This document shows positions 1 to 64,000 of a stretch of 64,000 nt of DNA, in pieces. The notes beneath the pieces are model-generated. The model worked only from the letters and a program-made list of their open reading frames with translations. It had not been told where the DNA came from and ran no database searches. This DNA is from Ranitomeya imitator (taxonomy: Eukaryota). Where the stretch lies: NCBI RefSeq assembly GCF_032444005.1, contig NC_091287.1, positions 562,464,001 to 562,528,000 of the forward strand. Reading direction: 5' to 3'. Made by a program: the position numbers and the translations under genes. Each line of letters opens with the position of its first letter. The stretch's first letter is position 1.

Positions 1-5
1 GTCAG

Positions 6-70
6 CCAATAGAAGCTCAGGACGGTGCAGCTCAGCAGCCAATCAGTGCGCTGTAAGCCTGTACATATAA
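6..70 (+). promoter_or_regulatory. Histone H1 proximal promoter (two CCAAT boxes and TATA)
   Basis: CCAAT at 6-10 and 39-43, TATAA at 66-70, about 75 bp upstream of the H1 ATG. Confidence 0.8.
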
Positions 71-142
71 CAGGCGCCTCCAGCTCCGGCCTCAGTGTTT
101 TTATTCCTATCAGGAAATATTTTCATTTTGCTTCCGCAGCAC

Positions 143-790
143 ATGATGGCAGAGACCGCGCCAGCCGCCGCTCCCCCTCCCGCAGAACCGGCCGCCAAAT
201 CCAAGAAGCAGCCGAAGAAATCCGCCGCCAAGAAGAGCAATAAACCCTCCGGCCCCAGCGTCTCCGAGCTGATCGTGAAAGCCGTGTCCGCCTCCAAGGA
301 GCGCAGCGGGGTGTCCCTGGCCGCCCTGAAGAAGGCTCTGTCTGCCGGAGGATACGATGTAGAGAAGAATAACAGCCGCCTGAAGCTGGCCGTCCGGGGT
401 CTGGTCACCAAGGGCGCCCTCCTCCAGGTGAAGGGCAGCGGCGCCTCCGGCTCATTCAAGCTGAACAAGAAGCAGGAGACGAAGGACAAAGTGGCCAAGA
501 AGAAGTCAGCAGCTGCGGCCAAACCCAAAAAACCCGCTGCTGCCAAGAAAGCCGCCAAATCTCCGAAGAAGCCCAAGAAGGCTCCGACCGCGGCCAAGAA
601 GAGCCCGAAAAAGGCCAAGAAGCCCGCAGCAGCCGCCAAGAAAGCAGCCAAGAGCCCCAAGAAGCCGAAAGCCGCGCCCAAGCCCAAGAAGGTGACGAAG
701 AGTCCAGCTAAGAAGGCGGCCAAACCCAAAACTGCCAAGAGTCCGGCTAAGAAGGCGGCTAAAGCCAAGAAGCCCGCGGCCAAGAAATAA
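143..790 (+). CDS. H1: Replication-dependent linker histone H1 (somatic amphibian type), 215 aa from ATG143 or 214 aa from ATG146
   Basis: Globular domain ([30 protein letters not shown]...[14 protein letters not shown]), K/A/P-rich tail with SPKK motifs, intronless, followed by a histone stem-loop. The ORF-track start at 95 is a non-ATG upstream extension. Confidence 0.98.
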
Positions 791-818
791 GCTGCAGCCC
801 CTGTTCTGTTACCACAAA

Positions 819-859
819 GGCTCTTTTCAGAGCCACCACCCCGTCCCCGCAGAGCTGTA
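819..859 (+). terminator. Histone 3' processing signal of H1: stem-loop 819-834 and HDE 851-859
   Basis: AAA-GGCTCT-TTTC-AGAGCC-ACCAC is the canonical SLBP stem-loop. AGAGCTGTA starts 17 nt after the stem and matches the vertebrate HDE consensus AAAGAGCTG. Confidence 0.95.
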
Positions 860-3800
860 TGATCAGTGCCACCACCTCCTCCCCGCAGAGCTGTATGATC
901 AGTGCCACCACCTCCTCCCTGCAGCGCTGTATGATCAGAGCCACCACCTCCTCCCCGCAGAGCTGTATGATCAGTGCCACCACCTCCTCCCCGCAGAGCT
1001 GTATGATCAGAGCCACCACCTCCCCGCAGAGCTGTATGATCAGAGCCACCACCTCCCCGCAGAGCTGTATGATCAGAGCCACCACCTCGTCCCCGCAGAG
1101 CTGTATGATCAGAGCCACCACCTCCTCCCCGCAGAGCTGTATGATCAGTGCCACCACCTCCTCCCCGCAGAGCTGTACCATCCGTGCCACCACCTCCTCC
1201 CCGCAGAGCTGTACGACCAGTGCCACCACCTCCCCGCAGAGCTGCATGATCAGTGCCTCCACCTCCTCCCCGCAGAGCTGTACGATCAGTGCCACCACCT
1301 CCCCGCAGAGCTGCATGATCAGTGCCACCACCTCCTCCCCGCAGAGCTGTATGATCAGTGCCTCCACCTCCTCCCCGCAGAGCTGTATGATCAGTGCCTC
1401 CACCTCCTCCCCGCAGAGCTGTATGATCAGTGCCACCACCTCCCCGCAGAGCTGTATGATCAGTGCCTCCCCGCAGAGCTGTATGATCAGAGCCACCACC
1501 TCCTTCCCGCAGAGCTGTATGATCAGTGCCTCCACCTCCTCCCCGCAGAGCTGTATGATCAGAGCCACCACCTCCTCCCCGCAGAGCTGTATGATCAGTG
1601 CCACCACCTCCTCCCCGCAGAGCTGTATGATCAGTGCCACCACCTCCTCCCCGCAGAGCTGTATGATCAGTGCCACCACCTCCCCGCAGAGCTGCATGAT
1701 CAGTGCCACCACCTCCTCCCCGCAGAGCTGTATGATCAGTGTCACCACCTCCCCGCAGAGCTGCATGATCAGTGCCTCCACCTCCTCCCCGCAGAGCTGT
1801 ATGATCAGAGCCACCACCTCCTCCCCGCAGAGCTGTATGATCAGTGCCACCACCTCCTCCCTGCAGCGCTGTATGATCAGAGCCACCACCTCCTCCCCGC
1901 AGAGCTGTATGATCAGTGCCACCACCTCCTCCCTGCAGCGCTGTATGATCAGAGCCACCACCTCCTCCCCGCAGAGCTGTATGATCAGTGCCACCACCTC
2001 CTCCCCGCAGAGCTGTATGATCAGAGCCACCACCTCCCCGCAGAGCTGTATGATCAGAGCCACCACCTCCCCGCAGAGCTGTATGATCAGAGCCACCACC
2101 TCGTCCCCGCAGAGCTGTATGATCAGAGCCACCACCTCCTCCCCGCAGAGCTGTATGATCAGTGCCACCACCTCCTCCCCGCAGAGCTGTACCATCCGTG
2201 CCACCACCTCCTCCCCGCAGAGCTGTACGACCAGTGCCACCACCTCCCCGCAGAGCTGCATGATCAGTGCCTCCACCTCCTCCCCGCAGAGCTGTACGAT
2301 CAGTGCCACCACCTCCCCGCAGAGCTGCATGATCAGTGCCACCACCTCCTCCCCGCAGAGCTGTATGATCAGTGCCTCCACCTCCTCCCCGCAGAGCTGT
2401 ATGATCAGTGCCTCCACCTCCTCCCCGCAGAGCTGTATGATCAGTGCCACCACCTCCCCGCAGAGCTGTATGATCAGTGCCTCCCCGCAGAGCTGTATGA
2501 TCAGAGCCACCACCTCCTTCCCGCAGAGCTGTATGATCAGTGCCTCCACCTCCTCCCCGCAGAGCTGTATGATCAGAGCCACCACCTCCTCCCCGCAGAG
2601 CTGTATGATCAGTGCCACCACCTCCTCCCCGCAGAGCTGTATGATCAGTGCCACCACCTCCTCCCCGCAGAGCTGTATGATCAGTGCCACCACCTCCCCG
2701 CAGAGCTGCATGATCAGTGCCACCACCTCCTCCCCGCAGAGCTGTATGATCAGTGTCACCACCTCCCCGCAGAGCTGCATGATCAGTGCCTCCACCTCCT
2801 CCCCGCAGAGCTGTATGATCAGAGCCACCACCTCCTCCCCGCAGAGCTGTATGATCAGTGCCACCACCTCCTCCCTGCAGCGCTGTATGATCAGAGCCAC
2901 CACCTCCTCCCCGCAGAGCTGTATGATCAGTGCCACCACCTCCTCCCCGCAGAGCTGTATGATCAGTGCCTCCACCTCCTCCCCGCAGAGCTGTATGATC
3001 AGTGCCTCCACCTCCTCCCCGCAGAGCTGTATGATCAGTGCCACCACCTCCTCCCCGCAGAGCTGTATGATCAGTGCCACCACCTCCTCCCTGCAGCGCT
3101 GTATGATCAGAGCCACCACCTCCTCCCCGCAGAGCTGTATGATCAGTGCCACCACCTCCTCCCCGCAGAGCTGTATGATCAGAGCCACCACCTCCCCGCA
3201 GAGCTGTATGATCAGAGCCACCACCTCCCCGCAGAGCTGTATGATCAGAGCCACCACCTCCTCCCCGCAGAGCTGTATGATCAGAGCCACCACCTCCTCC
3301 CCGCAGAGCTGTATGATCAGTGCCACCACCTCCTCCCCGCAGAGCTGTATGATCAGTGCCACCACCTCCTCCCCGCAGAGCTGTACCATCCGTGCCACCA
3401 CCTCCTCCCCGCAGAGCTGTACGACCAGTGCCACCACCTCCCCGCAGAGCTGCATGATCAGTGCCTCCACCTCCTCCCCGCAGAGCTGTACGATCAGTGC
3501 CACCACCTCCCCGCAGAGCTGCATGATCAGTGCCACCACCTCCTCCCCGCAGAGCTGTATGATCAGTGCCTCCACCTCCTCCCCGCAGAGCTGTATGATC
3601 AGTGCCTCCACCTCCTCCCCGCAGAGCTGTATGATCAGTGCCACCACCTCCCCGCAGAGCTGTATGATCAGTGCCTCCCCGCAGAGCTGTATGATCAGAG
3701 CCACCACCTCCTTCCCGCAGAGCTGTATGATCAGTGCCTCCACCTCCTCCCCGCAGAGCTGTATGATCAGAGCCACCACCTCCTCCCCGCAGAGCTGTAT

Positions 3801-4262
3801 GATCAGTGCCACCACCTCCTCCCCGCAGAGCTGTATGATCAGTGCCACCACCTCCTCCCCGCAGAGCTGTATGATCAGTGCCACCACCTCCCCGCAGAGC
3901 TGCATGATCAGTGCCACCACCTCCTCCCCGCAGAGCTGTATGATCAGTGTCACCACCTCCCCGCAGAGCTGCATGATCAGTGCCTCCACCTCCTCCCCGC
4001 AGAGCTGTATGATCAGTGCCACCACCTTCTCCACGCAGAGCTGTATGATCAGTGTCACCACCTCCCCGCAGAGCTGCATGATCAGTGCCTCCACCTCCTC
4101 CCCGCAGAGCTGCATGATCAGTGCCTCCACCTCCTCCACGCAGAGCTGTATGATCAGTGCCTCCACCTCCTCCCCGCAGAGCTGTATGATCAGTGCCACC
4201 ACCTTCTCCACGCAGAGCTGTATGATCAGTGTCACCACCTCCCCGCAGAGCTGTACGATCAG
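827..4262 (+). repeat. 36/33-bp minisatellite (about 97 units) derived from the H1 3' processing signal
   Basis: Unit TCAG(T/A)GCCACCACCTCCTCCCCGCAGAGCTGTATGA begins in the loop/3' arm of the stem-loop. It has 33-bp and 24-bp deletion variants and ends at ...ctgtacgatcag|ttttc. Confidence 0.97.
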
Positions 4263-4645
4263 TTTTCTTACTTGTAATGCTTTTAATATAACTGATGCTG
4301 GGCGCAGTTTCTGGATGGGGGGTGGGTGTGATCTGACGATATTGCGGGAGCTGCACTGTACAGCGCTATACACGGGGACATTTCAACGCAGATACATCAG
4401 ATGCTCCAGCAGCGGCAAATGAGTGATCTGAGGACAGACTCATCACGGAAGAGGAGGGGACTTCAGGGGGCGGGGTTACTGGGCGGGAATAATAACAATG
4501 ACTGGTCAAACACATCAACCCTTATTGGCCACTTTATTTCATGAAATAACCAGTGGAGCGCAAGGGGGCGTGTTTCCCAGAGACCAATGAGGACACGCAT
4601 GATGAGTATGATGTGACAGCCGCCGACCCCCTGGGACAATGACTG

Positions 4646-4722
4646 GAGTATAAGCCGAGAGGGGCACTTTCAGCCTAATAAAATGGCTGAAAATCTCAGC
4701 TTATTCTCGAGTATATAAGGTA
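4646..4722. mobile_element. Probable Tc1/mariner-superfamily (Tc2/pogo-like) MITE terminal remnant; duplicated at 13763-13839
   Basis: gagtataagccgag...ctcagcttattctcgagtatataagg|ta is an imperfect inverted repeat ending in TA. It resembles a TACCGTATATACTCGAGTATAAGCCGA-type terminus I recall from frog repeats; not verified by search. Confidence 0.45.
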
Positions 4723-5908
4723 AATGCCTCTGGCACTATGGAGGGTGATGTAGTAGGGATTATTTTTCTGTTACACTGGTTTTCAACCCTCTTGCTGCTT
4801 GTAAAGTTATTACATTAAGGCGAACAATTAAAAAAAACACCAACAAACTAATAATTTGTACTTTACAATTATGGGCACGTTCCTGTAATTTTGCATTAAA
4901 GCATGATATTTTATATATTTAAAAAAAATGCATAAAAATGTCTTTCTGGGTTGTAATTGGTACATGAGGTAACGGCATAAATGAACATATCATCATCCGG
5001 TGATTAAATGATGGAAGATCTCTTCTAATTTCACTTGCTTCTTTTGTCCTTCCAAATCTCCATTTATGGAAGTTCTTCATCAGAAAATGAACAAATGTCT
5101 ATCATTGCATTACGCTGAGGTTGGGTCGCTCTGGGGGTATCACACTCTATAGGGGGTAACTGTGGGTGCATCATATTGTGTGGGGGTGACTTAGGGCCTC
5201 ATACTGTTTTGGGAGTTACCGGGGGTTTCATACCCCCACACAGTAACTGTGGGGAGATCCTGCTGTGTGGGTATCTTACTATGTAGGAGGCATCATACTG
5301 TGTGGAGGGTAACTGGGGGCATCATCTGTTGTGGAGGGTATGATCCACCATGATCTGGAACAGTAATGACAATATTTGGGATACCCTCAGTCATAAGGGG
5401 AGGAAATTGCACATAATAGAAGCTGGAAAGATAATTGCAGAAACTGAGCAATGAGCGGGAAAATCAAACTTCCTTACAGTTTAGTATTTAGCCAATCAGC
5501 AGAGAAAGGGAGGAGCTAATGTAACCTCATGTACCAATCATAACCCAGAAAGACACATTGTTATGCAGTGTTTATATAAAATGTTATGCTTTACTGCAAA
5601 ATTACAGGAATGTGCCGTTTTTTTTTTGTTTTTTTTCTTGAATTGTTCTAATTTAATGTCAAAACTGAACTGGAAGCAAACCAAAATTTAAAAGTAATCC
5701 TTACTACATCACCCTCTATAGTGCCAGAGGCATTTGCTTTCTTATAACCAGGACTTACTTCTTCGAAATTGGGGCCTGAGTAGCTGTCGGATGGGCAGGA
5801 AGGCTTCTGGGTCCCAGTAGGGCACTGTAGGAAAAATAACAGGTTGGATCCACTACAAATTACAGCACAAAAGGCATTTCCGCAATGAGATCTGCAGCAG
5901 AAGAAAAG

Positions 5909-6591
5909 TCAGTAGCAGTCTGCATCGTGCATTCCCTCCCCCCCCCTTCCTTCCTTAAGGTGGCTTCGACGTCCTGCAGCAGTGTCCGGGGAGTCTCGTG
6001 TACATAATCGCTGTATTTTGGCAGGGAACATTTTATGTTATCCAAATCCATCTTCTTTATGACCCCAGTGGCCCATTCTGGTGGGCGCTCATGCCAGTCC
6101 CCAGCACCGTCCCCGCCTGCCATTTGCTTCTCTTTTATCGTGTGCTCCAACCAGTCTCCTCCATGCTGTTCGGAGGGATCGGTGTTCCCATTGCACAGTT
6201 TGGGCTTCACAGCGAGAAGGATTTCACAAGCCTCCACTGGCCGGTCACAGTCACACAGACAAGTCAATAAGGCCGGAAAAAGCCCGACTCATTCACATGT
6301 AACCAGAGCGTCGGAGATGGAACCTGAGCTTCTGCTAGATGGCAGCCCTATAGTGTAAGGGCACGTTAGGGATGGTCCCATCTCCAATATTTGTGACATA
6401 TAGGAATCTGCCAGGTCCAATGCGTTCACCTTCACCTCCCAATCCAAGTCACTGCACGTCCTCTCCAGAATCTGGGACAGCACGGTGTCCGAGTCTTGGA
6501 GTTTTTGCATGCGACCATTCCTTAGCCAATCAGTAAACACCTTTACCACCGCCCTCCTGGGGAAACCTTCCATTAAATGGGGCACCAGAGC
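5909..6591 (-). pseudogene. BRAT1: BRAT1 (BRCA1-associated ATM activator 1) terminal-exon pseudogene
   Basis: Translated motifs EGFPRRAVVKVFTDWLRNG, DLDWEVKVNALDLA, CPYTIGLP, VGLF, CDCDRPV and LLQDVEA, plus the terminal HDADCY-stop (TGA at 5911-5909), match the BRAT1 C-terminus as I recall it (human EGFPRRAVMQVFTEWL...DLDWEVR...CPY...DCDRPV...DEADCY-stop). Acceptor TGTCCTTCCTACAG ends at 6592. Lesions: in-frame TGA at 6291-6289, a frameshift near 6270 and a frameshift in the poly-G run near 5940. Confidence 0.85.
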
Positions 6592-6906
6592 CTGTAGGAA
6601 GGACACATGATTATTGACCTTCCATAGCATATCATCCCGCACCACACGGGAGAGAAGCTAGAGGCGGGATTATCACCACTTCTGTCTTCTCCTTTGCTAC
6701 AGCTCGAAGTATCGGCAATGCTGATGAGTATACTGTGCCCAGCGATCACTTGGCTGGATATGGAAACGTGGAGAGGAAAAACGAGGATGATGAAAGGGAT
6801 TACAGCAGCACCCCACGTGCAGATGGCGGCGCCTAGAAAATACTAGTACATCAGCCTCATTCTGGAGAGGTGCACTGCTGACATGATGGATTGATCATCT
6901 CTCCCT

Positions 6907-7296
6907 GAGAGAGAAATAAAGAGAGAAACACAAAGAGAGAGAGAGAGTGAAAGAGAGAGAATGAGAGAGAGAGAGAGAGAGAAAGGGATAAAAAAAATAG
7001 AGAGAGAAATACAAAGAGAAAGAAAGAGAGAAGTAGAGAGAGAATAAAGAGAGATATAGAAAGAGAGAAGGAAAGAGAGATAGATATAAAGTGAGAAAAA
7101 GAAAGAGAAAGCAAAGGAAAGAGAGGGAGAGAGAGAAATAGAAATGAAGAAAGAGTAAGAGTGAGAGAAAGATTTAGAGAAAGAAGAAGAGAGAAAGAAA
7201 GAGAGGAGAAAGGAGAGAGAGAGAAATAATGAAAGAGAGGAGAGAGAAATAGAGATTAAGAAAGAGGGAGAGAGAGAAAGAAGAAGAGAGGAGAGA
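6907..7296 (+). repeat. GA-rich low-complexity microsatellite tract
   Basis: About 390 bp of almost pure A/G with (GA)n and (GAAA)n runs. Confidence 0.95.
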
Positions 7297-9987
7297 CTGC
7301 TCTATATACTGTACACTCTGGTCTATAAACTGTACACACTGCTGTATATACTGTACACTCTGCTCTATATACTGTACACTCTGCTCTATATACTGTACAC
7401 ACTGCTGTATATACTGTACACTCTGCTCTATATACTGTACACTCTGCTCTATATACTGTACACTCTGCTCTATATACTGTACACACTGCTGTATATACTG
7501 TACACTCTGCTCTATATACTGTACACTCTGCTCTATATACTGTACACACTGCTGTATATACTGTACACTCTGCTGTATATACTGTACACACTGCTCTATA
7601 TACTGTACACTCTGCTCTATATACTGTACACTCTGCTCTATATACTGTACACACTGCTGTATATACTGTACACTCTGCTGTATATACTGTACACACTGCT
7701 CTATATACTGTACACTCTGCTCTATATACTGTACACTCTGCTCTATATACTGTACACACTGCTGTATATACTGTACACACTGCTCTATATACTGTACACA
7801 CTGCTCTATATACTGTACACGCTGCTGTATATACTGTACACTCTGCTCTATATACTGTACACTCTGCTCTATATACTGTACACACTGCTGTATATACTGT
7901 ACACACTGCTCTATATACTGTACACACTGCTCTATATACTGTACACGCTGCTGTATATACTGTACACACTACTCTATATACTGTACACTCTGCTCTATAT
8001 ACTGTACACACTGCTGTATATACTGTACACGGTGCTGTATATACTGTACACACTGCTCTATATACTGTACACTCTGGTATATAAACTATACTCACTGCTG
8101 TATATACTGTACACACTGCTGTATATACTGTACACACTGCTCTATATACTGTACACTCTGCTCTATATACTGTACACACTGCTGTATATACTGTACACAC
8201 TGCTCTATATACTGTACACACTGCTCTATATACTGTACACGCTGCTGTATATACTGTACACACTACTCTATATACTGTACACTCTGCTCTATATACTGTA
8301 CACACTGCTGTATATACTGTACACGCTGCTGTATATACTGTACACACTGCTCTATATACTGTACACTCTGGTATATAAACTGTACACTCTGCTGTATATA
8401 CTGTACACTCTGCTCTATATACTGTACACACTGCTGTATATACTGTACACGCTGCTGTATATACTGTACACACTGCTCTATATACTGTAGACTCTGCTGT
8501 ATATACTGTACACTCTGCTCTATATACTGTACACACTGCTGTATATACTGTACACGCTGCTGTATATACTGTACACACTGCTCTATATACTGACCACTCT
8601 GCTTTATATACTGTAAACTCTCCTCTATATACTGTGCACACTGCTGTATATACTGTACACTCTGCTCTATATACTGTACACTCTGTTGTATATACTGTAC
8701 ACTCTCCTCTATATACTGTGCACACTGCCGTATATACTGTACACTCTGCTCTATATACTGTACACTCTGCTCTATATACTGTACACTCTGCTGTATATAC
8801 TGTGCACACTGCTGTATATACTGTACACACTGCTCTATATACTGACCACTCTGCTTTATATTCTGTAAACTCTCCTCTATATACTGTGCACACTGCTGTA
8901 TATACTGTACACTCTGCTGTATATACTGTACACTCTGCTCTATATACTGTACACTCTGCTCTATATACTGTACACTCTGCTGTATATACTGTGCACACTG
9001 CTGTATATACTGTACACTCTGCTCTATATACTGTACACTCTGCTCTATATACTGTACACTCTGCTGTATATACTGTACACTCTGCTCTATATACTGTACA
9101 CTCTGCTGTATATACTGTACACTCTGCTGTATATACTGTACACACTGCTCTATATACTGCACACTCTGCTCTATATACTGTACACTCTGCTCTATATACT
9201 GTACACACTGCTGTATATACTGTACACTCTGCTGTATATACTGTACACTCTGCTCTATATACTGTACACTCTGCTGTATATACTGTACACACTGCTCTAT
9301 ATACTGTACACTCTGCTCTATATACTGTACACTCTGCTCTATATACTGTACACTCTGCTCTATATACTGTACACTCTGCTCCATATACTGTGCACACTGC
9401 TGTATATACTGTACACTCTGCTCTATATACTGTACACTCTGCTCTATATACTGTACACTCTGCTGAATATACTGTACACTCTGCTCTATATACTGTACAC
9501 TCTGCTCTATATACTGTACACTCTGCTGAATATACTGTACACTCTGCTCTATATACTGTACACTCTGCTCTATATACTGTACACTCTGCTCTATATACTG
9601 TACACTCTGCTGTATATACTGTACACTCTGCTCTATATACTGTACACTCTGCTCTATATACTGTACACTCTGCTGTATATACTGTGCACACTGCTGTATA
9701 TACTGTACACACTGCTCTATATACTGCACACTCTGCTCTATATACTGTACACTCTGCTCTATATACTGTACATTCTGCTGTATATACTGTACACACTGCT
9801 GTATATACTGTACACACTGCTGTATATACTGTACACTCTGCTCTATATACTGTACACTCTGCTCTATATACTGTACACTCTGCTCTATATACTGTACACA
9901 CTGCTGTATATACTGTACACTCTGCTGTATATACTGTACACTCTGCTCTATATACTGTACACTCTGCTGAATATACTGTACACACTG
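7297..9987 (+). repeat. 21-bp minisatellite, about 128 units
   Basis: Unit CTGCT(C/G)TATATACTGTACAC(T/A) with variants; contains the palindromic TGTACA and TATATA. Confidence 0.97.
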
Positions 9988-10761
9988 TAGACACTTATTA
10001 CAATGCTGATCTGGGCTGTGCAGATGTGATGTTGTGCACTATATACTATATACAGCTGTGTTCTCTGTGTAGACGCTGGACTTTGTGTCTCCGCTCTTCT
10101 CCCAATATTCCCCTTTTGCACAATAGTGGGGGTCACATGAATCCGTTAATATTTCAGTTGTCTCCCCGGAGATGTTCATGTGTTTGGTTGGGGAGTCGCA
10201 CGGTGCAGCTGTCGCCTTATTATCAGAGCTCTTCCCTCCATCACAGCCCGCAGCGGTCACAGCTTCACACTGGGTAAGACTCGATATCAGGCAGGTGATT
10301 GCAATCAGCCCCCGATGTGGATCATCCACTGATGTGGAACACGTGTCCCCCATACTCTGCACATACGGGGTACAGTGATATCACAGGTCAGGGAGGGGGC
10401 AGTCAGCGGAGGCCGTCGCCTGTGTTACCCTTCTGGGTTCTCAGCAGCTCCAGCTCGTCCCCACATCGTACAATCAGCTTCCTGTACGATAGACATTGGA
10501 GTAAAGATCCCTGTGATGGTGACAAGAGCCGGGGACAGGAGGAACGATCTCCCGCAGCAGATTTATCTCCCCGGTACACAGTGAGGTGCAGATCGGGAGG
10601 ACGGCGGCGATGATCCCGGGATTTCCTCTCCGCTCTTTCCCGGCATATCTGCTAGTGACGGATACAAATGGCCGGTGGAGATGTTGGAGAAGGGGAGGCG
10701 ACGGAGGAATCGCGCTCTGCTGTCCGGTGTTAGCCGGTAAAGGGCTTTTATCCCGGGCAGG

Positions 10762-10897
10762 GAAGCACAAGGGGAGAGCGGAGCTTCAACCGGAATCAGC
10801 TGGGAGGAGGCGGGGCCTGTGTCCAGTGTCAGCCAATAGAAGCTCAGGACGGTGCAGCTCAGCAGCCAATCAGTGCGCTGTAAGCCTGTACATATAA
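10762..10897 (+). promoter_or_regulatory. Histone H1 promoter copy 2 (AC-box-like, GC box, two CCAAT boxes, TATA)
   Basis: gAAGCACA near 10762 (variant of the H1 box AAACACA), GGAGGCGGGG near 10806, CCAAT at 10833 and 10866, TATAA at 10893. This is the order known for vertebrate H1 promoters. Confidence 0.75.
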
Positions 10898-10969
10898 CAG
10901 GCGCCTCCAGCTCCGGCCTCAGTGTTTTTATTCCTATCAGGAAATATTTTCATTTTGCTTCCGCAGCAC

Positions 10970-11617
10970 ATGATGGCAGAGACCGCGCCAGCCGCCGCTC
11001 CCCCTCCCGCAGAACCGGCCGCCAAATCCAAGAAGCAGCCGAAGAAATCCGCCGCCAAGAAGAGCAATAAACCCTCCGGCCCCAGCGTCTCCGAGCTGAT
11101 CGTGAAAGCCGTGTCCGCCTCCAAGGAGCGCAGCGGGGTGTCCCTGGCCGCCCTGAAGAAGGCTCTGTCTGCCGGAGGATACGATGTAGAGAAGAATAAC
11201 AGCCGCCTGAAGCTGGCCGTCCGGGGTCTGGTCACCAAGGGCGCCCTCCTCCAGGTGAAGGGCAGCGGCGCCTCCGGCTCATTCAAGCTGAACAAGAAGC
11301 AGGAGACGAAGGACAAAGTGGCCAAGAAGAAGTCAGCAGCTGCGGCCAAACCCAAAAAACCCGCTGCTGCCAAGAAAGCCGCCAAATCTCCGAAGAAGCC
11401 CAAGAAGGCTCCGACCGCGGCCAAGAAGAGCCCGAAAAAGGCCAAGAAGCCCGCAGCAGCCGCCAAGAAAGCAGCCAAGAGCCCCAAGAAGCCGAAAGCC
11501 GCGCCCAAGCCCAAGAAGGTGACGAAGAGTCCAGCTAAGAAGGCGGCCAAACCCAAAACTGCCAAGGGTCCGGCTAAGAAGGCGGCTAAAGCCAAGAAGC
11601 CCGCGGCCAAGAAATAA
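10970..11617 (+). CDS. H1: Linker histone H1, second copy
   Basis: Identical to 143-790 except AGT to GGT at 11567 (KTAKSPA to KTAKGPA). Confidence 0.98.
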
Positions 11618-11645
11618 GCTGCAGCCCCTGTTCTGTTACCACAAA

Positions 11646-11686
11646 GGCTCTTTTCAGAGCCACCACCCCGTCCCCGCAGAGCTGTA
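11646..11686 (+). terminator. Histone stem-loop (11646-11661) and HDE of H1 copy 2
   Basis: GGCTCTTTTCAGAGCC-ACCAC followed by GCAGAGCTGTA. Confidence 0.95.
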
Positions 11687-13379
11687 TGATCAGTGCCACC
11701 ACTTCCTCCCCGCAGAGCTGTATGATCAGAGCCACCACCTCCTCCCCGCAGAGCTGTATGATCAGTGCCACCACCTCCTCCCTGCAGCGCTGTATGATCA
11801 GAGCCACCACCTCCTCCCCGCAGAGCTGTATGATCAGTGCCACCACCTCCTCCCCGCAGAGCTGTATGATCAGTGCCTCCACCTCCTCCCCGCAGAGCTG
11901 TATGATCAGTGCCTCCACCTCCTCCCCGCAGAGCTGTATGATCAGTGCCACCACCTCCTCCCCGCAGAGCTGTATGATCAGTGCCACCACCTCCTCCCTG
12001 CAGCGCTGTATGATCAGAGCCACCACCTCCTCCCCGCAGAGCTGTATGATCAGTGCCACCACCTCCTCCCCGCAGAGCTGTATGATCAGAGCCACCACCT
12101 CCCCGCAGAGCTGTATGATCAGAGCCACCACCTCCCCGCAGAGCTGTATGATCAGAGCCACCACCTCCTCCCCGCAGAGCTGTATGATCAGAGCCACCAC
12201 CTCCTCCCCGCAGAGCTGTATGATCAGTGCCACCACCTCCTCCCCGCAGAGCTGTACCATCCGTGCCACCACCTCCTCCCCGCAGAGCTGTACGACCAGT
12301 GCCACCACCTCCCCGCAGAGCTGCATGATCAGTGCCTCCACCTCCTCCCCGCAGAGCTGTACGATCAGTGCCACCACCTCCCCGCAGAGCTGCATGATCA
12401 GTGCCACCACCTCCTCCCCGCAGAGCTGTATGATCAGTGCCTCCACCTCCTCCCCGCAGAGCTGTATGATCAGTGCCTCCACCTCCTCCCCGCAGAGCTG
12501 TATGATCAGTGCCACCACCTCCCCGCAGAGCTGTATGATCAGTGCCTCCCCGCAGAGCTGTATGATCAGAGCCACCACCTCCTTCCCGCAGAGCTGTATG
12601 ATCAGTGCCTCCACCTCCTCCCCGCAGAGCTGTATGATCAGAGCCACCACCTCCTCCCCGCAGAGCTGTATGATCAGTGCCACCACCTCCTCCCCGCAGA
12701 GCTGTATGATCAGTGCCACCACCTCCTCCCCGCAGAGCTGTATGATCAGTGCCACCACCTCCCCGCAGAGCTGCATGATCAGTGCCACCACCTCCTCCCC
12801 GCAGAGCTGTATGATCAGTGTCACCACCTCCCCGCAGAGCTGCATGATCAGTGCCTCCACCTCCTCCCCGCAGAGCTGTATGATCAGTGCCACCACCTTC
12901 TCCACGCAGAGCTGTATGATCAGTGTCACCACCTCCCCGCAGAGCTGCATGATCAGTGCCTCCACCTCCTCCCCGCAGAGCTGCATGATCAGTGCCTCCA
13001 CCTCCTCCACGCAGAGCTGTATGATCAGTGCCTCCACCTCCTCCCCGCAGAGCTGTATGATCAGTGCCACCACCTTCTCCACGCAGAGCTGTATGATCAG
13101 TGTCACCACCTCCCCGCAGAGCTGCATGATCAGTGCCTCCACCTCCTCCCCGCAGAGCTGCATGATCAGTGCCTCCACCTCCTCCACGCAGAGCTGTATG
13201 ATCAGTGCCTCCACCTCCTCCCCGCAGAGCTGTATGATCAGTGCCACCTCCTTCTCCACGCAGAGCTGTATGATCAGTGTCACCTCCTCCTCCCCGCAGA
13301 GCTGTATGATCAGTGTCACCACCTCCCCGCAGAGCTGTATGATCAGTGTCACCACCTCCCCGCAGAGCTGTACGATCAG
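11654..13379 (+). repeat. 36/33-bp H1 3'-signal minisatellite, about 49 units
   Basis: Same unit, start and end points as 827-4262, but about half the length. Confidence 0.97.
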
Positions 13380-14608
13380 TTTTCTTACTTGTAATGCTTT
13401 TAATATAACTGATGCTGGGCGCAGTTTCTGGATGGGGGGTGGGTGTGATCTGACGATATTGCGGGAGCTGCACTGTACAGCGCTATACACGGGGACATTT
13501 CAACGCAGATACATCAGATGCTCCAGCAGCGGCAAATGAGTGATCTGAGGACAGACTCATCACGGAAGAGGAGGGGACTTCAGGGGGCGGGGTTACTGGG
13601 CGGGAATAATAACAATGACTGGTCAAACACATCAACCCTTATTGGCCACTTTATTTCATGAAATAACCAGTGGAGCGCAAGGGGGCGTGTTTCCCAGAGA
13701 CCAATGAGGACGCGCATGATGAGTATGATGTGACAGCCGCCAACCCCCTGGGACAATGACTGGAGTATAAGCCGAGAGGGGCACTTTCAGCCTAATAAAA
13801 TGGCTGAAAATCTCAGCTTATTCTCGAGTATATAAGGTAAATGCCTCTGGCACTATGGAGGGTGATGTAGTAGGGATTATTTTTCTGTTACACTGGTTTT
13901 CAACCCTCTTGCTGCTTGTAAAGTTATTACATTAAGGCGAACAATTAAAAAAAACACCAACAAACTAATAATTTGTACTTTACAATTATGGGCACGTTCC
14001 TGTAATTTTGCATTAAAGCATGATATTTTATATATTAAAAAAAAATGCATAAAAATGTCTTTCTGGGTTGTAATTGGTACATGAGGTAACGGCATAAATG
14101 AACATATCATCATCCGGTGATTAAATGATGGAAGATCTCTTCTAATTTCACTTGCTTCTTTTGTCCTTCCAAATCTCCATTTATGGAAGTTCTTCATCAG
14201 AAAATGAACAAATGTCTATCATTGCATTACGCTGAGGTTGGGTCGCTCTGGGGGTATCACACTCTATAGGGGGTAACTGTGGGTGCATCATATTGTGTGG
14301 GGGTGACTTAGGGCCTCATACTGTTTTGGGAGTTACCGGGGGTTTCATACCCCCACACAGTAACTGTGGGGAGATCCTGCTGTGTGGGTATCTTACTATG
14401 TAGGAGGCATCATACTGTGTGGAGGGTAACTGGGGGCATCATCTGTTGTGGAGGGTATGATCCACCATGATCTGGAACAGTAATGACAATATTTGGGATA
14501 CCCTCAGTCATAAGGGGAGGAAATTGCACATAATAGAAGCTGGAAAGATAATTGCAGAAACTGAGCAATGAGCGGGAAAATCAAACTTCCTTACAGTTTA
14601 GTATTTAG

Positions 14609-14714
14609 CCAATCAGCAGAGAAAGGGAGGAGCTAATGTAGATTATGAAAGCCCCGCCTCGGATATGCGTCATCTCTGTAGTTCTCTCTCTGGTCCATTC
14701 TTCCTCCATATAAA
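14609..14714 (+). promoter_or_regulatory. Histone H4 promoter
   Basis: CCAAT 14609-14613, GC box CCCCGCCTC near 14652, H4 subtype element core GGTCC 14692-14696, TATAAA 14709-14714. Confidence 0.75.
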
Positions 14715-14756
14715 GGAGCAGTCCGTGCGTCTCAGGAATCTGTTTTTGCTCACTGA

Positions 14757-15077
<321 letters not shown>

Positions 15078-15105
15078 TTGTCTTCTCTTCTGTCCTCACC
15101 CCAAA

Positions 15106-15121
15106 GGCTCTTCTCAGAGCC
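15106..15121 (+). terminator. Histone stem-loop of H4
   Basis: AAA-GGCTCT-TCTC-AGAGCC-GCCCA. The downstream HDE is weak (aagtgagcggctg) and no tandem repeat follows. Confidence 0.92.
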
Positions 15122-16541
15122 GCCCACATCTTCTAAGTGAGCGGCTGCACCTGACTGCTAGGATCTGATTTCTCTGCTTTGGTGATGTCTCTGTAATCTT
15201 GGTAGAACACTCATCGGTCCCGACTTTACCCTCCGAATACTGAATAGTCGAAAACTACCATCTGCCAAATGATTGTGGCGGATGGTGGTTCTGACCCTGA
15301 TCCGCAGTTCGTGTAACGTCCTCTGATGCCGTGTGTGGGCGAATGGTTCTGTCGCTGCTTTTGCTTGTGAGACGTATTTGCAAAATCCTGTTTTGTAGCC
15401 GGGATTCCGTGTGTGTATTGGAGTACGGTCTTTTTCACCATATTCCCGCACATTCAGTTTTTTCTGAAGAATATCCTGACGTGGAAAGACTGAACTGCTT
15501 ATCCGAAGCAGATCCCTCTCCAGCTCTAATCAGGAGGGTTCCGGGCGGTTTCCAAATGCAGGTGAATATTCTGTCTAGACATTTAAGATCCTGTTCTTAT
15601 TGGGCGCTGATTAGTATCCGGCTCAGCGTCTCTGCAGGGCACAATATCCCCTGTGCGGCTGCCTGTAGTATCGGCCACAGCCTGGGACGTGCTAGTTGTA
15701 TACTCCCGGGGCCTGACATACTGGGGCCGCGTCTGCTCCCCATGGATTTATGGGGGATATATCCGCAGTGATGATTTCCTGATCAGATCCGTGTACAGGG
15801 AATGTGGCGGCATGAGGCAGCTGGATAGATGGACGCCCCGTGTACCGGGTACGGAGACTCCTATGTGATGACCACGTCCTGGACAGTAATGTTTCGGATG
15901 GATGGCGCCTCTGAAGACTATTATAACCTCCTCAGAATAATACTGGCGACCGATCCCCGTGTTCGGGGGCAGACAGCTGGGAGGACAGGACCCGGTATTA
16001 TCAGCGGGGTAGAGCTACCCCCACCGGTATACACAGCGATCGCCGCTAGAGCAGAGGGGCCGGTAATAATCCGACGGACAGGGTACAGCGAATAAGCGGG
16101 AAATTCAAAACCAGCAACGGATCTGTCATCAGCCAATGAGCGAGAGACCTCCACAGGCGCCGACCAATCCCAGATACAGGAACATCCGCCCCCATTAACT
16201 CCTTAGTGTCCCGGGACCCGGCCGCGTCACATCAGGCTCCGGGCAGAACATAGGAGACTTGTCTCAGTCGGGCTGTGATAGGATCAGCGCGGACACCGCA
16301 GGGGATCCGCACAGGATAATAAGCGGTGAGTGAGGAGCCTCCGCCTGTGCAGATGGAGCGGAGGAGAAGCACTGACAGGGATTAACCCCTCACCCGCCAG
16401 ACTGTCAGTGCAGATTGTGTCGCTCGCAGAACTCAGCCTCATAATAATCTGCAGATCAGTGGAAATTAGCCCTTATTGAAGGAGGACTTTGTGCAGTGAT
16501 TGGGGCAGATAATGGCCATTTCCCCATAGATCCAGGAAGCG

Positions 16542-16958
16542 GCTAGTCAGCTGTGCCAGGACTGTAAACTCCGCTCCTCCGCATCTGTCCACACACCCAA
16601 AGGCTCTTCTAAGAGCCCCCACATCCTCCTCCTAAGAGCCGCACCGCCGATCTAGGGATGGTTCACACTAGTGTCTGCTCACACTGCACCAAGCGGTATA
16701 TAGAGGTCACTATGCACGATCCATGCTCCACTGTACTGCGGTCACCACAGAGCAGAGATTCATGGCTGAAGTGACTGATCCGCCTTCATGTTACTGAGAT
16801 CACACACAAGAGGGATAAGTGCAGTTTATACAGGGGACAAAGCTCCTGAGGGAAGCCGGCTCTTCCTAGAAAACTGGGTGCGGCTACTACCGTAACATCT
16901 CACTGAATTCACAGCTTTCCACGCTGCAGGGTTTACAGTCCTGGCACAGCTGACTAGC
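16542..16958. repeat. Perfect 28-bp inverted repeat pair (16542-16569 and 16931-16958) bracketing the orphan stem-loop
   Basis: gctagtcagctgtgccaggactgtaaac and its exact reverse complement gtttacagtcctggcacagctgactagc, with a 361-bp spacer. Confidence 0.9.
16602..16640 (+). terminator. Orphan histone stem-loop (no upstream histone ORF) with TAAGAGCC repeated 23 bp downstream
   Basis: CCCAAA-GGCTCT-TCTA-AGAGCC-CCCACATCCTCCTCC-TAAGAGCC. The hairpin is identical to the H2B one at 17893. Confidence 0.85.
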
Positions 16959-17299
16959 TGGGGTTTCCAGCACCATCTGGAGATATTACTGCACTATATG
17001 GAGTGTAACATGTCGGGCGCTGCACTGTAACTGTCTGTATAATGTGGCACAGTCATTTGTCAGTAAGTTGCAGTATATGGGGGTACTCTGCACTATTCAG
17101 ATGAATAACAGCACTATATTGGAGCATACTGCAGCACATGATGGATAGATAGATCATGAACACATACAGCGCTATATGAGGGTGCACTGCGGTATATGGA
17201 GCTTCACAGCACTATCTAGATGTATACAGCATTATACAGGGTTTTACAGCGCTATACAGCATCCCAGCTTCAAAGATGAAGCAATGATTTGGGAAACCA

Positions 17300-17411
17300 C
17301 CAATCAGCTGCAGTGGGCGGAGCGTCTGACGTTCCCGTTGGTCACATGATATCATCACCCAATAGCACGGCGGTCTGACAGCAGCGCTCATCTGCATGGC
17401 CGGGCTATAAA
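17300..17411 (+). promoter_or_regulatory. Histone H2B promoter (CCAAT, CRE-like, CCAAT, octamer variant, TATA)
   Basis: CCAAT 17300-17304 and 17359-17363, TGACGT near 17327, ATCTGCAT 17390-17397 (octamer ATTTGCAT with one mismatch) just upstream of TATAAA 17406-17411. This is the known H2B layout. Confidence 0.8.
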
Positions 17412-17461
17412 TTCCGCCGCTCTTAGAGGCGCAGGATCATTATTCTTCTCACTTGTGCTGA

Positions 17462-17863
<402 letters not shown>

Positions 17864-17892
17864 TCGCTCCGTGCTCCGCTCCTCACCACAAA

Positions 17893-17931
17893 GGCTCTTC
17901 TAAGAGCCACCCACACCCTCACTATAAGAGC
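17893..17931 (+). terminator. Histone stem-loop (17893-17908) and HDE-like CTATAAGAGC (17922-17931) of H2B
   Basis: AAA-GGCTCT-TCTA-AGAGCC-ACCCA is canonical; purine core AAGAG at 17926-17930. Confidence 0.95.
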
Positions 17932-18735
17932 CCCCGCACCCTCACTATAAGAGCCCCCTCACTATAAGAGCCGCCCCCGCACCCTCACTATAAGAGCCGC
18001 CCACACCCTCACTATAAGAGCCGCCCGCACCCTCACTATAAGAGCCGCCCACACCCTCACTATAAGAGCCCCCCGCACCCTCACTATAAGAGCCCCCCGC
18101 ACCCTCACTATAAGAGCCCCCCGCACCCTCACTATAAGAGCCGCCCGCACCCTCACTATAAGAGCCGCCCGCACCCTCACTATAAGAGCCCCCCGCACCC
18201 TCACTATAAGAGCCCCCCGAACCCTCACTATAAGAGCCCCCCGCACCCTCACTATAAGAGCCGCCCACACCCTCACTATAAGAGCCGCCCACACCCTCAC
18301 TATAAGCCGCCCACAGCCTCACTATAAGAGCCACCCACACCCTCACTATAAGAGCCACCCGCACACTCACTATAAGAGCCGCCCACACCCTCACTATAAG
18401 AGCCGCCCACACCCTCACTATAAGAGCCGCCCACACCCTCACTATAAGAGCCGCCCACAGCCTCACTATAAGAGCCGCCCACACCCTCACTATAAGAGCC
18501 ACCCACACCCTCACTATAAGAGCCACCCGCACCCTCACTATAAGAGCCCCACGCACCCTCACTATAAGAGCCGCCAACAGCCTCACTATAAGAGCCGCCC
18601 ACACCCTCACTATAAGAGCCGCCCACACCCTCACTATAAGAGCCGCCCACACCCTCACTATAAGAGCCGCCCACACCCTCACTATAAGAGCCACCCACAC
18701 CCTCACTATAAGAGCCGCCAACAGCCTCACTATAA
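17901..18735 (+). repeat. 24-bp H2B 3'-signal satellite, proximal part (about 35 units)
   Basis: Unit TAAGAGCCACCCACACCCTCACTA; the first unit (17901-17924) is the loop/3' arm of the H2B stem-loop plus its downstream sequence. Confidence 0.98.
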
Positions 18736-19113
18736 GGGTACGTTCACATTAGCGTCATGCGACGCTGCGTCGCCGACGCAACGCACGACGCATCGGAAAC
18801 GCACGCAAAAACGCAACTTTTATGACGCAAGCGTCTGACGGATGCGTCGTAAAACGCAGCGTTTTCGGTGCGTTTTTGGTGCGTTTTACCAAAAAACGCA
18901 GCGTTTTACGACGCATGCGTTGGCAAACACTGATTGGATCTTGAGCCACAATTTAGTGTCTAGACACTAGATAACACCACCAATGAATAGAAGAGGGTGG
19001 GTCTAGTGTCTAGACAATCGATAATGTCACCAATGGGTAGATGGGGGTGGGTATTAATGTCATAGTGGTATATATACCCCCGCATACCTTATTTCCAACC
19101 ATACAGCATCAAG

Positions 19114-20497
19114 ATGGATCGTTCCATGGAGAGTATCTACCTCACTTTTGAGCTGGAATTAGCCCTTGCTATAGCTTATGCTTTTGCCTGTCATGAACAG
19201 AGGAGAAGAGACAAACTACGGAGAAGGAGTCGGCGGCGTTTTTGGCTTCACCCTATAGTGGAAGTCCGAGAGAGTCGTGGAGCGTACCATTGTCTTTTTG
19301 GCGAATTAAATGAGAACCAGGACAAATACTTAGAATACACCAGGATGACAAAAGACAGCTTTCGATATCTGCTGCGTCTGGTGGAAGGAACCATTTCCAG
19401 GCAGGACACGCAGCTCCGTAAATCGATTTCCCCTGAGGAGCGTCTGCTGGTGACTCTACGGTACGTAATGGAATGTGAAGGATTTATATGTTCTAGCCAT
19501 TTTTTAAATTAACATGTTTTTGTTTTGCGGGGTGGGGGATTGTAATTAAAAATGGAAAATTCATTCATAACAATTAAATTAATTATATTTATTTATTTTT
19601 CTTCTTGTCAGTTTCCTGGCTACCGGAGAGACATTGAGATCACTGCATTTCCAGTTTCGGATTGGAGTCTCAACACTGTCGGGTATTATTGCAGACACAT
19701 GCCGCGCATTGTGGGACAACCTCCGGGAGGAATTTTTGCCCATCCCTACACAAGAAATATGGCATGCCAACGCCCAAAAATTCCACAAAGTTTGTGATTT
19801 CCCTAACTGTATCGGAGCTGTGGATGGGAAGCACATTAGGATTACCAAGCCGTCAAGAAGTGGATCTCTTTTTTATAATTATAAAAAATACTTTTCCACT
19901 GTGCTGATGGCAATTGCTGGTGCGGACTGCAGGTTTCTCGCTGTGGACATTGGAGCCTTTGGTCGTGCAAATGATTCACGGACATTTAAGGAGTCTGATA
20001 TGGGCCAAAGATTGTACAATAACAATTTTAATTTCCCCCATCCACGACCTCTTCCCAACACTGACGGCCCGGACCTGCCATTTGTTGTTGTTGGTGATGA
20101 GGCTTTTCAAATGAGTGGCAACCTACTGAAACCGTACTCCAGTCGTGGGTTGGACCGTACCAAAACTATATTTAATTATAGACTGTCCAGGGCCAGAAGA
20201 ACTGTGGAGTGCGCCTTTGGCATCCTGGTCTCCAAATGGCGTATATTAGGATCCGCTATAAATTTGAAAATTGAGACAGTGGATGAGGTGGTGAAGGCGT
20301 GTGTGGTTCTCCACAATTTTATTATTGATAAAGAGAGAGTCAACGTGGAACTCGATGAACACATACAAAATCCATTGCCTGATTATCAAGATCATCCTCT
20401 GCGGACAACTGTGGAGATTGCTCATATGAGGGACCAATTTGCTGCATACTTTGTTTCCGATGTTGGCCGTGTTTCATGGCAAGATGAAATGGTGTAA
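19114..20497 (+). CDS. Harbinger DDE transposase (HARBI1-like, DDE_Tnp_4 type); 2 exons 19114-19460 and 19612-20497, 410 aa
   Basis: Donor CG|GTACGT at 19460/19461 and acceptor TTCTTGTCAG| at 19611 join LLVTLR-FLATGETLRSLHFQFRIG in frame. Catalytic motifs GAVDGKH, VGDEAF and RRTVECAFG are present; 1233 nt with no lesions. Confidence 0.92.
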
Positions 20498-21188
20498 TTC
20501 TGTATGTTTTATTATGATGTCATGTAAACACTGTTGTGTTCATCATTTAACCATCCTATGTATGGTGATTCTATGGTTATTGTTTTAATGTTCCCTGGAT
20601 GTATAATGTGTTGTGTTTTCAAATACACTTCTTGAGCCTTTCAGTTTTTAAAAAAAAAAATTTCATACGTTTATACATATTAATAAAATTTAAAAAATCC
20701 AAATTTATTGAAATTTATTGAATTTATTGAAAGTACTAATGTGTGTGCCACAAAATTTGTGTGTTTCATAGTATTGAGGCATAACATAATCGGCTCCCAC
20801 CTTGTCAACCATTATTAATCCTGCAGACTATTTGCATATGGAACAAGGCTTGACAAGGAGGGAGACGATCATGTTTGCTAAACTCTACAGAGTGAACACT
20901 ATTGTACTCAGGATGCTATAATACGTCCAGAGTCAAATAGTGGTGACACTGTCAACATTGCTTCCATCTCACCTGAACAATATTCTTAAGGTACATTTAA
21001 TAAAACTATTATCCACCGATACCGACCAGTGATACGACTGGACCGAGATCGTTGTTTAGTTGTCGCATGGTTGCTGGAGAGCTGTCACACATACAGCTCC
21101 CCAGCAACAAAAAAAGAGCAATCTGTGTAATGCCACACTCACGATATTTACTATTGTTAATGTAATGTTAATTACAAAAAAAACCTTA

Positions 21189-21912
21189 AGGCCCCTTCAC
21201 ATTTAGCGACGCTGCAGCGATACAGACAACGATTCGGATCGCTGCAGCGTCGCTGTTTGGTCGCTGGAGAGCTGTCACACAGACCGCTCTCCAGCGACCA
21301 ACGATGCCGGTAACCAGGGTAAACATCGGGTAACTAAGCGCAGGGCCGCACTTAGTAACCCGATGTTTACCCTGGTTACCATGCTAAAAGTAAAAAAAAA
21401 CAAACACTACATACTTACCTACAGCCGTCTGTCCTCCAGCGCTGCGCTCTGCTTCTCTGCTCTCCTCCTGTACTGTCTGTGAGCTGGAAATCAGAGCGGT
21501 GATGTCACCGCTCTGCTTTCCGGCTCACAGCCAGTACAGGAGGAGTGCAGAGCACAGCGCTGGAGGACAGACAGCGTTAGGTAAGTATGTAGTGTTTGTT
21601 TTTTTTACTTTTAGCATGGTAACCAGGGTAAACATCGGGTTACTAAGCGCGGCCCTGCGCTTAGTTACCCGATGTTTACCCTGGTTACCAGTGAAGACAT
21701 CGCTGGATCGGTGTCACACACGCCGATCCAGCGATGTCAGCAGGAGTCCAGCGACGAAATAAAGTTCTGGACTTTATTCAGCGACCAACGATCTCCCAGC
21801 AGGGGCCTGATCGTTGGTCGCTGTCACACATAACGATTTAATTAACTATATCGTTGCTACGTCACAAATAGCAACGATATCGTTAACAATATCGTTATGT
21901 GTGAAGGTACCT
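21189..21912. mobile_element. Nested non-autonomous Harbinger-type fold-back MITE, 724 bp
   Basis: Imperfect TIRs AGGCCCCTTCACATTTAGCGA (left) and AGGTACCTTCACACATAACGA (right, reverse complement), related to the host TIR GGGTACGTTCACA. TSD TTA (21186-21188 and 21913-21915). Long inverted arms centred near 21503, each with an internal ~70-bp hairpin. Confidence 0.85.
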
Positions 21913-22614
21913 TTACACTACGGTGTGTGAAACGTCCATCGCCGTCAGCTTCCCGTACTGTGCCAGCCCTAAAGCACAGCACAGCGTTTAAGGCAACGGT
22001 GTGCTCAGCTTTACGGGCGGGAATCACAGTGTCAGTGCGGAAAGATGACGGCGAGGGACTTGGTAGACACCTTTTTATATTAGTGGGGTATTGTAAACTT
22101 TTTATTTCAGTGATTAAAACAGTGCACTACCCAATTTTCCCTTGTTTAAAACAAAGACATCGCTGGATTGGTGTGAACTCACCAATCCAACAATGACAGC
22201 TTCTGATAAGTTACCCAAAAAATATTCCAAATCATTTGCTGATAACCAAAAAATCACAGCAGGGGCTCAATCGTTTTACGATTTCAGAAAAGACAAAGTT
22301 AAAACAACTATATCCATACTGAAATCGTTGTGTGATGGTACTTTGTAAACGTGACATATTGAGCAATGCTGTTTGTGTTTGTAACATCTGAGTACAATGA
22401 ACGACAGCCATATAAGAAAATGTTAAAAAAAATAGAGATAATATTGTCACACATTGCACATCTGGTGTTACAAAGACACGATTTGTGTGTACGGCGCAAG
22501 GTGTGATTTGGTGCAAACTTTATTTGAGACAATAAAAACCAAAATTTTTTTTTTAAAAAAAATATAACAAATTTATTTTGTGTTACAAAAAAAATAAAAA
22601 AAGGGAACCCGGTT

Positions 22615-25370
22615 TTAAGGGGTGCCAATGTCCGCAACCAAAGGGGATTCATATCCCCCAGTTTTTTGTGATGAGGAGACCGAGGAGGAGGAAGAGGGGG
22701 AGGAAGCAGCATACTCTATGACACTAGACGGGATGCCGACATCAGTCCAGCCAGTGGATGGTGGTGGCGAGACTGCAACAGAAGCAGGTGAGAGAGGAGG
22801 AGGGACGACCAGTGTCCTTGGCTGGCTACTCCGGCTCTGGGTCGACCCAGGCTGTGTAGATGGTGTACTCCTGGTTGACCCAGGCTGGGTAGTGGGTGTA
22901 CTCCGTGTAGACCCAGCCTGGGTACTTGGTGTGCTCCGGGTCGACCCAGGCTGTGTTCTGGTGGTACTTTGGGGAGCAGCCATAGCCAAGGACGTAGTGC
23001 TTGTGGTCGTCATGGTCTTCTTCTTCTTCTTTTTCCTCCTCTCTCCCTCTGGGTGGGGGTCGGCTTCCCGTCTGTGCCCCCTTGAAGGCCTGTCAGGCTC
23101 GGAACTTTGGGGCTCAGTTCTGTGGTGGCGGTGGCGGCGGCGGTGGCCCTCGGCACGCGGACCTCTGTGGTGGTGCTCTGCAGCAGGAGTCGGAGTCATG
23201 GCAGCCAGCGATGGTACTGCGGGCATATTTGTCGCTGACTGCATGACCCGAGCCTGCTGCAGAGCACTGACATATAAATTGTTGCAGCCCTGCATGAACG
23301 AAATCTGGAGTTCCGGCGTAAGATGTTCCACCATGCCGTTGTGAATGGCACTAAAGAAATGTTTTGCCGGCCTCGAGAGATCCGTTTCGATGTTTTCAAG
23401 ACGCCGTTGGATATTGCACATTTTATCGCACAGCGCCTTGAAACCATTCTGAAATACGGTACTCAGATGTAAAAATTCGGACATGGGCGCCCTGTCCGAG
23501 GCCCGCTGACGCTGTCGGGAAGACCCAAAGGACGGAGCAACAGAGGCCTCGGCCAGAGGAACATCTGATGGACCGGCTGCCGGTTCGCCAGATTGTGTTG
23601 TTGCAGACCTGCTCTCGCTGTGGGATGGCCGCGACAGTTCAGATGGCGCTTCACAAAGGACCGCTCTTGAGGGTCGTCTTGAGGATTGGACAGTCTCGCG
23701 GGTGCTGCTGTGTGTTCTGTGAAAACATAAGGAAACCATTAGTATAAAAAATATCACATTTCACATGCGTCAGAACATTTTACCGCCAGGTATCCATTAC
23801 CGCCATTAATATTACACTATTTTTAATATTGACACTGCATATGCACCATCAATATTAAACAAACGGTATTTATTTAATTCTAAAGAGTCACCCATGTTTT
23901 TAGTTTGCAACGCCAGACAATTATGCTTAGGTTGGAACTGCCATCACGTCACGGTCATGTGAACGAGACGTCATCACAGGTCCTGCGAGCTGAGCAACCA
24001 TGGGAACCTAACCAGCTTTGCAGTGGAATGTATGCCGTATCTATTATATTTAACTTTATTATGTATAAAAAATCGTAGATACACCTGGCAAGTGTGAGAA
24101 GATAAGAAATGAATAAAAAATTCAAGGTCAACGAGTGGTGAAAAGTTTAAAAAAAAAAATGTTTTAACTTCAATCAAAAGCAGAGGATGAAACATCTGCA
24201 CAATACAATAAAAAAACTATCTACGCGTTTCAGGTCTGATGTTCCCTGTCACCTGAAACACGTAGATAGAGTCTATTGTATTGTGCTGATGTTTGATCCT
24301 CTGCTTATGATTCAAGAGGAGAAAAGTATGTATTTTTGCACAACTCTGTGAACTAGCCTTTTTTTACTTCATTTATATACTTGGTACTTGGCAAAATAAA
24401 TGGCTGGGCAATAAGCAACGTGACTGGAATGTAGTATGTGAATATGCATGTTGTGAAAACTAGGTGTGTGAATAGGTACTATACTTACTCTCTGCTTTCA
24501 AGGACCGGTCGCAAGAACTGCAGTATACGGTTATGCTTGTACACCGAGGTCCTTGAAGCGCCAGCACCACTACGAGCCTGTCCCTCCTTTTTCAGGCCCC
24601 TCTTGAAACGGTCCTTCATGGAGCGCCATCTGGTCCTCAATTGTTTAACTGTGTATTAAAAAAAAAAAAAAAAAAAGGTTTTAGATAATATATCGAAAAA
24701 GATTACGCAACCGTGTGCAATCCCAATCAAAGACATCACAGACGGTTGTGTAATCCTGGCATGATGGGTCACAGCACTATTTTTTAAATACTTACGGAAA
24801 CTGGCTTTGGCCTTGGCGTTAGCGCTGTCGAAGCCATCCCACAGCGTTTGTGCCACCTCCAACCACAGACGCCGCAATATGCCCTGGTCCGCGTGCTGGG
24901 GGTCACGGCTGTCCCACAACGGGCCCCGTGCTTCTATTGATGCCACCATTAGGTCAATGTTAAGTGGCTCATCCAGGGCCCGTTGTGAAACCTAGAAAAG
25001 AATGGAAAATATGAAGGTTTGAAAGAGAAAAAAATTGTCCCTATCTCCTCCACCGACACCTACTACACACAACACCACACCCTACCACCACCCCCCCAAT
25101 ACCCGCAAAAAAAAAAATAAAAAAAAAATAAAGGTTTGAAATAAATACTTACGCTCCGTCCTGCAACCACAGCTTGGCCCCGTGGTCCCTGCTGCTGCTC
25201 CCTCTCTTCCTCCTGGTTCTCCTCCTCACTTGAAGAAGCCTGCAAAATAGTTTAACAAAAAGTTGAGTGACCCATCTACAAATGACAGCGAAAATATAGC
25301 AAGCAATAGTAGATCATGTACTCACCGGACTCCTCAGCGGTGGGGTGCCGGAATCACTGCCGCTGGCCAT
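22615..25370 (-). CDS. Harbinger accessory MADF (Myb/SANT-like) DNA-binding protein; 5 exons 25370-25326, 25239-25153, 24991-24796, 24648-24489, 23716-22615; 529 aa
   Basis: All junctions are GT-AG and in phase (45+87+196+160+1102 = 1590 nt). MADF signature LMVASIEARGPLWDSRDPQH...LWLEVAQTL...LRTRWRSMKDRFKR...YKHNRILQFLRP. Possible BESS-like segment HFFSAIHNGMVEHLTPELQISF. Low-complexity S/T/P tail. Confidence 0.88.
24172..24312. repeat. ~140-bp palindromic hairpin in intron 4 of the MADF gene
   Basis: Arms aatcaaaagcagaggatgaaacatctgcacaatacaata...ctatctacgcgtttcaggt and acctgaaacacgtagatag...tattgtattgtgctgatgtttgatcctctgcttatgatt around a 15-nt loop. Confidence 0.85.
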
Positions 25371-26710
25371 GACTAATTAAAGCAGTTCTGAAATTAACAA
25401 AAAAATAACATTGACTATGCTCCTATGCACTATCATGCAATAAATAATATTAAAAAAAAAAGGCATTTAAACCACAAATAACATTGCACTCCAACTGAAC
25501 TAACGATGAGCAAACTACACTGCCACATTGATTAGATTAAAGAAACAATGGCAGAGACAACCCAATGCCAGAGTACAAAAGGCTAAAGATAAGAAAATTA
25601 ACAAGTACACAATGTAGTAATCCCAAAAGATTTTTTTAAAAAAGAAAAATTACAGTATGCACGGATCAACACAAAAAACACAATATGTGGTTGTAATAAA
25701 AAATATTTCAACACGAAAAAAAATAAGGGCAGAAACATAAATACTTTACAATGAAACCAACAGTGCCGGAGAAAATAGAAGGGGATACAACGCCATACAT
25801 CGCAACCAGAAACATACAACTATGTATTTACACAACCACAGTGCTGAAAATAATACACAAATTGCAATAAAAATGTAATAAAAGGCCTCAAAATCATTCT
25901 ATACTACCATACTTTACAAAACAACCGACAGGGCCAGAGACAATGAAACGCCATCATATAACGGAAGAATAAAACAGCACAACTGAATACAAAAACAACA
26001 CCAAACCAAAAAATGGAAACTCAAAATCAATCTTGGAAAGAACACTAATCAAGGCCGCAGACAATGAAACGCCATCCTATACACAATGCCGTCCATCAAA
26101 ACCAAACCAAAAAGACCACAATATCTTTAGCCACAGTGCAGAATATAAAACACTACTTGCAAAAAAAATTGTAAAAACATGTAGAAAATGCACATAATCA
26201 TTCTATACTTACATCTCTGGACAGCGGATGAGAAGACAGTTGCTCTGATGTGTCTGGTCTGATGTTGCCTGTTGTGTAGCCGGCAGCAGAAGTGACAAAC
26301 AATCCTACATTTTCTTTATATATGGGGGATGTTTTTCTCACTGTTTGCACTGTCTAGACACTGTCTAGACACTTTTTTGTTTCATTTTATGTTACGACGC
26401 ATGCGTCGCACAACGCATGCACGACGCACACCCGCGACGCAAGTGCGTCGTCAATACGTTTCAATGGGAAATTGTAACGCATTGACGACGCACGAGCGAC
26501 GCGCGCGTTTTTTTGGCGCTCCGAAAATGCAACATGTAGCGTCTCCGACGCCACCCAGGTGCGGTGTTACGACGCATGCGTCGTGCGTTTTACTGAAAAC
26601 GCACGACAACGCAACGCATGCGTCCCCAATGATAAAGATAGGGGCGCATGACGCATGCGTTGTCGTGCGTCGGCGACGCAGCGTCGCATGACGCTAATGT
26701 GAACGTACCC

Positions 26711-29700
26711 TAAGAGCCACCCGCACCCTCACTATAAGAGCCACCCACACCGTCACTATAAGAGCCACCCACACCCTCACTATAAGAGCCACCCAAACCC
26801 TCACTATAAGAGCCACCCGCACCATCACTATAAGAGCCACCCACAGCCTCACTATAAGAGCCACCCGCACCCTCACTATAAGAGCCGCCCACACCCTCAC
26901 TATAAGAGCCGCCCACAGCCTCACTATAAGAGCCACCCACACCCTCACTATAAGAGCCACCCACACCCTCACTATAAGAGCCACCCACACCCTCACTATA
27001 AGAGCCGCCCACAGCCTCACTATAAGAGCCGCCCACACCCTCACTATAAGAGCCACCCGCACCCTCACTATAAGAGCCCCCCGCACCCTCACTATAAGAG
27101 CCGCCCACAGCCTCACTATAAGAGCCCCCCACACCCTCACTATAAGAGCCCCCCAAACCCTCACTATAAGAGCCACCCGCACCCTCACTATAAGCCACCC
27201 ACAGCCTCACTATAAGAGCCACCCGCACCCTCACTATAAGAGCCGCCCGCACCCTCACTATAAGAGCCACCCACACCCTCACTATAAGCCGCCCACAGCC
27301 TCACTATAAGAGCCACCCACACCCTCACTATAAGAGCCACCCGCACACTCACTATAAGAGCCGCCCACACCCTCACTATAAGAGCCGCCCACACCCTCAC
27401 TATAAGAGCCGCCCACACCCTCACTATAAGAGCCGCCCACACCCTCACTATAAGCCGCCCACAGCCTCACTATAAGAGCCACCTACACCCTCACTATAAG
27501 AGCCACCCGCACACTCACTATAAGAGCCGCCCACACCCTCACTATAAGAGCCGCCCACACCCTCACTATAAGAGCCGCCCACACCCTCACTATAAGAGCC
27601 GCCCACAGCCTCACTATAAGAGCCGCCCACACCCTCACTATAAGAGCCACCCACACCCTCACTATAAGAGCCACCCGCACCCTCACTATAAGAGCCCCAC
27701 GCACCCTCACTATAAGAGCCGCCAACAGCCTCACTATAAGAGCCACCCGCACCCTCACTAAAAGAGCCACCCACACCGTCACTATAAGAGCCACCCACAC
27801 CCTCACTATAAGAGCCACCCAAACCCTCACTATAAGAGCCACCCGCACCATCACTATAAGAGCCACCCACAGCCTCACTATAAGAGCCACCCGCACCCTC
27901 ACTATAAGAGCCGCCCACACCCTCACTATAAGAGCCGCCCACAGCCTCACTATAAGAGCCACCCACACCCTCACTATAAGAGCCACCCACACCCTCACTA
28001 TAAGAGCCACCCACACCCTCACTATAAGAGCCGCCCACAGCCTCACTATAAGAGCCGCCCACACCCTCACTATAAGAGCCACCCGCACCCTCACTATAAG
28101 AGCCCCCCGCACCCTCACTATAAGAGCCGCCCACAGCCTCACTATAAGAGCCACCCACACCGTCACTATAAGAGCCACCCACACCGTCACTATAAGAGCC
28201 CCCCACAACCTCACTATAAGAGCCGCCCACAGCCTCACTATAAGAGCCACCCACACCGTCACTATAAGAGCCACCCACACCCTCACTATAAGAGCCGCCC
28301 ACACCCTCACTATAAGAGCCGCCCGCACCCTCACTATAAGAGCCCCCCGCACCCTCACTATAAGAGCCGCCCACAGCCTCACTATAAGAGCCACCCACAC
28401 CGTCACTATAAGAGCCACCCACACCGTCACTATAAGAGCCACCCGCACCCTCACTATAAGAGCCGCCCACACCCTCACTATAAGGGCCGCCCACAGCCTC
28501 ACTATAAGAGCCGCCCACACCCTCACTATAAGAGCCACCCACACCCTCACTATAAGAGCCACCCACACCCTCACTATAAGAGCCGCCCACAGCCTCACTA
28601 TAAGAGCCACCCGCACCCTCACTATAAGAGCCGCCCGCACCCTCACTATAAGAGCCGCCCACACCCTCACTATAAGAGCCGCCCACACCCTCACTATAAG
28701 AGCCGCCCACACCCTCACTATAAGCCGCCCACAGCCTCACTATAAGAGCCACCCACACCCTCACTATAAGAGCCACCCGCACACTCACTATAAGAGCCGC
28801 CCACACCCTCACTATAAGAGCCGCCCACACCCTCACTATAAGAGCCGCCCACACCCTCACTATAAGAGCCGCCCACAGCCTCACTATAAGAGCCGCCCAC
28901 ACCCTCACTATAAGAGCCACCCACACCCTCACTATAAGAGCCACCCGCACCCTCACTATAAGAGCCCCACACACCCTCACTATAAGAGCCGCCAACAGCC
29001 TCACTATAAGAGCCACCCGCACCCTCACTATAAGAGCCACCCACACCGTCACTATAAGAGCCACCCACACCCTCACTATAAGAGCCACCCAAACCCTCAC
29101 TATAAGAGCCACCCGCACCATCACTATAAGAGCCACCCACAGCCTCACTATAAGAGCCACCCGCACCCTCACTATAAGAGCCGCCCACACCCTCACTATA
29201 AGAGCCGCCCACAGCCTCACTATAAGAGCCACCCACACCCTCACTATAAGAGCCACCCACACCCTCACTATAAGAGCCACCCACACCCTCACTATAAGAG
29301 CCGCCCACAGCCTCACTATAAGAGCCGCCCACACCCTCACTATAAGAGCCACCCGCACCCTCACTATAAGAGCCCCCCGCACCCTCACTATAAGAGCCGC
29401 CCACAGCCTCACTATAAGAGCCCCCCACACCCTCACTATAAGAGCCCCCCAAACCCTCACTATAAGAGCCACCCGCACCCTCACTATAAGCCACCCACAG
29501 CCTCACTATAAGAGCCACCCGCACCCTCACTATAAGAGCCGCCCGCACCCTCACTATAAGAGCCACCCACACCCTCACTATAAGCCGCCCACAGCCTCAC
29601 TATAAGAGCCACCCACACCCTCACTATAAGAGCCACCCGCACACTCACTATAAGAGCCGCCCACACCCTCACTATAAGAGCCGCCCACACCCTCACTATA

Positions 29701-32700
29701 AGAGCCGCCCACACCCTCACTATAAGAGCCGCCCACACCCTCACTATAAGCCGCCCACAGCCTCACTATAAGAGCCACCTACACCCTCACTATAAGAGCC
29801 ACCCGCACACTCACTATAAGAGCCGCCCACACCCTCACTATAAGAGCCGCCCACACCCTCACTATAAGAGCCGCCCACACCCTCACTATAAGAGCCGCCC
29901 ACAGCCTCACTATAAGAGCCGCCCACACCCTCACTATAAGAGCCACCCACACCCTCACTATAAGAGCCACCCGCACCCTCACTATAAGAGCCCCACGCAC
30001 CCTCACTATAAGAGCCGCCAACAGCCTCACTATAAGAGCCACCCGCACCCTCACTAAAAGAGCCACCCACACCGTCACTATAAGAGCCACCCACACCCTC
30101 ACTATAAGAGCCACCCAAACCCTCACTATAAGAGCCACCCGCACCATCACTATAAGAGCCACCCACAGCCTCACTATAAGAGCCACCCGCACCCTCACTA
30201 TAAGAGCCGCCCACACCCTCACTATAAGAGCCGCCCACAGCCTCACTATAAGAGCCACCCACACCCTCACTATAAGAGCCACCCACACCCTCACTATAAG
30301 AGCCACCCACACCCTCACTATAAGAGCCGCCCACAGCCTCACTATAAGAGCCGCCCACACCCTCACTATAAGAGCCACCCGCACCCTCACTATAAGAGCC
30401 CCCCGCACCCTCACTATAAGAGCCGCCCACAGCCTCACTATAAGAGCCACCCACACCGTCACTATAAGAGCCACCCACACCGTCACTATAAGAGCCCCCC
30501 ACAACCTCACTATAAGAGCCGCCCACAGCCTCACTATAAGAGCCACCCACACCGTCACTATAAGAGCCACCCACACCCTCACTATAAGAGCCGCCCACAC
30601 CCTCACTATAAGAGCCGCCCGCACCCTCACTATAAGAGCCCCCCGCACCCTCACTATAAGAGCCGCCCACAGCCTCACTATAAGAGCCACCCACACCGTC
30701 ACTATAAGAGCCACCCACACCGTCACTATAAGAGCCACCCGCACCCTCACTATAAGAGCCGCCCACACCCTCACTATAAGGGCCGCCCACAGCCTCACTA
30801 TAAGAGCCGCCCACACCCTCACTATAAGAGCCACCCACACCCTCACTATAAGAGCCACCCACACCCTCACTATAAGAGCCGCCCACAGCCTCACTATAAG
30901 AGCCACCCGCACCCTCACTATAAGAGCCGCCCGCACCCTCACTATAAGAGCCGCCCACACCCTCACTATAAGAGCCGCCCACACCCTCACTATAAGAGCC
31001 GCCCACACCCTCACTATAAGCCGCCCACAGCCTCACTATAAGAGCCACCCACACCCTCACTATAAGAGCCACCCGCACACTCACTATAAGAGCCGCCCAC
31101 ACCCTCACTATAAGAGCCGCCCACACCCTCACTATAAGAGCCGCCCACACCCTCACTATAAGAGCCGCCCACAGCCTCACTATAAGAGCCGCCCACACCC
31201 TCACTATAAGAGCCACCCACACCCTCACTATAAGAGCCACCCGCACCCTCACTATAAGAGCCCCACACACCCTCACTATAAGAGCCGCCAACAGCCTCAC
31301 TATAAGAGCCACCCGCACCCTCACTATAAGAGCCACCCACACCGTCACTATAAGAGCCACCCACACCCTCACTATAAGAGCCACCCAAACCCTCACTATA
31401 AGAGCCACCCGCACCATCACTATAAGAGCCACCCACAGCCTCACTATAAGAGCCACCCGCACCCTCACTATAAGAGCCGCCCACACCCTCACTATAAGAG
31501 CCGCCCACAGCCTCACTATAAGAGCCACCCACACCCTCACTATAAGAGCCACCCACACCCTCACTATAAGAGCCACCCACACCCTCACTATAAGAGCCGC
31601 CCACAGCCTCACTATAAGAGCCGCCCACACCCTCACTATAAGAGCCACCCGCACCCTCACTATAAGAGCCCCCCGCACCCTCACTATAAGAGCCGCCCAC
31701 AGCCTCACTATAAGAGCCCCCCACACCCTCACTATAAGAGCCCCCCAAACCCTCACTATAAGAGCCACCCGCACCCTCACTATAAGCCACCCACAGCCTC
31801 ACTATAAGAGCCACCCGCACCCTCACTATAAGAGCCGCCCGCACCCTCACTATAAGAGCCACCCACACCCTCACTATAAGCCGCCCACAGCCTCACTATA
31901 AGAGCCACCCACACCCTCACTATAAGAGCCACCCGCACACTCACTATAAGAGCCGCCCACACCCTCACTATAAGAGCCGCCCACACCCTCACTATAAGAG
32001 CCGCCCACACCCTCACTATAAGAGCCGCCCACACCCTCACTATAAGCCGCCCACAGCCTCACTATAAGAGCCACCCACACCCTCACTATAAGAGCCACCC
32101 GCACACTCACTATAAGAGCCGCCCACACCCTCACTATAAGAGCCGCCCACACCCTCACTATAAGAGCCGCCCACACCCTCACTATAAGAGCCGCCCACAG
32201 CCTCACTATAAGAGCCGCCCACACCCTCACTATAAGAGCCACCCACACCCTCACTATAAGAGCCACCCGCACCCTCACTATAAGAGCCCCACGCACCCTC
32301 ACTATAAGAGCCGCCAACAGCCTCACTATAAGAGCCACCCGCACCCTCACTAAAAGAGCCACCCACACCGTCACTATAAGAGCCACCCACACCCTCACTA
32401 TAAGAGCTACCCAAACCCTCACTATAAGAGCCACCCGCACCATCACTATAAGAGCCACCCACAGCCTCACTATAAGAGCCACCCGCACCCTCACTATAAG
32501 AGCCGCCCACACCCTCACTATAAGAGCCGCCCACAGCCTCACTATAAGAGCCACCCACACCCTCACTATAAGAGCCACCCACACCCTCACTATAAGAGCC
32601 ACCCACACCCTCACTATAAGAGCCGCCCACAGCCTCACTATAAGAGCCGCCCACACCCTCACTATAAGAGCCACCCGCACCCTCACTATAAGAGCCCCCC

Positions 32701-35700
32701 GCACCCTCACTATAAGAGCCGCCCACAGCCTCACTATAAGAGCCACCCACACCGTCACTATAAGAGCCACCCACACCGTCACTATAAGAGCCCCCCACAA
32801 CCTCACTATAAGAGCCGCCCACAGCCTCACTATAAGAGCCACCCACACCGTCACTATAAGAGCCACCCACACCCTCACTATAAGAGCCGCCCACACCCTC
32901 ACTATAAGAGCCGCCCGCACCCTCACTATAAGAGCCCCCCGCACCCTCACTATAAGAGCCGCCCACAGCCTCACTATAAGAGCCACCCACACCGTCACTA
33001 TAAGAGCCACCCACACCGTCACTATAAGAGCCACCCGCACCCTCACTATAAGAGCCGCCCACACCCTCACTATAAGGGCCGCCCACAGCCTCACTATAAG
33101 AGCCGCCCACACCCTCACTATAAGAGCCACCCACACCCTCAGTATAAGAGCCACCCACACCCTCACTATAAGAGCCGCCCACAGCCTCACTATAAGAGCC
33201 ACCCGCACCCTCACTATAAGAGCCCCCCGCACCCTCACTATAAGAGCCGCCAACAGCCTCACTATAAGAGCCACCCACACCGTCACTATAAGAGCCCCCA
33301 AACCCTCACTATAAGAGCCACCCGCACCCTCACTATAAGAGCCCCCCGCACCCTAACTATAAGAGCCGCCCACAGCCTCACTATAAGAGCCACCCACACC
33401 GTCACTATAAGAGCCACCCACACCCTCACTATAATAGCCCCCCAAACCCTCACTATAAGAGCCACCCGCACCCTCACTATAAGAGCCGCCCACAGCCTCA
33501 CTATAAGAGCCACCCACACCGTCACTATAAGAGCCCCCCACACCCTCACTATAAGAGCCGCCCGCACCCTCACTATAAGAGCCGCCCGCACCCTCACTAT
33601 AAGAGCCACCCGCACCCTCACTATAAGAGCCGCCCGAACCCTCACTATAAGAGCCCCCCACACCCTCACTATAAGAGCCCCCGAACCCTCACTATAAGAG
33701 CCGCCCACAGCCTCAAAATAAGAGCCACCCACACCGTCACTATAAGAGCCCCCCAAACCCTCACTATAAGAGCCACCCGCACCCTCACTATAAGCCACCC
33801 ACAGCCTCACTATAAGAGCCACCCGCACCCTCACTATAAGAGCCGCCCGCACCCTCACTATAAGAGCCACCCACACCCTCACTATAAGCCGCCCACAGCC
33901 TCACTATAAGAACCACCCACACCCTCACTATAAGAGCCACCCGCACACTCACTATAAGAGCCCCCCGCACCCTCATAATAAGATCCGCCCGCACCGTCAC
34001 TATAAGAGCCGCCCACACCCTCACGATAAGAGCCGCCCACACCCTCACTATAAGAGCCGCCCACAGCCTCACTATAAGAGCCGCCCACACCCTCACTATA
34101 AGAGCCACCCACACCCTCACTATAAGAGCCACCCACACCCTCACTATAAGAGCCGCCCACAGCCTCACTATAAGAGCCACCCGCACCCTCACTATAAGAG
34201 CCCCACGCACCCTCACTATAAGAGCCGCCAACAGCCTCACTATAAGAGCCACCCACACCGTCACTATAAGAGCCGCCCACAGCCTCACTATAAGAGCCAC
34301 CCGCACCCTCACTATAAGAGCCACCCACACCGTCACTATAAGAGCCACCCACACCCTCACTATAAGAGCCACCCAAACCCTCACTATAAGAGCCACCCGC
34401 ACCATCACTATAAGAGCCACCCACAGCCTCACTATAAGAGCCACCCGCACCCTCACTATAAGAGCCACCCACACCCTCACTATAAGAGCCACCCACACCC
34501 TCACTATAAGAGCCGCCCACACCCTCACTATAAGAGCCGCCCACAGCCTCACTATAAGAGCCACCCACACCCTCACTATAAGAGCCACCCGCACCCTCAC
34601 TATAAGAGCCCCCCGCACCCTCACTATAAGAGCCGCCCACAGCCTCACTATAAGAGCCACCCACACCGTCACTATAAGAGCCACCCACACCGTCACTATA
34701 AGAGCCCCCCACAACCTCACTATAAGAGCCGCCCACAGCCTCACTATAAGAGCCACCCACACCGTCACTATAAGAGCCACCCACACCCTCACTATAAGAG
34801 CCGCCCACACCCTCACTATAAGAGCCGCCCACACCCTCACTATAAGAGCCGCCCACACCCTCACTATAAGCCGCCCACAGCCTCACTATAAGAGCCACCC
34901 ACACCGTCACTATAAGAGCCACCCACACCGTCACTATAAGAGCCACCCGCACCCTCACTATAAGAGCCGCCCACACCCTCACTATAAGAGCCGCCCACAC
35001 CCTCACTATAAGAGCCGCCCACACCCTCACTATAAGAGCCACCCACACCCTCACTATAAGAGCCACCCACACCCTCACTATAAGAGCCGCCCACAGCCTC
35101 ACTATAAGAGCCACCCACACCCTCACTATAAGAGCCCCCCGCACCCTCACTATAAGAGCCGCCAACAGCCTCACTATAAGAGCCACCCACACCCTCACTA
35201 TAAGAGCCACCCACACCCTCACTATAAGAGCCGCCCACAGCCTCACTATAAGAGCCACCCACACCGTCACTATAAGAGCCCCCAAACCCTCACTATAAGA
35301 GCCACCCGCACCCTCACTATAAGAGCCCCCCGCACCCTAACTATAAGAGCCGCCCACAGCCTCACTATAAGAGCCACCCACACCGTCACTATAAGAGCCA
35401 CCCACACCCTCACTATAATAGCCCCCCAAACCCTCACTATAAGAGCCACCCGCACCCTCACTATAAGAGCCGCCCACAGCCTCACTATAAGAGCCACCCA
35501 CACCGTCACTATAAGAGCCCCCCACACCCTCACTATAAGAGCCGCCCGCACCCTCACTATAAGAGCCGCCCGCACCCTCACTATAAGAGCCACCCTCACC
35601 CTCACTATAAGAGCCGCCCGAACCCTCACTATAAGAGCCCCCCACACCCTCACTATAAGAGCCCCCGAACCCTCACTATAAGAGCCGCCCACAGCCTCAA

Positions 35701-38700
35701 AATAAGAGCCACCCACACCGTCACTATAAGAGCCCCCCAAACCCTCACTATAAGAGCCACCCGCACCCTCACTATAAGCCACCCACAGCCTCACTATAAG
35801 AGCCACCCGCACCCTCACTATAAGAGCCGCCCGCACCCTCACTATAAGAGCCACCCACACCCTCACTATAAGCCGCCCACAGCCTCACTATAAGAACCAC
35901 CCACACCCTCACTATAAGAGCCACCCGCACACTCACTATAAGAGCCCCCCGCACCCTCATAATAAGATCCGCCCGCACCGTCACTATAAGAGCCGCCCAC
36001 ACCCTCACGATAAGAGCCGCCCACACCCTCACTATAAGAGCCGCCCACAGCCTCACTATAAGAGCCGCCCACACCCTCACTATAAGAGCCACCCACACCC
36101 TCACTATAAGAGCCACCCACACCCTCACTATAAGAGCCGCCCACAGCCTCACTATAAGAGCCACCCGCACCCTCACTATAAGAGCCCCACGCACCCTCAC
36201 TATAAGAGCCGCCAACAGCCTCACTATAAGAGCCACCCACACCGTCACTATAAGAGCCGCCCACAGCCTCACTATAAGAGCCACCCGCACCCTCACTATA
36301 AGAGCCACCCACACCGTCACTATAAGAGCCACCCACACCCTCACTATAAGAGCCACCCAAACCCTCACTATAAGAGCCACCCGCACCATCACTATAAGAG
36401 CCACCCACAGCCTCACTATAAGAGCCACCCGCACCCTCACTATAAGAGCCACCCACACCCTCACTATAAGAGCCACCCACACCCTCACTATAAGAGCCGC
36501 CCACACCCTCACTATAAGAGCCGCCCACAGCCTCACTATAAGAGCCACCCACACCCTCACTATAAGAGCCACCCGCACCCTCACTATAAGAGCCCCCCGC
36601 ACCCTCACTATAAGAGCCGCCCACAGCCTCACTATAAGAGCCACCCACACCGTCACTATAAGAGCCACCCACACCGTCACTATAAGAGCCCCCCACAACC
36701 TCACTATAAGAGCCGCCCACAGCCTCACTATAAGAGCCACCCACACCGTCACTATAAGAGCCACCCACACCCTCACTATAAGAGCCGCCCACACCCTCAC
36801 TATAAGAGCCGCCCACACCCTCACTATAAGAGCCGCCCACACCCTCACTATAAGCCGCCCACAGCCTCACTATAAGAGCCACCCACACCGTCACTATAAG
36901 AGCCACCCACACCGTCACTATAAGAGCCACCCGCACCCTCACTATAAGAGCCGCCCACACCCTCACTATAAGAGCCGCCCACACCCTCACTATAAGAGCC
37001 GCCCACACCCTCACTATAAGAGCCACCCACACCCTCACTATAAGAGCCACCCACACCCTCACTATAAGAGCCGCCCACAGCCTCACTATAAGAGCCACCC
37101 ACACCCTCACTATAAGAGCCCCCCGCACCCTCACTATAAGAGCCGCCAACAGCCTCACTATAAGAGCCACCCACACCGTCAATATAAGAGCCGCCCGCAC
37201 CCTCACTATAAGAGCCCCCCGCACCCTCACTATAAGAGCCCCCCGCACCCTCACTATAAGAGCCCCCCGAACCCTCACTATAAGAGCCCCCCGCACCCTC
37301 ACTATAAGAGCCCCCCGCACCCTCACTATAAGAGCCGCCCGCACCCTCACTATAAGAGCCGCCCACACCCTCACTATAAGAGCCGCCCACACCCTCACTA
37401 TAAGCCGCCCACAGCCTCACTATAAGAGCCACCCACACCCTCACTATAAGAGCCACCCGCACACTCACTATAAGAGCCGCCCACACCCTCACTATAAGAG
37501 CCGCCCACACCCTCACTATAAGAGCCGCCCACACCCTCACTATAAGAGCCGCCCACAGCCTCACTATAAGAGCCGCCCACACCCTCACTATAAGAGCCAC
37601 CCACACCCTCACTATAAGAGCCACCCGCACCCTCACTATAAGAGCCCCACGCACCCTCACTATAAGAGCCGCCAACAGCCTCACTATAAGAGCCACCCGC
37701 ACCCTCACTATAAGAGCCACCCACACCGTCACTATAAGAGCCACCCACACCCTCACTATAAGAGCCACCCAAACCCTCACTATAAGAGCCACCCGCACCA
37801 TCACTATAAGAGCCACCCACAGCCTCACTATAAGAGCCACCCGCACCCTCACTATAAGAGCCGCCCACACCCTCACTATAAGAGCCGCCCACAGCCTCAC
37901 TATAAGAGCCACCCACACCCTCACTATAAGAGCCACCCACACCCTCACTATAAGAGCCACCCACACCCTCACTATAAGAGCCGCCCACAGCCTCACTATA
38001 AGAGCCGCCCACACCCTCACTATAAGAGCCACCCGCACCCTCACTATAAGAGCCCCCCGCACCCTCACTATAAGAGCCGCCCACAGCCTCACTATAAGAG
38101 CCCCCCACACCCTCACTATAAGAGCCCCCCAAACCCTCACTATAAGAGCCACCCGCACCCTCACTATAAGCCACCCACAGCCTCACTATAAGAGCCACCC
38201 GCACCCTCACTATAAGAGCCGCCCGCACCCTCACTATAAGAGCCACCCACACCCTCACTATAAGCCGCCCACAGCCTCACTATAAGAGCCACCCACACCC
38301 TCACTATAAGAGCCACCCGCACACTCACTATAAGAGCCGCCCACACCCTCACTATAAGAGCCGCCCACACCCTCACTATAAGAGCCGCCCACACCCTCAC
38401 TATAAGAGCCGCCCACACCCTCACTATAAGCCGCCCACAGCCTCACTATAAGAGCCACCCACACCCTCACTATAAGAGCCACCCGCACACTCACTATAAG
38501 AGCCGCCCACACCCTCACTATAAGAGCCGCCCACACCCTCACTATAAGAGCCGCCCACACCCTCATTATAAGAGCCGCCCACAGCCTCACTATAAGAGCC
38601 ACCCACACCCTCACTATAAGAGCCGCCCACAGCCTCACTATAAGAGCCACCCACACCCTCACTATAAGAGCCCCCCGCACCCTCACTATAAGAGCCGCCA

Positions 38701-41700
38701 ACAGCCTCACTATAAGAGCCACCCACACCGTCAATATAAGAGCCGCCCGCACCCTCACTATAAGAGCCCCCCGCACCCTCACTATAAGAGCCCCCCGCAC
38801 CCTCACTATAAGAGCCACCCACACCCTCACTATAAGAGCCACCCGCACCCTCACTATAAGAGCCCCACGCACCCTCACTATAAGAGCCGCCAACAGCCTC
38901 ACTATAAGAGCCACCCGCACCCTCACTATAAGAGCCACCCACACCGTCACTATAAGAGCCACCCACACCCTCACTATAAGAGCCACCCAAACCCTCACTA
39001 TAAGAGCCACCCGCACCATCACTATAAGAGCCACCCACAGCCTCACTATAAGAGCCACCCGCACCCTCACTATAAGAGCCGCCCACACCCTCACTATAAG
39101 AGCCGCCCACAGCCTCACTATAAGAGCCACCCACACCCTCACTATAAGAGCCACCCACACCCTCACTATAAGAGCCACCCACACCCTCACTATAAGAGCC
39201 GCCCACAGCCTCACTATAAGAGCCGCCCACACCCTCACTATAAGAGCCACCCGCACCCTCACTATAAGAGCCCCCCGCACCCTCACTATAAGAGCCGCCC
39301 ACAGCCTCACTATAAGAGCCCCCCACACCCTCACTATAAGAGCCCCCCAAACCCTCACTATAAGAGCCACCCGCACCCTCACTATAAGCCACCCACAGCC
39401 TCACTATAAGAGCCACCCGCACCCTCACTATAAGAGCCGCCCGCACCCTCACTATAAGAGCCACCCACACCCTCACTATAAGCCGCCCACAGCCTCACTA
39501 TAAGAGCCACCCACACCCTCACTATAAGAGCCACCCGCACACTCACTATAAGAGCCGCCCACACCCTCACTATAAGAGCCGCCCACACCCTCACTATAAG
39601 AGCCGCCCACACCCTCACTATAAGAGCCGCCCACACCCTCACTATAAGCCGCCCACAGCCTCACTATAAGAGCCACCCACACCCTCACTATAAGAGCCAC
39701 CCGCACACTCACTATAAGAGCCGCCCACACCCTCACTATAAGAGCCGCCCACACCCTCACTATAAGAGCCGCCCACACCCTCATTATAAGAGCCGCCCAC
39801 AGCCTCACTATAAGAGCCGCCCACACCCTCACTATAAGAGCCACCCACACCCTCACTATAAGAGCCACCCGCACCCTCACTATAAGAGCCCCACGCACCC
39901 TCACTATAAGAGCCGCCAACAGCCTCACTATAAGAGCCACCCGCACCCTCACTATAAGAGCCACCCACACCGTCACTATAAGAGCCACCCACACCCTCAC
40001 TATAAGAGCCACCCAAACCCTCACTATAAGAGCCACCCGCACCATCACTATAAGAGCCACCCACAGCCTCACTATAAGAGCCACCCGCACCCTCACTATA
40101 AGAGCCGCCCACACCCTCACTATAAGAGCCGCCCACAGCCTCACTATAAGAGCCACCCACACCCTCACTATAAGAGCCACCCACACCCTCACTATAAGAG
40201 CCACCCACACCCTCACTATAAGAGCCGCCCACAGCCTCACTATAAGAGCCGCCCACACCCTCACTATAAGAGCCACCCGCACCCTCACTATAAGAGCCCC
40301 CCGCACCCTCACTATAAGAGCCGCCCACAGCCTCACTATAAGAGCCACCCACACCGTCACTATAAGAGCCACCCACACCGTCACTATAAGAGCCCCCCAC
40401 AACCTCACTATAAGAGCCGCCCACAGCCTCACTATAAGAGCCACCCACACCGTCACTATAAGAGCCACCCACACCCTCACTATAAGAGCCGCCCACACCC
40501 TCACTATAAGAGCCGCCCGCACCCTCACTATAAGAGCCCCCCGCACCCTCACTATAAGAGCCGCCCACAGCCTCACTATAAGAGCCACCCACACCGTCAC
40601 TATAAGAGCCACCCACACCGTCACTATAAGAGCCACCCGCACCCTCACTATAAGAGCCGCCCACACCCTCACTATAAGGGCCGCCCACAGCCTCACTATA
40701 AGAGCCGCCCACACCCTCACTATAAGAGCCACCCACACCCTCACTATAAGAGCCGCCCACAGCCTCACTATAAGAGCCACCCGCACCCTCACTATAAGAG
40801 CCCCCCGCACCCTCACTATAAGAGCCGCCAACAGCCTCACTATAAGAGCCACCCACACCGTCACTATAAGAGCCCCCAAACCCTCACTATAAGAGCCACC
40901 CGCACCCTCACTATAAGAGCCCCCCGCACCCTAACTATAAGAGCCGCCCACAGCCTCACTATAAGAGCCACCCACACCGTCACTATAAGAGCCACCCACA
41001 CCCTCACTATAATAGCCCCCCAAACCCTCACTATAAGAGCCACCCGCACCCTCACTATAAGAGCCGCCCACAGCCTCACTATAAGAGCCACCCACACCGT
41101 CACTATAAGAGCCCCCCACACCCTCACTATAAGAGCCGCCCGCACCCTCACTATAAGAGCCGCCCGCACCCTCACTATAAGAGCCACCCGCACCCTCACT
41201 ATAAGAGCCGCCCGAACCCTCACTATAAGAGCCCCCCACACCCTCACTATAAGAGCCCCCGAACCCTCACTATAAGAGCCGCCCACAGCCTCAAAATAAG
41301 AGCCACCCACACCGTCACTATAAGAGCCCCCCAAACCCTCACTATAAGAGCCACCCGCACCCTCACTATAAGCCACACACAGCCTCACTATAAGAGCCAC
41401 CCGCACCCTCACTATAAGAGCCGCCCGCACCCTCACTATAAGAGCCACCCACACCCTCACTATAAGCCGCCCACAGCCTCACTATAAGAGCCACCCACAC
41501 CCTCACTATAAGAGCCACCCGCACACTCACTATAAGAGCCCCCCGCACCCTCATAATAAGATCCGCCCGCACCGTCACTATAAGAGCCGCCCACACCCTC
41601 ACTATAAGAGCCGCCCACACCCTCACTATAAGAGCCGCCCACAGCCTCACTATAAGAGCCGCCCACACCCTCACTATAAGAGCCACCCACACCCTCACTA

Positions 41701-44700
41701 TAAGAGCCGCCCACAGCCTCACTATAAGAGCCACCCGCACCCTCACTATAAGAGCCCCACGCACCCTCACTATAAGAGCCGCCAACAGCCTCACTATAAG
41801 AGCCACCCACACCGTCACTATAAGAGCCGCCCACAGCCTCACTATAAGAGCCACCCGCACCCTCACTATAAGAGCCACCCACACCGTCACTATAAGAGCC
41901 ACCCACACCCTCACTATAAGAGCCACCCAAACCCTCACTATAAGAGCCACCCGCACCATCACTATAAGAGCCACCCACAGCCTCACTATAAGAGCCACCC
42001 GCACCCTCACTATAAGAGCCACCCACACCCTCACTATAAGAGCCGCCCACACCCTCACTATAAGAGCCGCCCACAGCCTCACTATAAGAGCCACCCACAC
42101 CCTCACTATAAGAGCCACCCGCACCCTCACTATAAGAGCCCCCCGCACCCTCACTTTAAGAGCCGCCCACAGCCTCACTATAAGAGCCACCCACACCGTC
42201 ACTATAAGAGCCACCCACACCGTCACTATAAGAGCCCCCCACAACCTCACTATAAGAGCCGCCCACAGCCTCACTATAAGAGCCACCCACACCGTCACTA
42301 TAAGAGCCACCCACACCCTCACTATAAGAGCCGCCCACACCCTCACTATAAGAGCCGCCCGCACCCTCACTATAAGAGCCCCCGCACCCTCACTATAAGA
42401 GCCGCCCACAGCCTCACTATAAGAGCCACCCACACCGTCACTATAAGAGCCACCCACACCGTCACTATAAGAGCCACCCGCACCCTCACTATAAGAGCCG
42501 CCCACACCCTCACTATAAGAGCCGCCCACACCCTCACTATAAGAGCCGCCCACAGCCTCACTATAAGAGCCGCCCACACCCTCACTATAAGAGCCACCCA
42601 CACCCTCACTATAAGAGCCACCCACACCCTCACTATAAGAGCCGCCCACACCCTCACTATAAGAGCCACCCGCACCCTCACTATAAGAGCCCCACGCACC
42701 CTCACTATAAGAGCCGCCAACAGCCTCACTATAAGAGCCACCCACACCGTCACTATAAGAGCCGCCCACAGCCTCACTATAAGAGCCACCCGCACCCTCA
42801 CTATAAGAGCCACCCACACCGTCACTATAAGAGCCACCCACACCCTCACTATAAGAGCCACCCAAACCCTCACTATAAGAGCCACCCGCACCATCACTAT
42901 AAGAGCCACCCACAGCCTCACTATAAGAGCCACCCGCACCCTCACTATAAGAGCCACCCACACCCTCACTATAAGAGCCACCCACACCCTCACTATAAGA
43001 GCCGCCCACACCCTCACTATAAGAGCCGCCCACAGCCTCACTATAAGAGCCACCCACACCCTCACTATAAGAGCCACCCGCACCCTCACTATAAGAGCCC
43101 CCCGCACCCTCACTATAAGAGCCGCCCACAGCCTCACTATAAGAGCCACCCACACCGTCACTATAAGAGCCACCCACACCGTCACTATAAGAGCCCCCCA
43201 CAACCTCACTATAAGAGCCGCCCACAGCCTCACTATAAGAGCCACCCACACCGTCACTATAAGAGCCACCCACACCCTCACTATAAGAGCCGCCCACACC
43301 CTCACTATAAGAGCCGCCCGCACCCTCACTATAAGAGCCCCCGCACCCTCACTATAAGAGCCGCCCACAGCCTCACTATAAGAGCCACCCACACCGTCAC
43401 TATAAGAGCCACCCACACCGTCACTATAAGAGCCACCCGCACCCTCACTATAAGAGCCGCCCACACTCTCACTATAAGAGCCGCCCACACCCTCACTATA
43501 AGAGCCGCCCACAGCCTCACTATAAGAGCCGCCCACACCCTCACTATAAGAGCCACCCACACCCTCACTATAAGAGCCACCCACACCCTCACTATAAGAG
43601 CCGCCCACACCCTCACTATAAGAGCCACCCACACCCTCACTATAAGAGCCCCCCGCACCCTCACTATAAGAGCCGCCAACAGCCTCACTATAAGAGCCAC
43701 CCACACCGTCAATATAAGAGCCACCCACACCCTCACTATAAGAGCCCCCCAAACCCTCACTATAAGAGCCACCCGCACCCTCACTATAAGAGCCCCCCGC
43801 ACCCTAACTATAAGAGCCGCCCACAGCCTCACTATAAGAGCCACCCACACCGTCACTATAAGAGCCCCCCACACCCTCACTATAATAGCCCCCCAAACCC
43901 TCACTATAAGAGCCACCCACACCCTCACTATAAGAGCCGCCCACAGCCTCACTATAAGAGCCACCCACACTGTCACTATAAGAGCCCCCCACACCCTCAC
44001 TATAAGAGCCCCCCACACCCTCACTATAAGAGCCGCCCGCACCCTCACTATAAGAGCCACCCGCACCCTCACTATAAGAGCCGCCCGAACCCTCACTATA
44101 AGAGCCCCCCACACCCTCACTATAAGAGCCCCCGAACCCTCACTATAAGAGCCGCCCACAGCCTCAAAATAAGAGCCACCCACACCGTCACTATAAGAGC
44201 CCCCCAAACCCTCACTATAAGAGCCACCCGCACCCTCACTATAAGCCACCCACAGCCTCACTATAAGAGCCACCCGCACCCTCACTATAAGAGCCGCCCG
44301 CACCCTCACTATAAGAGCCACCCACACCCTCACTATAAGCCGCCCACAGCCTCACTATAAGAGCCACCCACACCCTCACTATAAGAGCCACCCGCACACT
44401 CACTATAAGAGCCCCCCGCACCCTCATAATAAGATCCGCCCGCACCCTCACTATAAGAGCCCCCCGCACCCTCACTATAAGAGCCCCCCACACCCTCACT
44501 ATAAGAGCCCCCCGCACCCTCACTATAAGAGCCGCCCGCACCCTCACTATAAGAGCCCCCCGCACCCTCACTATAAGAGCCCCCCGCACCCTCACTATAA
44601 GAGCCCCCCGCACCCTCACTATAAGAGCCGCCCGCACCCTCACTATAAGAGCCGCCCGCACCCTCACTATAAGAGCCGCCCGAACCCTCACTATAAGAGC

Positions 44701-47700
44701 CCCCCACACCCTCACTATAAGAGCCCCCCAAACCCTCACTATAAGAGCCACCCGCACCCTCACTATAAGCCACCCACAGCCTCACTATAAGAGCCACCAG
44801 CACCCTCACTATAAGAGCCGCCCGCACCCTCACTATAAGAGCCACCCACACCCTCACTATAAGCCGCCCACAGCCTCACTATAAGAGCCACCCACACCCT
44901 CACTATAAGAGCCACCCGCACACTCACTATAAGAGCCGCCCACACCCTCACTATAAGAGCCGCCCACACCCTCACTATAAGAGCCGCCCACACCCTCACT
45001 ATAAGCCGCCCACAGCCTCACTATAAGAGCCACCCACACCCTCACTATAAGAGCCACCCGCACACTCACTATAAGAGCCGCCCACACCCTCACTATAAGA
45101 GCCGCCCACACCCTCACTATAAGAGCCGCCCACAGCCTCACTATAAGAGCCGCCCACACCCTCACTATAATAGCCACCCACACCCTCACTATAAGAGCCA
45201 CCCGCACCCTCACTATAAGAGCCCCACGCACCCTCACTATAAGAGCCGCCAACAGCCTCACTATAAGAGCCACCCGCACCCTCACTATAAGAGCCACCCA
45301 CACCCTCACTATAAGAGCCACCCACACCCTCACTATAAGAGCCACCCAAACCCTCACTATAAGAGCCACCCGCACCATCACTATAAGAGCCACCCACAGC
45401 CTCACTATAAGAGCCACCCGCACCCTCACTATAAGAGCCGCCCACACCCTCACTATAAGAGCCGCCCACAGCCTCACTATAAGAGCCACCCACACCCTCA
45501 CTATAAGAGCCACCCACACCCTCACTATAAGAGCCACCCACACCCTCACTATAAGAGCCGCCCACAGCCTCACTATAAGAGCCGCCCACACCCTCACTAT
45601 AAGAGCCACCCGCACCCTCACTATAAGAGCCCCCCGCACCCTCACTATAAGAGCCGCCCACAGCCTCACTATAAGAGCCCCCCACACCCTCACTATAAGA
45701 GCCCCCCAAACCCTCACTATAAGAGCCACCCGCACCCTCACTATAAGCCACCCACAGCCTCACTATAAGAGCCACCCGCACCCTCACTATAAGAGCCGCC
45801 CACACCCTCACTATAAGAGCCGCCCACACCCTCACTATAAGAGCCGCCCACACCCTCACTATAAGCCGCCCACAGCCTCACTATAAGAGCCACCCACACC
45901 CTCACTATAAGAGCCACCCGCACACTCACTATAAGAGCCGCCCACACCCTCACTATAAGAGCCGCCCACACCCTCACTATAAGAGCCGCCCACACCCTCA
46001 CTATAAGAGCCGCCCACAGCCTCACTATAAGAGCCGCCCACACCCTCACTATAATAGCCACCCACACCCTCACTATAAGAGCCAACCGCACCCTCACTAT
46101 AAGAGCCCCACGCACCCTCACTATAAGAGCCGCCAACAGCCTCACTATAAGAGCCATCCGCACCCTCACTATAAGAGCCACCCACACCGTCACTATAAGA
46201 GCCACCCACACCCTCACTATAAGAGCCACCCAAACCCTCACTATAAGAGCCACCCGCACCATCACTATAAGAGCCACCCACAGCCTCACTATAAGAGCCA
46301 CCCGCACCCTCACTATAAGAGCCGCCCACACCCTCACTATAAGAGCCGCCCACAGCCTCACTATAAGAGCCACCCACACCCTCACTATAAGAGCCACCCA
46401 CACCCTCACTATAAGAGCCACCCACACCCTCACTATAAGAGCCGCCCACAGCCTCACTATAAGAGCCGCCCACACCCTCACTATATGAGCCACCCGCACC
46501 CTCACTATAAGAGCCCCCCGCACCCTCACTATAAGAGCCGCCCACAGCCTCACTATAAGAGCCCCCCACACCCTCACTATAAGAGCCCCCCAAACCCTCA
46601 CTATAAGAGCCACCCGCACCCTCACTATAAGCCACCCACAGCCTCACTATAAGAGCCACCCGCTCCCTCACTATAAGAGCCGCCCGCACCCTCACTATAA
46701 GAGCCACCCACACCCTCACTATAAGAGCCGCCCACACCCTCACTATAAGAGCCGCCCACACCCTCACTATAAGAGCCGCCCACACCCTCACTATAAGAGC
46801 CGCCCACACCCTCACTATAAGCCGCCCACAGCCTCACTATAAGAGCCACCCACACCCTCACTATAAGAGCCACCCGCACACTCACTATAAGAGCCGCCCA
46901 CACCCTCACTATAAGAGCCGCCCACACCCTCACTATAAGAGCCGCCCACACCCTCACTATAAGAGCCGCCCACAGCCTCACTATAAGAGCCGCCCACACC
47001 CTCACTATAAGAGCCACCCACACCCTCACTATAAGAGCCACCCGCACCCTCACTATAAGAGCCCCACGCACCCTCACTATAAGAGCCGCCAACAGCCTCA
47101 CTATAAGAGCCACCCGCACCCTCACTATAAGAGCCACCCACACCGTCACTATAAGAGCCACCCACACCCTCACTATAAGAGCCACCCAAGCCCTCACTAT
47201 AAGAGCCACCCGCACCATCACTATAAGAGCCACCCACAGCCTCACTATAAGAGCCACCCGCACCCTCACTATAAGAGCCGCCCACACCCTCACTATAAGA
47301 GCCGCCCACAGCCTCACTATAAGAGCCACCCACACCCTCACTATAAGAGCCACCCACACCCTCACTATAAGAGCCACCCACACCCTCACTATAAGAGCCG
47401 CCCACAGCCTCACTATAAGAGCCACCCGCACCCTCACTATAAGAGCCCCCCGCACCCTCACTATAAGAGCCGCCAACAGCCTCACTATAAGAGCCACCCG
47501 CACCCTCACTATAAGAGCCGCCCACACCCTCACTATAAGAGCCGCCCACAGCCTCACTATAAGAGCCACCCACACCCTCACTATAAGAGCCACCCGCACA
47601 CTCACTATAAGAGCCGCCCACACCCTCACTATAAGAGCCGCCCACACCCTCACTATAAGAGCCGCCCACACCCTCACTATAAGAGCCGCCCACACCCTCA

Positions 47701-50700
47701 CTATAAGCCGCCCACAGCCTCACTATAAGAGCCACCCACACCCTCACTATAAGAGCCACCCACACCCTCACTATAAGAGCCGCCCACAGCCTCACTATAA
47801 GAGCCACCCGCACCCTCACTATAAGAGCCCCCCGCACCCTCACTATAAGAGCCGCCAACAGCCTCACTATAAGAGCCACCCACACCGTCACTATAAGAGC
47901 CCCCAAACCCTCACTATAAGAGCCACCCGCACCCTCACTATAAGAGCCCCACGCACCCTCACTATAAGAGCCGCCAACAGCCTCACTATAAGAGCCACCC
48001 GCACCCTCACTATAAGAGCCACCCACACCGTCACTATAAGAGCCACCCACACCCTCACTATAAGAGCCACCCAAGCCCTCACTATAAGAGCCACCCGCAC
48101 CATCACTATAAGAGCCACCCACAGCCTCACTATAAGAGCCACCCGCACCCTCACTATAAGAGCCGCCCACACCCTCACTATAAGAGCCGCCCACAGCCTC
48201 ACTATAAGAGCCACCCACACCCTCACTATAAGAGCCACCCACACCCTCACTATAAGAGCCACCCACACCCTCACTATAAGAGCCGCCCACAGCCTCACTA
48301 TAAGAGCCGCCCACACCCTCACTATAAGAGCCACCCGCACCCTCACTATAAGAGCCACCCGCACCCTCACTATAAGAGCCGCCCACAGCCTCACTATAAG
48401 AGCCACCCACACCGTCACTATAAGAGCCACCCACACCGTCACTATAAGAGCCCCCCACAACCTCACTATAAGAGCCGCCCACAGCCTCACTATAAGAGCC
48501 ACCCACACCGTCACTATAAGAGCCACCCACACCCTCACTATAAGAGCCGCCCACACCCTCACTATAAGAGCCGCCCGCACCCTCACTATAAGAGCCCCCC
48601 GCACCCTCACTATAAGAGCCGCCCACAGCCTCACTATAAGAGCCACCCACACCGTCACTATAAGAGCCACCCACACCGTCACTATAAGAGCCACCCGCAC
48701 CCTCACTATAAGAGCCGCCCACACCCTCACTATAAGGGCCGCCCACAGCCTCACTATAAGAGCCGCCCACACCCTCACTATAAGAGCCACCCACACCCTC
48801 ACTATAAGAGCCGCCCACACCCTCACTATAAGAGCCACCCACACCCTCACTATAAGAGCCGCCCACAGCCTCACTATAAGAGCCACCCGCACCCTCACTA
48901 TAAGAGCCCCCCGCACCCTCACTATAAGAGCCGCCAACAGCCTCACTATAAGAGCCACCCACACCGTCACTATAAGAGCCCCCAAACCCTCACTATAAGA
49001 GCCACCCGCACCCTCACTATAAGAGCCCCCCGCACCCTAACTATAAGAGCCGCCCACAGCCTCACTATAAGAGCCACCCACACCGTCACTATAAGAGCCA
49101 CCCACACCCTCACTATAATAGCCCCCCAAACCCTCACTATAAGAGCCACCCGCACCCTCACTATAAGAGCCGCCCACAGCCTCACTATAAGAGCCACCCA
49201 CACGTCACTATAAGAGCCCCCCACACCCTCACTATAAGAGCCGCCCGCACCCTCACTATAAGAGCCGCCCGCACCCTCACTATAAGAGCCACCCGCACCC
49301 TCACTATAAGAGCCGCCCGAACCCTCACTATAAGAGCCCCCCACACCCTCACTATAAGAGCCCCCGAACCCTCACTATAAGAGCCGCCCGCACCCTCACT
49401 ATAAGAGCCACCCACACCGTCACTATAAGAGCCCCCCAAACCCTCACTATAAGAGCCACCCGCACCCTCACTATAAGCCACCCACAGCCTCACTATAAGA
49501 GCCACCCGCACCCTCACTATAAGAGCCGCCCGCACCCTCACTATAAGAGCCACCCACACCCTCACTATAAGCCGCCCACAGTCTCACTATAAGAGCCACC
49601 CACACCCTCACTATAAGAGCCACCCGCACACACACTATAAGAGCCCCCCGCACCCTCATAATAAGATCCGCCCGCACCGTCACTATAAGAGCCGCCCACA
49701 CCCTCACTATAAGAGCCGCCCACACCCTCACTATAAGAGCCGCCCACAGCCTCACTATAAGAGCCGCCCACACCCTCACTATAAGAGCCACCCACACCCT
49801 CACTATAAGAGCCACCCACACCCTCACTATAAGAGCCGCCCACAGCCTCACTATAAGAGCCACCCGCACCCTCACTATAAGAGCCCCACACACCCTCACT
49901 ATAAGAGCCGCCAACAGCCTCACTATAAGAGCCACCCACACCGTCACTATAAGAGCCGCCCACAGCCTCACTATAAGAGCCACCCGCACCCTCACTATAA
50001 GAGCCACCCACACCGTCACTATAAGAGCCACCCACACCCTCACTATAAGAGCCACCCAAACCCTCACTATAAGAGCCACCCGCACCATCACTATAAGAGC
50101 CACCCACAGCCTCACTATAAGAGCCACCCGCACCCTCACTATAAGAGCCACCCACACCCTCACTATAAGAGCCACCCACACCCTCACTATAAGAGCCGCC
50201 CACACCCTCACTATAAGAGCCGCCCACAGCCTCACTATAAGAGCCACCCACACCCTCACTATAAGAGCCACCCGCACCCTCACTATAAGAGCCCCCCGCA
50301 CCCTCACTATAAGAGCCGCCCACAGCCTCACTATAAGAGCCACCCACACCGTCACTATAAGAGCCACCCACACCGTCACTATAAGAGCCCCCCACAACCT
50401 CACTATAAGAGCCGCCCACAGCCTCACTATAAGAGCCACCCACACCGTCACTATAAGAGCCACCCACACCCTCACTATAAGAGCCGCCCACACCCTCACT
50501 ATAAGAGCCGCCCGCACCCTCACTATAAGAGCCCCCGCACCCTCACTATAAGAGCCGCCCACAGCCTCACTATAAGAGCCACCCACACCATCACTATAAG
50601 AGCCCCCCACACCCTCACTATAAGAGCCGCCCACAGCCTCACTATAAGAGCCACCCACACGTCACTATAAGAGCCCCCCACACCCTCACTATAAGAGCCG

Positions 50701-53700
50701 CCCGCACCCTCACTATAAGAGCCACCCGCACCCTCACTATAAGAGCCGCCCACACCCTCACTATAAGAGCCGCCCACAGCCTCACTATAAGAGCCGCCCA
50801 CACCCTCACTATAAGAGCCACCCACACCCTCACTATAAGAGCCACCCACACCCTCACTATAAGAGCCGCCCACAGCCTCACTATAAGAGCCACCCGCACC
50901 CTCACTATAAGAGCCCCCCGCACCCTCACTATAAGAGCCGCCAACAGCCTCACTATAAGAGCCACCCACACCGTCAATATAAGAGCCACCCACACCCTCA
51001 CTATAAGAGCCCCCCAAACCCTCACTATAAGAGCCACCCGCACCCTCACTATAAGAGCCCCCCGCACCCTAACTATAAGAGCCGCCCACAGCCTCACTAT
51101 AAGAGCCACCCACACCGTCACTATAAGAGCCACCCACACCCTCACTATAATAGCCCCCCAAACCCTCACTATAAGAGCCACCCGCACCCTCACTATAAGA
51201 GCCGCCCACAGCCTCACTATAAGAGCCACCCACACTGTCACTATAAGAGCCCCCCACACCCTCACTATAAGAGCCCCCCACACCCTCACTATAAGAGCCG
51301 CCCGCACCCTCACTATAAGAGCCACCCGCACCCTCACTATAAGAGCCGCCCGAACCCTCACTATAAGAGCCCCCCACACCCTCACTATAAGAGCCCCCGA
51401 ACCCTCACTATAAGAGCCGCCCACAGCCTCAAAATAAGAGCCACCCACACCGTCACTATAAGAGCCCCCCAAACCCTCACTATAAGAGCCACCCGCACCC
51501 TCACTATAAGCCACCCACAGCCTCACTATAAGAGCCACCCGCACCCTCACTATAAGAGCCGCCCGCACCCTCACTATAAGAGCCACCCACACCCTCACTA
51601 TAAGCCGCCCACAGCCTCACTATAAGAGCCACCCACACCCTCACTATAAGAGCCACCCGCACACTCACTATAAGAGCCCCCCGCACCCTCATAATAAGAT
51701 CCGCCCGCACCGTCACTATAAGAGCCGCCCACACCCTCACTATAAGAGCCGCCCACACCCTCACTATAAGAGCCGCCCACAGCCTCACTATAAGAGCCGC
51801 CCACACCCTCACTATAAGAGCCACCCACACCCTCACTATAAGAGCCACCCACACCCTCACTATAAGAGCCGCCCACAGCCTCACTATAAGAGCCACCCGC
51901 ACCCTCACTATAAGAGCCCCACGCACCCTCACTATAAGAGCCGCCAACAGCCTCACTATAAGAGCCACCCACACCGTCACTATAAGAGCCGCCCACAGCC
52001 TCACTATAAGAGCCACCCGCACCCTCACTATAAGAGCCACCCACACCGTCACTATAAGAGCCACCCACACCCTCACTATAAGAGCCACCCAAACCCTCAC
52101 TATAAGAGCCACCCGCACCATCACTATAAGAGCCACCCACAGCCTCACTATAAGAGCCACCCGCACCCTCACTATAAGAGCCACCCACACCCTCACTATA
52201 AGAGCCACCCACACCCTCACTATAAGAGCCGCCCACACCCTCACTATAAGAGCCGCCCACAGCCTCACTATAAGAGCCACCCACACCCTCACTATAAGAG
52301 CCACCCACACCCTCACTATAAGAGCCACCCACAACCTCACTATAAGAGCCGCCCACAGCCTCACTATAAGAGCCACCCACACCCTCACTATAAGAGCCAC
52401 ACGCACCCTCACTATAAGAGCCCCCCGCACCCTCACTATAAGAGCCGCCCACAGCCTCACTATAAGAGCCACCCACACCGTCACTATAAGAGCCACCCAC
52501 ACCCTCACTATAAGAGCCACCCACACCCTCACTATAAGAGCCGCCCACAGCCTCACTATAAGAGCCACCCGCACCCTCACTATAAGAGCCCCCCGCACCC
52601 TCACTATAAGAGCCGCCAACAGCCTCACTATAAGAGCCACCCACACCGTCAATATAAGAGCCACCCACACCCTCACTATAAGAGCCCCCCAAACCCTCAC
52701 TATAAGAGCCACCCGCACCCTCACTATAAGAGCCCCCCGCACCCTAACTATAAGAGCCGCCCACAGCCTCACTATAAGAGCCACCCACACCGTCACTATA
52801 AGAGCCACCCACACCCTCACTATAATAGCCCCCCAAACCCTCACTATAAGAGCCACCCGCACCCTCACTATAAGAGCCGCCCACAGCCTCACTATAAGAG
52901 CCACCCACACTGTCACTATAAGAGCCCCCCACACCCTCACTATAAGAGCCCCCCACACCCTCACTATAAGAGCCGCCCGCACCCTCACTATAAGAGCCAC
53001 CCGCACCCTCACTATAAGAGCCGCCCGAACCCTCACTATAAGAGCCCCCCACACCCTCACTATAAGAGCCCCCGAACCCTCACTATAAGAGCCGCCCACA
53101 GCCTCAAAATAAGAGCCACCCACACCGTCACTATAAGAGCCCCCCAAACCCTCACTATAAGAGCCACCCGCACCCTCACTATAAGCCACCCACAGCCTCA
53201 CTATAAGAGCCACCCGCACCCTCACTATAAGAGCCGCCCGCACCCTCACTATAAGAGCCACCCACACCCTCACTATAAGCCGCCCACAGCCTCACTATAA
53301 GAGCCACCCACACCCTCACTATAAGAGCCACCCGCACACTCACTATAAGAGCCCCCCGCACCCTCATAATAAGATCCGCCCGCACCGTCACTATAAGAGC
53401 CGCCCACACCCTCACTATAAGAGCCGCCCACACCCTCACTATAAGAGCCGCCCACAGCCTCACTATAAGAGCCGCCCACACCCTCACTATAAGAGCCACC
53501 CACACCCTCACTATAAGAGCCACCCACACCCTCACTATAAGAGCCGCCCACAGCCTCACTATAAGAGCCACCCGCACCCTCACTATAAGAGCCCCACGCA
53601 CCCTCACTATAAGAGCCGCCAACAGCCTCACTATAAGAGCCACCCACACCGTCACTATAAGAGCCGCCCACAGCCTCACTATAAGAGCCACCCGCACCCT

Positions 53701-56700
53701 CACTATAAGAGCCACCCACACCGTCACTATAAGAGCCACCCACACCCTCACTATAAGAGCCACCCAAACCCTCACTATAAGAGCCACCCGCACCATCACT
53801 ATAAGAGCCACCCACAGCCTCACTATAAGAGCCACCCGCACCCTCACTATAAGAGCCACCCACACCCTCACTATAAGAGCCACCCACACCCTCACTATAA
53901 GAGCCGCCCACACCCTCACTATAAGAGCCGCCCACAGCCTCACTATAAGAGCCACCCACACCCTCACTATAAGAGCCACCCACACCCTCACTATAAGAGC
54001 CACCCACAACCTCACTATAAGAGCCGCCCACAGCCTCACTATAAGAGCCACCCACACCCTCACTATAAGAGCCACACGCACCCTCACTATAAGAGCCCCC
54101 CGCACCCTCACTATAAGAGCCGCCCACAGCCTCACTATAAGAGCCACCCACACCGTCACTATAAGAGCCACCCACACCATCACTATAAGAGCCCCCCACA
54201 ACCTCACTATAAGAGCCGCCCACAGCCTCACTATAAGAGCCACCCACACCGTCACTATAAGAGCCACCCACACCCTCACTATAAGAGCCCCCCAAACCCT
54301 CACTATAAGAGCCACCCGCACCCTCACTATAAGAGCCACCCACAGCCTCACTATAAGAGCCACCCGCACCCTCACTATAAGAGCCGCCCACACCCTCACT
54401 ATAAGAGCCGCCCACAGCCTCACTATAAGAGCCGCCCACACCCTCACTATAAGAGCCACCCACACCCTCACTATAAGAGCCGCCCGCACCCTCACTATAA
54501 GAGCCCCCCACACCCTCACTATAAGAGCCCCCCACACCCTCACTATAAGAGCCGCCCGCACCCTCACTATAAGAGCCGCCCGCACCCTCACTATAAGAGC
54601 CGCCCGAACCCTCACTATAAGAGCCCCCCACACCCTCACTATAAGAGCCCCCGAACCCTCACTATAAGAGCCGCCCACAGCCTCAAAATAAGAGCCACCC
54701 ACACCGTCACTATAAGAGCCCCCCAAACCCTCACTATAAGAGCCACCCGCACCCTCACTATAAGCCACCCACAGCCTCACTATAAGAGCCACCCGCACCC
54801 TCACTATAAGAGCCGCCCGCACCCTCACTATAAGAGCCACCCACACCCTCACTATAAGCCGCCCACAGCCTCACTATAAGAGCCACCCACACCCTCACTA
54901 TAAGAGCCACCCGCACACTCACTATAAGAGCCGCCCACACCCTCACTATAAGCGCCGCCCACACCCTCACTATAAGAGCCGCCCACACCCTCACTATAAG
55001 AGCCGCCCACAGCCTCACTATAAGAGCCGCCCACACCCTCACTATAAGAGCCACCCACACCCTCACTATAAGAGCCACCCACACCCTCACTATAAGAGCC
55101 GCCCACAGCCTCACTATAAGAGCCACCCGCACCCTCACTATAAGAGCCCCACGCACCCTCACTATAAGAGCCGCCAACAGCCTCACTATAAGAGCCACCC
55201 GCACCCTCACTATAAGAGCCACCCACACCGTCACTATAAGAGCCACCCACACCCTCACTATAAGAGCCACCCAAACCCTCACTATAAGAGCCACCCGCAC
55301 CATCACTATAAGAGCCACCCACAGCCTCACTATAAGAGCCACCCGCACCCTCACTATAAGAGCCGCCCACACCCTCACTATAAGAGCCGCCCACAGCCTC
55401 ACTATAAGAGCCACCCACACCCTCACTATAAGAGCCACCCACACCCTCACTATAAGAGCCACCCACACCCTCACTATAAGAGCCGCCCACAGCCTCACTA
55501 TAAGAGCCACCCACACCCTCACTATAAGAGCCCCCCGCACCCTCACTATAAGAGCCGCCCGCACCCTCACTATAAGAGCCCCCCGCACCCTCACTATAAG
55601 AGCCCCCCGCACCCTCACTATAAGAGCCCCCCGCACCCTCACTATAAGAGCCCCCCACACCCTCACTATAAGAGCCCCCCGCACCCTCACTATAAGAGCC
55701 GCCCGCACCCTCACTATAAGAGCCGCCCGCACCCTCACTATAAGAGCCGCCCGAACCCTCACTATAAGAGCCCCCCACACCCTCACTATAAGAGCCCCCC
55801 ACACCCTCACTATAAGAGCCACCCGCACCCTCACTATAAGCCACCCACAGCCTCACTATAAGAGCCACCCGCACCCTCACTATAAGAGCCGCCCGCACCC
55901 TCACTATAAGAGCCACCCACACCCTCACTATAAGCCACCCACAGCCTCACTATAAGAGCCACCCACACCCTCACTATAAGAGCCACCCGCACACTCACTA
56001 TAAGAGCCGCCCACACCCTCACTATAAGAGCCGCCCACACCCTCACTATAAGAGCCGCCCACACCCTCACTATAAGAGCCGCCCACACCCTCACTATAAG
56101 CCGCCCACAGCCTCACTATAAGAGCCACCCACACCCTCACTATAAGAGCCACCCGCACACTCACTATAAGAGCCGCCCACACCCTCACTATAAGAGCCGC
56201 CCACACCCTCACTATAAGAGCCGCCCACACCCTCACTATAAGAGCCGCCCACAGCCTCACTATAAGAGCCGCCCACACCCTCACTATAAGAGCCACCCAC
56301 ACCCTCACTATAAGAGCCACCCGCACCCTCACTATAAGAGCCCCACGCACCCTCACTATAAGAGCCGCCAACAGCCTCACTATAAGAGCCACCCGCACCC
56401 TCACTATAAGAGCCACCCACACCGTCACTATAAGAGCCACCCACACCCTCACTATAAGAGCCACCCAAACCCTCACTATAAGAGCCACCCGCACCATCAC
56501 TATAAGAGCCACCCACAGCCTCACTATAAGAGCCACCCGCACCCTCACTATAAGAGCCGCCCACACCCTCACTATAAGAGCCGCCCACAGCCTCACTATA
56601 AGAGCCACCCACACCCTCACTATAAGAGCCACCCACACCCTCACTATAAGAGCCACCCACACCCTCACTATAAGAGCCGCCCACAGCCTCACTATAAGAG

Positions 56701-59700
56701 CCGCCCACACCCTCACTATAAGAGCCACCCGCACCCTCACTATAAGAGCCCCCCGCACCCTCACTATAAGAGCCGCCCACAGCCTCACTATAAGAGCCAC
56801 CCACACCGTCACTATAAGAGCCACCCACACCGTCACTATAAGAGCCCCCCACAACCTCACTATAAGAGCCGCCCACAGCCTCACTATAAGAGCCACCCAC
56901 ACCGTCACTATAAGAGCTACCCACACCCTCACTATAAGAGCCGCCCACACCCTCACTATAAGAGCCGCCCGCACCCTCACTATAAGAGCCCCCCGCACCC
57001 TCACTATAAGAGCCGCCCACAGCCTCACTATAAGAGCCACCCACACCGTCACTATAAGAGCCACCCACACCGTCACTATAAGAGCCACCCGCACCCTCAC
57101 TATAAGAGCCGCCCACACCCTCACTATAAGGGCCGCCCACAGCCTCACTATAAGAGCCGCCCACACCCTCACTAAAAGAGCCACCCACACCCTCACTATA
57201 AGAGCCACCCACACCCTCACTATAAGAGCCACCCACACCCTCACTATAAGAGCCACCCACACCCTCACTATAAGAGCCGCCCACAGCCTCACTATAAGAG
57301 CCGCCCACACCCTCACTATAAGAGCCGCCCGCACCCTCACTATAAGAGCCCCCCGCACCCTCACTATAAGAGCCGCCCACAGCCTCACTATAAGAGCCAC
57401 CCACACCGTCACTATAAGAGCCACCCACACCGTCACTATAAGAGCCCCCCACAACCTCACTATAAGAGCCGCCCACAGCCTCACTATAAGAGCCACCCAC
57501 ACCGTCACTATAAGAGCCACCCACACCCTCACTATAAGAGCCGCCCACACCCTCACTATAAGAGCCGCCCGCACCCTCACTATAAGAGCCCCCCGCACCC
57601 TCACTATAAGAGCCGCCCACAGCCTCACTATAAAAGCCACCCACACCGTCACTATAAGAGCCACCCACACCGTCACTATAAGAGCCACCCGCACCCTCAC
57701 TATAAGAGCCGCCCACACCCTCACTATAAGGGCCGCCCACAGCCTCACTATAAGAGCCGCCCACACCCTCACTATAAGAGCCGCCCACACCCTCACTATA
57801 AGAGCCACCCACACCCTCACTATAAGAGCCACCCACACCCTCACTATGAGAGCCGCCCACAGCCTCACTATAAGAGCCACCCGCACCCTCACTATAAGAG
57901 CCCCCCGCACCCTCACTATAAGAGCCGCCAACAGCCTCACTATAAGAGCCACCCACACCGTCACTATAAGAGCCCCCAAACCCTCACTATAAGAGCCACC
58001 CGCACCCTCACTATAAGAGCCCCCCGCACCCTAACTATAAGAGCCGCCCACAGCCTCACTATAAGAGCCACCCACACCGTCACTATAAGAGCCACCCACA
58101 CCCTCACTATAATAGCCCCCCAAACCCTCACTATAAGAGCCACCCGCACCCTCACTATAAGAGCCGCCCACAGCCTCACTATAAGAGCCACCCACACCGT
58201 CACTATAAGAGCCCCCCACACCCTCACTATAAGAGCCGCCCGCACCCTCACTATAAGAGCCGCCCGCACCCTCACTATAAGAGCCACCCGCACCCTCACT
58301 ATAAGAGCCGCCCGAACCCTCACTATAAGAGCCCCCCACACCCTCACTATAAGAGCCCCCGAACCCTCACTATAAGAGCCGCCCACAGCCTCAAAATAAG
58401 AGCCACCCACACCGTCACTATAAGAGCCGCCCACAGCCTCACTATAAGAGCCACCCACACCCTCACTATAAGAGCCACCCGCACACTCACTATAAGAGCC
58501 CCCCGCACCCTCATAATAAGATCCGCCCGCACCGTCACTATAAGAGCCGCCCACACCCTCACTATAAGAGCCGCCCACACCCTCACTATAAGAGCCGCCC
58601 ACAGCCTCACTATAAGAGCCGCCCACACCCTCACTATAAGAGCCACCCACACCCTCACTATAAGAGCCACCCACACCCTCACTATAAGAGCCGCCCACAG
58701 CCTCACTATAAGAGCCACCCGCACCCTCACTATAAGAGCCCCACGCACCCTCACTATAAGAGCCGCCAACAGCCTCACTATAAGAGCCACCCACACCGTC
58801 ACTATAAGAGCCGCCCACAGCCTCACTATAAGAGCCACTCGCACCCTCACTATAAGAGCCACCCACACCGTCACTATAAGAGCCACCCACACCCTCACTA
58901 TAAGAGCCACCCAAACCCTCACTATAAGAGCCACCCGCACCATCACTATAAGAGCCACCCACAGCCTCACTATAAGAGCCACCCGCACCCTCACTATAAG
59001 AGCCACCCACACCCTCACTATAAGAGCCACCCACACCCTCACTATAAGAGCCGCCCACACCCTCACTATAAGAGCCGCCCACAGCCTCACTATAAGAGCC
59101 ACCCACACCCTCACTATAAGAGCCACCCGCACCCTCACTATAAGAGCCCCCCGCACCCTCACTATAAGAGCCGCCCACAGCCTCACTATAAGAGCCACCC
59201 ACACCGTCACTATAAGAGCCACCCACACCGTCACTATAAGAGCCCCCCACAACCTCACTATAAGAGCCGCCCACAGCCTCACTATAAGAGCCACCCACAC
59301 CGTCACTATAAGAGCCACCCACACCCTCACTATAAGAGCCGCCCACACCCTCACTATAAGAGCCGCCCGCACCCTCACTATAAGAGCCCCCGCACCCTCA
59401 CTATAAGAGCCGCCCACAGCCTCACTATAAGAGCCACCCACACCGTCACTATAAGAGCCACCCACACCGTCACTATAAGAGCCACCCGCACCCTCACTAT
59501 AAGAGCCGCCCACACCCTCACTATAAGAGCCGCCCACACCCTCACTATAAGAGCCGCCCACAGCCTCACTATAAGAGCCGCCCACACCCTCACTATTAGA
59601 GCCACCCACACCCTCACTATAAGAGCCACCCACACCCTCACTATAAGAGCCGCCCACAGCCTCACTATAAGAGCCACCCGCACCCTCACTATAAGAGCCC

Positions 59701-62700
59701 CCCGCACCCTCACTATAAGAGCCGCCAACAGCCTCACTATAAGAGCCACCCACACCGTCAATATAAGAGCCACCCACACCCTCACTATAAGAGCCCCCCA
59801 AACCCTCACTATAAGAGCCACCCGCACCCTCACTATAAGAGCCCCCCGCACCCTAACTATAAGAGCCGCCCACAGCCTCACTATAAGAGCCACCCACACC
59901 GTCACTATAAGAGCCACCCACACCCTCACTATAATAGCCCCCCAAACCCTCACTATAAGAGCCACCCGCACCCTCACTATAAGAGCCGCCCACAGCCTCA
60001 CTATAAGAGCCACCCACACTGTCACTATAAGAGCCCCCCACACCCTCACTATAAGAGCCCCCCACACCCTCACTATAAGAGCCGCCCGCACCCTCACTAT
60101 AAGAGCCACCCGCACCCTCACTATAAGAGCCGCCCGAACCCTCACTATAAGAGCCCCCCACACCCTCACTATAAGAGCCCCCGAACCCTCACTATAAGAG
60201 CCGCCCACAGCCTCAAAATAAGAGCCACCCACACCGTCACTATAAGAGCCCCCCAAACCCTCACTATAAGAGCCACCCGCACCCTCACTATAAGCAACCC
60301 ACAGCCTCACTATAAGAGCCACCCGCACCCTCACTATAAGAGCCGCCCGCACCCTCACTATAAGAGCCACCCACACCCTCACTATAAGCCGCCCACAGCC
60401 TCACTATAAGAGCCACCCACACCCTCACTATAAGAGCCACCCGCACACTCACTATAAGAGCCCCCCGCACCCTCATAATAAGATCCGCCCGCACCGTCAC
60501 TATAAGAGCCGCCCACACCCTCACTATAAGAGCCGCCCACACCCTCACTATAAGAGCCGCCCACAGCCTCACTATAAGAGCCGCCCACACCCTCACTATA
60601 AGAGCCACCCACACCCTCACTATAAGAGCCACCCACACCCTCACTATAAGAGCCGCCCACAGCCTCACTATAAGAGCCACCCGCACCCTCACTATAAGAG
60701 CCACCCACACCCTCACTATAAGAGCCACCCACACCCTCACTATAAGAGCCGCCCACACCCTCACTATAAGAGCCGCCCACAGCCTCACTATAAGAGCCAC
60801 CCACACCCTCACTATAAGAGCCACCCACACCCTCACTATAAGAGCCACCCACACCCTCACTATAAGAGCCGCCCACAGCCTCACTATAAGAGCCACCCAC
60901 ACCCTCACTATAAGAGCCACACGCACCCTCACTATAAGAGCCCCCCGCACCCTCACTATAAGAGCCGCCCACAGCCTCACTATAAGAGCCACCCACACCG
61001 TCACTATAAGAGCCACCCACACCATCACTATAAGAGCCCCCCACAACCTCACTATAAGAGCCGCCCACAGCCTCACTATAAGAGCCACCCACACCGTCAC
61101 TATAAGAGCCACCCACACCCTCACTTTAATAGCCCCCCAAACCCTCACTATAAGAGCCACCCGCACCCTCACTATAAGAGCCGCCCACAGCCTCACTATA
61201 AGAGCCACCCACACTGTCACTATAAGAGCCCCCCACACCCTCACTATAAGAGCCCCCCACACCCTCACTATAAGAGCCGCCCGCACCCTCACTATAAGAG
61301 CCACCCGCACCCTCACTATAAGAGCCGCCCGAACCCTCACTATAAGAGCCCCCCACACCCTCACTATAAGAGCCCCCGAACCCTCACTATAAGAGCCGCC
61401 CACAGCCTCAAAATAAGAGCCACCCACACCGTCACTATAAGAGCCCCCCAAACCCTCACTATAAGAGCCACCCGCACCCTCACTATAAGCAACCCACAGC
61501 CTCACTATAAGAGCCACCCGCACCCTCACTATAAGAGCCGCCCGCACCCTCACTATAAGAGCCACCCACACCCTCACTATAAGCCGCCCACAGCCTCACT
61601 ATAAGAGCCACCCACACCCTCACTATAAGAGCCACCCGCACACTCACTATAAGAGCCCCCCGCACCCTCATAATAAGATCCGCCCGCACCGTCACTATAA
61701 GAGCCGCCCACACCCTCACTATAAGAGCCGCCCACACCCTCACTATAAGAGCCGCCCACAGCCTCACTATAAGAGCCGCCCACACCCTCACTATAAGAGC
61801 CACCCACACCCTCACTATAAGAGCCACCCACACCCTCACTATAAGAGCCGCCCACAGCCTCACTATAAGAGCCACCCGCACCCTCACTATAAGAGCCACC
61901 CACACCCTCACTATAAGAGCCACCCACACCCTCACTATAAGAGCCGCCCACACCCTCACTATAAGAGCCGCCCACAGCCTCACTATAAGAGCCACCCACA
62001 CCCTCACTATAAGAGCCACCCACACCCTCACTATAAGAGCCACCCACACCCTCACTATAAGAGCCGCCCACAGCCTCACTATAAGAGCCACCCACACCCT
62101 CACTATAAGAGCCACACGCACCCTCACTATAAGAGCCCCCCGCACCCTCACTATAAGAGCCGCCCACAGCCTCACTATAAGAGCCACCCACACCGTCACT
62201 ATAAGAGCCACCCACACCATCACTATAAGAGCCCCCCACAACCTCACTATAAGAGCCGCCCACAGCCTCACTATAAGAGCCACCCACACCGTCACTATAA
62301 GAGCCACCCACACCCTCACTATAAGAGCCCCCCAAACCCTCACTATAAGAGCCACCCGCACCCTCACTATAAGAGCCACCCACAGCCTCACTATAAGAGC
62401 CACCCGCACCCTCACTATAAGAGCCGCCCACACCCTCACTATAAGAGCCGCCCACAGCCTCACTATAAGAGCCGCCCACACCCTCACTATAAGAGCCACC
62501 CACACCCTCACTATAAGAGCCGCCCGCACCCTCACTATAAGAGCCCCCCACACCCTCACTATAAGAGCCCCCCACACCCTCACTATAAGAGCCGCCCGCA
62601 CCATCACTATAAGAGCCGCCCGCACCCTCACTATAAGAGCCGCCCGAACCCTCACTATAAGAGCCCCCCACACCCTCACTATAAGAGCCCCCGAACCCTC

Positions 62701-64000
62701 ACTATAAGAGCCGCCCACAGCCTCAAAATAAGAGCCACCCACACCGTCACTATAAGAGCCCCCCAAACCCTCACTATAAGAGCCACCCGCACCCTCACTA
62801 TAAGCCACCCACAGCCTCACTATAAGAGCCACCCGCACCCTCACTATAAGAGCCGCCCGCACCCTCACTATAAGAGCCACCCACACCCTCACTATTAGCC
62901 GCCCACAGCCTCACTATAAGAGCCACCCACACCCTCACTATAAGAGCCACCCGCACACTCACTATAAGAGCCGCCCACACCCTCACTATAAGAGCCGCCC
63001 ACACCCTCACTATAAGAGCCGCCCACACCCTCACTATAAGAGCCGCCCACAGCCTCACTATAAGAGCCGCCCACACCCTCACTATAAGAGCCACCCACAC
63101 CCTCACTATAAGAGCCACCCACACCCTCACTATAAGAGCCGCCCACAGCCTCACTATAAGAGCCACCCGCACCCTCACTATAAGAGCCCCACGCACCCTC
63201 ACTATAAGAGCCGCCAACAGCCTCACTATAAGAGCCACCCGCACCCTCACTATAAGAGCCACCCACACCGTCACTATAAGAGCCACCCACACCCTCACTA
63301 TAAGAGCCACCCAAACCCTCACTATAAGAGCCACCCGCACCATCACTATAAGAGCCACCCACAGCCTCACTATAAGAGCCACCCGCACCCTCACTATAAG
63401 AGCCGCCCACACCCTCACTATAAGAGCCGCCCACAGCCTCACTATAAGAGCCACCCACACCCTCACTATAAGAGCCACCCACACCCTCACTATAAGAGCC
63501 ACCCACACCCTCACTATAAGAGCCGTCCACAGCCTCACTATAAGAGCCACCCACACCCTCACTATAAGAGCCCCCCGCACCCTCACTATAAGAGCCGCCC
63601 GCACCCTCACTATAAGAGCCCCCCGCACCCTCACTATAAGAGCCCCCCGCACCCTCACTATAAGAGCCCCCCGCACCCTCACTATAAGAGCCCCCCACAC
63701 CCTCACTATAAGAGCCCCCCGCACCCTCACTATAAGAGCCGCCCGCACCCTCACTATAAGAGCCGCCCGAACCCTCACTATAAGAGCCCCCCACACCCTC
63801 ACTATAAGAGCCCCCCACACCCTCACTATAAGAGCCACCCGCACCCTCACTATAAGCCACCCACAGCCTCACTATAAGAGCCACCCGCACCCTCACTATA
63901 AGAGCCGCCCGCACCCTCACTATAAGAGCCACCCACACCCTCACTATAAGAGCCACCCGCACACTCACTATAAGAGCCGCCCACACCCTCACTATAAGAG
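26711..64000 (+). repeat. 24-bp H2B 3'-signal satellite, distal part (more than 37 kb, about 1550 units, runs off the window) with higher-order repeats
   Basis: Continuous TAAGAGCC(A/G/C)CC(C/A)(A/G)CA..CTCACTA units with 22-bp (AG-deleted) and 23-bp variants. Rare markers recur at fixed offsets, e.g. TAAAAGAG at 27759, 30055 and 32351 (2296 bp). Confidence 0.99.

Follow-up and report, generated by a model that had tools for sequence, protein, structure and literature searches.

In newts, the satellite DNA of the histone clusters is built of units of about 220 bp, and we know of no report that derives it from a processing signal. The clusters were reportedly found embedded in such DNA by Stephenson, Erba and Gall in 1981. 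Like them, the poison-frog H1 locus discussed here has histone genes directly followed by long tandem repeats that a polymerase starting at the histone promoter could enter, whereas its repeat unit is the processing signal itself, and two of its genes have each made their own. Lampbrush read-through transcription is known from the histone clusters of the newt Notophthalmus (Diaz and Gall 1985, cited in PMC11602149).

Another close comparison is PcP190, a satellite of hyloid frogs that derives from 5S rDNA, has a unit of about 190 bp and occurs across frog families (PMC11675491, PMC4201667). Both it and the H1 array are frog satellites that arose out of a functional piece of a multigene family arranged in tandem; however, PcP190 stems from a transcribed RNA gene, whereas the unit of 36 bp goes back to a 3' processing signal of an mRNA. 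The H1 unit has so far appeared only in dendrobatid-like data. A histone 3' end has also been tandemised in a contig from an environmental eukaryote (L057, positions ~520-640, period ~32 bp), but there whole stem-loops are repeated, in only four copies. A literature search for HDE- or stem-loop-derived repeats found no published description, and the words "satellite" and "HDE" are both absent from a review, dated 2026, on how histone genes are organised in more than 250 species.

The canonical metazoan signal consists of a stem-loop (RF00032) and a U7-bound HDE, whose purine-rich core pairs with the 5' end of U7 snRNA and lies some 10-15 nt beyond the point of cleavage. Positions 819-859 of the window (the whole stretch of 64,000 nucleotides of Ranitomeya imitator DNA that was analysed) are alike in being complete: the stem measures 6 bp, the loop reads UYUN, ACCA forms the tail, and the core of a putative HDE begins 12 nt beyond ACCAC, where the cut is expected. 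This arrangement is conserved in other hyloid frogs. The difference lies in the next 97 units, which repeat only the 3' half of the signal (arm, tail, spacer and HDE) and none of which forms a stem-loop. The features of the locus are collected in Table 1.

Table 1. Histone genes, 3' signals and derived tandem arrays in the window.
Feature	Position	Strand	Basis or remark
Histone H1 gene, copy 1	143..790	+	215 codons plus stop; ORF; Pfam Linker_histone PF00538, E 6e-22
H1 3' stem-loop, copy 1	819..834	+	Rfam RF00032 and sequence
Predicted copy 1 processing signal	835..859	+	ACCACC tail, 10-nt spacer, HDE
Array A, 98 units of 36/33/27 bp	827..4262	+	Tandem Repeats Finder and unit parsing
Unique 3' flank common to both H1 copies	4263..5523	+	1255/1261 aligned bases identical
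Histone H1 gene, copy 2	10970..11617	+	ORF
H1 3' stem-loop, copy 2	11646..11661	+	Rfam RF00032, 34.2 bits, 11641-11687
Array B, 49 units behind H1 copy 2	11654..13379	+	Tandem Repeats Finder and unit parsing
H2B 3' stem-loop, loop TCTA	17893..17908	+	Comparison element
H2B-derived 24-bp array, proximal part	17901..18735	+	Starts at third loop base
Same H2B 24-bp array, beyond transposon insertion	26711..64000	+	Runs off the window

The first H1 copy shares 97% identity with the H1 of Ranitomeya variabilis, and the second copy matches the first at 825 of 826 bases over the gene and its upstream region. In copy 1 the stem GGCTCT (819-824), the loop TTTC (825-828) and the 3' arm AGAGCC (829-834) are followed by the ACCACC tail (835-840), which is the expected cleavage site, and by the first HDE, AGAGCTGTA (851-859); the full RF00032 match at 814-860 scores 34.2 bits (gathering score, 34). 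This is the sole complete stem-loop of array A.

Tandem Repeats Finder assigned to array A a period of 36 and 98.1 copies between 827 and 4263 (90% matches, score 5460), and our own parsing divided it into units of 36 bp (72), 33 bp (22) and 27 bp (3), plus a terminal unit. A preliminary description of this DNA had placed the start of the unit in the loop of the H1 stem-loop and had stated that it holds the ACCAC tail and the HDE and closes on a TCAG just past the HDE; the sequence agrees with all of this. The repeat homology begins at T827, the third loop base, and extends to the TCAG at 4259-4262, after which the unique flank TTTTCTTAC begins, each unit running through the last two loop bases, the 3' arm, ACCACC, the spacer, the HDE and TGA. 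The exact AGAGCTGTA is kept in 79 of the 98 units, in every case behind H1 and in the sense orientation, and CCACCACC in 70; the BclI site, reported earlier for most units, was found in 88. The arm AGAGCC is retained in only 26 units, with TGCC instead in 64, and the 5' arm GGCTCT occurs in none of the units of the H1 arrays. Furthermore, an RF00032 search of positions 1-27500 returned only the two gene-proximal matches and no interior unit. A 22-nt unit probe gave, with up to 3 mismatches, 147 matches (0 expected), all on the + strand and all within the two H1 arrays. The second of these, whose first and last units are the same as those of array A, is an addition to the preliminary description, which had one H1 array.

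Because unit 31-mers occur in many independent runs and organism labels (at least 5 coded labels, 11 studies), the H1 array is real DNA and not an artefact of one assembly. Its internal organisation is that of a minisatellite evolving by unequal exchange, with head-to-tail units, higher-order blocks and a copy-number difference between paralogues. A higher-order block of 29-34 units is present three times in array A and once in array B, and the blocks at 899-1912 and 1913-2926 are identical at 1014/1014 bases. Such blocks, together with a two-fold copy difference (98 versus 49) even though the flanks are 99.5-99.9% identical, point to unequal crossing-over. By this pattern, the array grew and keeps changing through such exchange, whole blocks of about 1 kb included, and it was carried along in the duplication of the H1-bearing segment.

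The ancestral state was recognised in two other hyloid frogs, Leptodactylus fuscus and Rhinoderma darwinii, whose H1 3' flank is single-copy and has no array. Compared with positions 819-866 of the window, these flanks are identical at 42 of 48 (L. fuscus) and 44 of 49 (R. darwinii) positions, and three frog families share a conserved block of 16 nt, GCAGAGCTGTATGATC. Where L. fuscus has a G, the unique first unit has retained it (CCG versus TTG); the interior consensus at the CCG position is TCC, and a rare TCG unit is intermediate. Judged from these alignments, the H1 array is one that grew from the gene's own signal, and not the reverse, because two outgroups hold the orthologous single-copy flank.

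The same comparison bears on a different explanation, in which the unit is a dispersed or pre-existing satellite with a secondary likeness to H1, or an assembly artefact. Frog histone clusters are indeed rich in unrelated minisatellites (21 bp x128 in the window, 30 bp x96 beside the R. darwinii H1 and several in L. fuscus), and the two 100% identical 1014-bp blocks of array A could in principle be an assembly duplication. Yet all 147 window units immediately follow one or other of the two H1 stem-loops and share the orientation of the gene, the first unit runs on from the stem-loop without a break and has its orthologue in the single-copy flank of both outgroups, and the unit is found well beyond this assembly. 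The explanation is already largely refuted and hardly credible; the dispersed repeat, which the preliminary description had named as the finding that would overturn its account, is removed by the single-copy orthologous flanks.

It is likely that the H1 array is a lineage-specific minisatellite that came from the H1 3' processing region and grew by unequal exchange, its later units being passengers. The ancestral layout comprised the stem-loop, ACCACC, a spacer of 10-11 nt and GCAGAGCTGTATGATC, as in the single copy that other hyloid frogs still have. In the dendrobatid lineage, misaligned copying or exchange may then have joined the TCAG that spans the loop and the 3' arm to the TCAG three bases past the HDE, and this joining would have duplicated 36 bp. 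There is also a weak possibility that the microhomology was longer and that the majority unit start, TCAGTGCC, came from the ancestral post-HDE flank: this flank reads TCACTGGCC in R. darwinii, but L. fuscus gives no support and the array ends without TGCC. At the locus of Eleutherodactylus coqui, no canonical stem-loop was found.

The H2B satellite, too, begins with the third base of its loop, runs on the sense strand and is rich in C. Period, spacer and breakpoint set it apart from the H1 array, as does a unit that stops short of the HDE; it is at least 38 kb long, against 1.7-3.4 kb for the H1 arrays. The contrast in period and spacer drawn in the preliminary description was confirmed, as the units measure 36 and 24 bp and, when the shared and functionally fixed AGAGCCACC is left out, their remainders align no better than shuffles (the score was reached by 1463 of 2000). 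What the units have in common is only the stem arm plus ACC, and each opens with the last two loop bases of its own gene, TC for H1 and TA for H2B. The breakpoints differ as well, running from TCAG to the TCAG past the HDE in H1 and from the stem arm to the HDE position in H2B. The H2B HDE of L. fuscus, TAGAGCTG, lies 17 nt after the stem, which corresponds to the place of the second TAAGAGCC in the window, 16 nt after the stem. In the H2B event, the 3' arm TAAGAGCC was joined to the place of the HDE, and the resulting unit of 24 bp lacks an HDE of its own.

Since the shared part is limited to the arm plus ACC, the loop bases are each gene's own and the breakpoints differ, the two arrays represent separate tandemisations of each gene's own 3' end, a reading that the sequences support. 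This settles in two ways the earlier claim that the same functional element was tandemised twice independently: the independence stands, given the shuffles, the loop bases and the breakpoints, while the sameness of the element does not, as the H2B unit has no separate HDE and the next copy of the arm sits in its place. The locus offers a clean and datable case of a satellite born from a functional RNA-processing signal, with the single-copy ancestral state surviving in related frogs, the founder unit still in place and presumably still at work, and a second, independent birth at a neighbouring gene. For satellite-DNA biology, this means that origin, breakpoints and growth mode are all directly readable in one case.

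The homology tracts of both arrays start between loop bases 2 and 3, that is, at the centre of the palindrome (between 826 and 827, and between 17900 and 17901). Simple chance microhomology does not predict this identical start. The five loops make up 20 of the ~17,600 non-array bases of the window, and two independent starts in loops would arise by position alone with a probability of about 1e-6. The coincidence favours a hairpin-driven hotspot, where the palindrome of the stem-loop would trigger the duplications, through a stalled fork or a displaced nascent strand at the hairpin, for instance, or through loop breakage in S-phase conflicts between transcription and replication. Nevertheless, only two events stand behind the pattern, the true crossover can sit anywhere within the microhomology, and the H2B boundary is accounted for by the similarity between arm and HDE. 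No loop-anchored array was present at 27 stem-loops of five other frog species, nor at 119 distinct environmental stem-loops, the latter in short-read metagenome contigs that under-sample long arrays, and the only tandem case, L057, repeats the whole stem-loop. A hairpin-driven origin therefore remains a rather doubtful proposition. The preliminary description had argued for a general mutational hotspot and had proposed a survey of other stem-loops for loop-anchored repeats, with a lack of enrichment counting against the idea; among the stem-loops surveyed outside this lineage there was no enrichment, and a general hotspot is not supported.

The version of the hotspot that invokes R-loops at the cleavage/termination site, also put forward earlier, is unlikely because the sense strand is C-rich. 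Its GC skew is -0.35 in the H1 arrays and -0.57 in the H2B array, and the hallmark of R-loop-prone zones, a G-rich non-template strand with positive GC skew, was not found downstream of H1 or H2B.

As to function, the additional units seem to be a side effect of errors in DNA copying and not a working device. Only the first unit, together with the complete stem-loop, would act as the 3' processing signal of the H1 mRNA; the later units have no 5' stem arm and offer only a 9-bp match to U7. Because that arm is missing, they are predicted to be unable to bind SLBP, and they are most likely passengers. With the mouse/human U7 5' end taken from PMC7026596 as a proxy for frog U7, AGAGCTGTA is predicted to form a duplex of 9 contiguous bp at -14.0 kcal/mol, a value reached by 2 of 300 shuffles. 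SLBP-independent processing takes place only with a strong U7 duplex, for which a case of 15 bp has been described, and a substrate from which the stem-loop was deleted was not cut by endogenous U7 snRNP (PMC7026596). The 9 bp obtained with the mammalian proxy fall short of the strong, extended duplex of such substrates; the true frog duplex could be longer, because the 16-nt GCAGAGCTGTATGATC is conserved across three frog families.

These data must also be set against the view that the array is kept as a working multimerised signal. Read-through RNA would then carry U7-binding HDEs by the dozen or the hundred, and these would offer fail-safe sites for cleavage and termination, soak up U7 snRNP locally or form a docking platform at the histone locus body. 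The sense-strand retention of the exact 9-nt HDE and the stability of its U7 duplex are in line with this view, as is the finding that variable positions are fewer in the HDE (2 of 9) than in the rest of the unit (15 of 27). The latter figures lean towards constraint, but the difference is not significant (p=0.13) and concerted evolution alone maintains a consensus. In newt and Xenopus oocytes, transcription from histone promoters is known to run on into satellite DNA (PMC11602149). A contig of run X1 (136-858) crosses the cleavage site into unit 1, and the unit contigs of this run sum to ~8x the coding-region depth; however, X1 and X15 consist of Logan contigs whose kind is uncertain, X1 being RNA only by guess, position 858 is the point where 31-mers become repeated, and reaching it shows only reads that cross the cleavage site. 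Poly(A) RNA of a related species yielded only 1 and 15 reads at 90-95% likeness, ending in the stem-loop bin, too few to conclude. Moreover, the ancestral single copy suffices in other frogs, SLBP binding would be lost in the repeated units, and 9 bp is short for SLBP-independent cutting. With variability in the HDE not significantly lower, the arm sequence lost from three quarters of the units and a copy number that doubles between near-identical gene copies and flanks, the data do not show the selection for multimerised signals suggested earlier, and a working array of this kind is unlikely.

The broadest form of this idea, in which the H1 HDE arrays and the H2B arm/HDE-like arrays are both in use, their read-through RNA concentrating U7 snRNP at the histone locus or providing repeated fail-safe cleavage/termination, is quite improbable. 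If true, it would mean that a satellite has been recruited into the histone mRNA 3'-end machinery of poison frogs, and if the copies are inert, the case is one of neat but ordinary repeat evolution. For histone-mRNA biology, the locus is a natural experiment, with U7-complementary arrays that have no stem-loops directly downstream of an active gene, in which one could learn if an HDE by itself is enough to recruit U7 snRNP or to influence termination.

Some minor observations concern the unit itself. The conserved GCAGAGCUGUAUGAUC is a candidate pairing stretch for the 5' end of U7 snRNA (Rfam RF00066). The G-rich strand of the array carries only two-tetrad motifs and no canonical G3+ G-quadruplex motif. 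Long open reading frames extend through the array on both strands, but a coding reading was rejected, as they arise because the unit is free of stop codons in several frames and its indels measure 3 and 9 bp, which reflects slippage in the (ACC)2(TCC)2 spacer.

The window comes from a dendrobatid poison frog and contains a cluster of histone genes, all of them on the + strand; the H1 protein is 97% identical to that of Ranitomeya variabilis, and an identical H1 protein is recorded in assembly GCA_032444005.1. Five histone stem-loops occur, at 819, 11646, 15106, 16602, and 17893, and Rfam recognizes complete histone 3' stem-loops at 814-860 and 11641-11687 (34.2 bits each, gathering score 34). 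In array A, located behind H1 copy 1, unit length is 36 bp in 72 cases, 33 bp in 22, and 27 bp in 3, and the right edge is TCAG, followed by the unique flank TTTTCTTAC. The exact HDE (histone downstream element, which pairs with U7 snRNA) is retained in 79 of these units and a BclI site, as anticipated in the preliminary description, in 88; the arm AGAGCC persists in only 26, and the 5' arm in 0 of 98. A 22-nt unit probe gave 147 matches in the window against 0 expected, every one on the + strand and within array A or B. The initial account of the H1 array is correct, coordinates included.

Features of the histone cluster and its repeats
Feature	Position	Strand	Details
Segmental duplication	1-5523 vs 10828-14641		holds H1, H1 array, 1.26 kb flank
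H1 copy 1	143-790	+	
H1 copy 1 signal	stem 819-824; loop 825-828; 3' arm 829-834	+	loop TTTC
Array A	827-4262	+	period 36, 98 units; left edge T827, third loop base
H1 copy 1 tail	835-840	+	ACCACC
H1 copy 1 HDE	851-859	+	AGAGCTGTA
Degenerate GA-rich tract	6907-7296		precedes 21-bp minisatellite
21-bp minisatellite	7297-9987		128 copies, unit CTGCTCTATATACTGTACACT; between both H1-bearing segments
H1 copy 2	10970-11617	+	
Array B	11654-13379	+	49 units, behind H1 copy 2
H4	14766-15077	+	
Orphan stem-loop	16602-16640		TCTA loop (H2B-type); upstream histone ORF absent
H2B	starts 17483	+	part masked as N
H2B 24-bp array	17901-18735, resuming 26711 past transposon	+	
PIF/Harbinger-type DNA transposon	18736-26710		7,975 bp, inside H2B 24-bp array
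Transposon DDE_Tnp_4 ORF	19634-20497		E 7e-29

The direction of origin was addressed by comparison with H1 loci from several frogs outside the dendrobatids. Leptodactylus fuscus and Rhinoderma darwinii have, after the H1 stem-loop, a single copy of ACCACC, a 10-11-nt spacer, and GCAGAGCTGTATGATC, and neither flank contains an array behind H1; identity to window 819-866 is 42/48 and 44/49, respectively. The first unit of the window shares a G with L. fuscus (CCG vs TTG), at a position where the interior unit consensus reads TCC, with TCG in a rare unit as the intermediate. The single-copy outgroup flanks and the G kept in the first unit show that this unit is the ancestral signal, which should still work, and that the array grew from it. 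The reverse relation, in which a dispersed repeat would match the H1 3' end only by secondary resemblance, is answered by the same flanks. Unit 31-mers are found in sequencing runs under at least 5 coded organism labels from 11 studies, which rules out an artefact of a single assembly; the units are therefore real DNA common to several related species.

The 16-nt block GCAGAGCTGTATGATC is identical in L. fuscus (within 10906-10953 of its H1 locus), R. darwinii (within 4697-4745), and the window frog. Because it exceeds the 9 nt that match mammalian U7, the pairing of frog U7 may extend further, or another factor may bind the block.

Coding each unit variant as one letter allowed the structure of the arrays to be compared. 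A higher-order block of 29-34 units occurs once in array B and three times in array A, with lags of 1014 and 1194 bp, and no base differs between blocks 899-1912 and 1913-2926 (1014/1014); the unique first unit and the last unit are the same in both arrays. The copy number of the H1 array changes through unequal exchange of large blocks. Moreover, between the two H1 copies 825/826 bases agree (upstream and gene), as do 1255/1261 in the downstream flank, despite unit counts of 98 and 49, and therefore copy number shifts much faster than point substitution. As for the duplication itself, homology in copy 1 stops at ~5523, followed by an inverted copy of ~4740-4970, and in copy 2 it gives way to the H4 promoter and gene. 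The 21-bp minisatellite is unrelated and is not tied to any stem-loop.

The proposal that H1 and H2B underwent independent tandemization holds: each unit starts with the last two loop bases of its own gene (TC for H1, TA for H2B), the breakpoints differ, and the similarity of the unit remainders does not exceed that of shuffles (1463/2000 reach the score). The only common part is AGAGCCACC, which function keeps fixed in any histone gene. The H1 unit extends from the loop to three bases beyond the HDE, with the true HDE included, whereas the H2B unit stops short of it. The HDE of L. fuscus H2B, TAGAGCTG, lies 17 nt past the stem, and because a second TAAGAGCC occupies this position in the window H2B, 16 nt past the stem, the H2B array seems to have arisen through misaligned pairing of the 3' arm and the HDE core, which resemble each other; this reading is unsupported for H1. 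The orphan stem-loop at 16602 has a second TAAGAGCC 15 nt past the stem, the expected HDE position, and may be a stem-loop with an HDE-like element rather than a two-copy repeat seed; since its loop and flank are H2B-type, it is probably no third independent case. The transposon has terminal inverted repeats starting GGGTACGTTCAC, with 51-nt arms that are 96% complementary, and a TAA target-site duplication (18733-18735 and 26711-26713); once it is taken out, the H2B repeat forms one unbroken array of at least 38 kb.

Inside the window, the association of arrays with loops departs strongly from chance: the five loops account for 20 of ~17,600 non-array bases, and the homology tracts of the H1 and H2B arrays both begin at the palindrome centre, between loop bases 2 and 3. 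The general mutational hotspot suggested earlier draws on two events only, in which the crossover may sit anywhere in the microhomology, and it found no support outside this lineage. No repeat touches a stem-loop at the 12 stem-loops of Xenopus tropicalis, 5 of Spea bombifrons, 1 of Pristimantis, 7 of L. fuscus, and 2 of R. darwinii, and a loop-anchored array occurs at 0/119 distinct metagenome-contig stem-loops, a sample in which long arrays are under-represented because the contigs come from short reads. One of the 119, on the environmental eukaryote contig JAAUXV010179534.1 (~520-640), is tandemly repeated as a whole stem-loop with flank, in four copies with a period of ~32 bp, the outer ones degenerate. 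R-loops, also put forward as a cause, are disfavored because the sense strand of the H1 array is C-rich (GC skew -0.35). Unrelated minisatellites seem to be common in hyloid histone clusters generally, so frequent background formation of repeats, combined with many gene copies, may be part of the explanation. At the R. darwinii H1 locus, 96 copies of a 30-bp satellite unit (66-2988) lie ~1 kb upstream of H1, unrelated to the stem-loop, and the L. fuscus histone cluster contains several minisatellites.

Regarding function, the first unit and the only complete stem-loop have canonical geometry, which should permit normal H1 mRNA processing. Binding of SLBP, the stem-loop binder, is impossible at interior units, which are predicted to pair with the mammalian U7 5' end over 9 bp (-14 kcal/mol). 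SLBP-independent processing requires a strong U7 duplex (15 bp in the example), and endogenous U7 snRNP did not cut a stem-loop-deleted substrate (PMC7026596). Variable positions number 2/9 in the HDE vs 15/27 in the rest of the unit, a nonsignificant difference (p=0.13), and the unit consensus would persist by concerted evolution alone. In sequencing run X1, whose nature as RNA is a guess, contig 136-858 crosses the cleavage site and stops where 31-mers turn repetitive, and summed depth is higher for the unit contigs; poly(A) reads from a related species are few and end in the stem-loop bin. The extra units are most likely passengers; that they act as docking sites for U7 or as fail-safes is an unsupported possibility.

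No published repeat built from a histone 3' processing signal was found in the literature. The closest described situation is that of the newt, in which histone genes adjoin satellite DNA that is entered by transcription reading through from their promoters (PMC11602149); in mode of origin, the nearest parallel is PcP190, a satellite of frogs that arose from 5S rDNA (PMC11675491, PMC4201667). New here are the outgroup evidence for the polarity of the H1 array, the breakpoint contrast that shows its independence from the H2B satellite, and a first test, with negative outcome, of the general hotspot idea.

Finally, a splice-acceptor-like tract, ttttgcttccgcag (121-142), abuts the H1 start codon. 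The R. variabilis H1 homologue is annotated with a 240-aa product and a 13.6-kb gene, and the X1 contig begins at 136; these observations may be the sign of an upstream exon, or else of an annotation artefact.

What the first reader, a model, noticed from the sequence alone, without database searches (positions are those of the whole stretch)
17893..64000. A satellite of at least 38 kb built from the H2B mRNA 3'-processing signal
Seen: the first 24-bp unit (17901-17924, TAAGAGCCACCCACACCCTCACTA) is the loop and 3' arm of the H2B stem-loop, the ACCCA cleavage tail and the spacer. The next TAAGAG falls where the HDE belongs (AAGAG at 17926). About 1590 units follow in direct register with the gene. 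Known: replication-dependent histone 3' ends are a stem-loop plus a purine-rich HDE about 15 nt downstream. Histone clusters interspersed with satellite DNA are known from newts (Notophthalmus satellite 1), but to my knowledge that satellite is not derived from the processing signal. Inference: the 7-nt TAAGAGC microhomology between the stem 3' arm and the HDE seeded a duplication that amplified into a megasatellite. I am not aware of a description of this route.
Basis: partly seen in the sequence, partly recalled or inferred. Interest (0 to 1): 0.9.

Follow-up and report, generated by a model that had tools for sequence, protein, structure and literature searches.

The report
Satellite grown from histone H2B 3' signal
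A frog histone H2B gene runs straight from its mRNA-end hairpin into at least 38 kb of a 24-base repeat made from the second half of that hairpin plus the spacer up to the U7 binding site, and related species carry the same repeat, so an essential RNA-processing signal has turned into an old satellite DNA family.

Summary
The H2B stem-loop is at 17893-17908. Unit 1 of a 24-bp repeat (17901-17924) is its last two loop bases, 3' arm, ACCCA tail and spacer. About 1,588 unit equivalents (38.1 kb) follow on the gene's strand to the window end. One 7,975-bp Harbinger transposon (18736-26710, TAA duplication) interrupts them, and removing it restores a perfect unit.

Derivation from the histone 3' signal is well supported:
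- The repeat carries the H2B-specific loop letters (TAAGAGCC).
- The H1 genes in the window carry a separate 36-bp array that starts in their own hairpin (TCAGAGCC).
- The 24-bp period equals the arm-to-U7-site offset, which is 22-24 nt in the other histone 3' ends here and 24 nt in a mouse H2a substrate.

The microhomology seeding step fits these facts but is not shown. No AAGAGCTG occurs anywhere in the window, and the array's far end lies outside it.

This is not a private event at this locus. Contigs of at least five to six other coded species hold the repeat, and species B holds the same hairpin-to-repeat junction. In the source species the repeat's words are 100-4000 times deeper than the hairpin flank.

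Units lack the 5' arm, so they are not complete processing signals, but 1,475 carry CTATAAGAGC. First-reader notes from other parts of this genome describe the same phenomenon. I found no published description. Array length, linkage of other arrays to histone genes, and any function remain untested.

The parts
17290..17482 (+). H2B promoter region (CCAAT-like boxes, ATCTGCAT octamer-like motif, TATAAA) and 5' UTR
   Evidence: Read directly. The motif names come from general knowledge of H2B promoters and were not tested.
17483..17892 (+). H2B coding region and short 3' UTR. The first 33 codons are readable, 17584-17863 is masked as N, and the 3' UTR tail is 17864-17892.
   Evidence: ORF list ([33 protein letters not shown]...), N run. 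The masked letters were not looked up.
17893..17908 (+). H2B mRNA 3' stem-loop GGCTCT-TCTA-AGAGCC
   Evidence: Rfam RF00032 scores 33.9 bits, E 3.3e-7, over 17888-17932.
17909..17913 (+). ACCCA cleavage tail. It is also positions 9-13 of unit 1.
   Evidence: The position of cleavage comes from the mouse substrate ...AGAGCCACCCA//C... in PMC5435866.
17901..17924 (+). Unit 1 of the satellite: last two loop bases, 3' arm, ACCCA and pyrimidine-rich spacer. It is identical to the commonest unit type of the array (230 copies).
17925..17990 (+). Irregular proximal units of 23, 17 and 26 bp. The first TAAGAGCC here occupies the HDE position of the gene (AGAGC 24 nt after the arm's AGAGC).
   Evidence: A contig of species B (X3 record 17, 79 nt) spans 17889-17955 with 3 differences and 1 gap.
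17901..18735 (+). 24-bp satellite, gene-proximal part (about 35 units)
   Evidence: TRF, units listed.
18736..26710 (+). PIF/Harbinger-type DNA transposon (7,975 bp) inserted into the array. The TAA target duplication is at 18733-18735 and 26711-26713. Terminal inverted repeats start GGGTACGTTCACATTAGCG. The DDE transposase ORF is 19634-20497.
   Evidence: Inverted repeat I3 is 96% complementary over 51 nt. Pfam DDE_Tnp_4 6.9e-29 and Plant_tran 1.6e-12. Removing it restores a unit.
26711..64000 (+). 24-bp satellite, main part (about 1,559 units), open at the window end. It is a patchwork of duplicated multi-unit blocks (lags of 94, 70, 82, 49, 314... units).
   Evidence: TRF, unit census, block structure.
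16602..16640 (+). Comparator: orphan H2B-type stem-loop followed 23 nt later by a second TAAGAGCC (two-copy state), with no histone ORF upstream
   Evidence: RF00032 scores 24.8 bits, E 7.7e-4.
15106..15146 (+). Comparator: H4 stem-loop and unexpanded downstream element (…AGAGCCGCCCACATCTTCTAAGTGAGCGGCTG)
   Evidence: RF00032 scores 27.1 bits. Offset is 22.
819..4263 (+). Comparator: H1 stem-loop (819-834) running in register into a 36-bp satellite (827-4263, 98 copies) whose unit holds the 3' arm, ACCA and GCAGAGCTGT
   Evidence: RF00032 scores 34.2 bits.
11646..13380 (+). Comparator: the second H1 copy, with the same stem-loop (11646-11661) and the same 36-bp satellite (11654-13380, 49 copies)

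Best explanation
The 24-bp repeat is a satellite DNA family that arose from the 3' processing region of an H2B-type histone gene. The amplified segment is the interval from the stem-loop's 3' arm (TA-AGAGCC) through the ACCCA cleavage tail and the pyrimidine-rich spacer, up to the point where the U7-binding element (…CTATAAGAGC…) begins.

Both ends of that interval carry AGAGC, so a misaligned exchange or replication slip between them duplicates exactly 24 bp. Every unit boundary then recreates an HDE-like CTATAAGAGC. Unequal exchange of single units, and later of blocks of tens of units, expanded the array to at least 38 kb here. A Harbinger transposon inserted afterwards.

The first duplication is old. 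It predates the split of the source species from at least one relative that has the same junction, and the family is present in several related species. This array is therefore one expanded member of a variable-number repeat attached to H2B 3' ends, not a one-off local accident.

Shown: anatomy, register, gene-specific sequence match, period equal to the offset, presence in other species and other individuals, and the later transposon insertion. Inferred: the slippage or unequal-exchange mechanism, the polarity and date of events, and neutrality.
For: - Register and identity: unit 1 is the gene's own hairpin half plus ACCCA and is identical to the commonest unit.
- Gene-specific match: the H2B loop TCTA gives TAAGAGCC in the repeat. 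The H1 loop TTTC gives TCAGAGCC/TCAGTGCC in the separate 36-bp H1 array, present twice in the window.
- The 5' arm is never repeated: there are 0 GGCTCT in 38 kb, against 1,503 AGAGCC. This is what duplication downstream of the loop predicts.
- The period of 24 equals the arm-to-next-(A/T)GAGC offset. That offset is 22 in H1, 22 in H4 and 23 in the orphan, and 24 in the mouse H2a-614 substrate (PMC5435866).
- H4 and the orphan hairpin share the spacer architecture CCCACAYCYTC...TAAG, so the whole unit looks like histone 3' flank.
- The irregular units (23, 17 and 26 bp) sit at the gene-proximal edge. Array edges usually escape homogenisation.
- Independent data: many samples and studies of organism A hold the repeat's words, as do organisms B, H, E and I, and C, E and D by laid contigs. 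A species B contig spans 17889-17955.
- The block-duplication structure is typical of unequal exchange.
- Unchecked first-reader notes report H2B copies elsewhere in this genome with 2, 3, 5 and about 80 units.
Against: - The ancestral single-copy state was not seen. AAGAGCTG is absent from the window and the distal end of the array lies beyond it.
- The H1 array's period (36) is not its arm-to-HDE offset (22), so arm/HDE slippage is not the only way these arrays start.
- Summed word depth of the repeat in the source species is 100-4000 times that of the hairpin flank. One contig joins the repeat to a sequence absent from this window. Arrays unlinked to histone genes therefore cannot be excluded.
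- Contigs that reach into the H2B coding region are filtered out by the tool, so junction support starts only at 17882-17889.
- The array's length and internal order rest on the assembly alone.
Confidence: 0.75

Rival explanations
1. The arrays are kept by selection. Transcription that runs past the H2B (and H1) cleavage site produces RNA with hundreds of U7-complementary sites. These could act as a fail-safe cleavage and termination zone, or concentrate U7 snRNP at the histone locus (the histone locus body, the 'sphere' of amphibian oocytes).
For: - 1,475 units carry CTATAAGAGC. AAGAGC matches the first six bases of the mouse anti-U7 oligonucleotide AAGAGCUGUAACACU (PMC5435866).
- The array is on the sense strand directly downstream of the gene.
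- Two different histone genes in one cluster each have such an array.
- The family and the junction persist across species.
- Runs guessed to be RNA hold 4-18% of the repeat's sampled words.
- Amphibian oocyte spheres sit at histone loci and contain U7 snRNP, and read-through into satellite DNA is known on lampbrush chromosomes (PMC12046345).
Against: - No strand-resolved or nascent RNA evidence was obtained. The run types are guesses, and contigs have no direction.
- Units lack the 5' arm, so SLBP cannot bind.
- Complementarity to U7 beyond AAGAGC is poor in the region documented. Pairing further upstream rests on my memory of the U7 sequence.
- H4 in the same cluster has no array.
- Copy number appears highly variable between paralogues (unchecked notes), which is what neutral minisatellites do.
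Confidence: 0.12
2. The repeat family started at a different hairpin-bearing gene, for example the orphan H2B-type hairpin unit at 16602 or another H2B paralogue. It reached this H2B copy by gene conversion or by duplication of the gene together with its array, so nothing was seeded at this locus.
For: - The orphan hairpin has the same loop variant and a two-copy arrangement.
- The junction, including its irregular first units, is shared with species B, and word depth over these irregular units is well above that of the flank. This suggests many copies of the same junction.
- Histone clusters are duplicated here at 93-95% identity.
Against: This is a refinement of the main explanation rather than a contradiction, because the origin is still a histone 3' signal. 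The window holds no direct evidence for where the first duplication happened.
Confidence: 0.1
3. An unrelated, pre-existing satellite was joined to the H2B gene by rearrangement, and the resemblance to the processing signal is coincidence or secondary conversion. Alternatively, the array's size is an assembly artefact.
For: - The repeat is very abundant and has at least one other flank.
- The array is longer than accurate long reads, and it contains 100-unit blocks duplicated exactly, which assemblers can misplace.
Against: - A 13-nt match (TAAGAGCCACCCA) to a gene-specific hairpin variant, in perfect register, with a second gene showing the same with its own variant, is not credible as chance.
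- The repeat's words occur in many independent samples and species, and species B has the junction.
- An artefact could affect the length but not the existence of the array.
Confidence: 0.05

Closest known systems
Replication-dependent histone mRNA 3' processing signal (stem-loop plus histone downstream element, read by SLBP and U7 snRNP)
   Same: Unit 1 is part of a bona fide signal. Every unit holds the 3' arm AGAGCC, usually an (A/G/C)CCCA tail, and an AAGAGC core at the canonical distance (24 nt) from the previous arm.
   Different: Units lack the 5' arm, so there is no hairpin and no SLBP site. None has the full AAGAGCTG. Only the copy at the gene is a complete signal.
Newt (Notophthalmus) histone clusters embedded in satellite DNA, with read-through transcription on lampbrush chromosomes
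   Same: An amphibian histone gene lies next to tens of kilobases of satellite on the transcribed strand. Read-through into satellite is documented in amphibian oocytes (PMC12046345; abstract of PMC2114352).
   Different: From my own knowledge, the newt satellite has a unit of a few hundred bp and is not reported to derive from the processing signal. I had no newt sequence to compare, so the relation is untested.
Gene-derived satellites, e.g. the PcP190 family of frogs derived from 5S rDNA (from my own knowledge)
   Same: A piece of a multicopy gene becomes the monomer of a satellite family shared by related species.
   Different: Here the monomer is a 24-bp cis-acting RNA-processing element, not a gene body, and the array stays attached in register to the parent gene.
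Minisatellites (VNTRs) generated by slippage between short direct repeats
   Same: The unit is short, copy number varies, the array is a patchwork of unequal-exchange blocks, and the edge units are divergent.
   Different: The flanking direct repeat is built into a functional signal. The arm and the HDE both resemble AGAGC because the stem's 5' arm and U7's 5' end are similar. The size reached is satellite scale.

Membership tests
Histone 3' UTR stem-loop (Rfam RF00032) - the gene's own signal | A 6-bp stem and 4-nt loop with a CCAAA-like 5' flank and an ACCCA 3' flank, downstream of a histone ORF on the same strand | tested here: met
   ACAAAGGCTCTTCTAAGAGCCACCCA at 17888-17913. It scores 33.9 bits, E 3.3e-7, which is 0.1 bit under the curated cut-off of 34. 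The H2B ORF is upstream.
Histone 3' processing signal - the satellite units | A complete hairpin (5' arm GGCTCT paired with AGAGCC) in each unit | tested here: not met
   There are 0 GGCTCT in the 38,122-bp array. There is no further pattern match after 17908 and no RF00032 hit within 17933-18400 at E<=1.
Histone 3' processing signal - the satellite units | A purine-rich downstream element complementary to the U7 5' end, about 11-12 nt after the cleavage site | tested here: inconclusive
   AAGAGC lies 12 nt after ACCCA in each unit, the same geometry as the mouse H2a substrate. Complementarity stops after six bases of the documented anti-U7 sequence, and there are 0 AAGAGCTG. No frog U7 sequence was available.
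Satellite DNA | A long head-to-tail array of one monomer in one orientation, with homogenised variants and block structure | tested here: met
   TRF gives 1,559 + 35 copies at 91-92% matches. There are 69-71 unit types, 13 of 24 positions are invariant or differ in at most 3 of 1,349 units, and a further 5 vary in under 3%. Duplicated blocks are shown.
Satellite DNA | Present in many individuals and shared by related species | tested here: met
   Words of 40001-41000 are held by runs of organism A from several studies and by B, H, E and I. Contigs of C, E and D were laid on the repeat.
   The assembly record was located (GCA_032444005.1, a 577.7-Mb record) but no DNA was served. One contig shows another flank that is not in this window.
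PIF/Harbinger DNA transposon (the insertion) | A 3-bp TAA target duplication, terminal inverted repeats and a DDE_Tnp_4 transposase | tested here: met
   TAA lies on both sides. The TIRs are 96% complementary. DDE_Tnp_4 scores 6.9e-29. The second, Myb-like ORF expected of autonomous elements was not recognised by Pfam.

The most novel reading that the evidence does not exclude
Histone genes of this frog lineage have turned their own U7-binding region into kilobase-to-megabase arrays. When transcribed by read-through, these arrays would serve as a built-in platform that captures U7 snRNP. That would enforce termination behind the gene or help nucleate and feed the histone locus body in oocytes. 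This would be a satellite with a defined RNA-level function derived from the signal it amplifies.
Probability: 0.12. Interest if true: 0.85.

Novelty: new variant of a known kind. Interest (0 to 1): 0.6.

Why it matters
Origins of satellite DNA are rarely traceable to a specific functional element. Here the parent element, the junction and the period are all readable. The same cluster offers a second independent case (H1, 36 bp), an unexpanded control (H4) and a two-copy state (the orphan hairpin).

The similarity between the hairpin's 3' arm and the U7 site is a built-in direct repeat. It may make histone 3' ends prone to expansion, and that can be tested across genomes.

For RNA biologists, the arrays are a natural construct of more than a thousand near-HDE sites directly behind a histone gene. 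They bear on termination after histone genes, on U7 snRNP recruitment and on histone locus body assembly in amphibian oocytes. If the arrays are neutral, they remain a clean example of how an essential cis-element seeds a species-group satellite.

Tried and rejected
- Other H2B paralogues or orthologues. The look-up of encoding contigs with the window's H1 protein located only the source assembly (GCA_032444005.1) and served no DNA. H2B itself is masked in the window, so I did not use it or look it up.
- A metagenome scan for unit-plus-anchor found nothing. I did not use the second scan.
- Read laying across the junction. Contigs that contain the human-like H2B coding region are filtered out, so depth is 0 upstream of 17882. 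Junction support is limited to contigs that start in the hairpin. Depths are sums over contigs and I did not convert them to copy numbers.
- I expected organisms C and D to be relatives without the repeat, because they were missing. Laying their contigs showed they do carry it, so no repeat-free outgroup was found.
- A simple base-by-base autocorrelation gave no higher-order period, because 22- and 23-bp units shift the register. Unit-label analysis replaced it.
- Literature. No paper in the library holds the unit sequence on either strand. Four keyword searches gave no description of a satellite derived from a histone processing signal. The held text of the newt paper PMC2114352 was too short to quote.
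- By eye, the region upstream of H2B (17000-17250) looked like a degenerate copy of the 21-bp satellite at 7297-9987. A scan found no match of 15/21 or better, so I dropped the idea.
- Pfam found nothing in the candidate second ORFs of the transposon or in ORFs at 5860-6645.


Full report
**What is in the sequence**

The window is part of a frog histone cluster.
- An H1 gene (143-790) and a second copy (10970-11617) belong to a duplicated segment, 1-5523 versus 10828-14640, at 93-95% identity.
- An H4 gene lies at 14766-15077.
- An H2B gene starts at 17483. Its body is masked as N (17584-17863). I did not try to recover those letters.
- A pattern search finds five histone-type hairpins: 819 and 11646 (H1), 15106 (H4), 16602 (no ORF upstream, here called the orphan) and 17893 (H2B).
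- Rfam's Histone3 model scores them 34.2, 34.2, 27.1, 24.8 and 33.9 bits, all on the + strand.

**The observation**

- GGCTCTTCTAAGAGCC is at 17893-17908, followed by ACCCA.
- TAAGAGCCACCCACACCCTCACTA is at 17901-17924, and the next TAAGAG is at 17925.
- Tandem Repeats Finder reports the 24-bp array at 17901-18736 (35.2 copies) and at 26711-64000 (1,559.2 copies, score 59,005).
- GC skew is flat at about -0.56 across the array, so all units face the same way as the gene.

The gap between the two parts is a 7,975-bp PIF/Harbinger-type transposon (18736-26710).
- It has inverted ends that are 96% complementary.
- It has a TAA duplication on both sides.
- Its ORF matches DDE_Tnp_4 at 6.9e-29.
- Deleting it and one TAA restores ...CTCACTATAAGAGCC..., a perfect unit.

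This was therefore one array of 38,122 bp, or 1,588 unit equivalents, and it is still open at the window's end.

**Internal structure**

- Of the 24 positions, 13 are invariant or differ in at most 3 of 1,349 clean units, and 5 more vary in under 3%.
- Variation is concentrated at positions 9 (A/G/C), 13 (A/G), 16 and 18.
- There are only about 70 unit types.
- 63% of positions lie in 10-unit "words" that recur at irregular lags (94, 70, 82, 49, 314... units). One stretch of 100 units is repeated exactly 94 units further on.
- This patchwork is what unequal exchange produces. It also means the exact length and order depend on the assembler.
- The only odd-length units in the first 17 (23, 17 and 26 bp) are units 2-4, next to the gene. 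That fits an array edge that escapes homogenisation.

**Is the unit really the processing signal?** Four observations say yes.

1. The array starts inside the hairpin with no foreign base between, and unit 1 equals the commonest unit type.
2. The match is gene-specific. H2B has the loop TCTA, so the repeat reads TAAGAGCC. The H1 genes have TTTC, and each is followed, again in register, by a different 36-bp array that reads TCAGAGCC/TCAGTGCC...GCAGAGCTGTATGA.
3. The 5' arm is never amplified. There are 0 GGCTCT against 1,503 AGAGCC in the array.
4. The period fits the geometry of the signal.
   - The distance from the arm's AGAGC to the next (A/T)GAGC is 22 nt in H1, 22 in H4, 23 in the orphan and 24 in H2B.
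   - It is 24 nt in the mouse H2a substrate ...AGAGCCACCCA//CUGAAUCAGAUAAAGAGCUGU printed in PMC5435866.
   - H4 and the orphan also share the spacer pattern CCCACAYCYTC...TAAG.

The unit is thus the stretch from the 3' arm to the start of the U7 site, and each unit boundary rebuilds CTATAAGAGC (1,475 times).

**What the units are not**

No unit after the first can form the hairpin, and none has the fuller U7 match AAGAGCTG (0 in the window). The units are not complete processing signals. Only the copy at the gene is, and its downstream element is supplied by unit 2.

**Mechanism of origin**

A misalignment between the two AGAGC-containing motifs, followed by unequal exchange, explains the 24-bp period, the register and the absence of the 5' arm. 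I rate this step likely but unproven, for three reasons.
- The ancestral single-copy state and the distal end of the array are not in the window.
- The orphan's second copy reads AAGAGCCG, not the predicted AAGAGCTG.
- The H1 array has a 36-bp period although its arm-to-HDE offset is 22, so other breakpoints also occur.

First-reader notes from other parts of this genome report H2B copies with 2, 3, 5 and about 80 units. One has a consensus U7 site displaced to the far end. If confirmed, that is the expected series.

**Age and distribution**

- Sampled 31-mers of a pure-repeat kilobase are held by many runs of the source species from several studies. They are also held by organisms B (0.43), H (0.23), E (0.20) and I (0.14).
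- Laid contigs show the repeat in C, E and (one contig) D as well.
- In species B, a 79-nt contig runs from the hairpin's 5' arm through the irregular units to 17955 with three differences and one gap. The junction is therefore older than that species split and is not an assembly chimera.
- In the source species, summed word depth over consensus units is 0.3-2 million, against 487-2,402 over the hairpin flank. One contig joins the repeat to 26 bases that occur nowhere in this window.

The family is thus abundant and has other borders. These could be the far end of this array, other transposon insertions or other arrays.

**Function**

Nothing here shows a function. The array lies on the sense strand directly behind a gene whose cleavage depends on U7 snRNP, so read-through RNA would carry over a thousand near-HDE sites. 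Amphibian oocyte "spheres" (histone locus bodies) sit on histone loci and contain U7 snRNP, and read-through into satellites is known there (PMC12046345). A few runs guessed to be RNA hold 4-18% of the repeat's words. I give a selected role (termination zone or U7 platform) about 0.12. Neutral expansion is the default.

**Novelty**

No paper in the searchable library contains the unit sequence, and keyword searches found no account of a satellite derived from a histone 3' processing signal. The library does not cover most subscription journals. The scan's own first readers noted the same phenomenon on other parts of this genome.

I class this as a new variant of a known kind: a gene-derived satellite, or a minisatellite seeded by a short direct repeat. 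Interest is moderate to high because the parent element, the geometry and the intermediate states are all legible, and because it makes questions about U7 recruitment and termination testable.

Noticed in passing
window 819-4263 and 11646-13380: Both H1 genes run from their stem-loop into a 36-bp satellite (98 and 49 copies). Its unit holds the 3' arm, ACCA and GCAGAGCTGT, an 8-nt match to the U7-complementary AGAGCUGU. Its period (36) is longer than the arm-to-HDE offset (22), so its duplication breakpoints differ from the H2B case.
   Followed up: partly
window 16100-16640: The orphan H2B-type stem-loop (16602-16617) has a second TAAGAGCC 23 nt later and no histone ORF upstream. About 300-500 bp upstream lie CCAAT-like boxes (16130-16165) and a GGTGAGT donor-like site (about 16326). 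This fits the scan's notes of a spliced non-coding gene that ends in a histone hairpin.
   Followed up: no
window 18736-26710: An 8-kb Harbinger-type transposon with a recognisable DDE_Tnp_4 ORF (19634-20497) and near-perfect ends sits inside the satellite. It contains nested near-perfect palindromes at 21309-21689 (91-nt arms, 99% complementary), possibly a secondary insertion. A proline/serine-rich 380-aa ORF on the minus strand (22615-23757) has no Pfam match.
   Followed up: partly
window 6907-9987: A 390-bp GA-rich tract runs directly into a 2.7-kb array of a 21-bp unit (CTGCTCTATATACTGTACACT, 128 copies). This lies in the part of the first cluster copy that has no counterpart in the second. 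I found no relation to histone signals.
   Followed up: partly
window 17901-64000 (array): The two most variable positions (9 and 13) alternate G/A in a CpG context (CCGCCC/CCACCC, CCCGCA/CCCACA). CpG observed/expected is 0.59, which could mean that methylation-driven decay shapes the variants. The unit also contains CCACACCCT 555 times, which from memory is a KLF-type CACCC box. The complementary strand has GGG-TGT-GGG-TGG runs that might form G-quadruplexes. None of this was tested.
   Followed up: no
window 1-5523 vs 10828-14640: The segment holding H1, the 36-bp array and the spacer is duplicated at 93-95% identity, with different array lengths (3.4 vs 1.7 kb). After that the two copies diverge completely. 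Only the second continues into H4, the orphan hairpin and H2B. No H2A or H3 gene is in the window.
   Followed up: partly
outside the window: The exact H1 protein is on record in assembly GCA_032444005.1, on a 577.7-Mb record. There an H2A gene lies about 8 kb upstream of one H1 copy, an arrangement different from this window.
   Followed up: no
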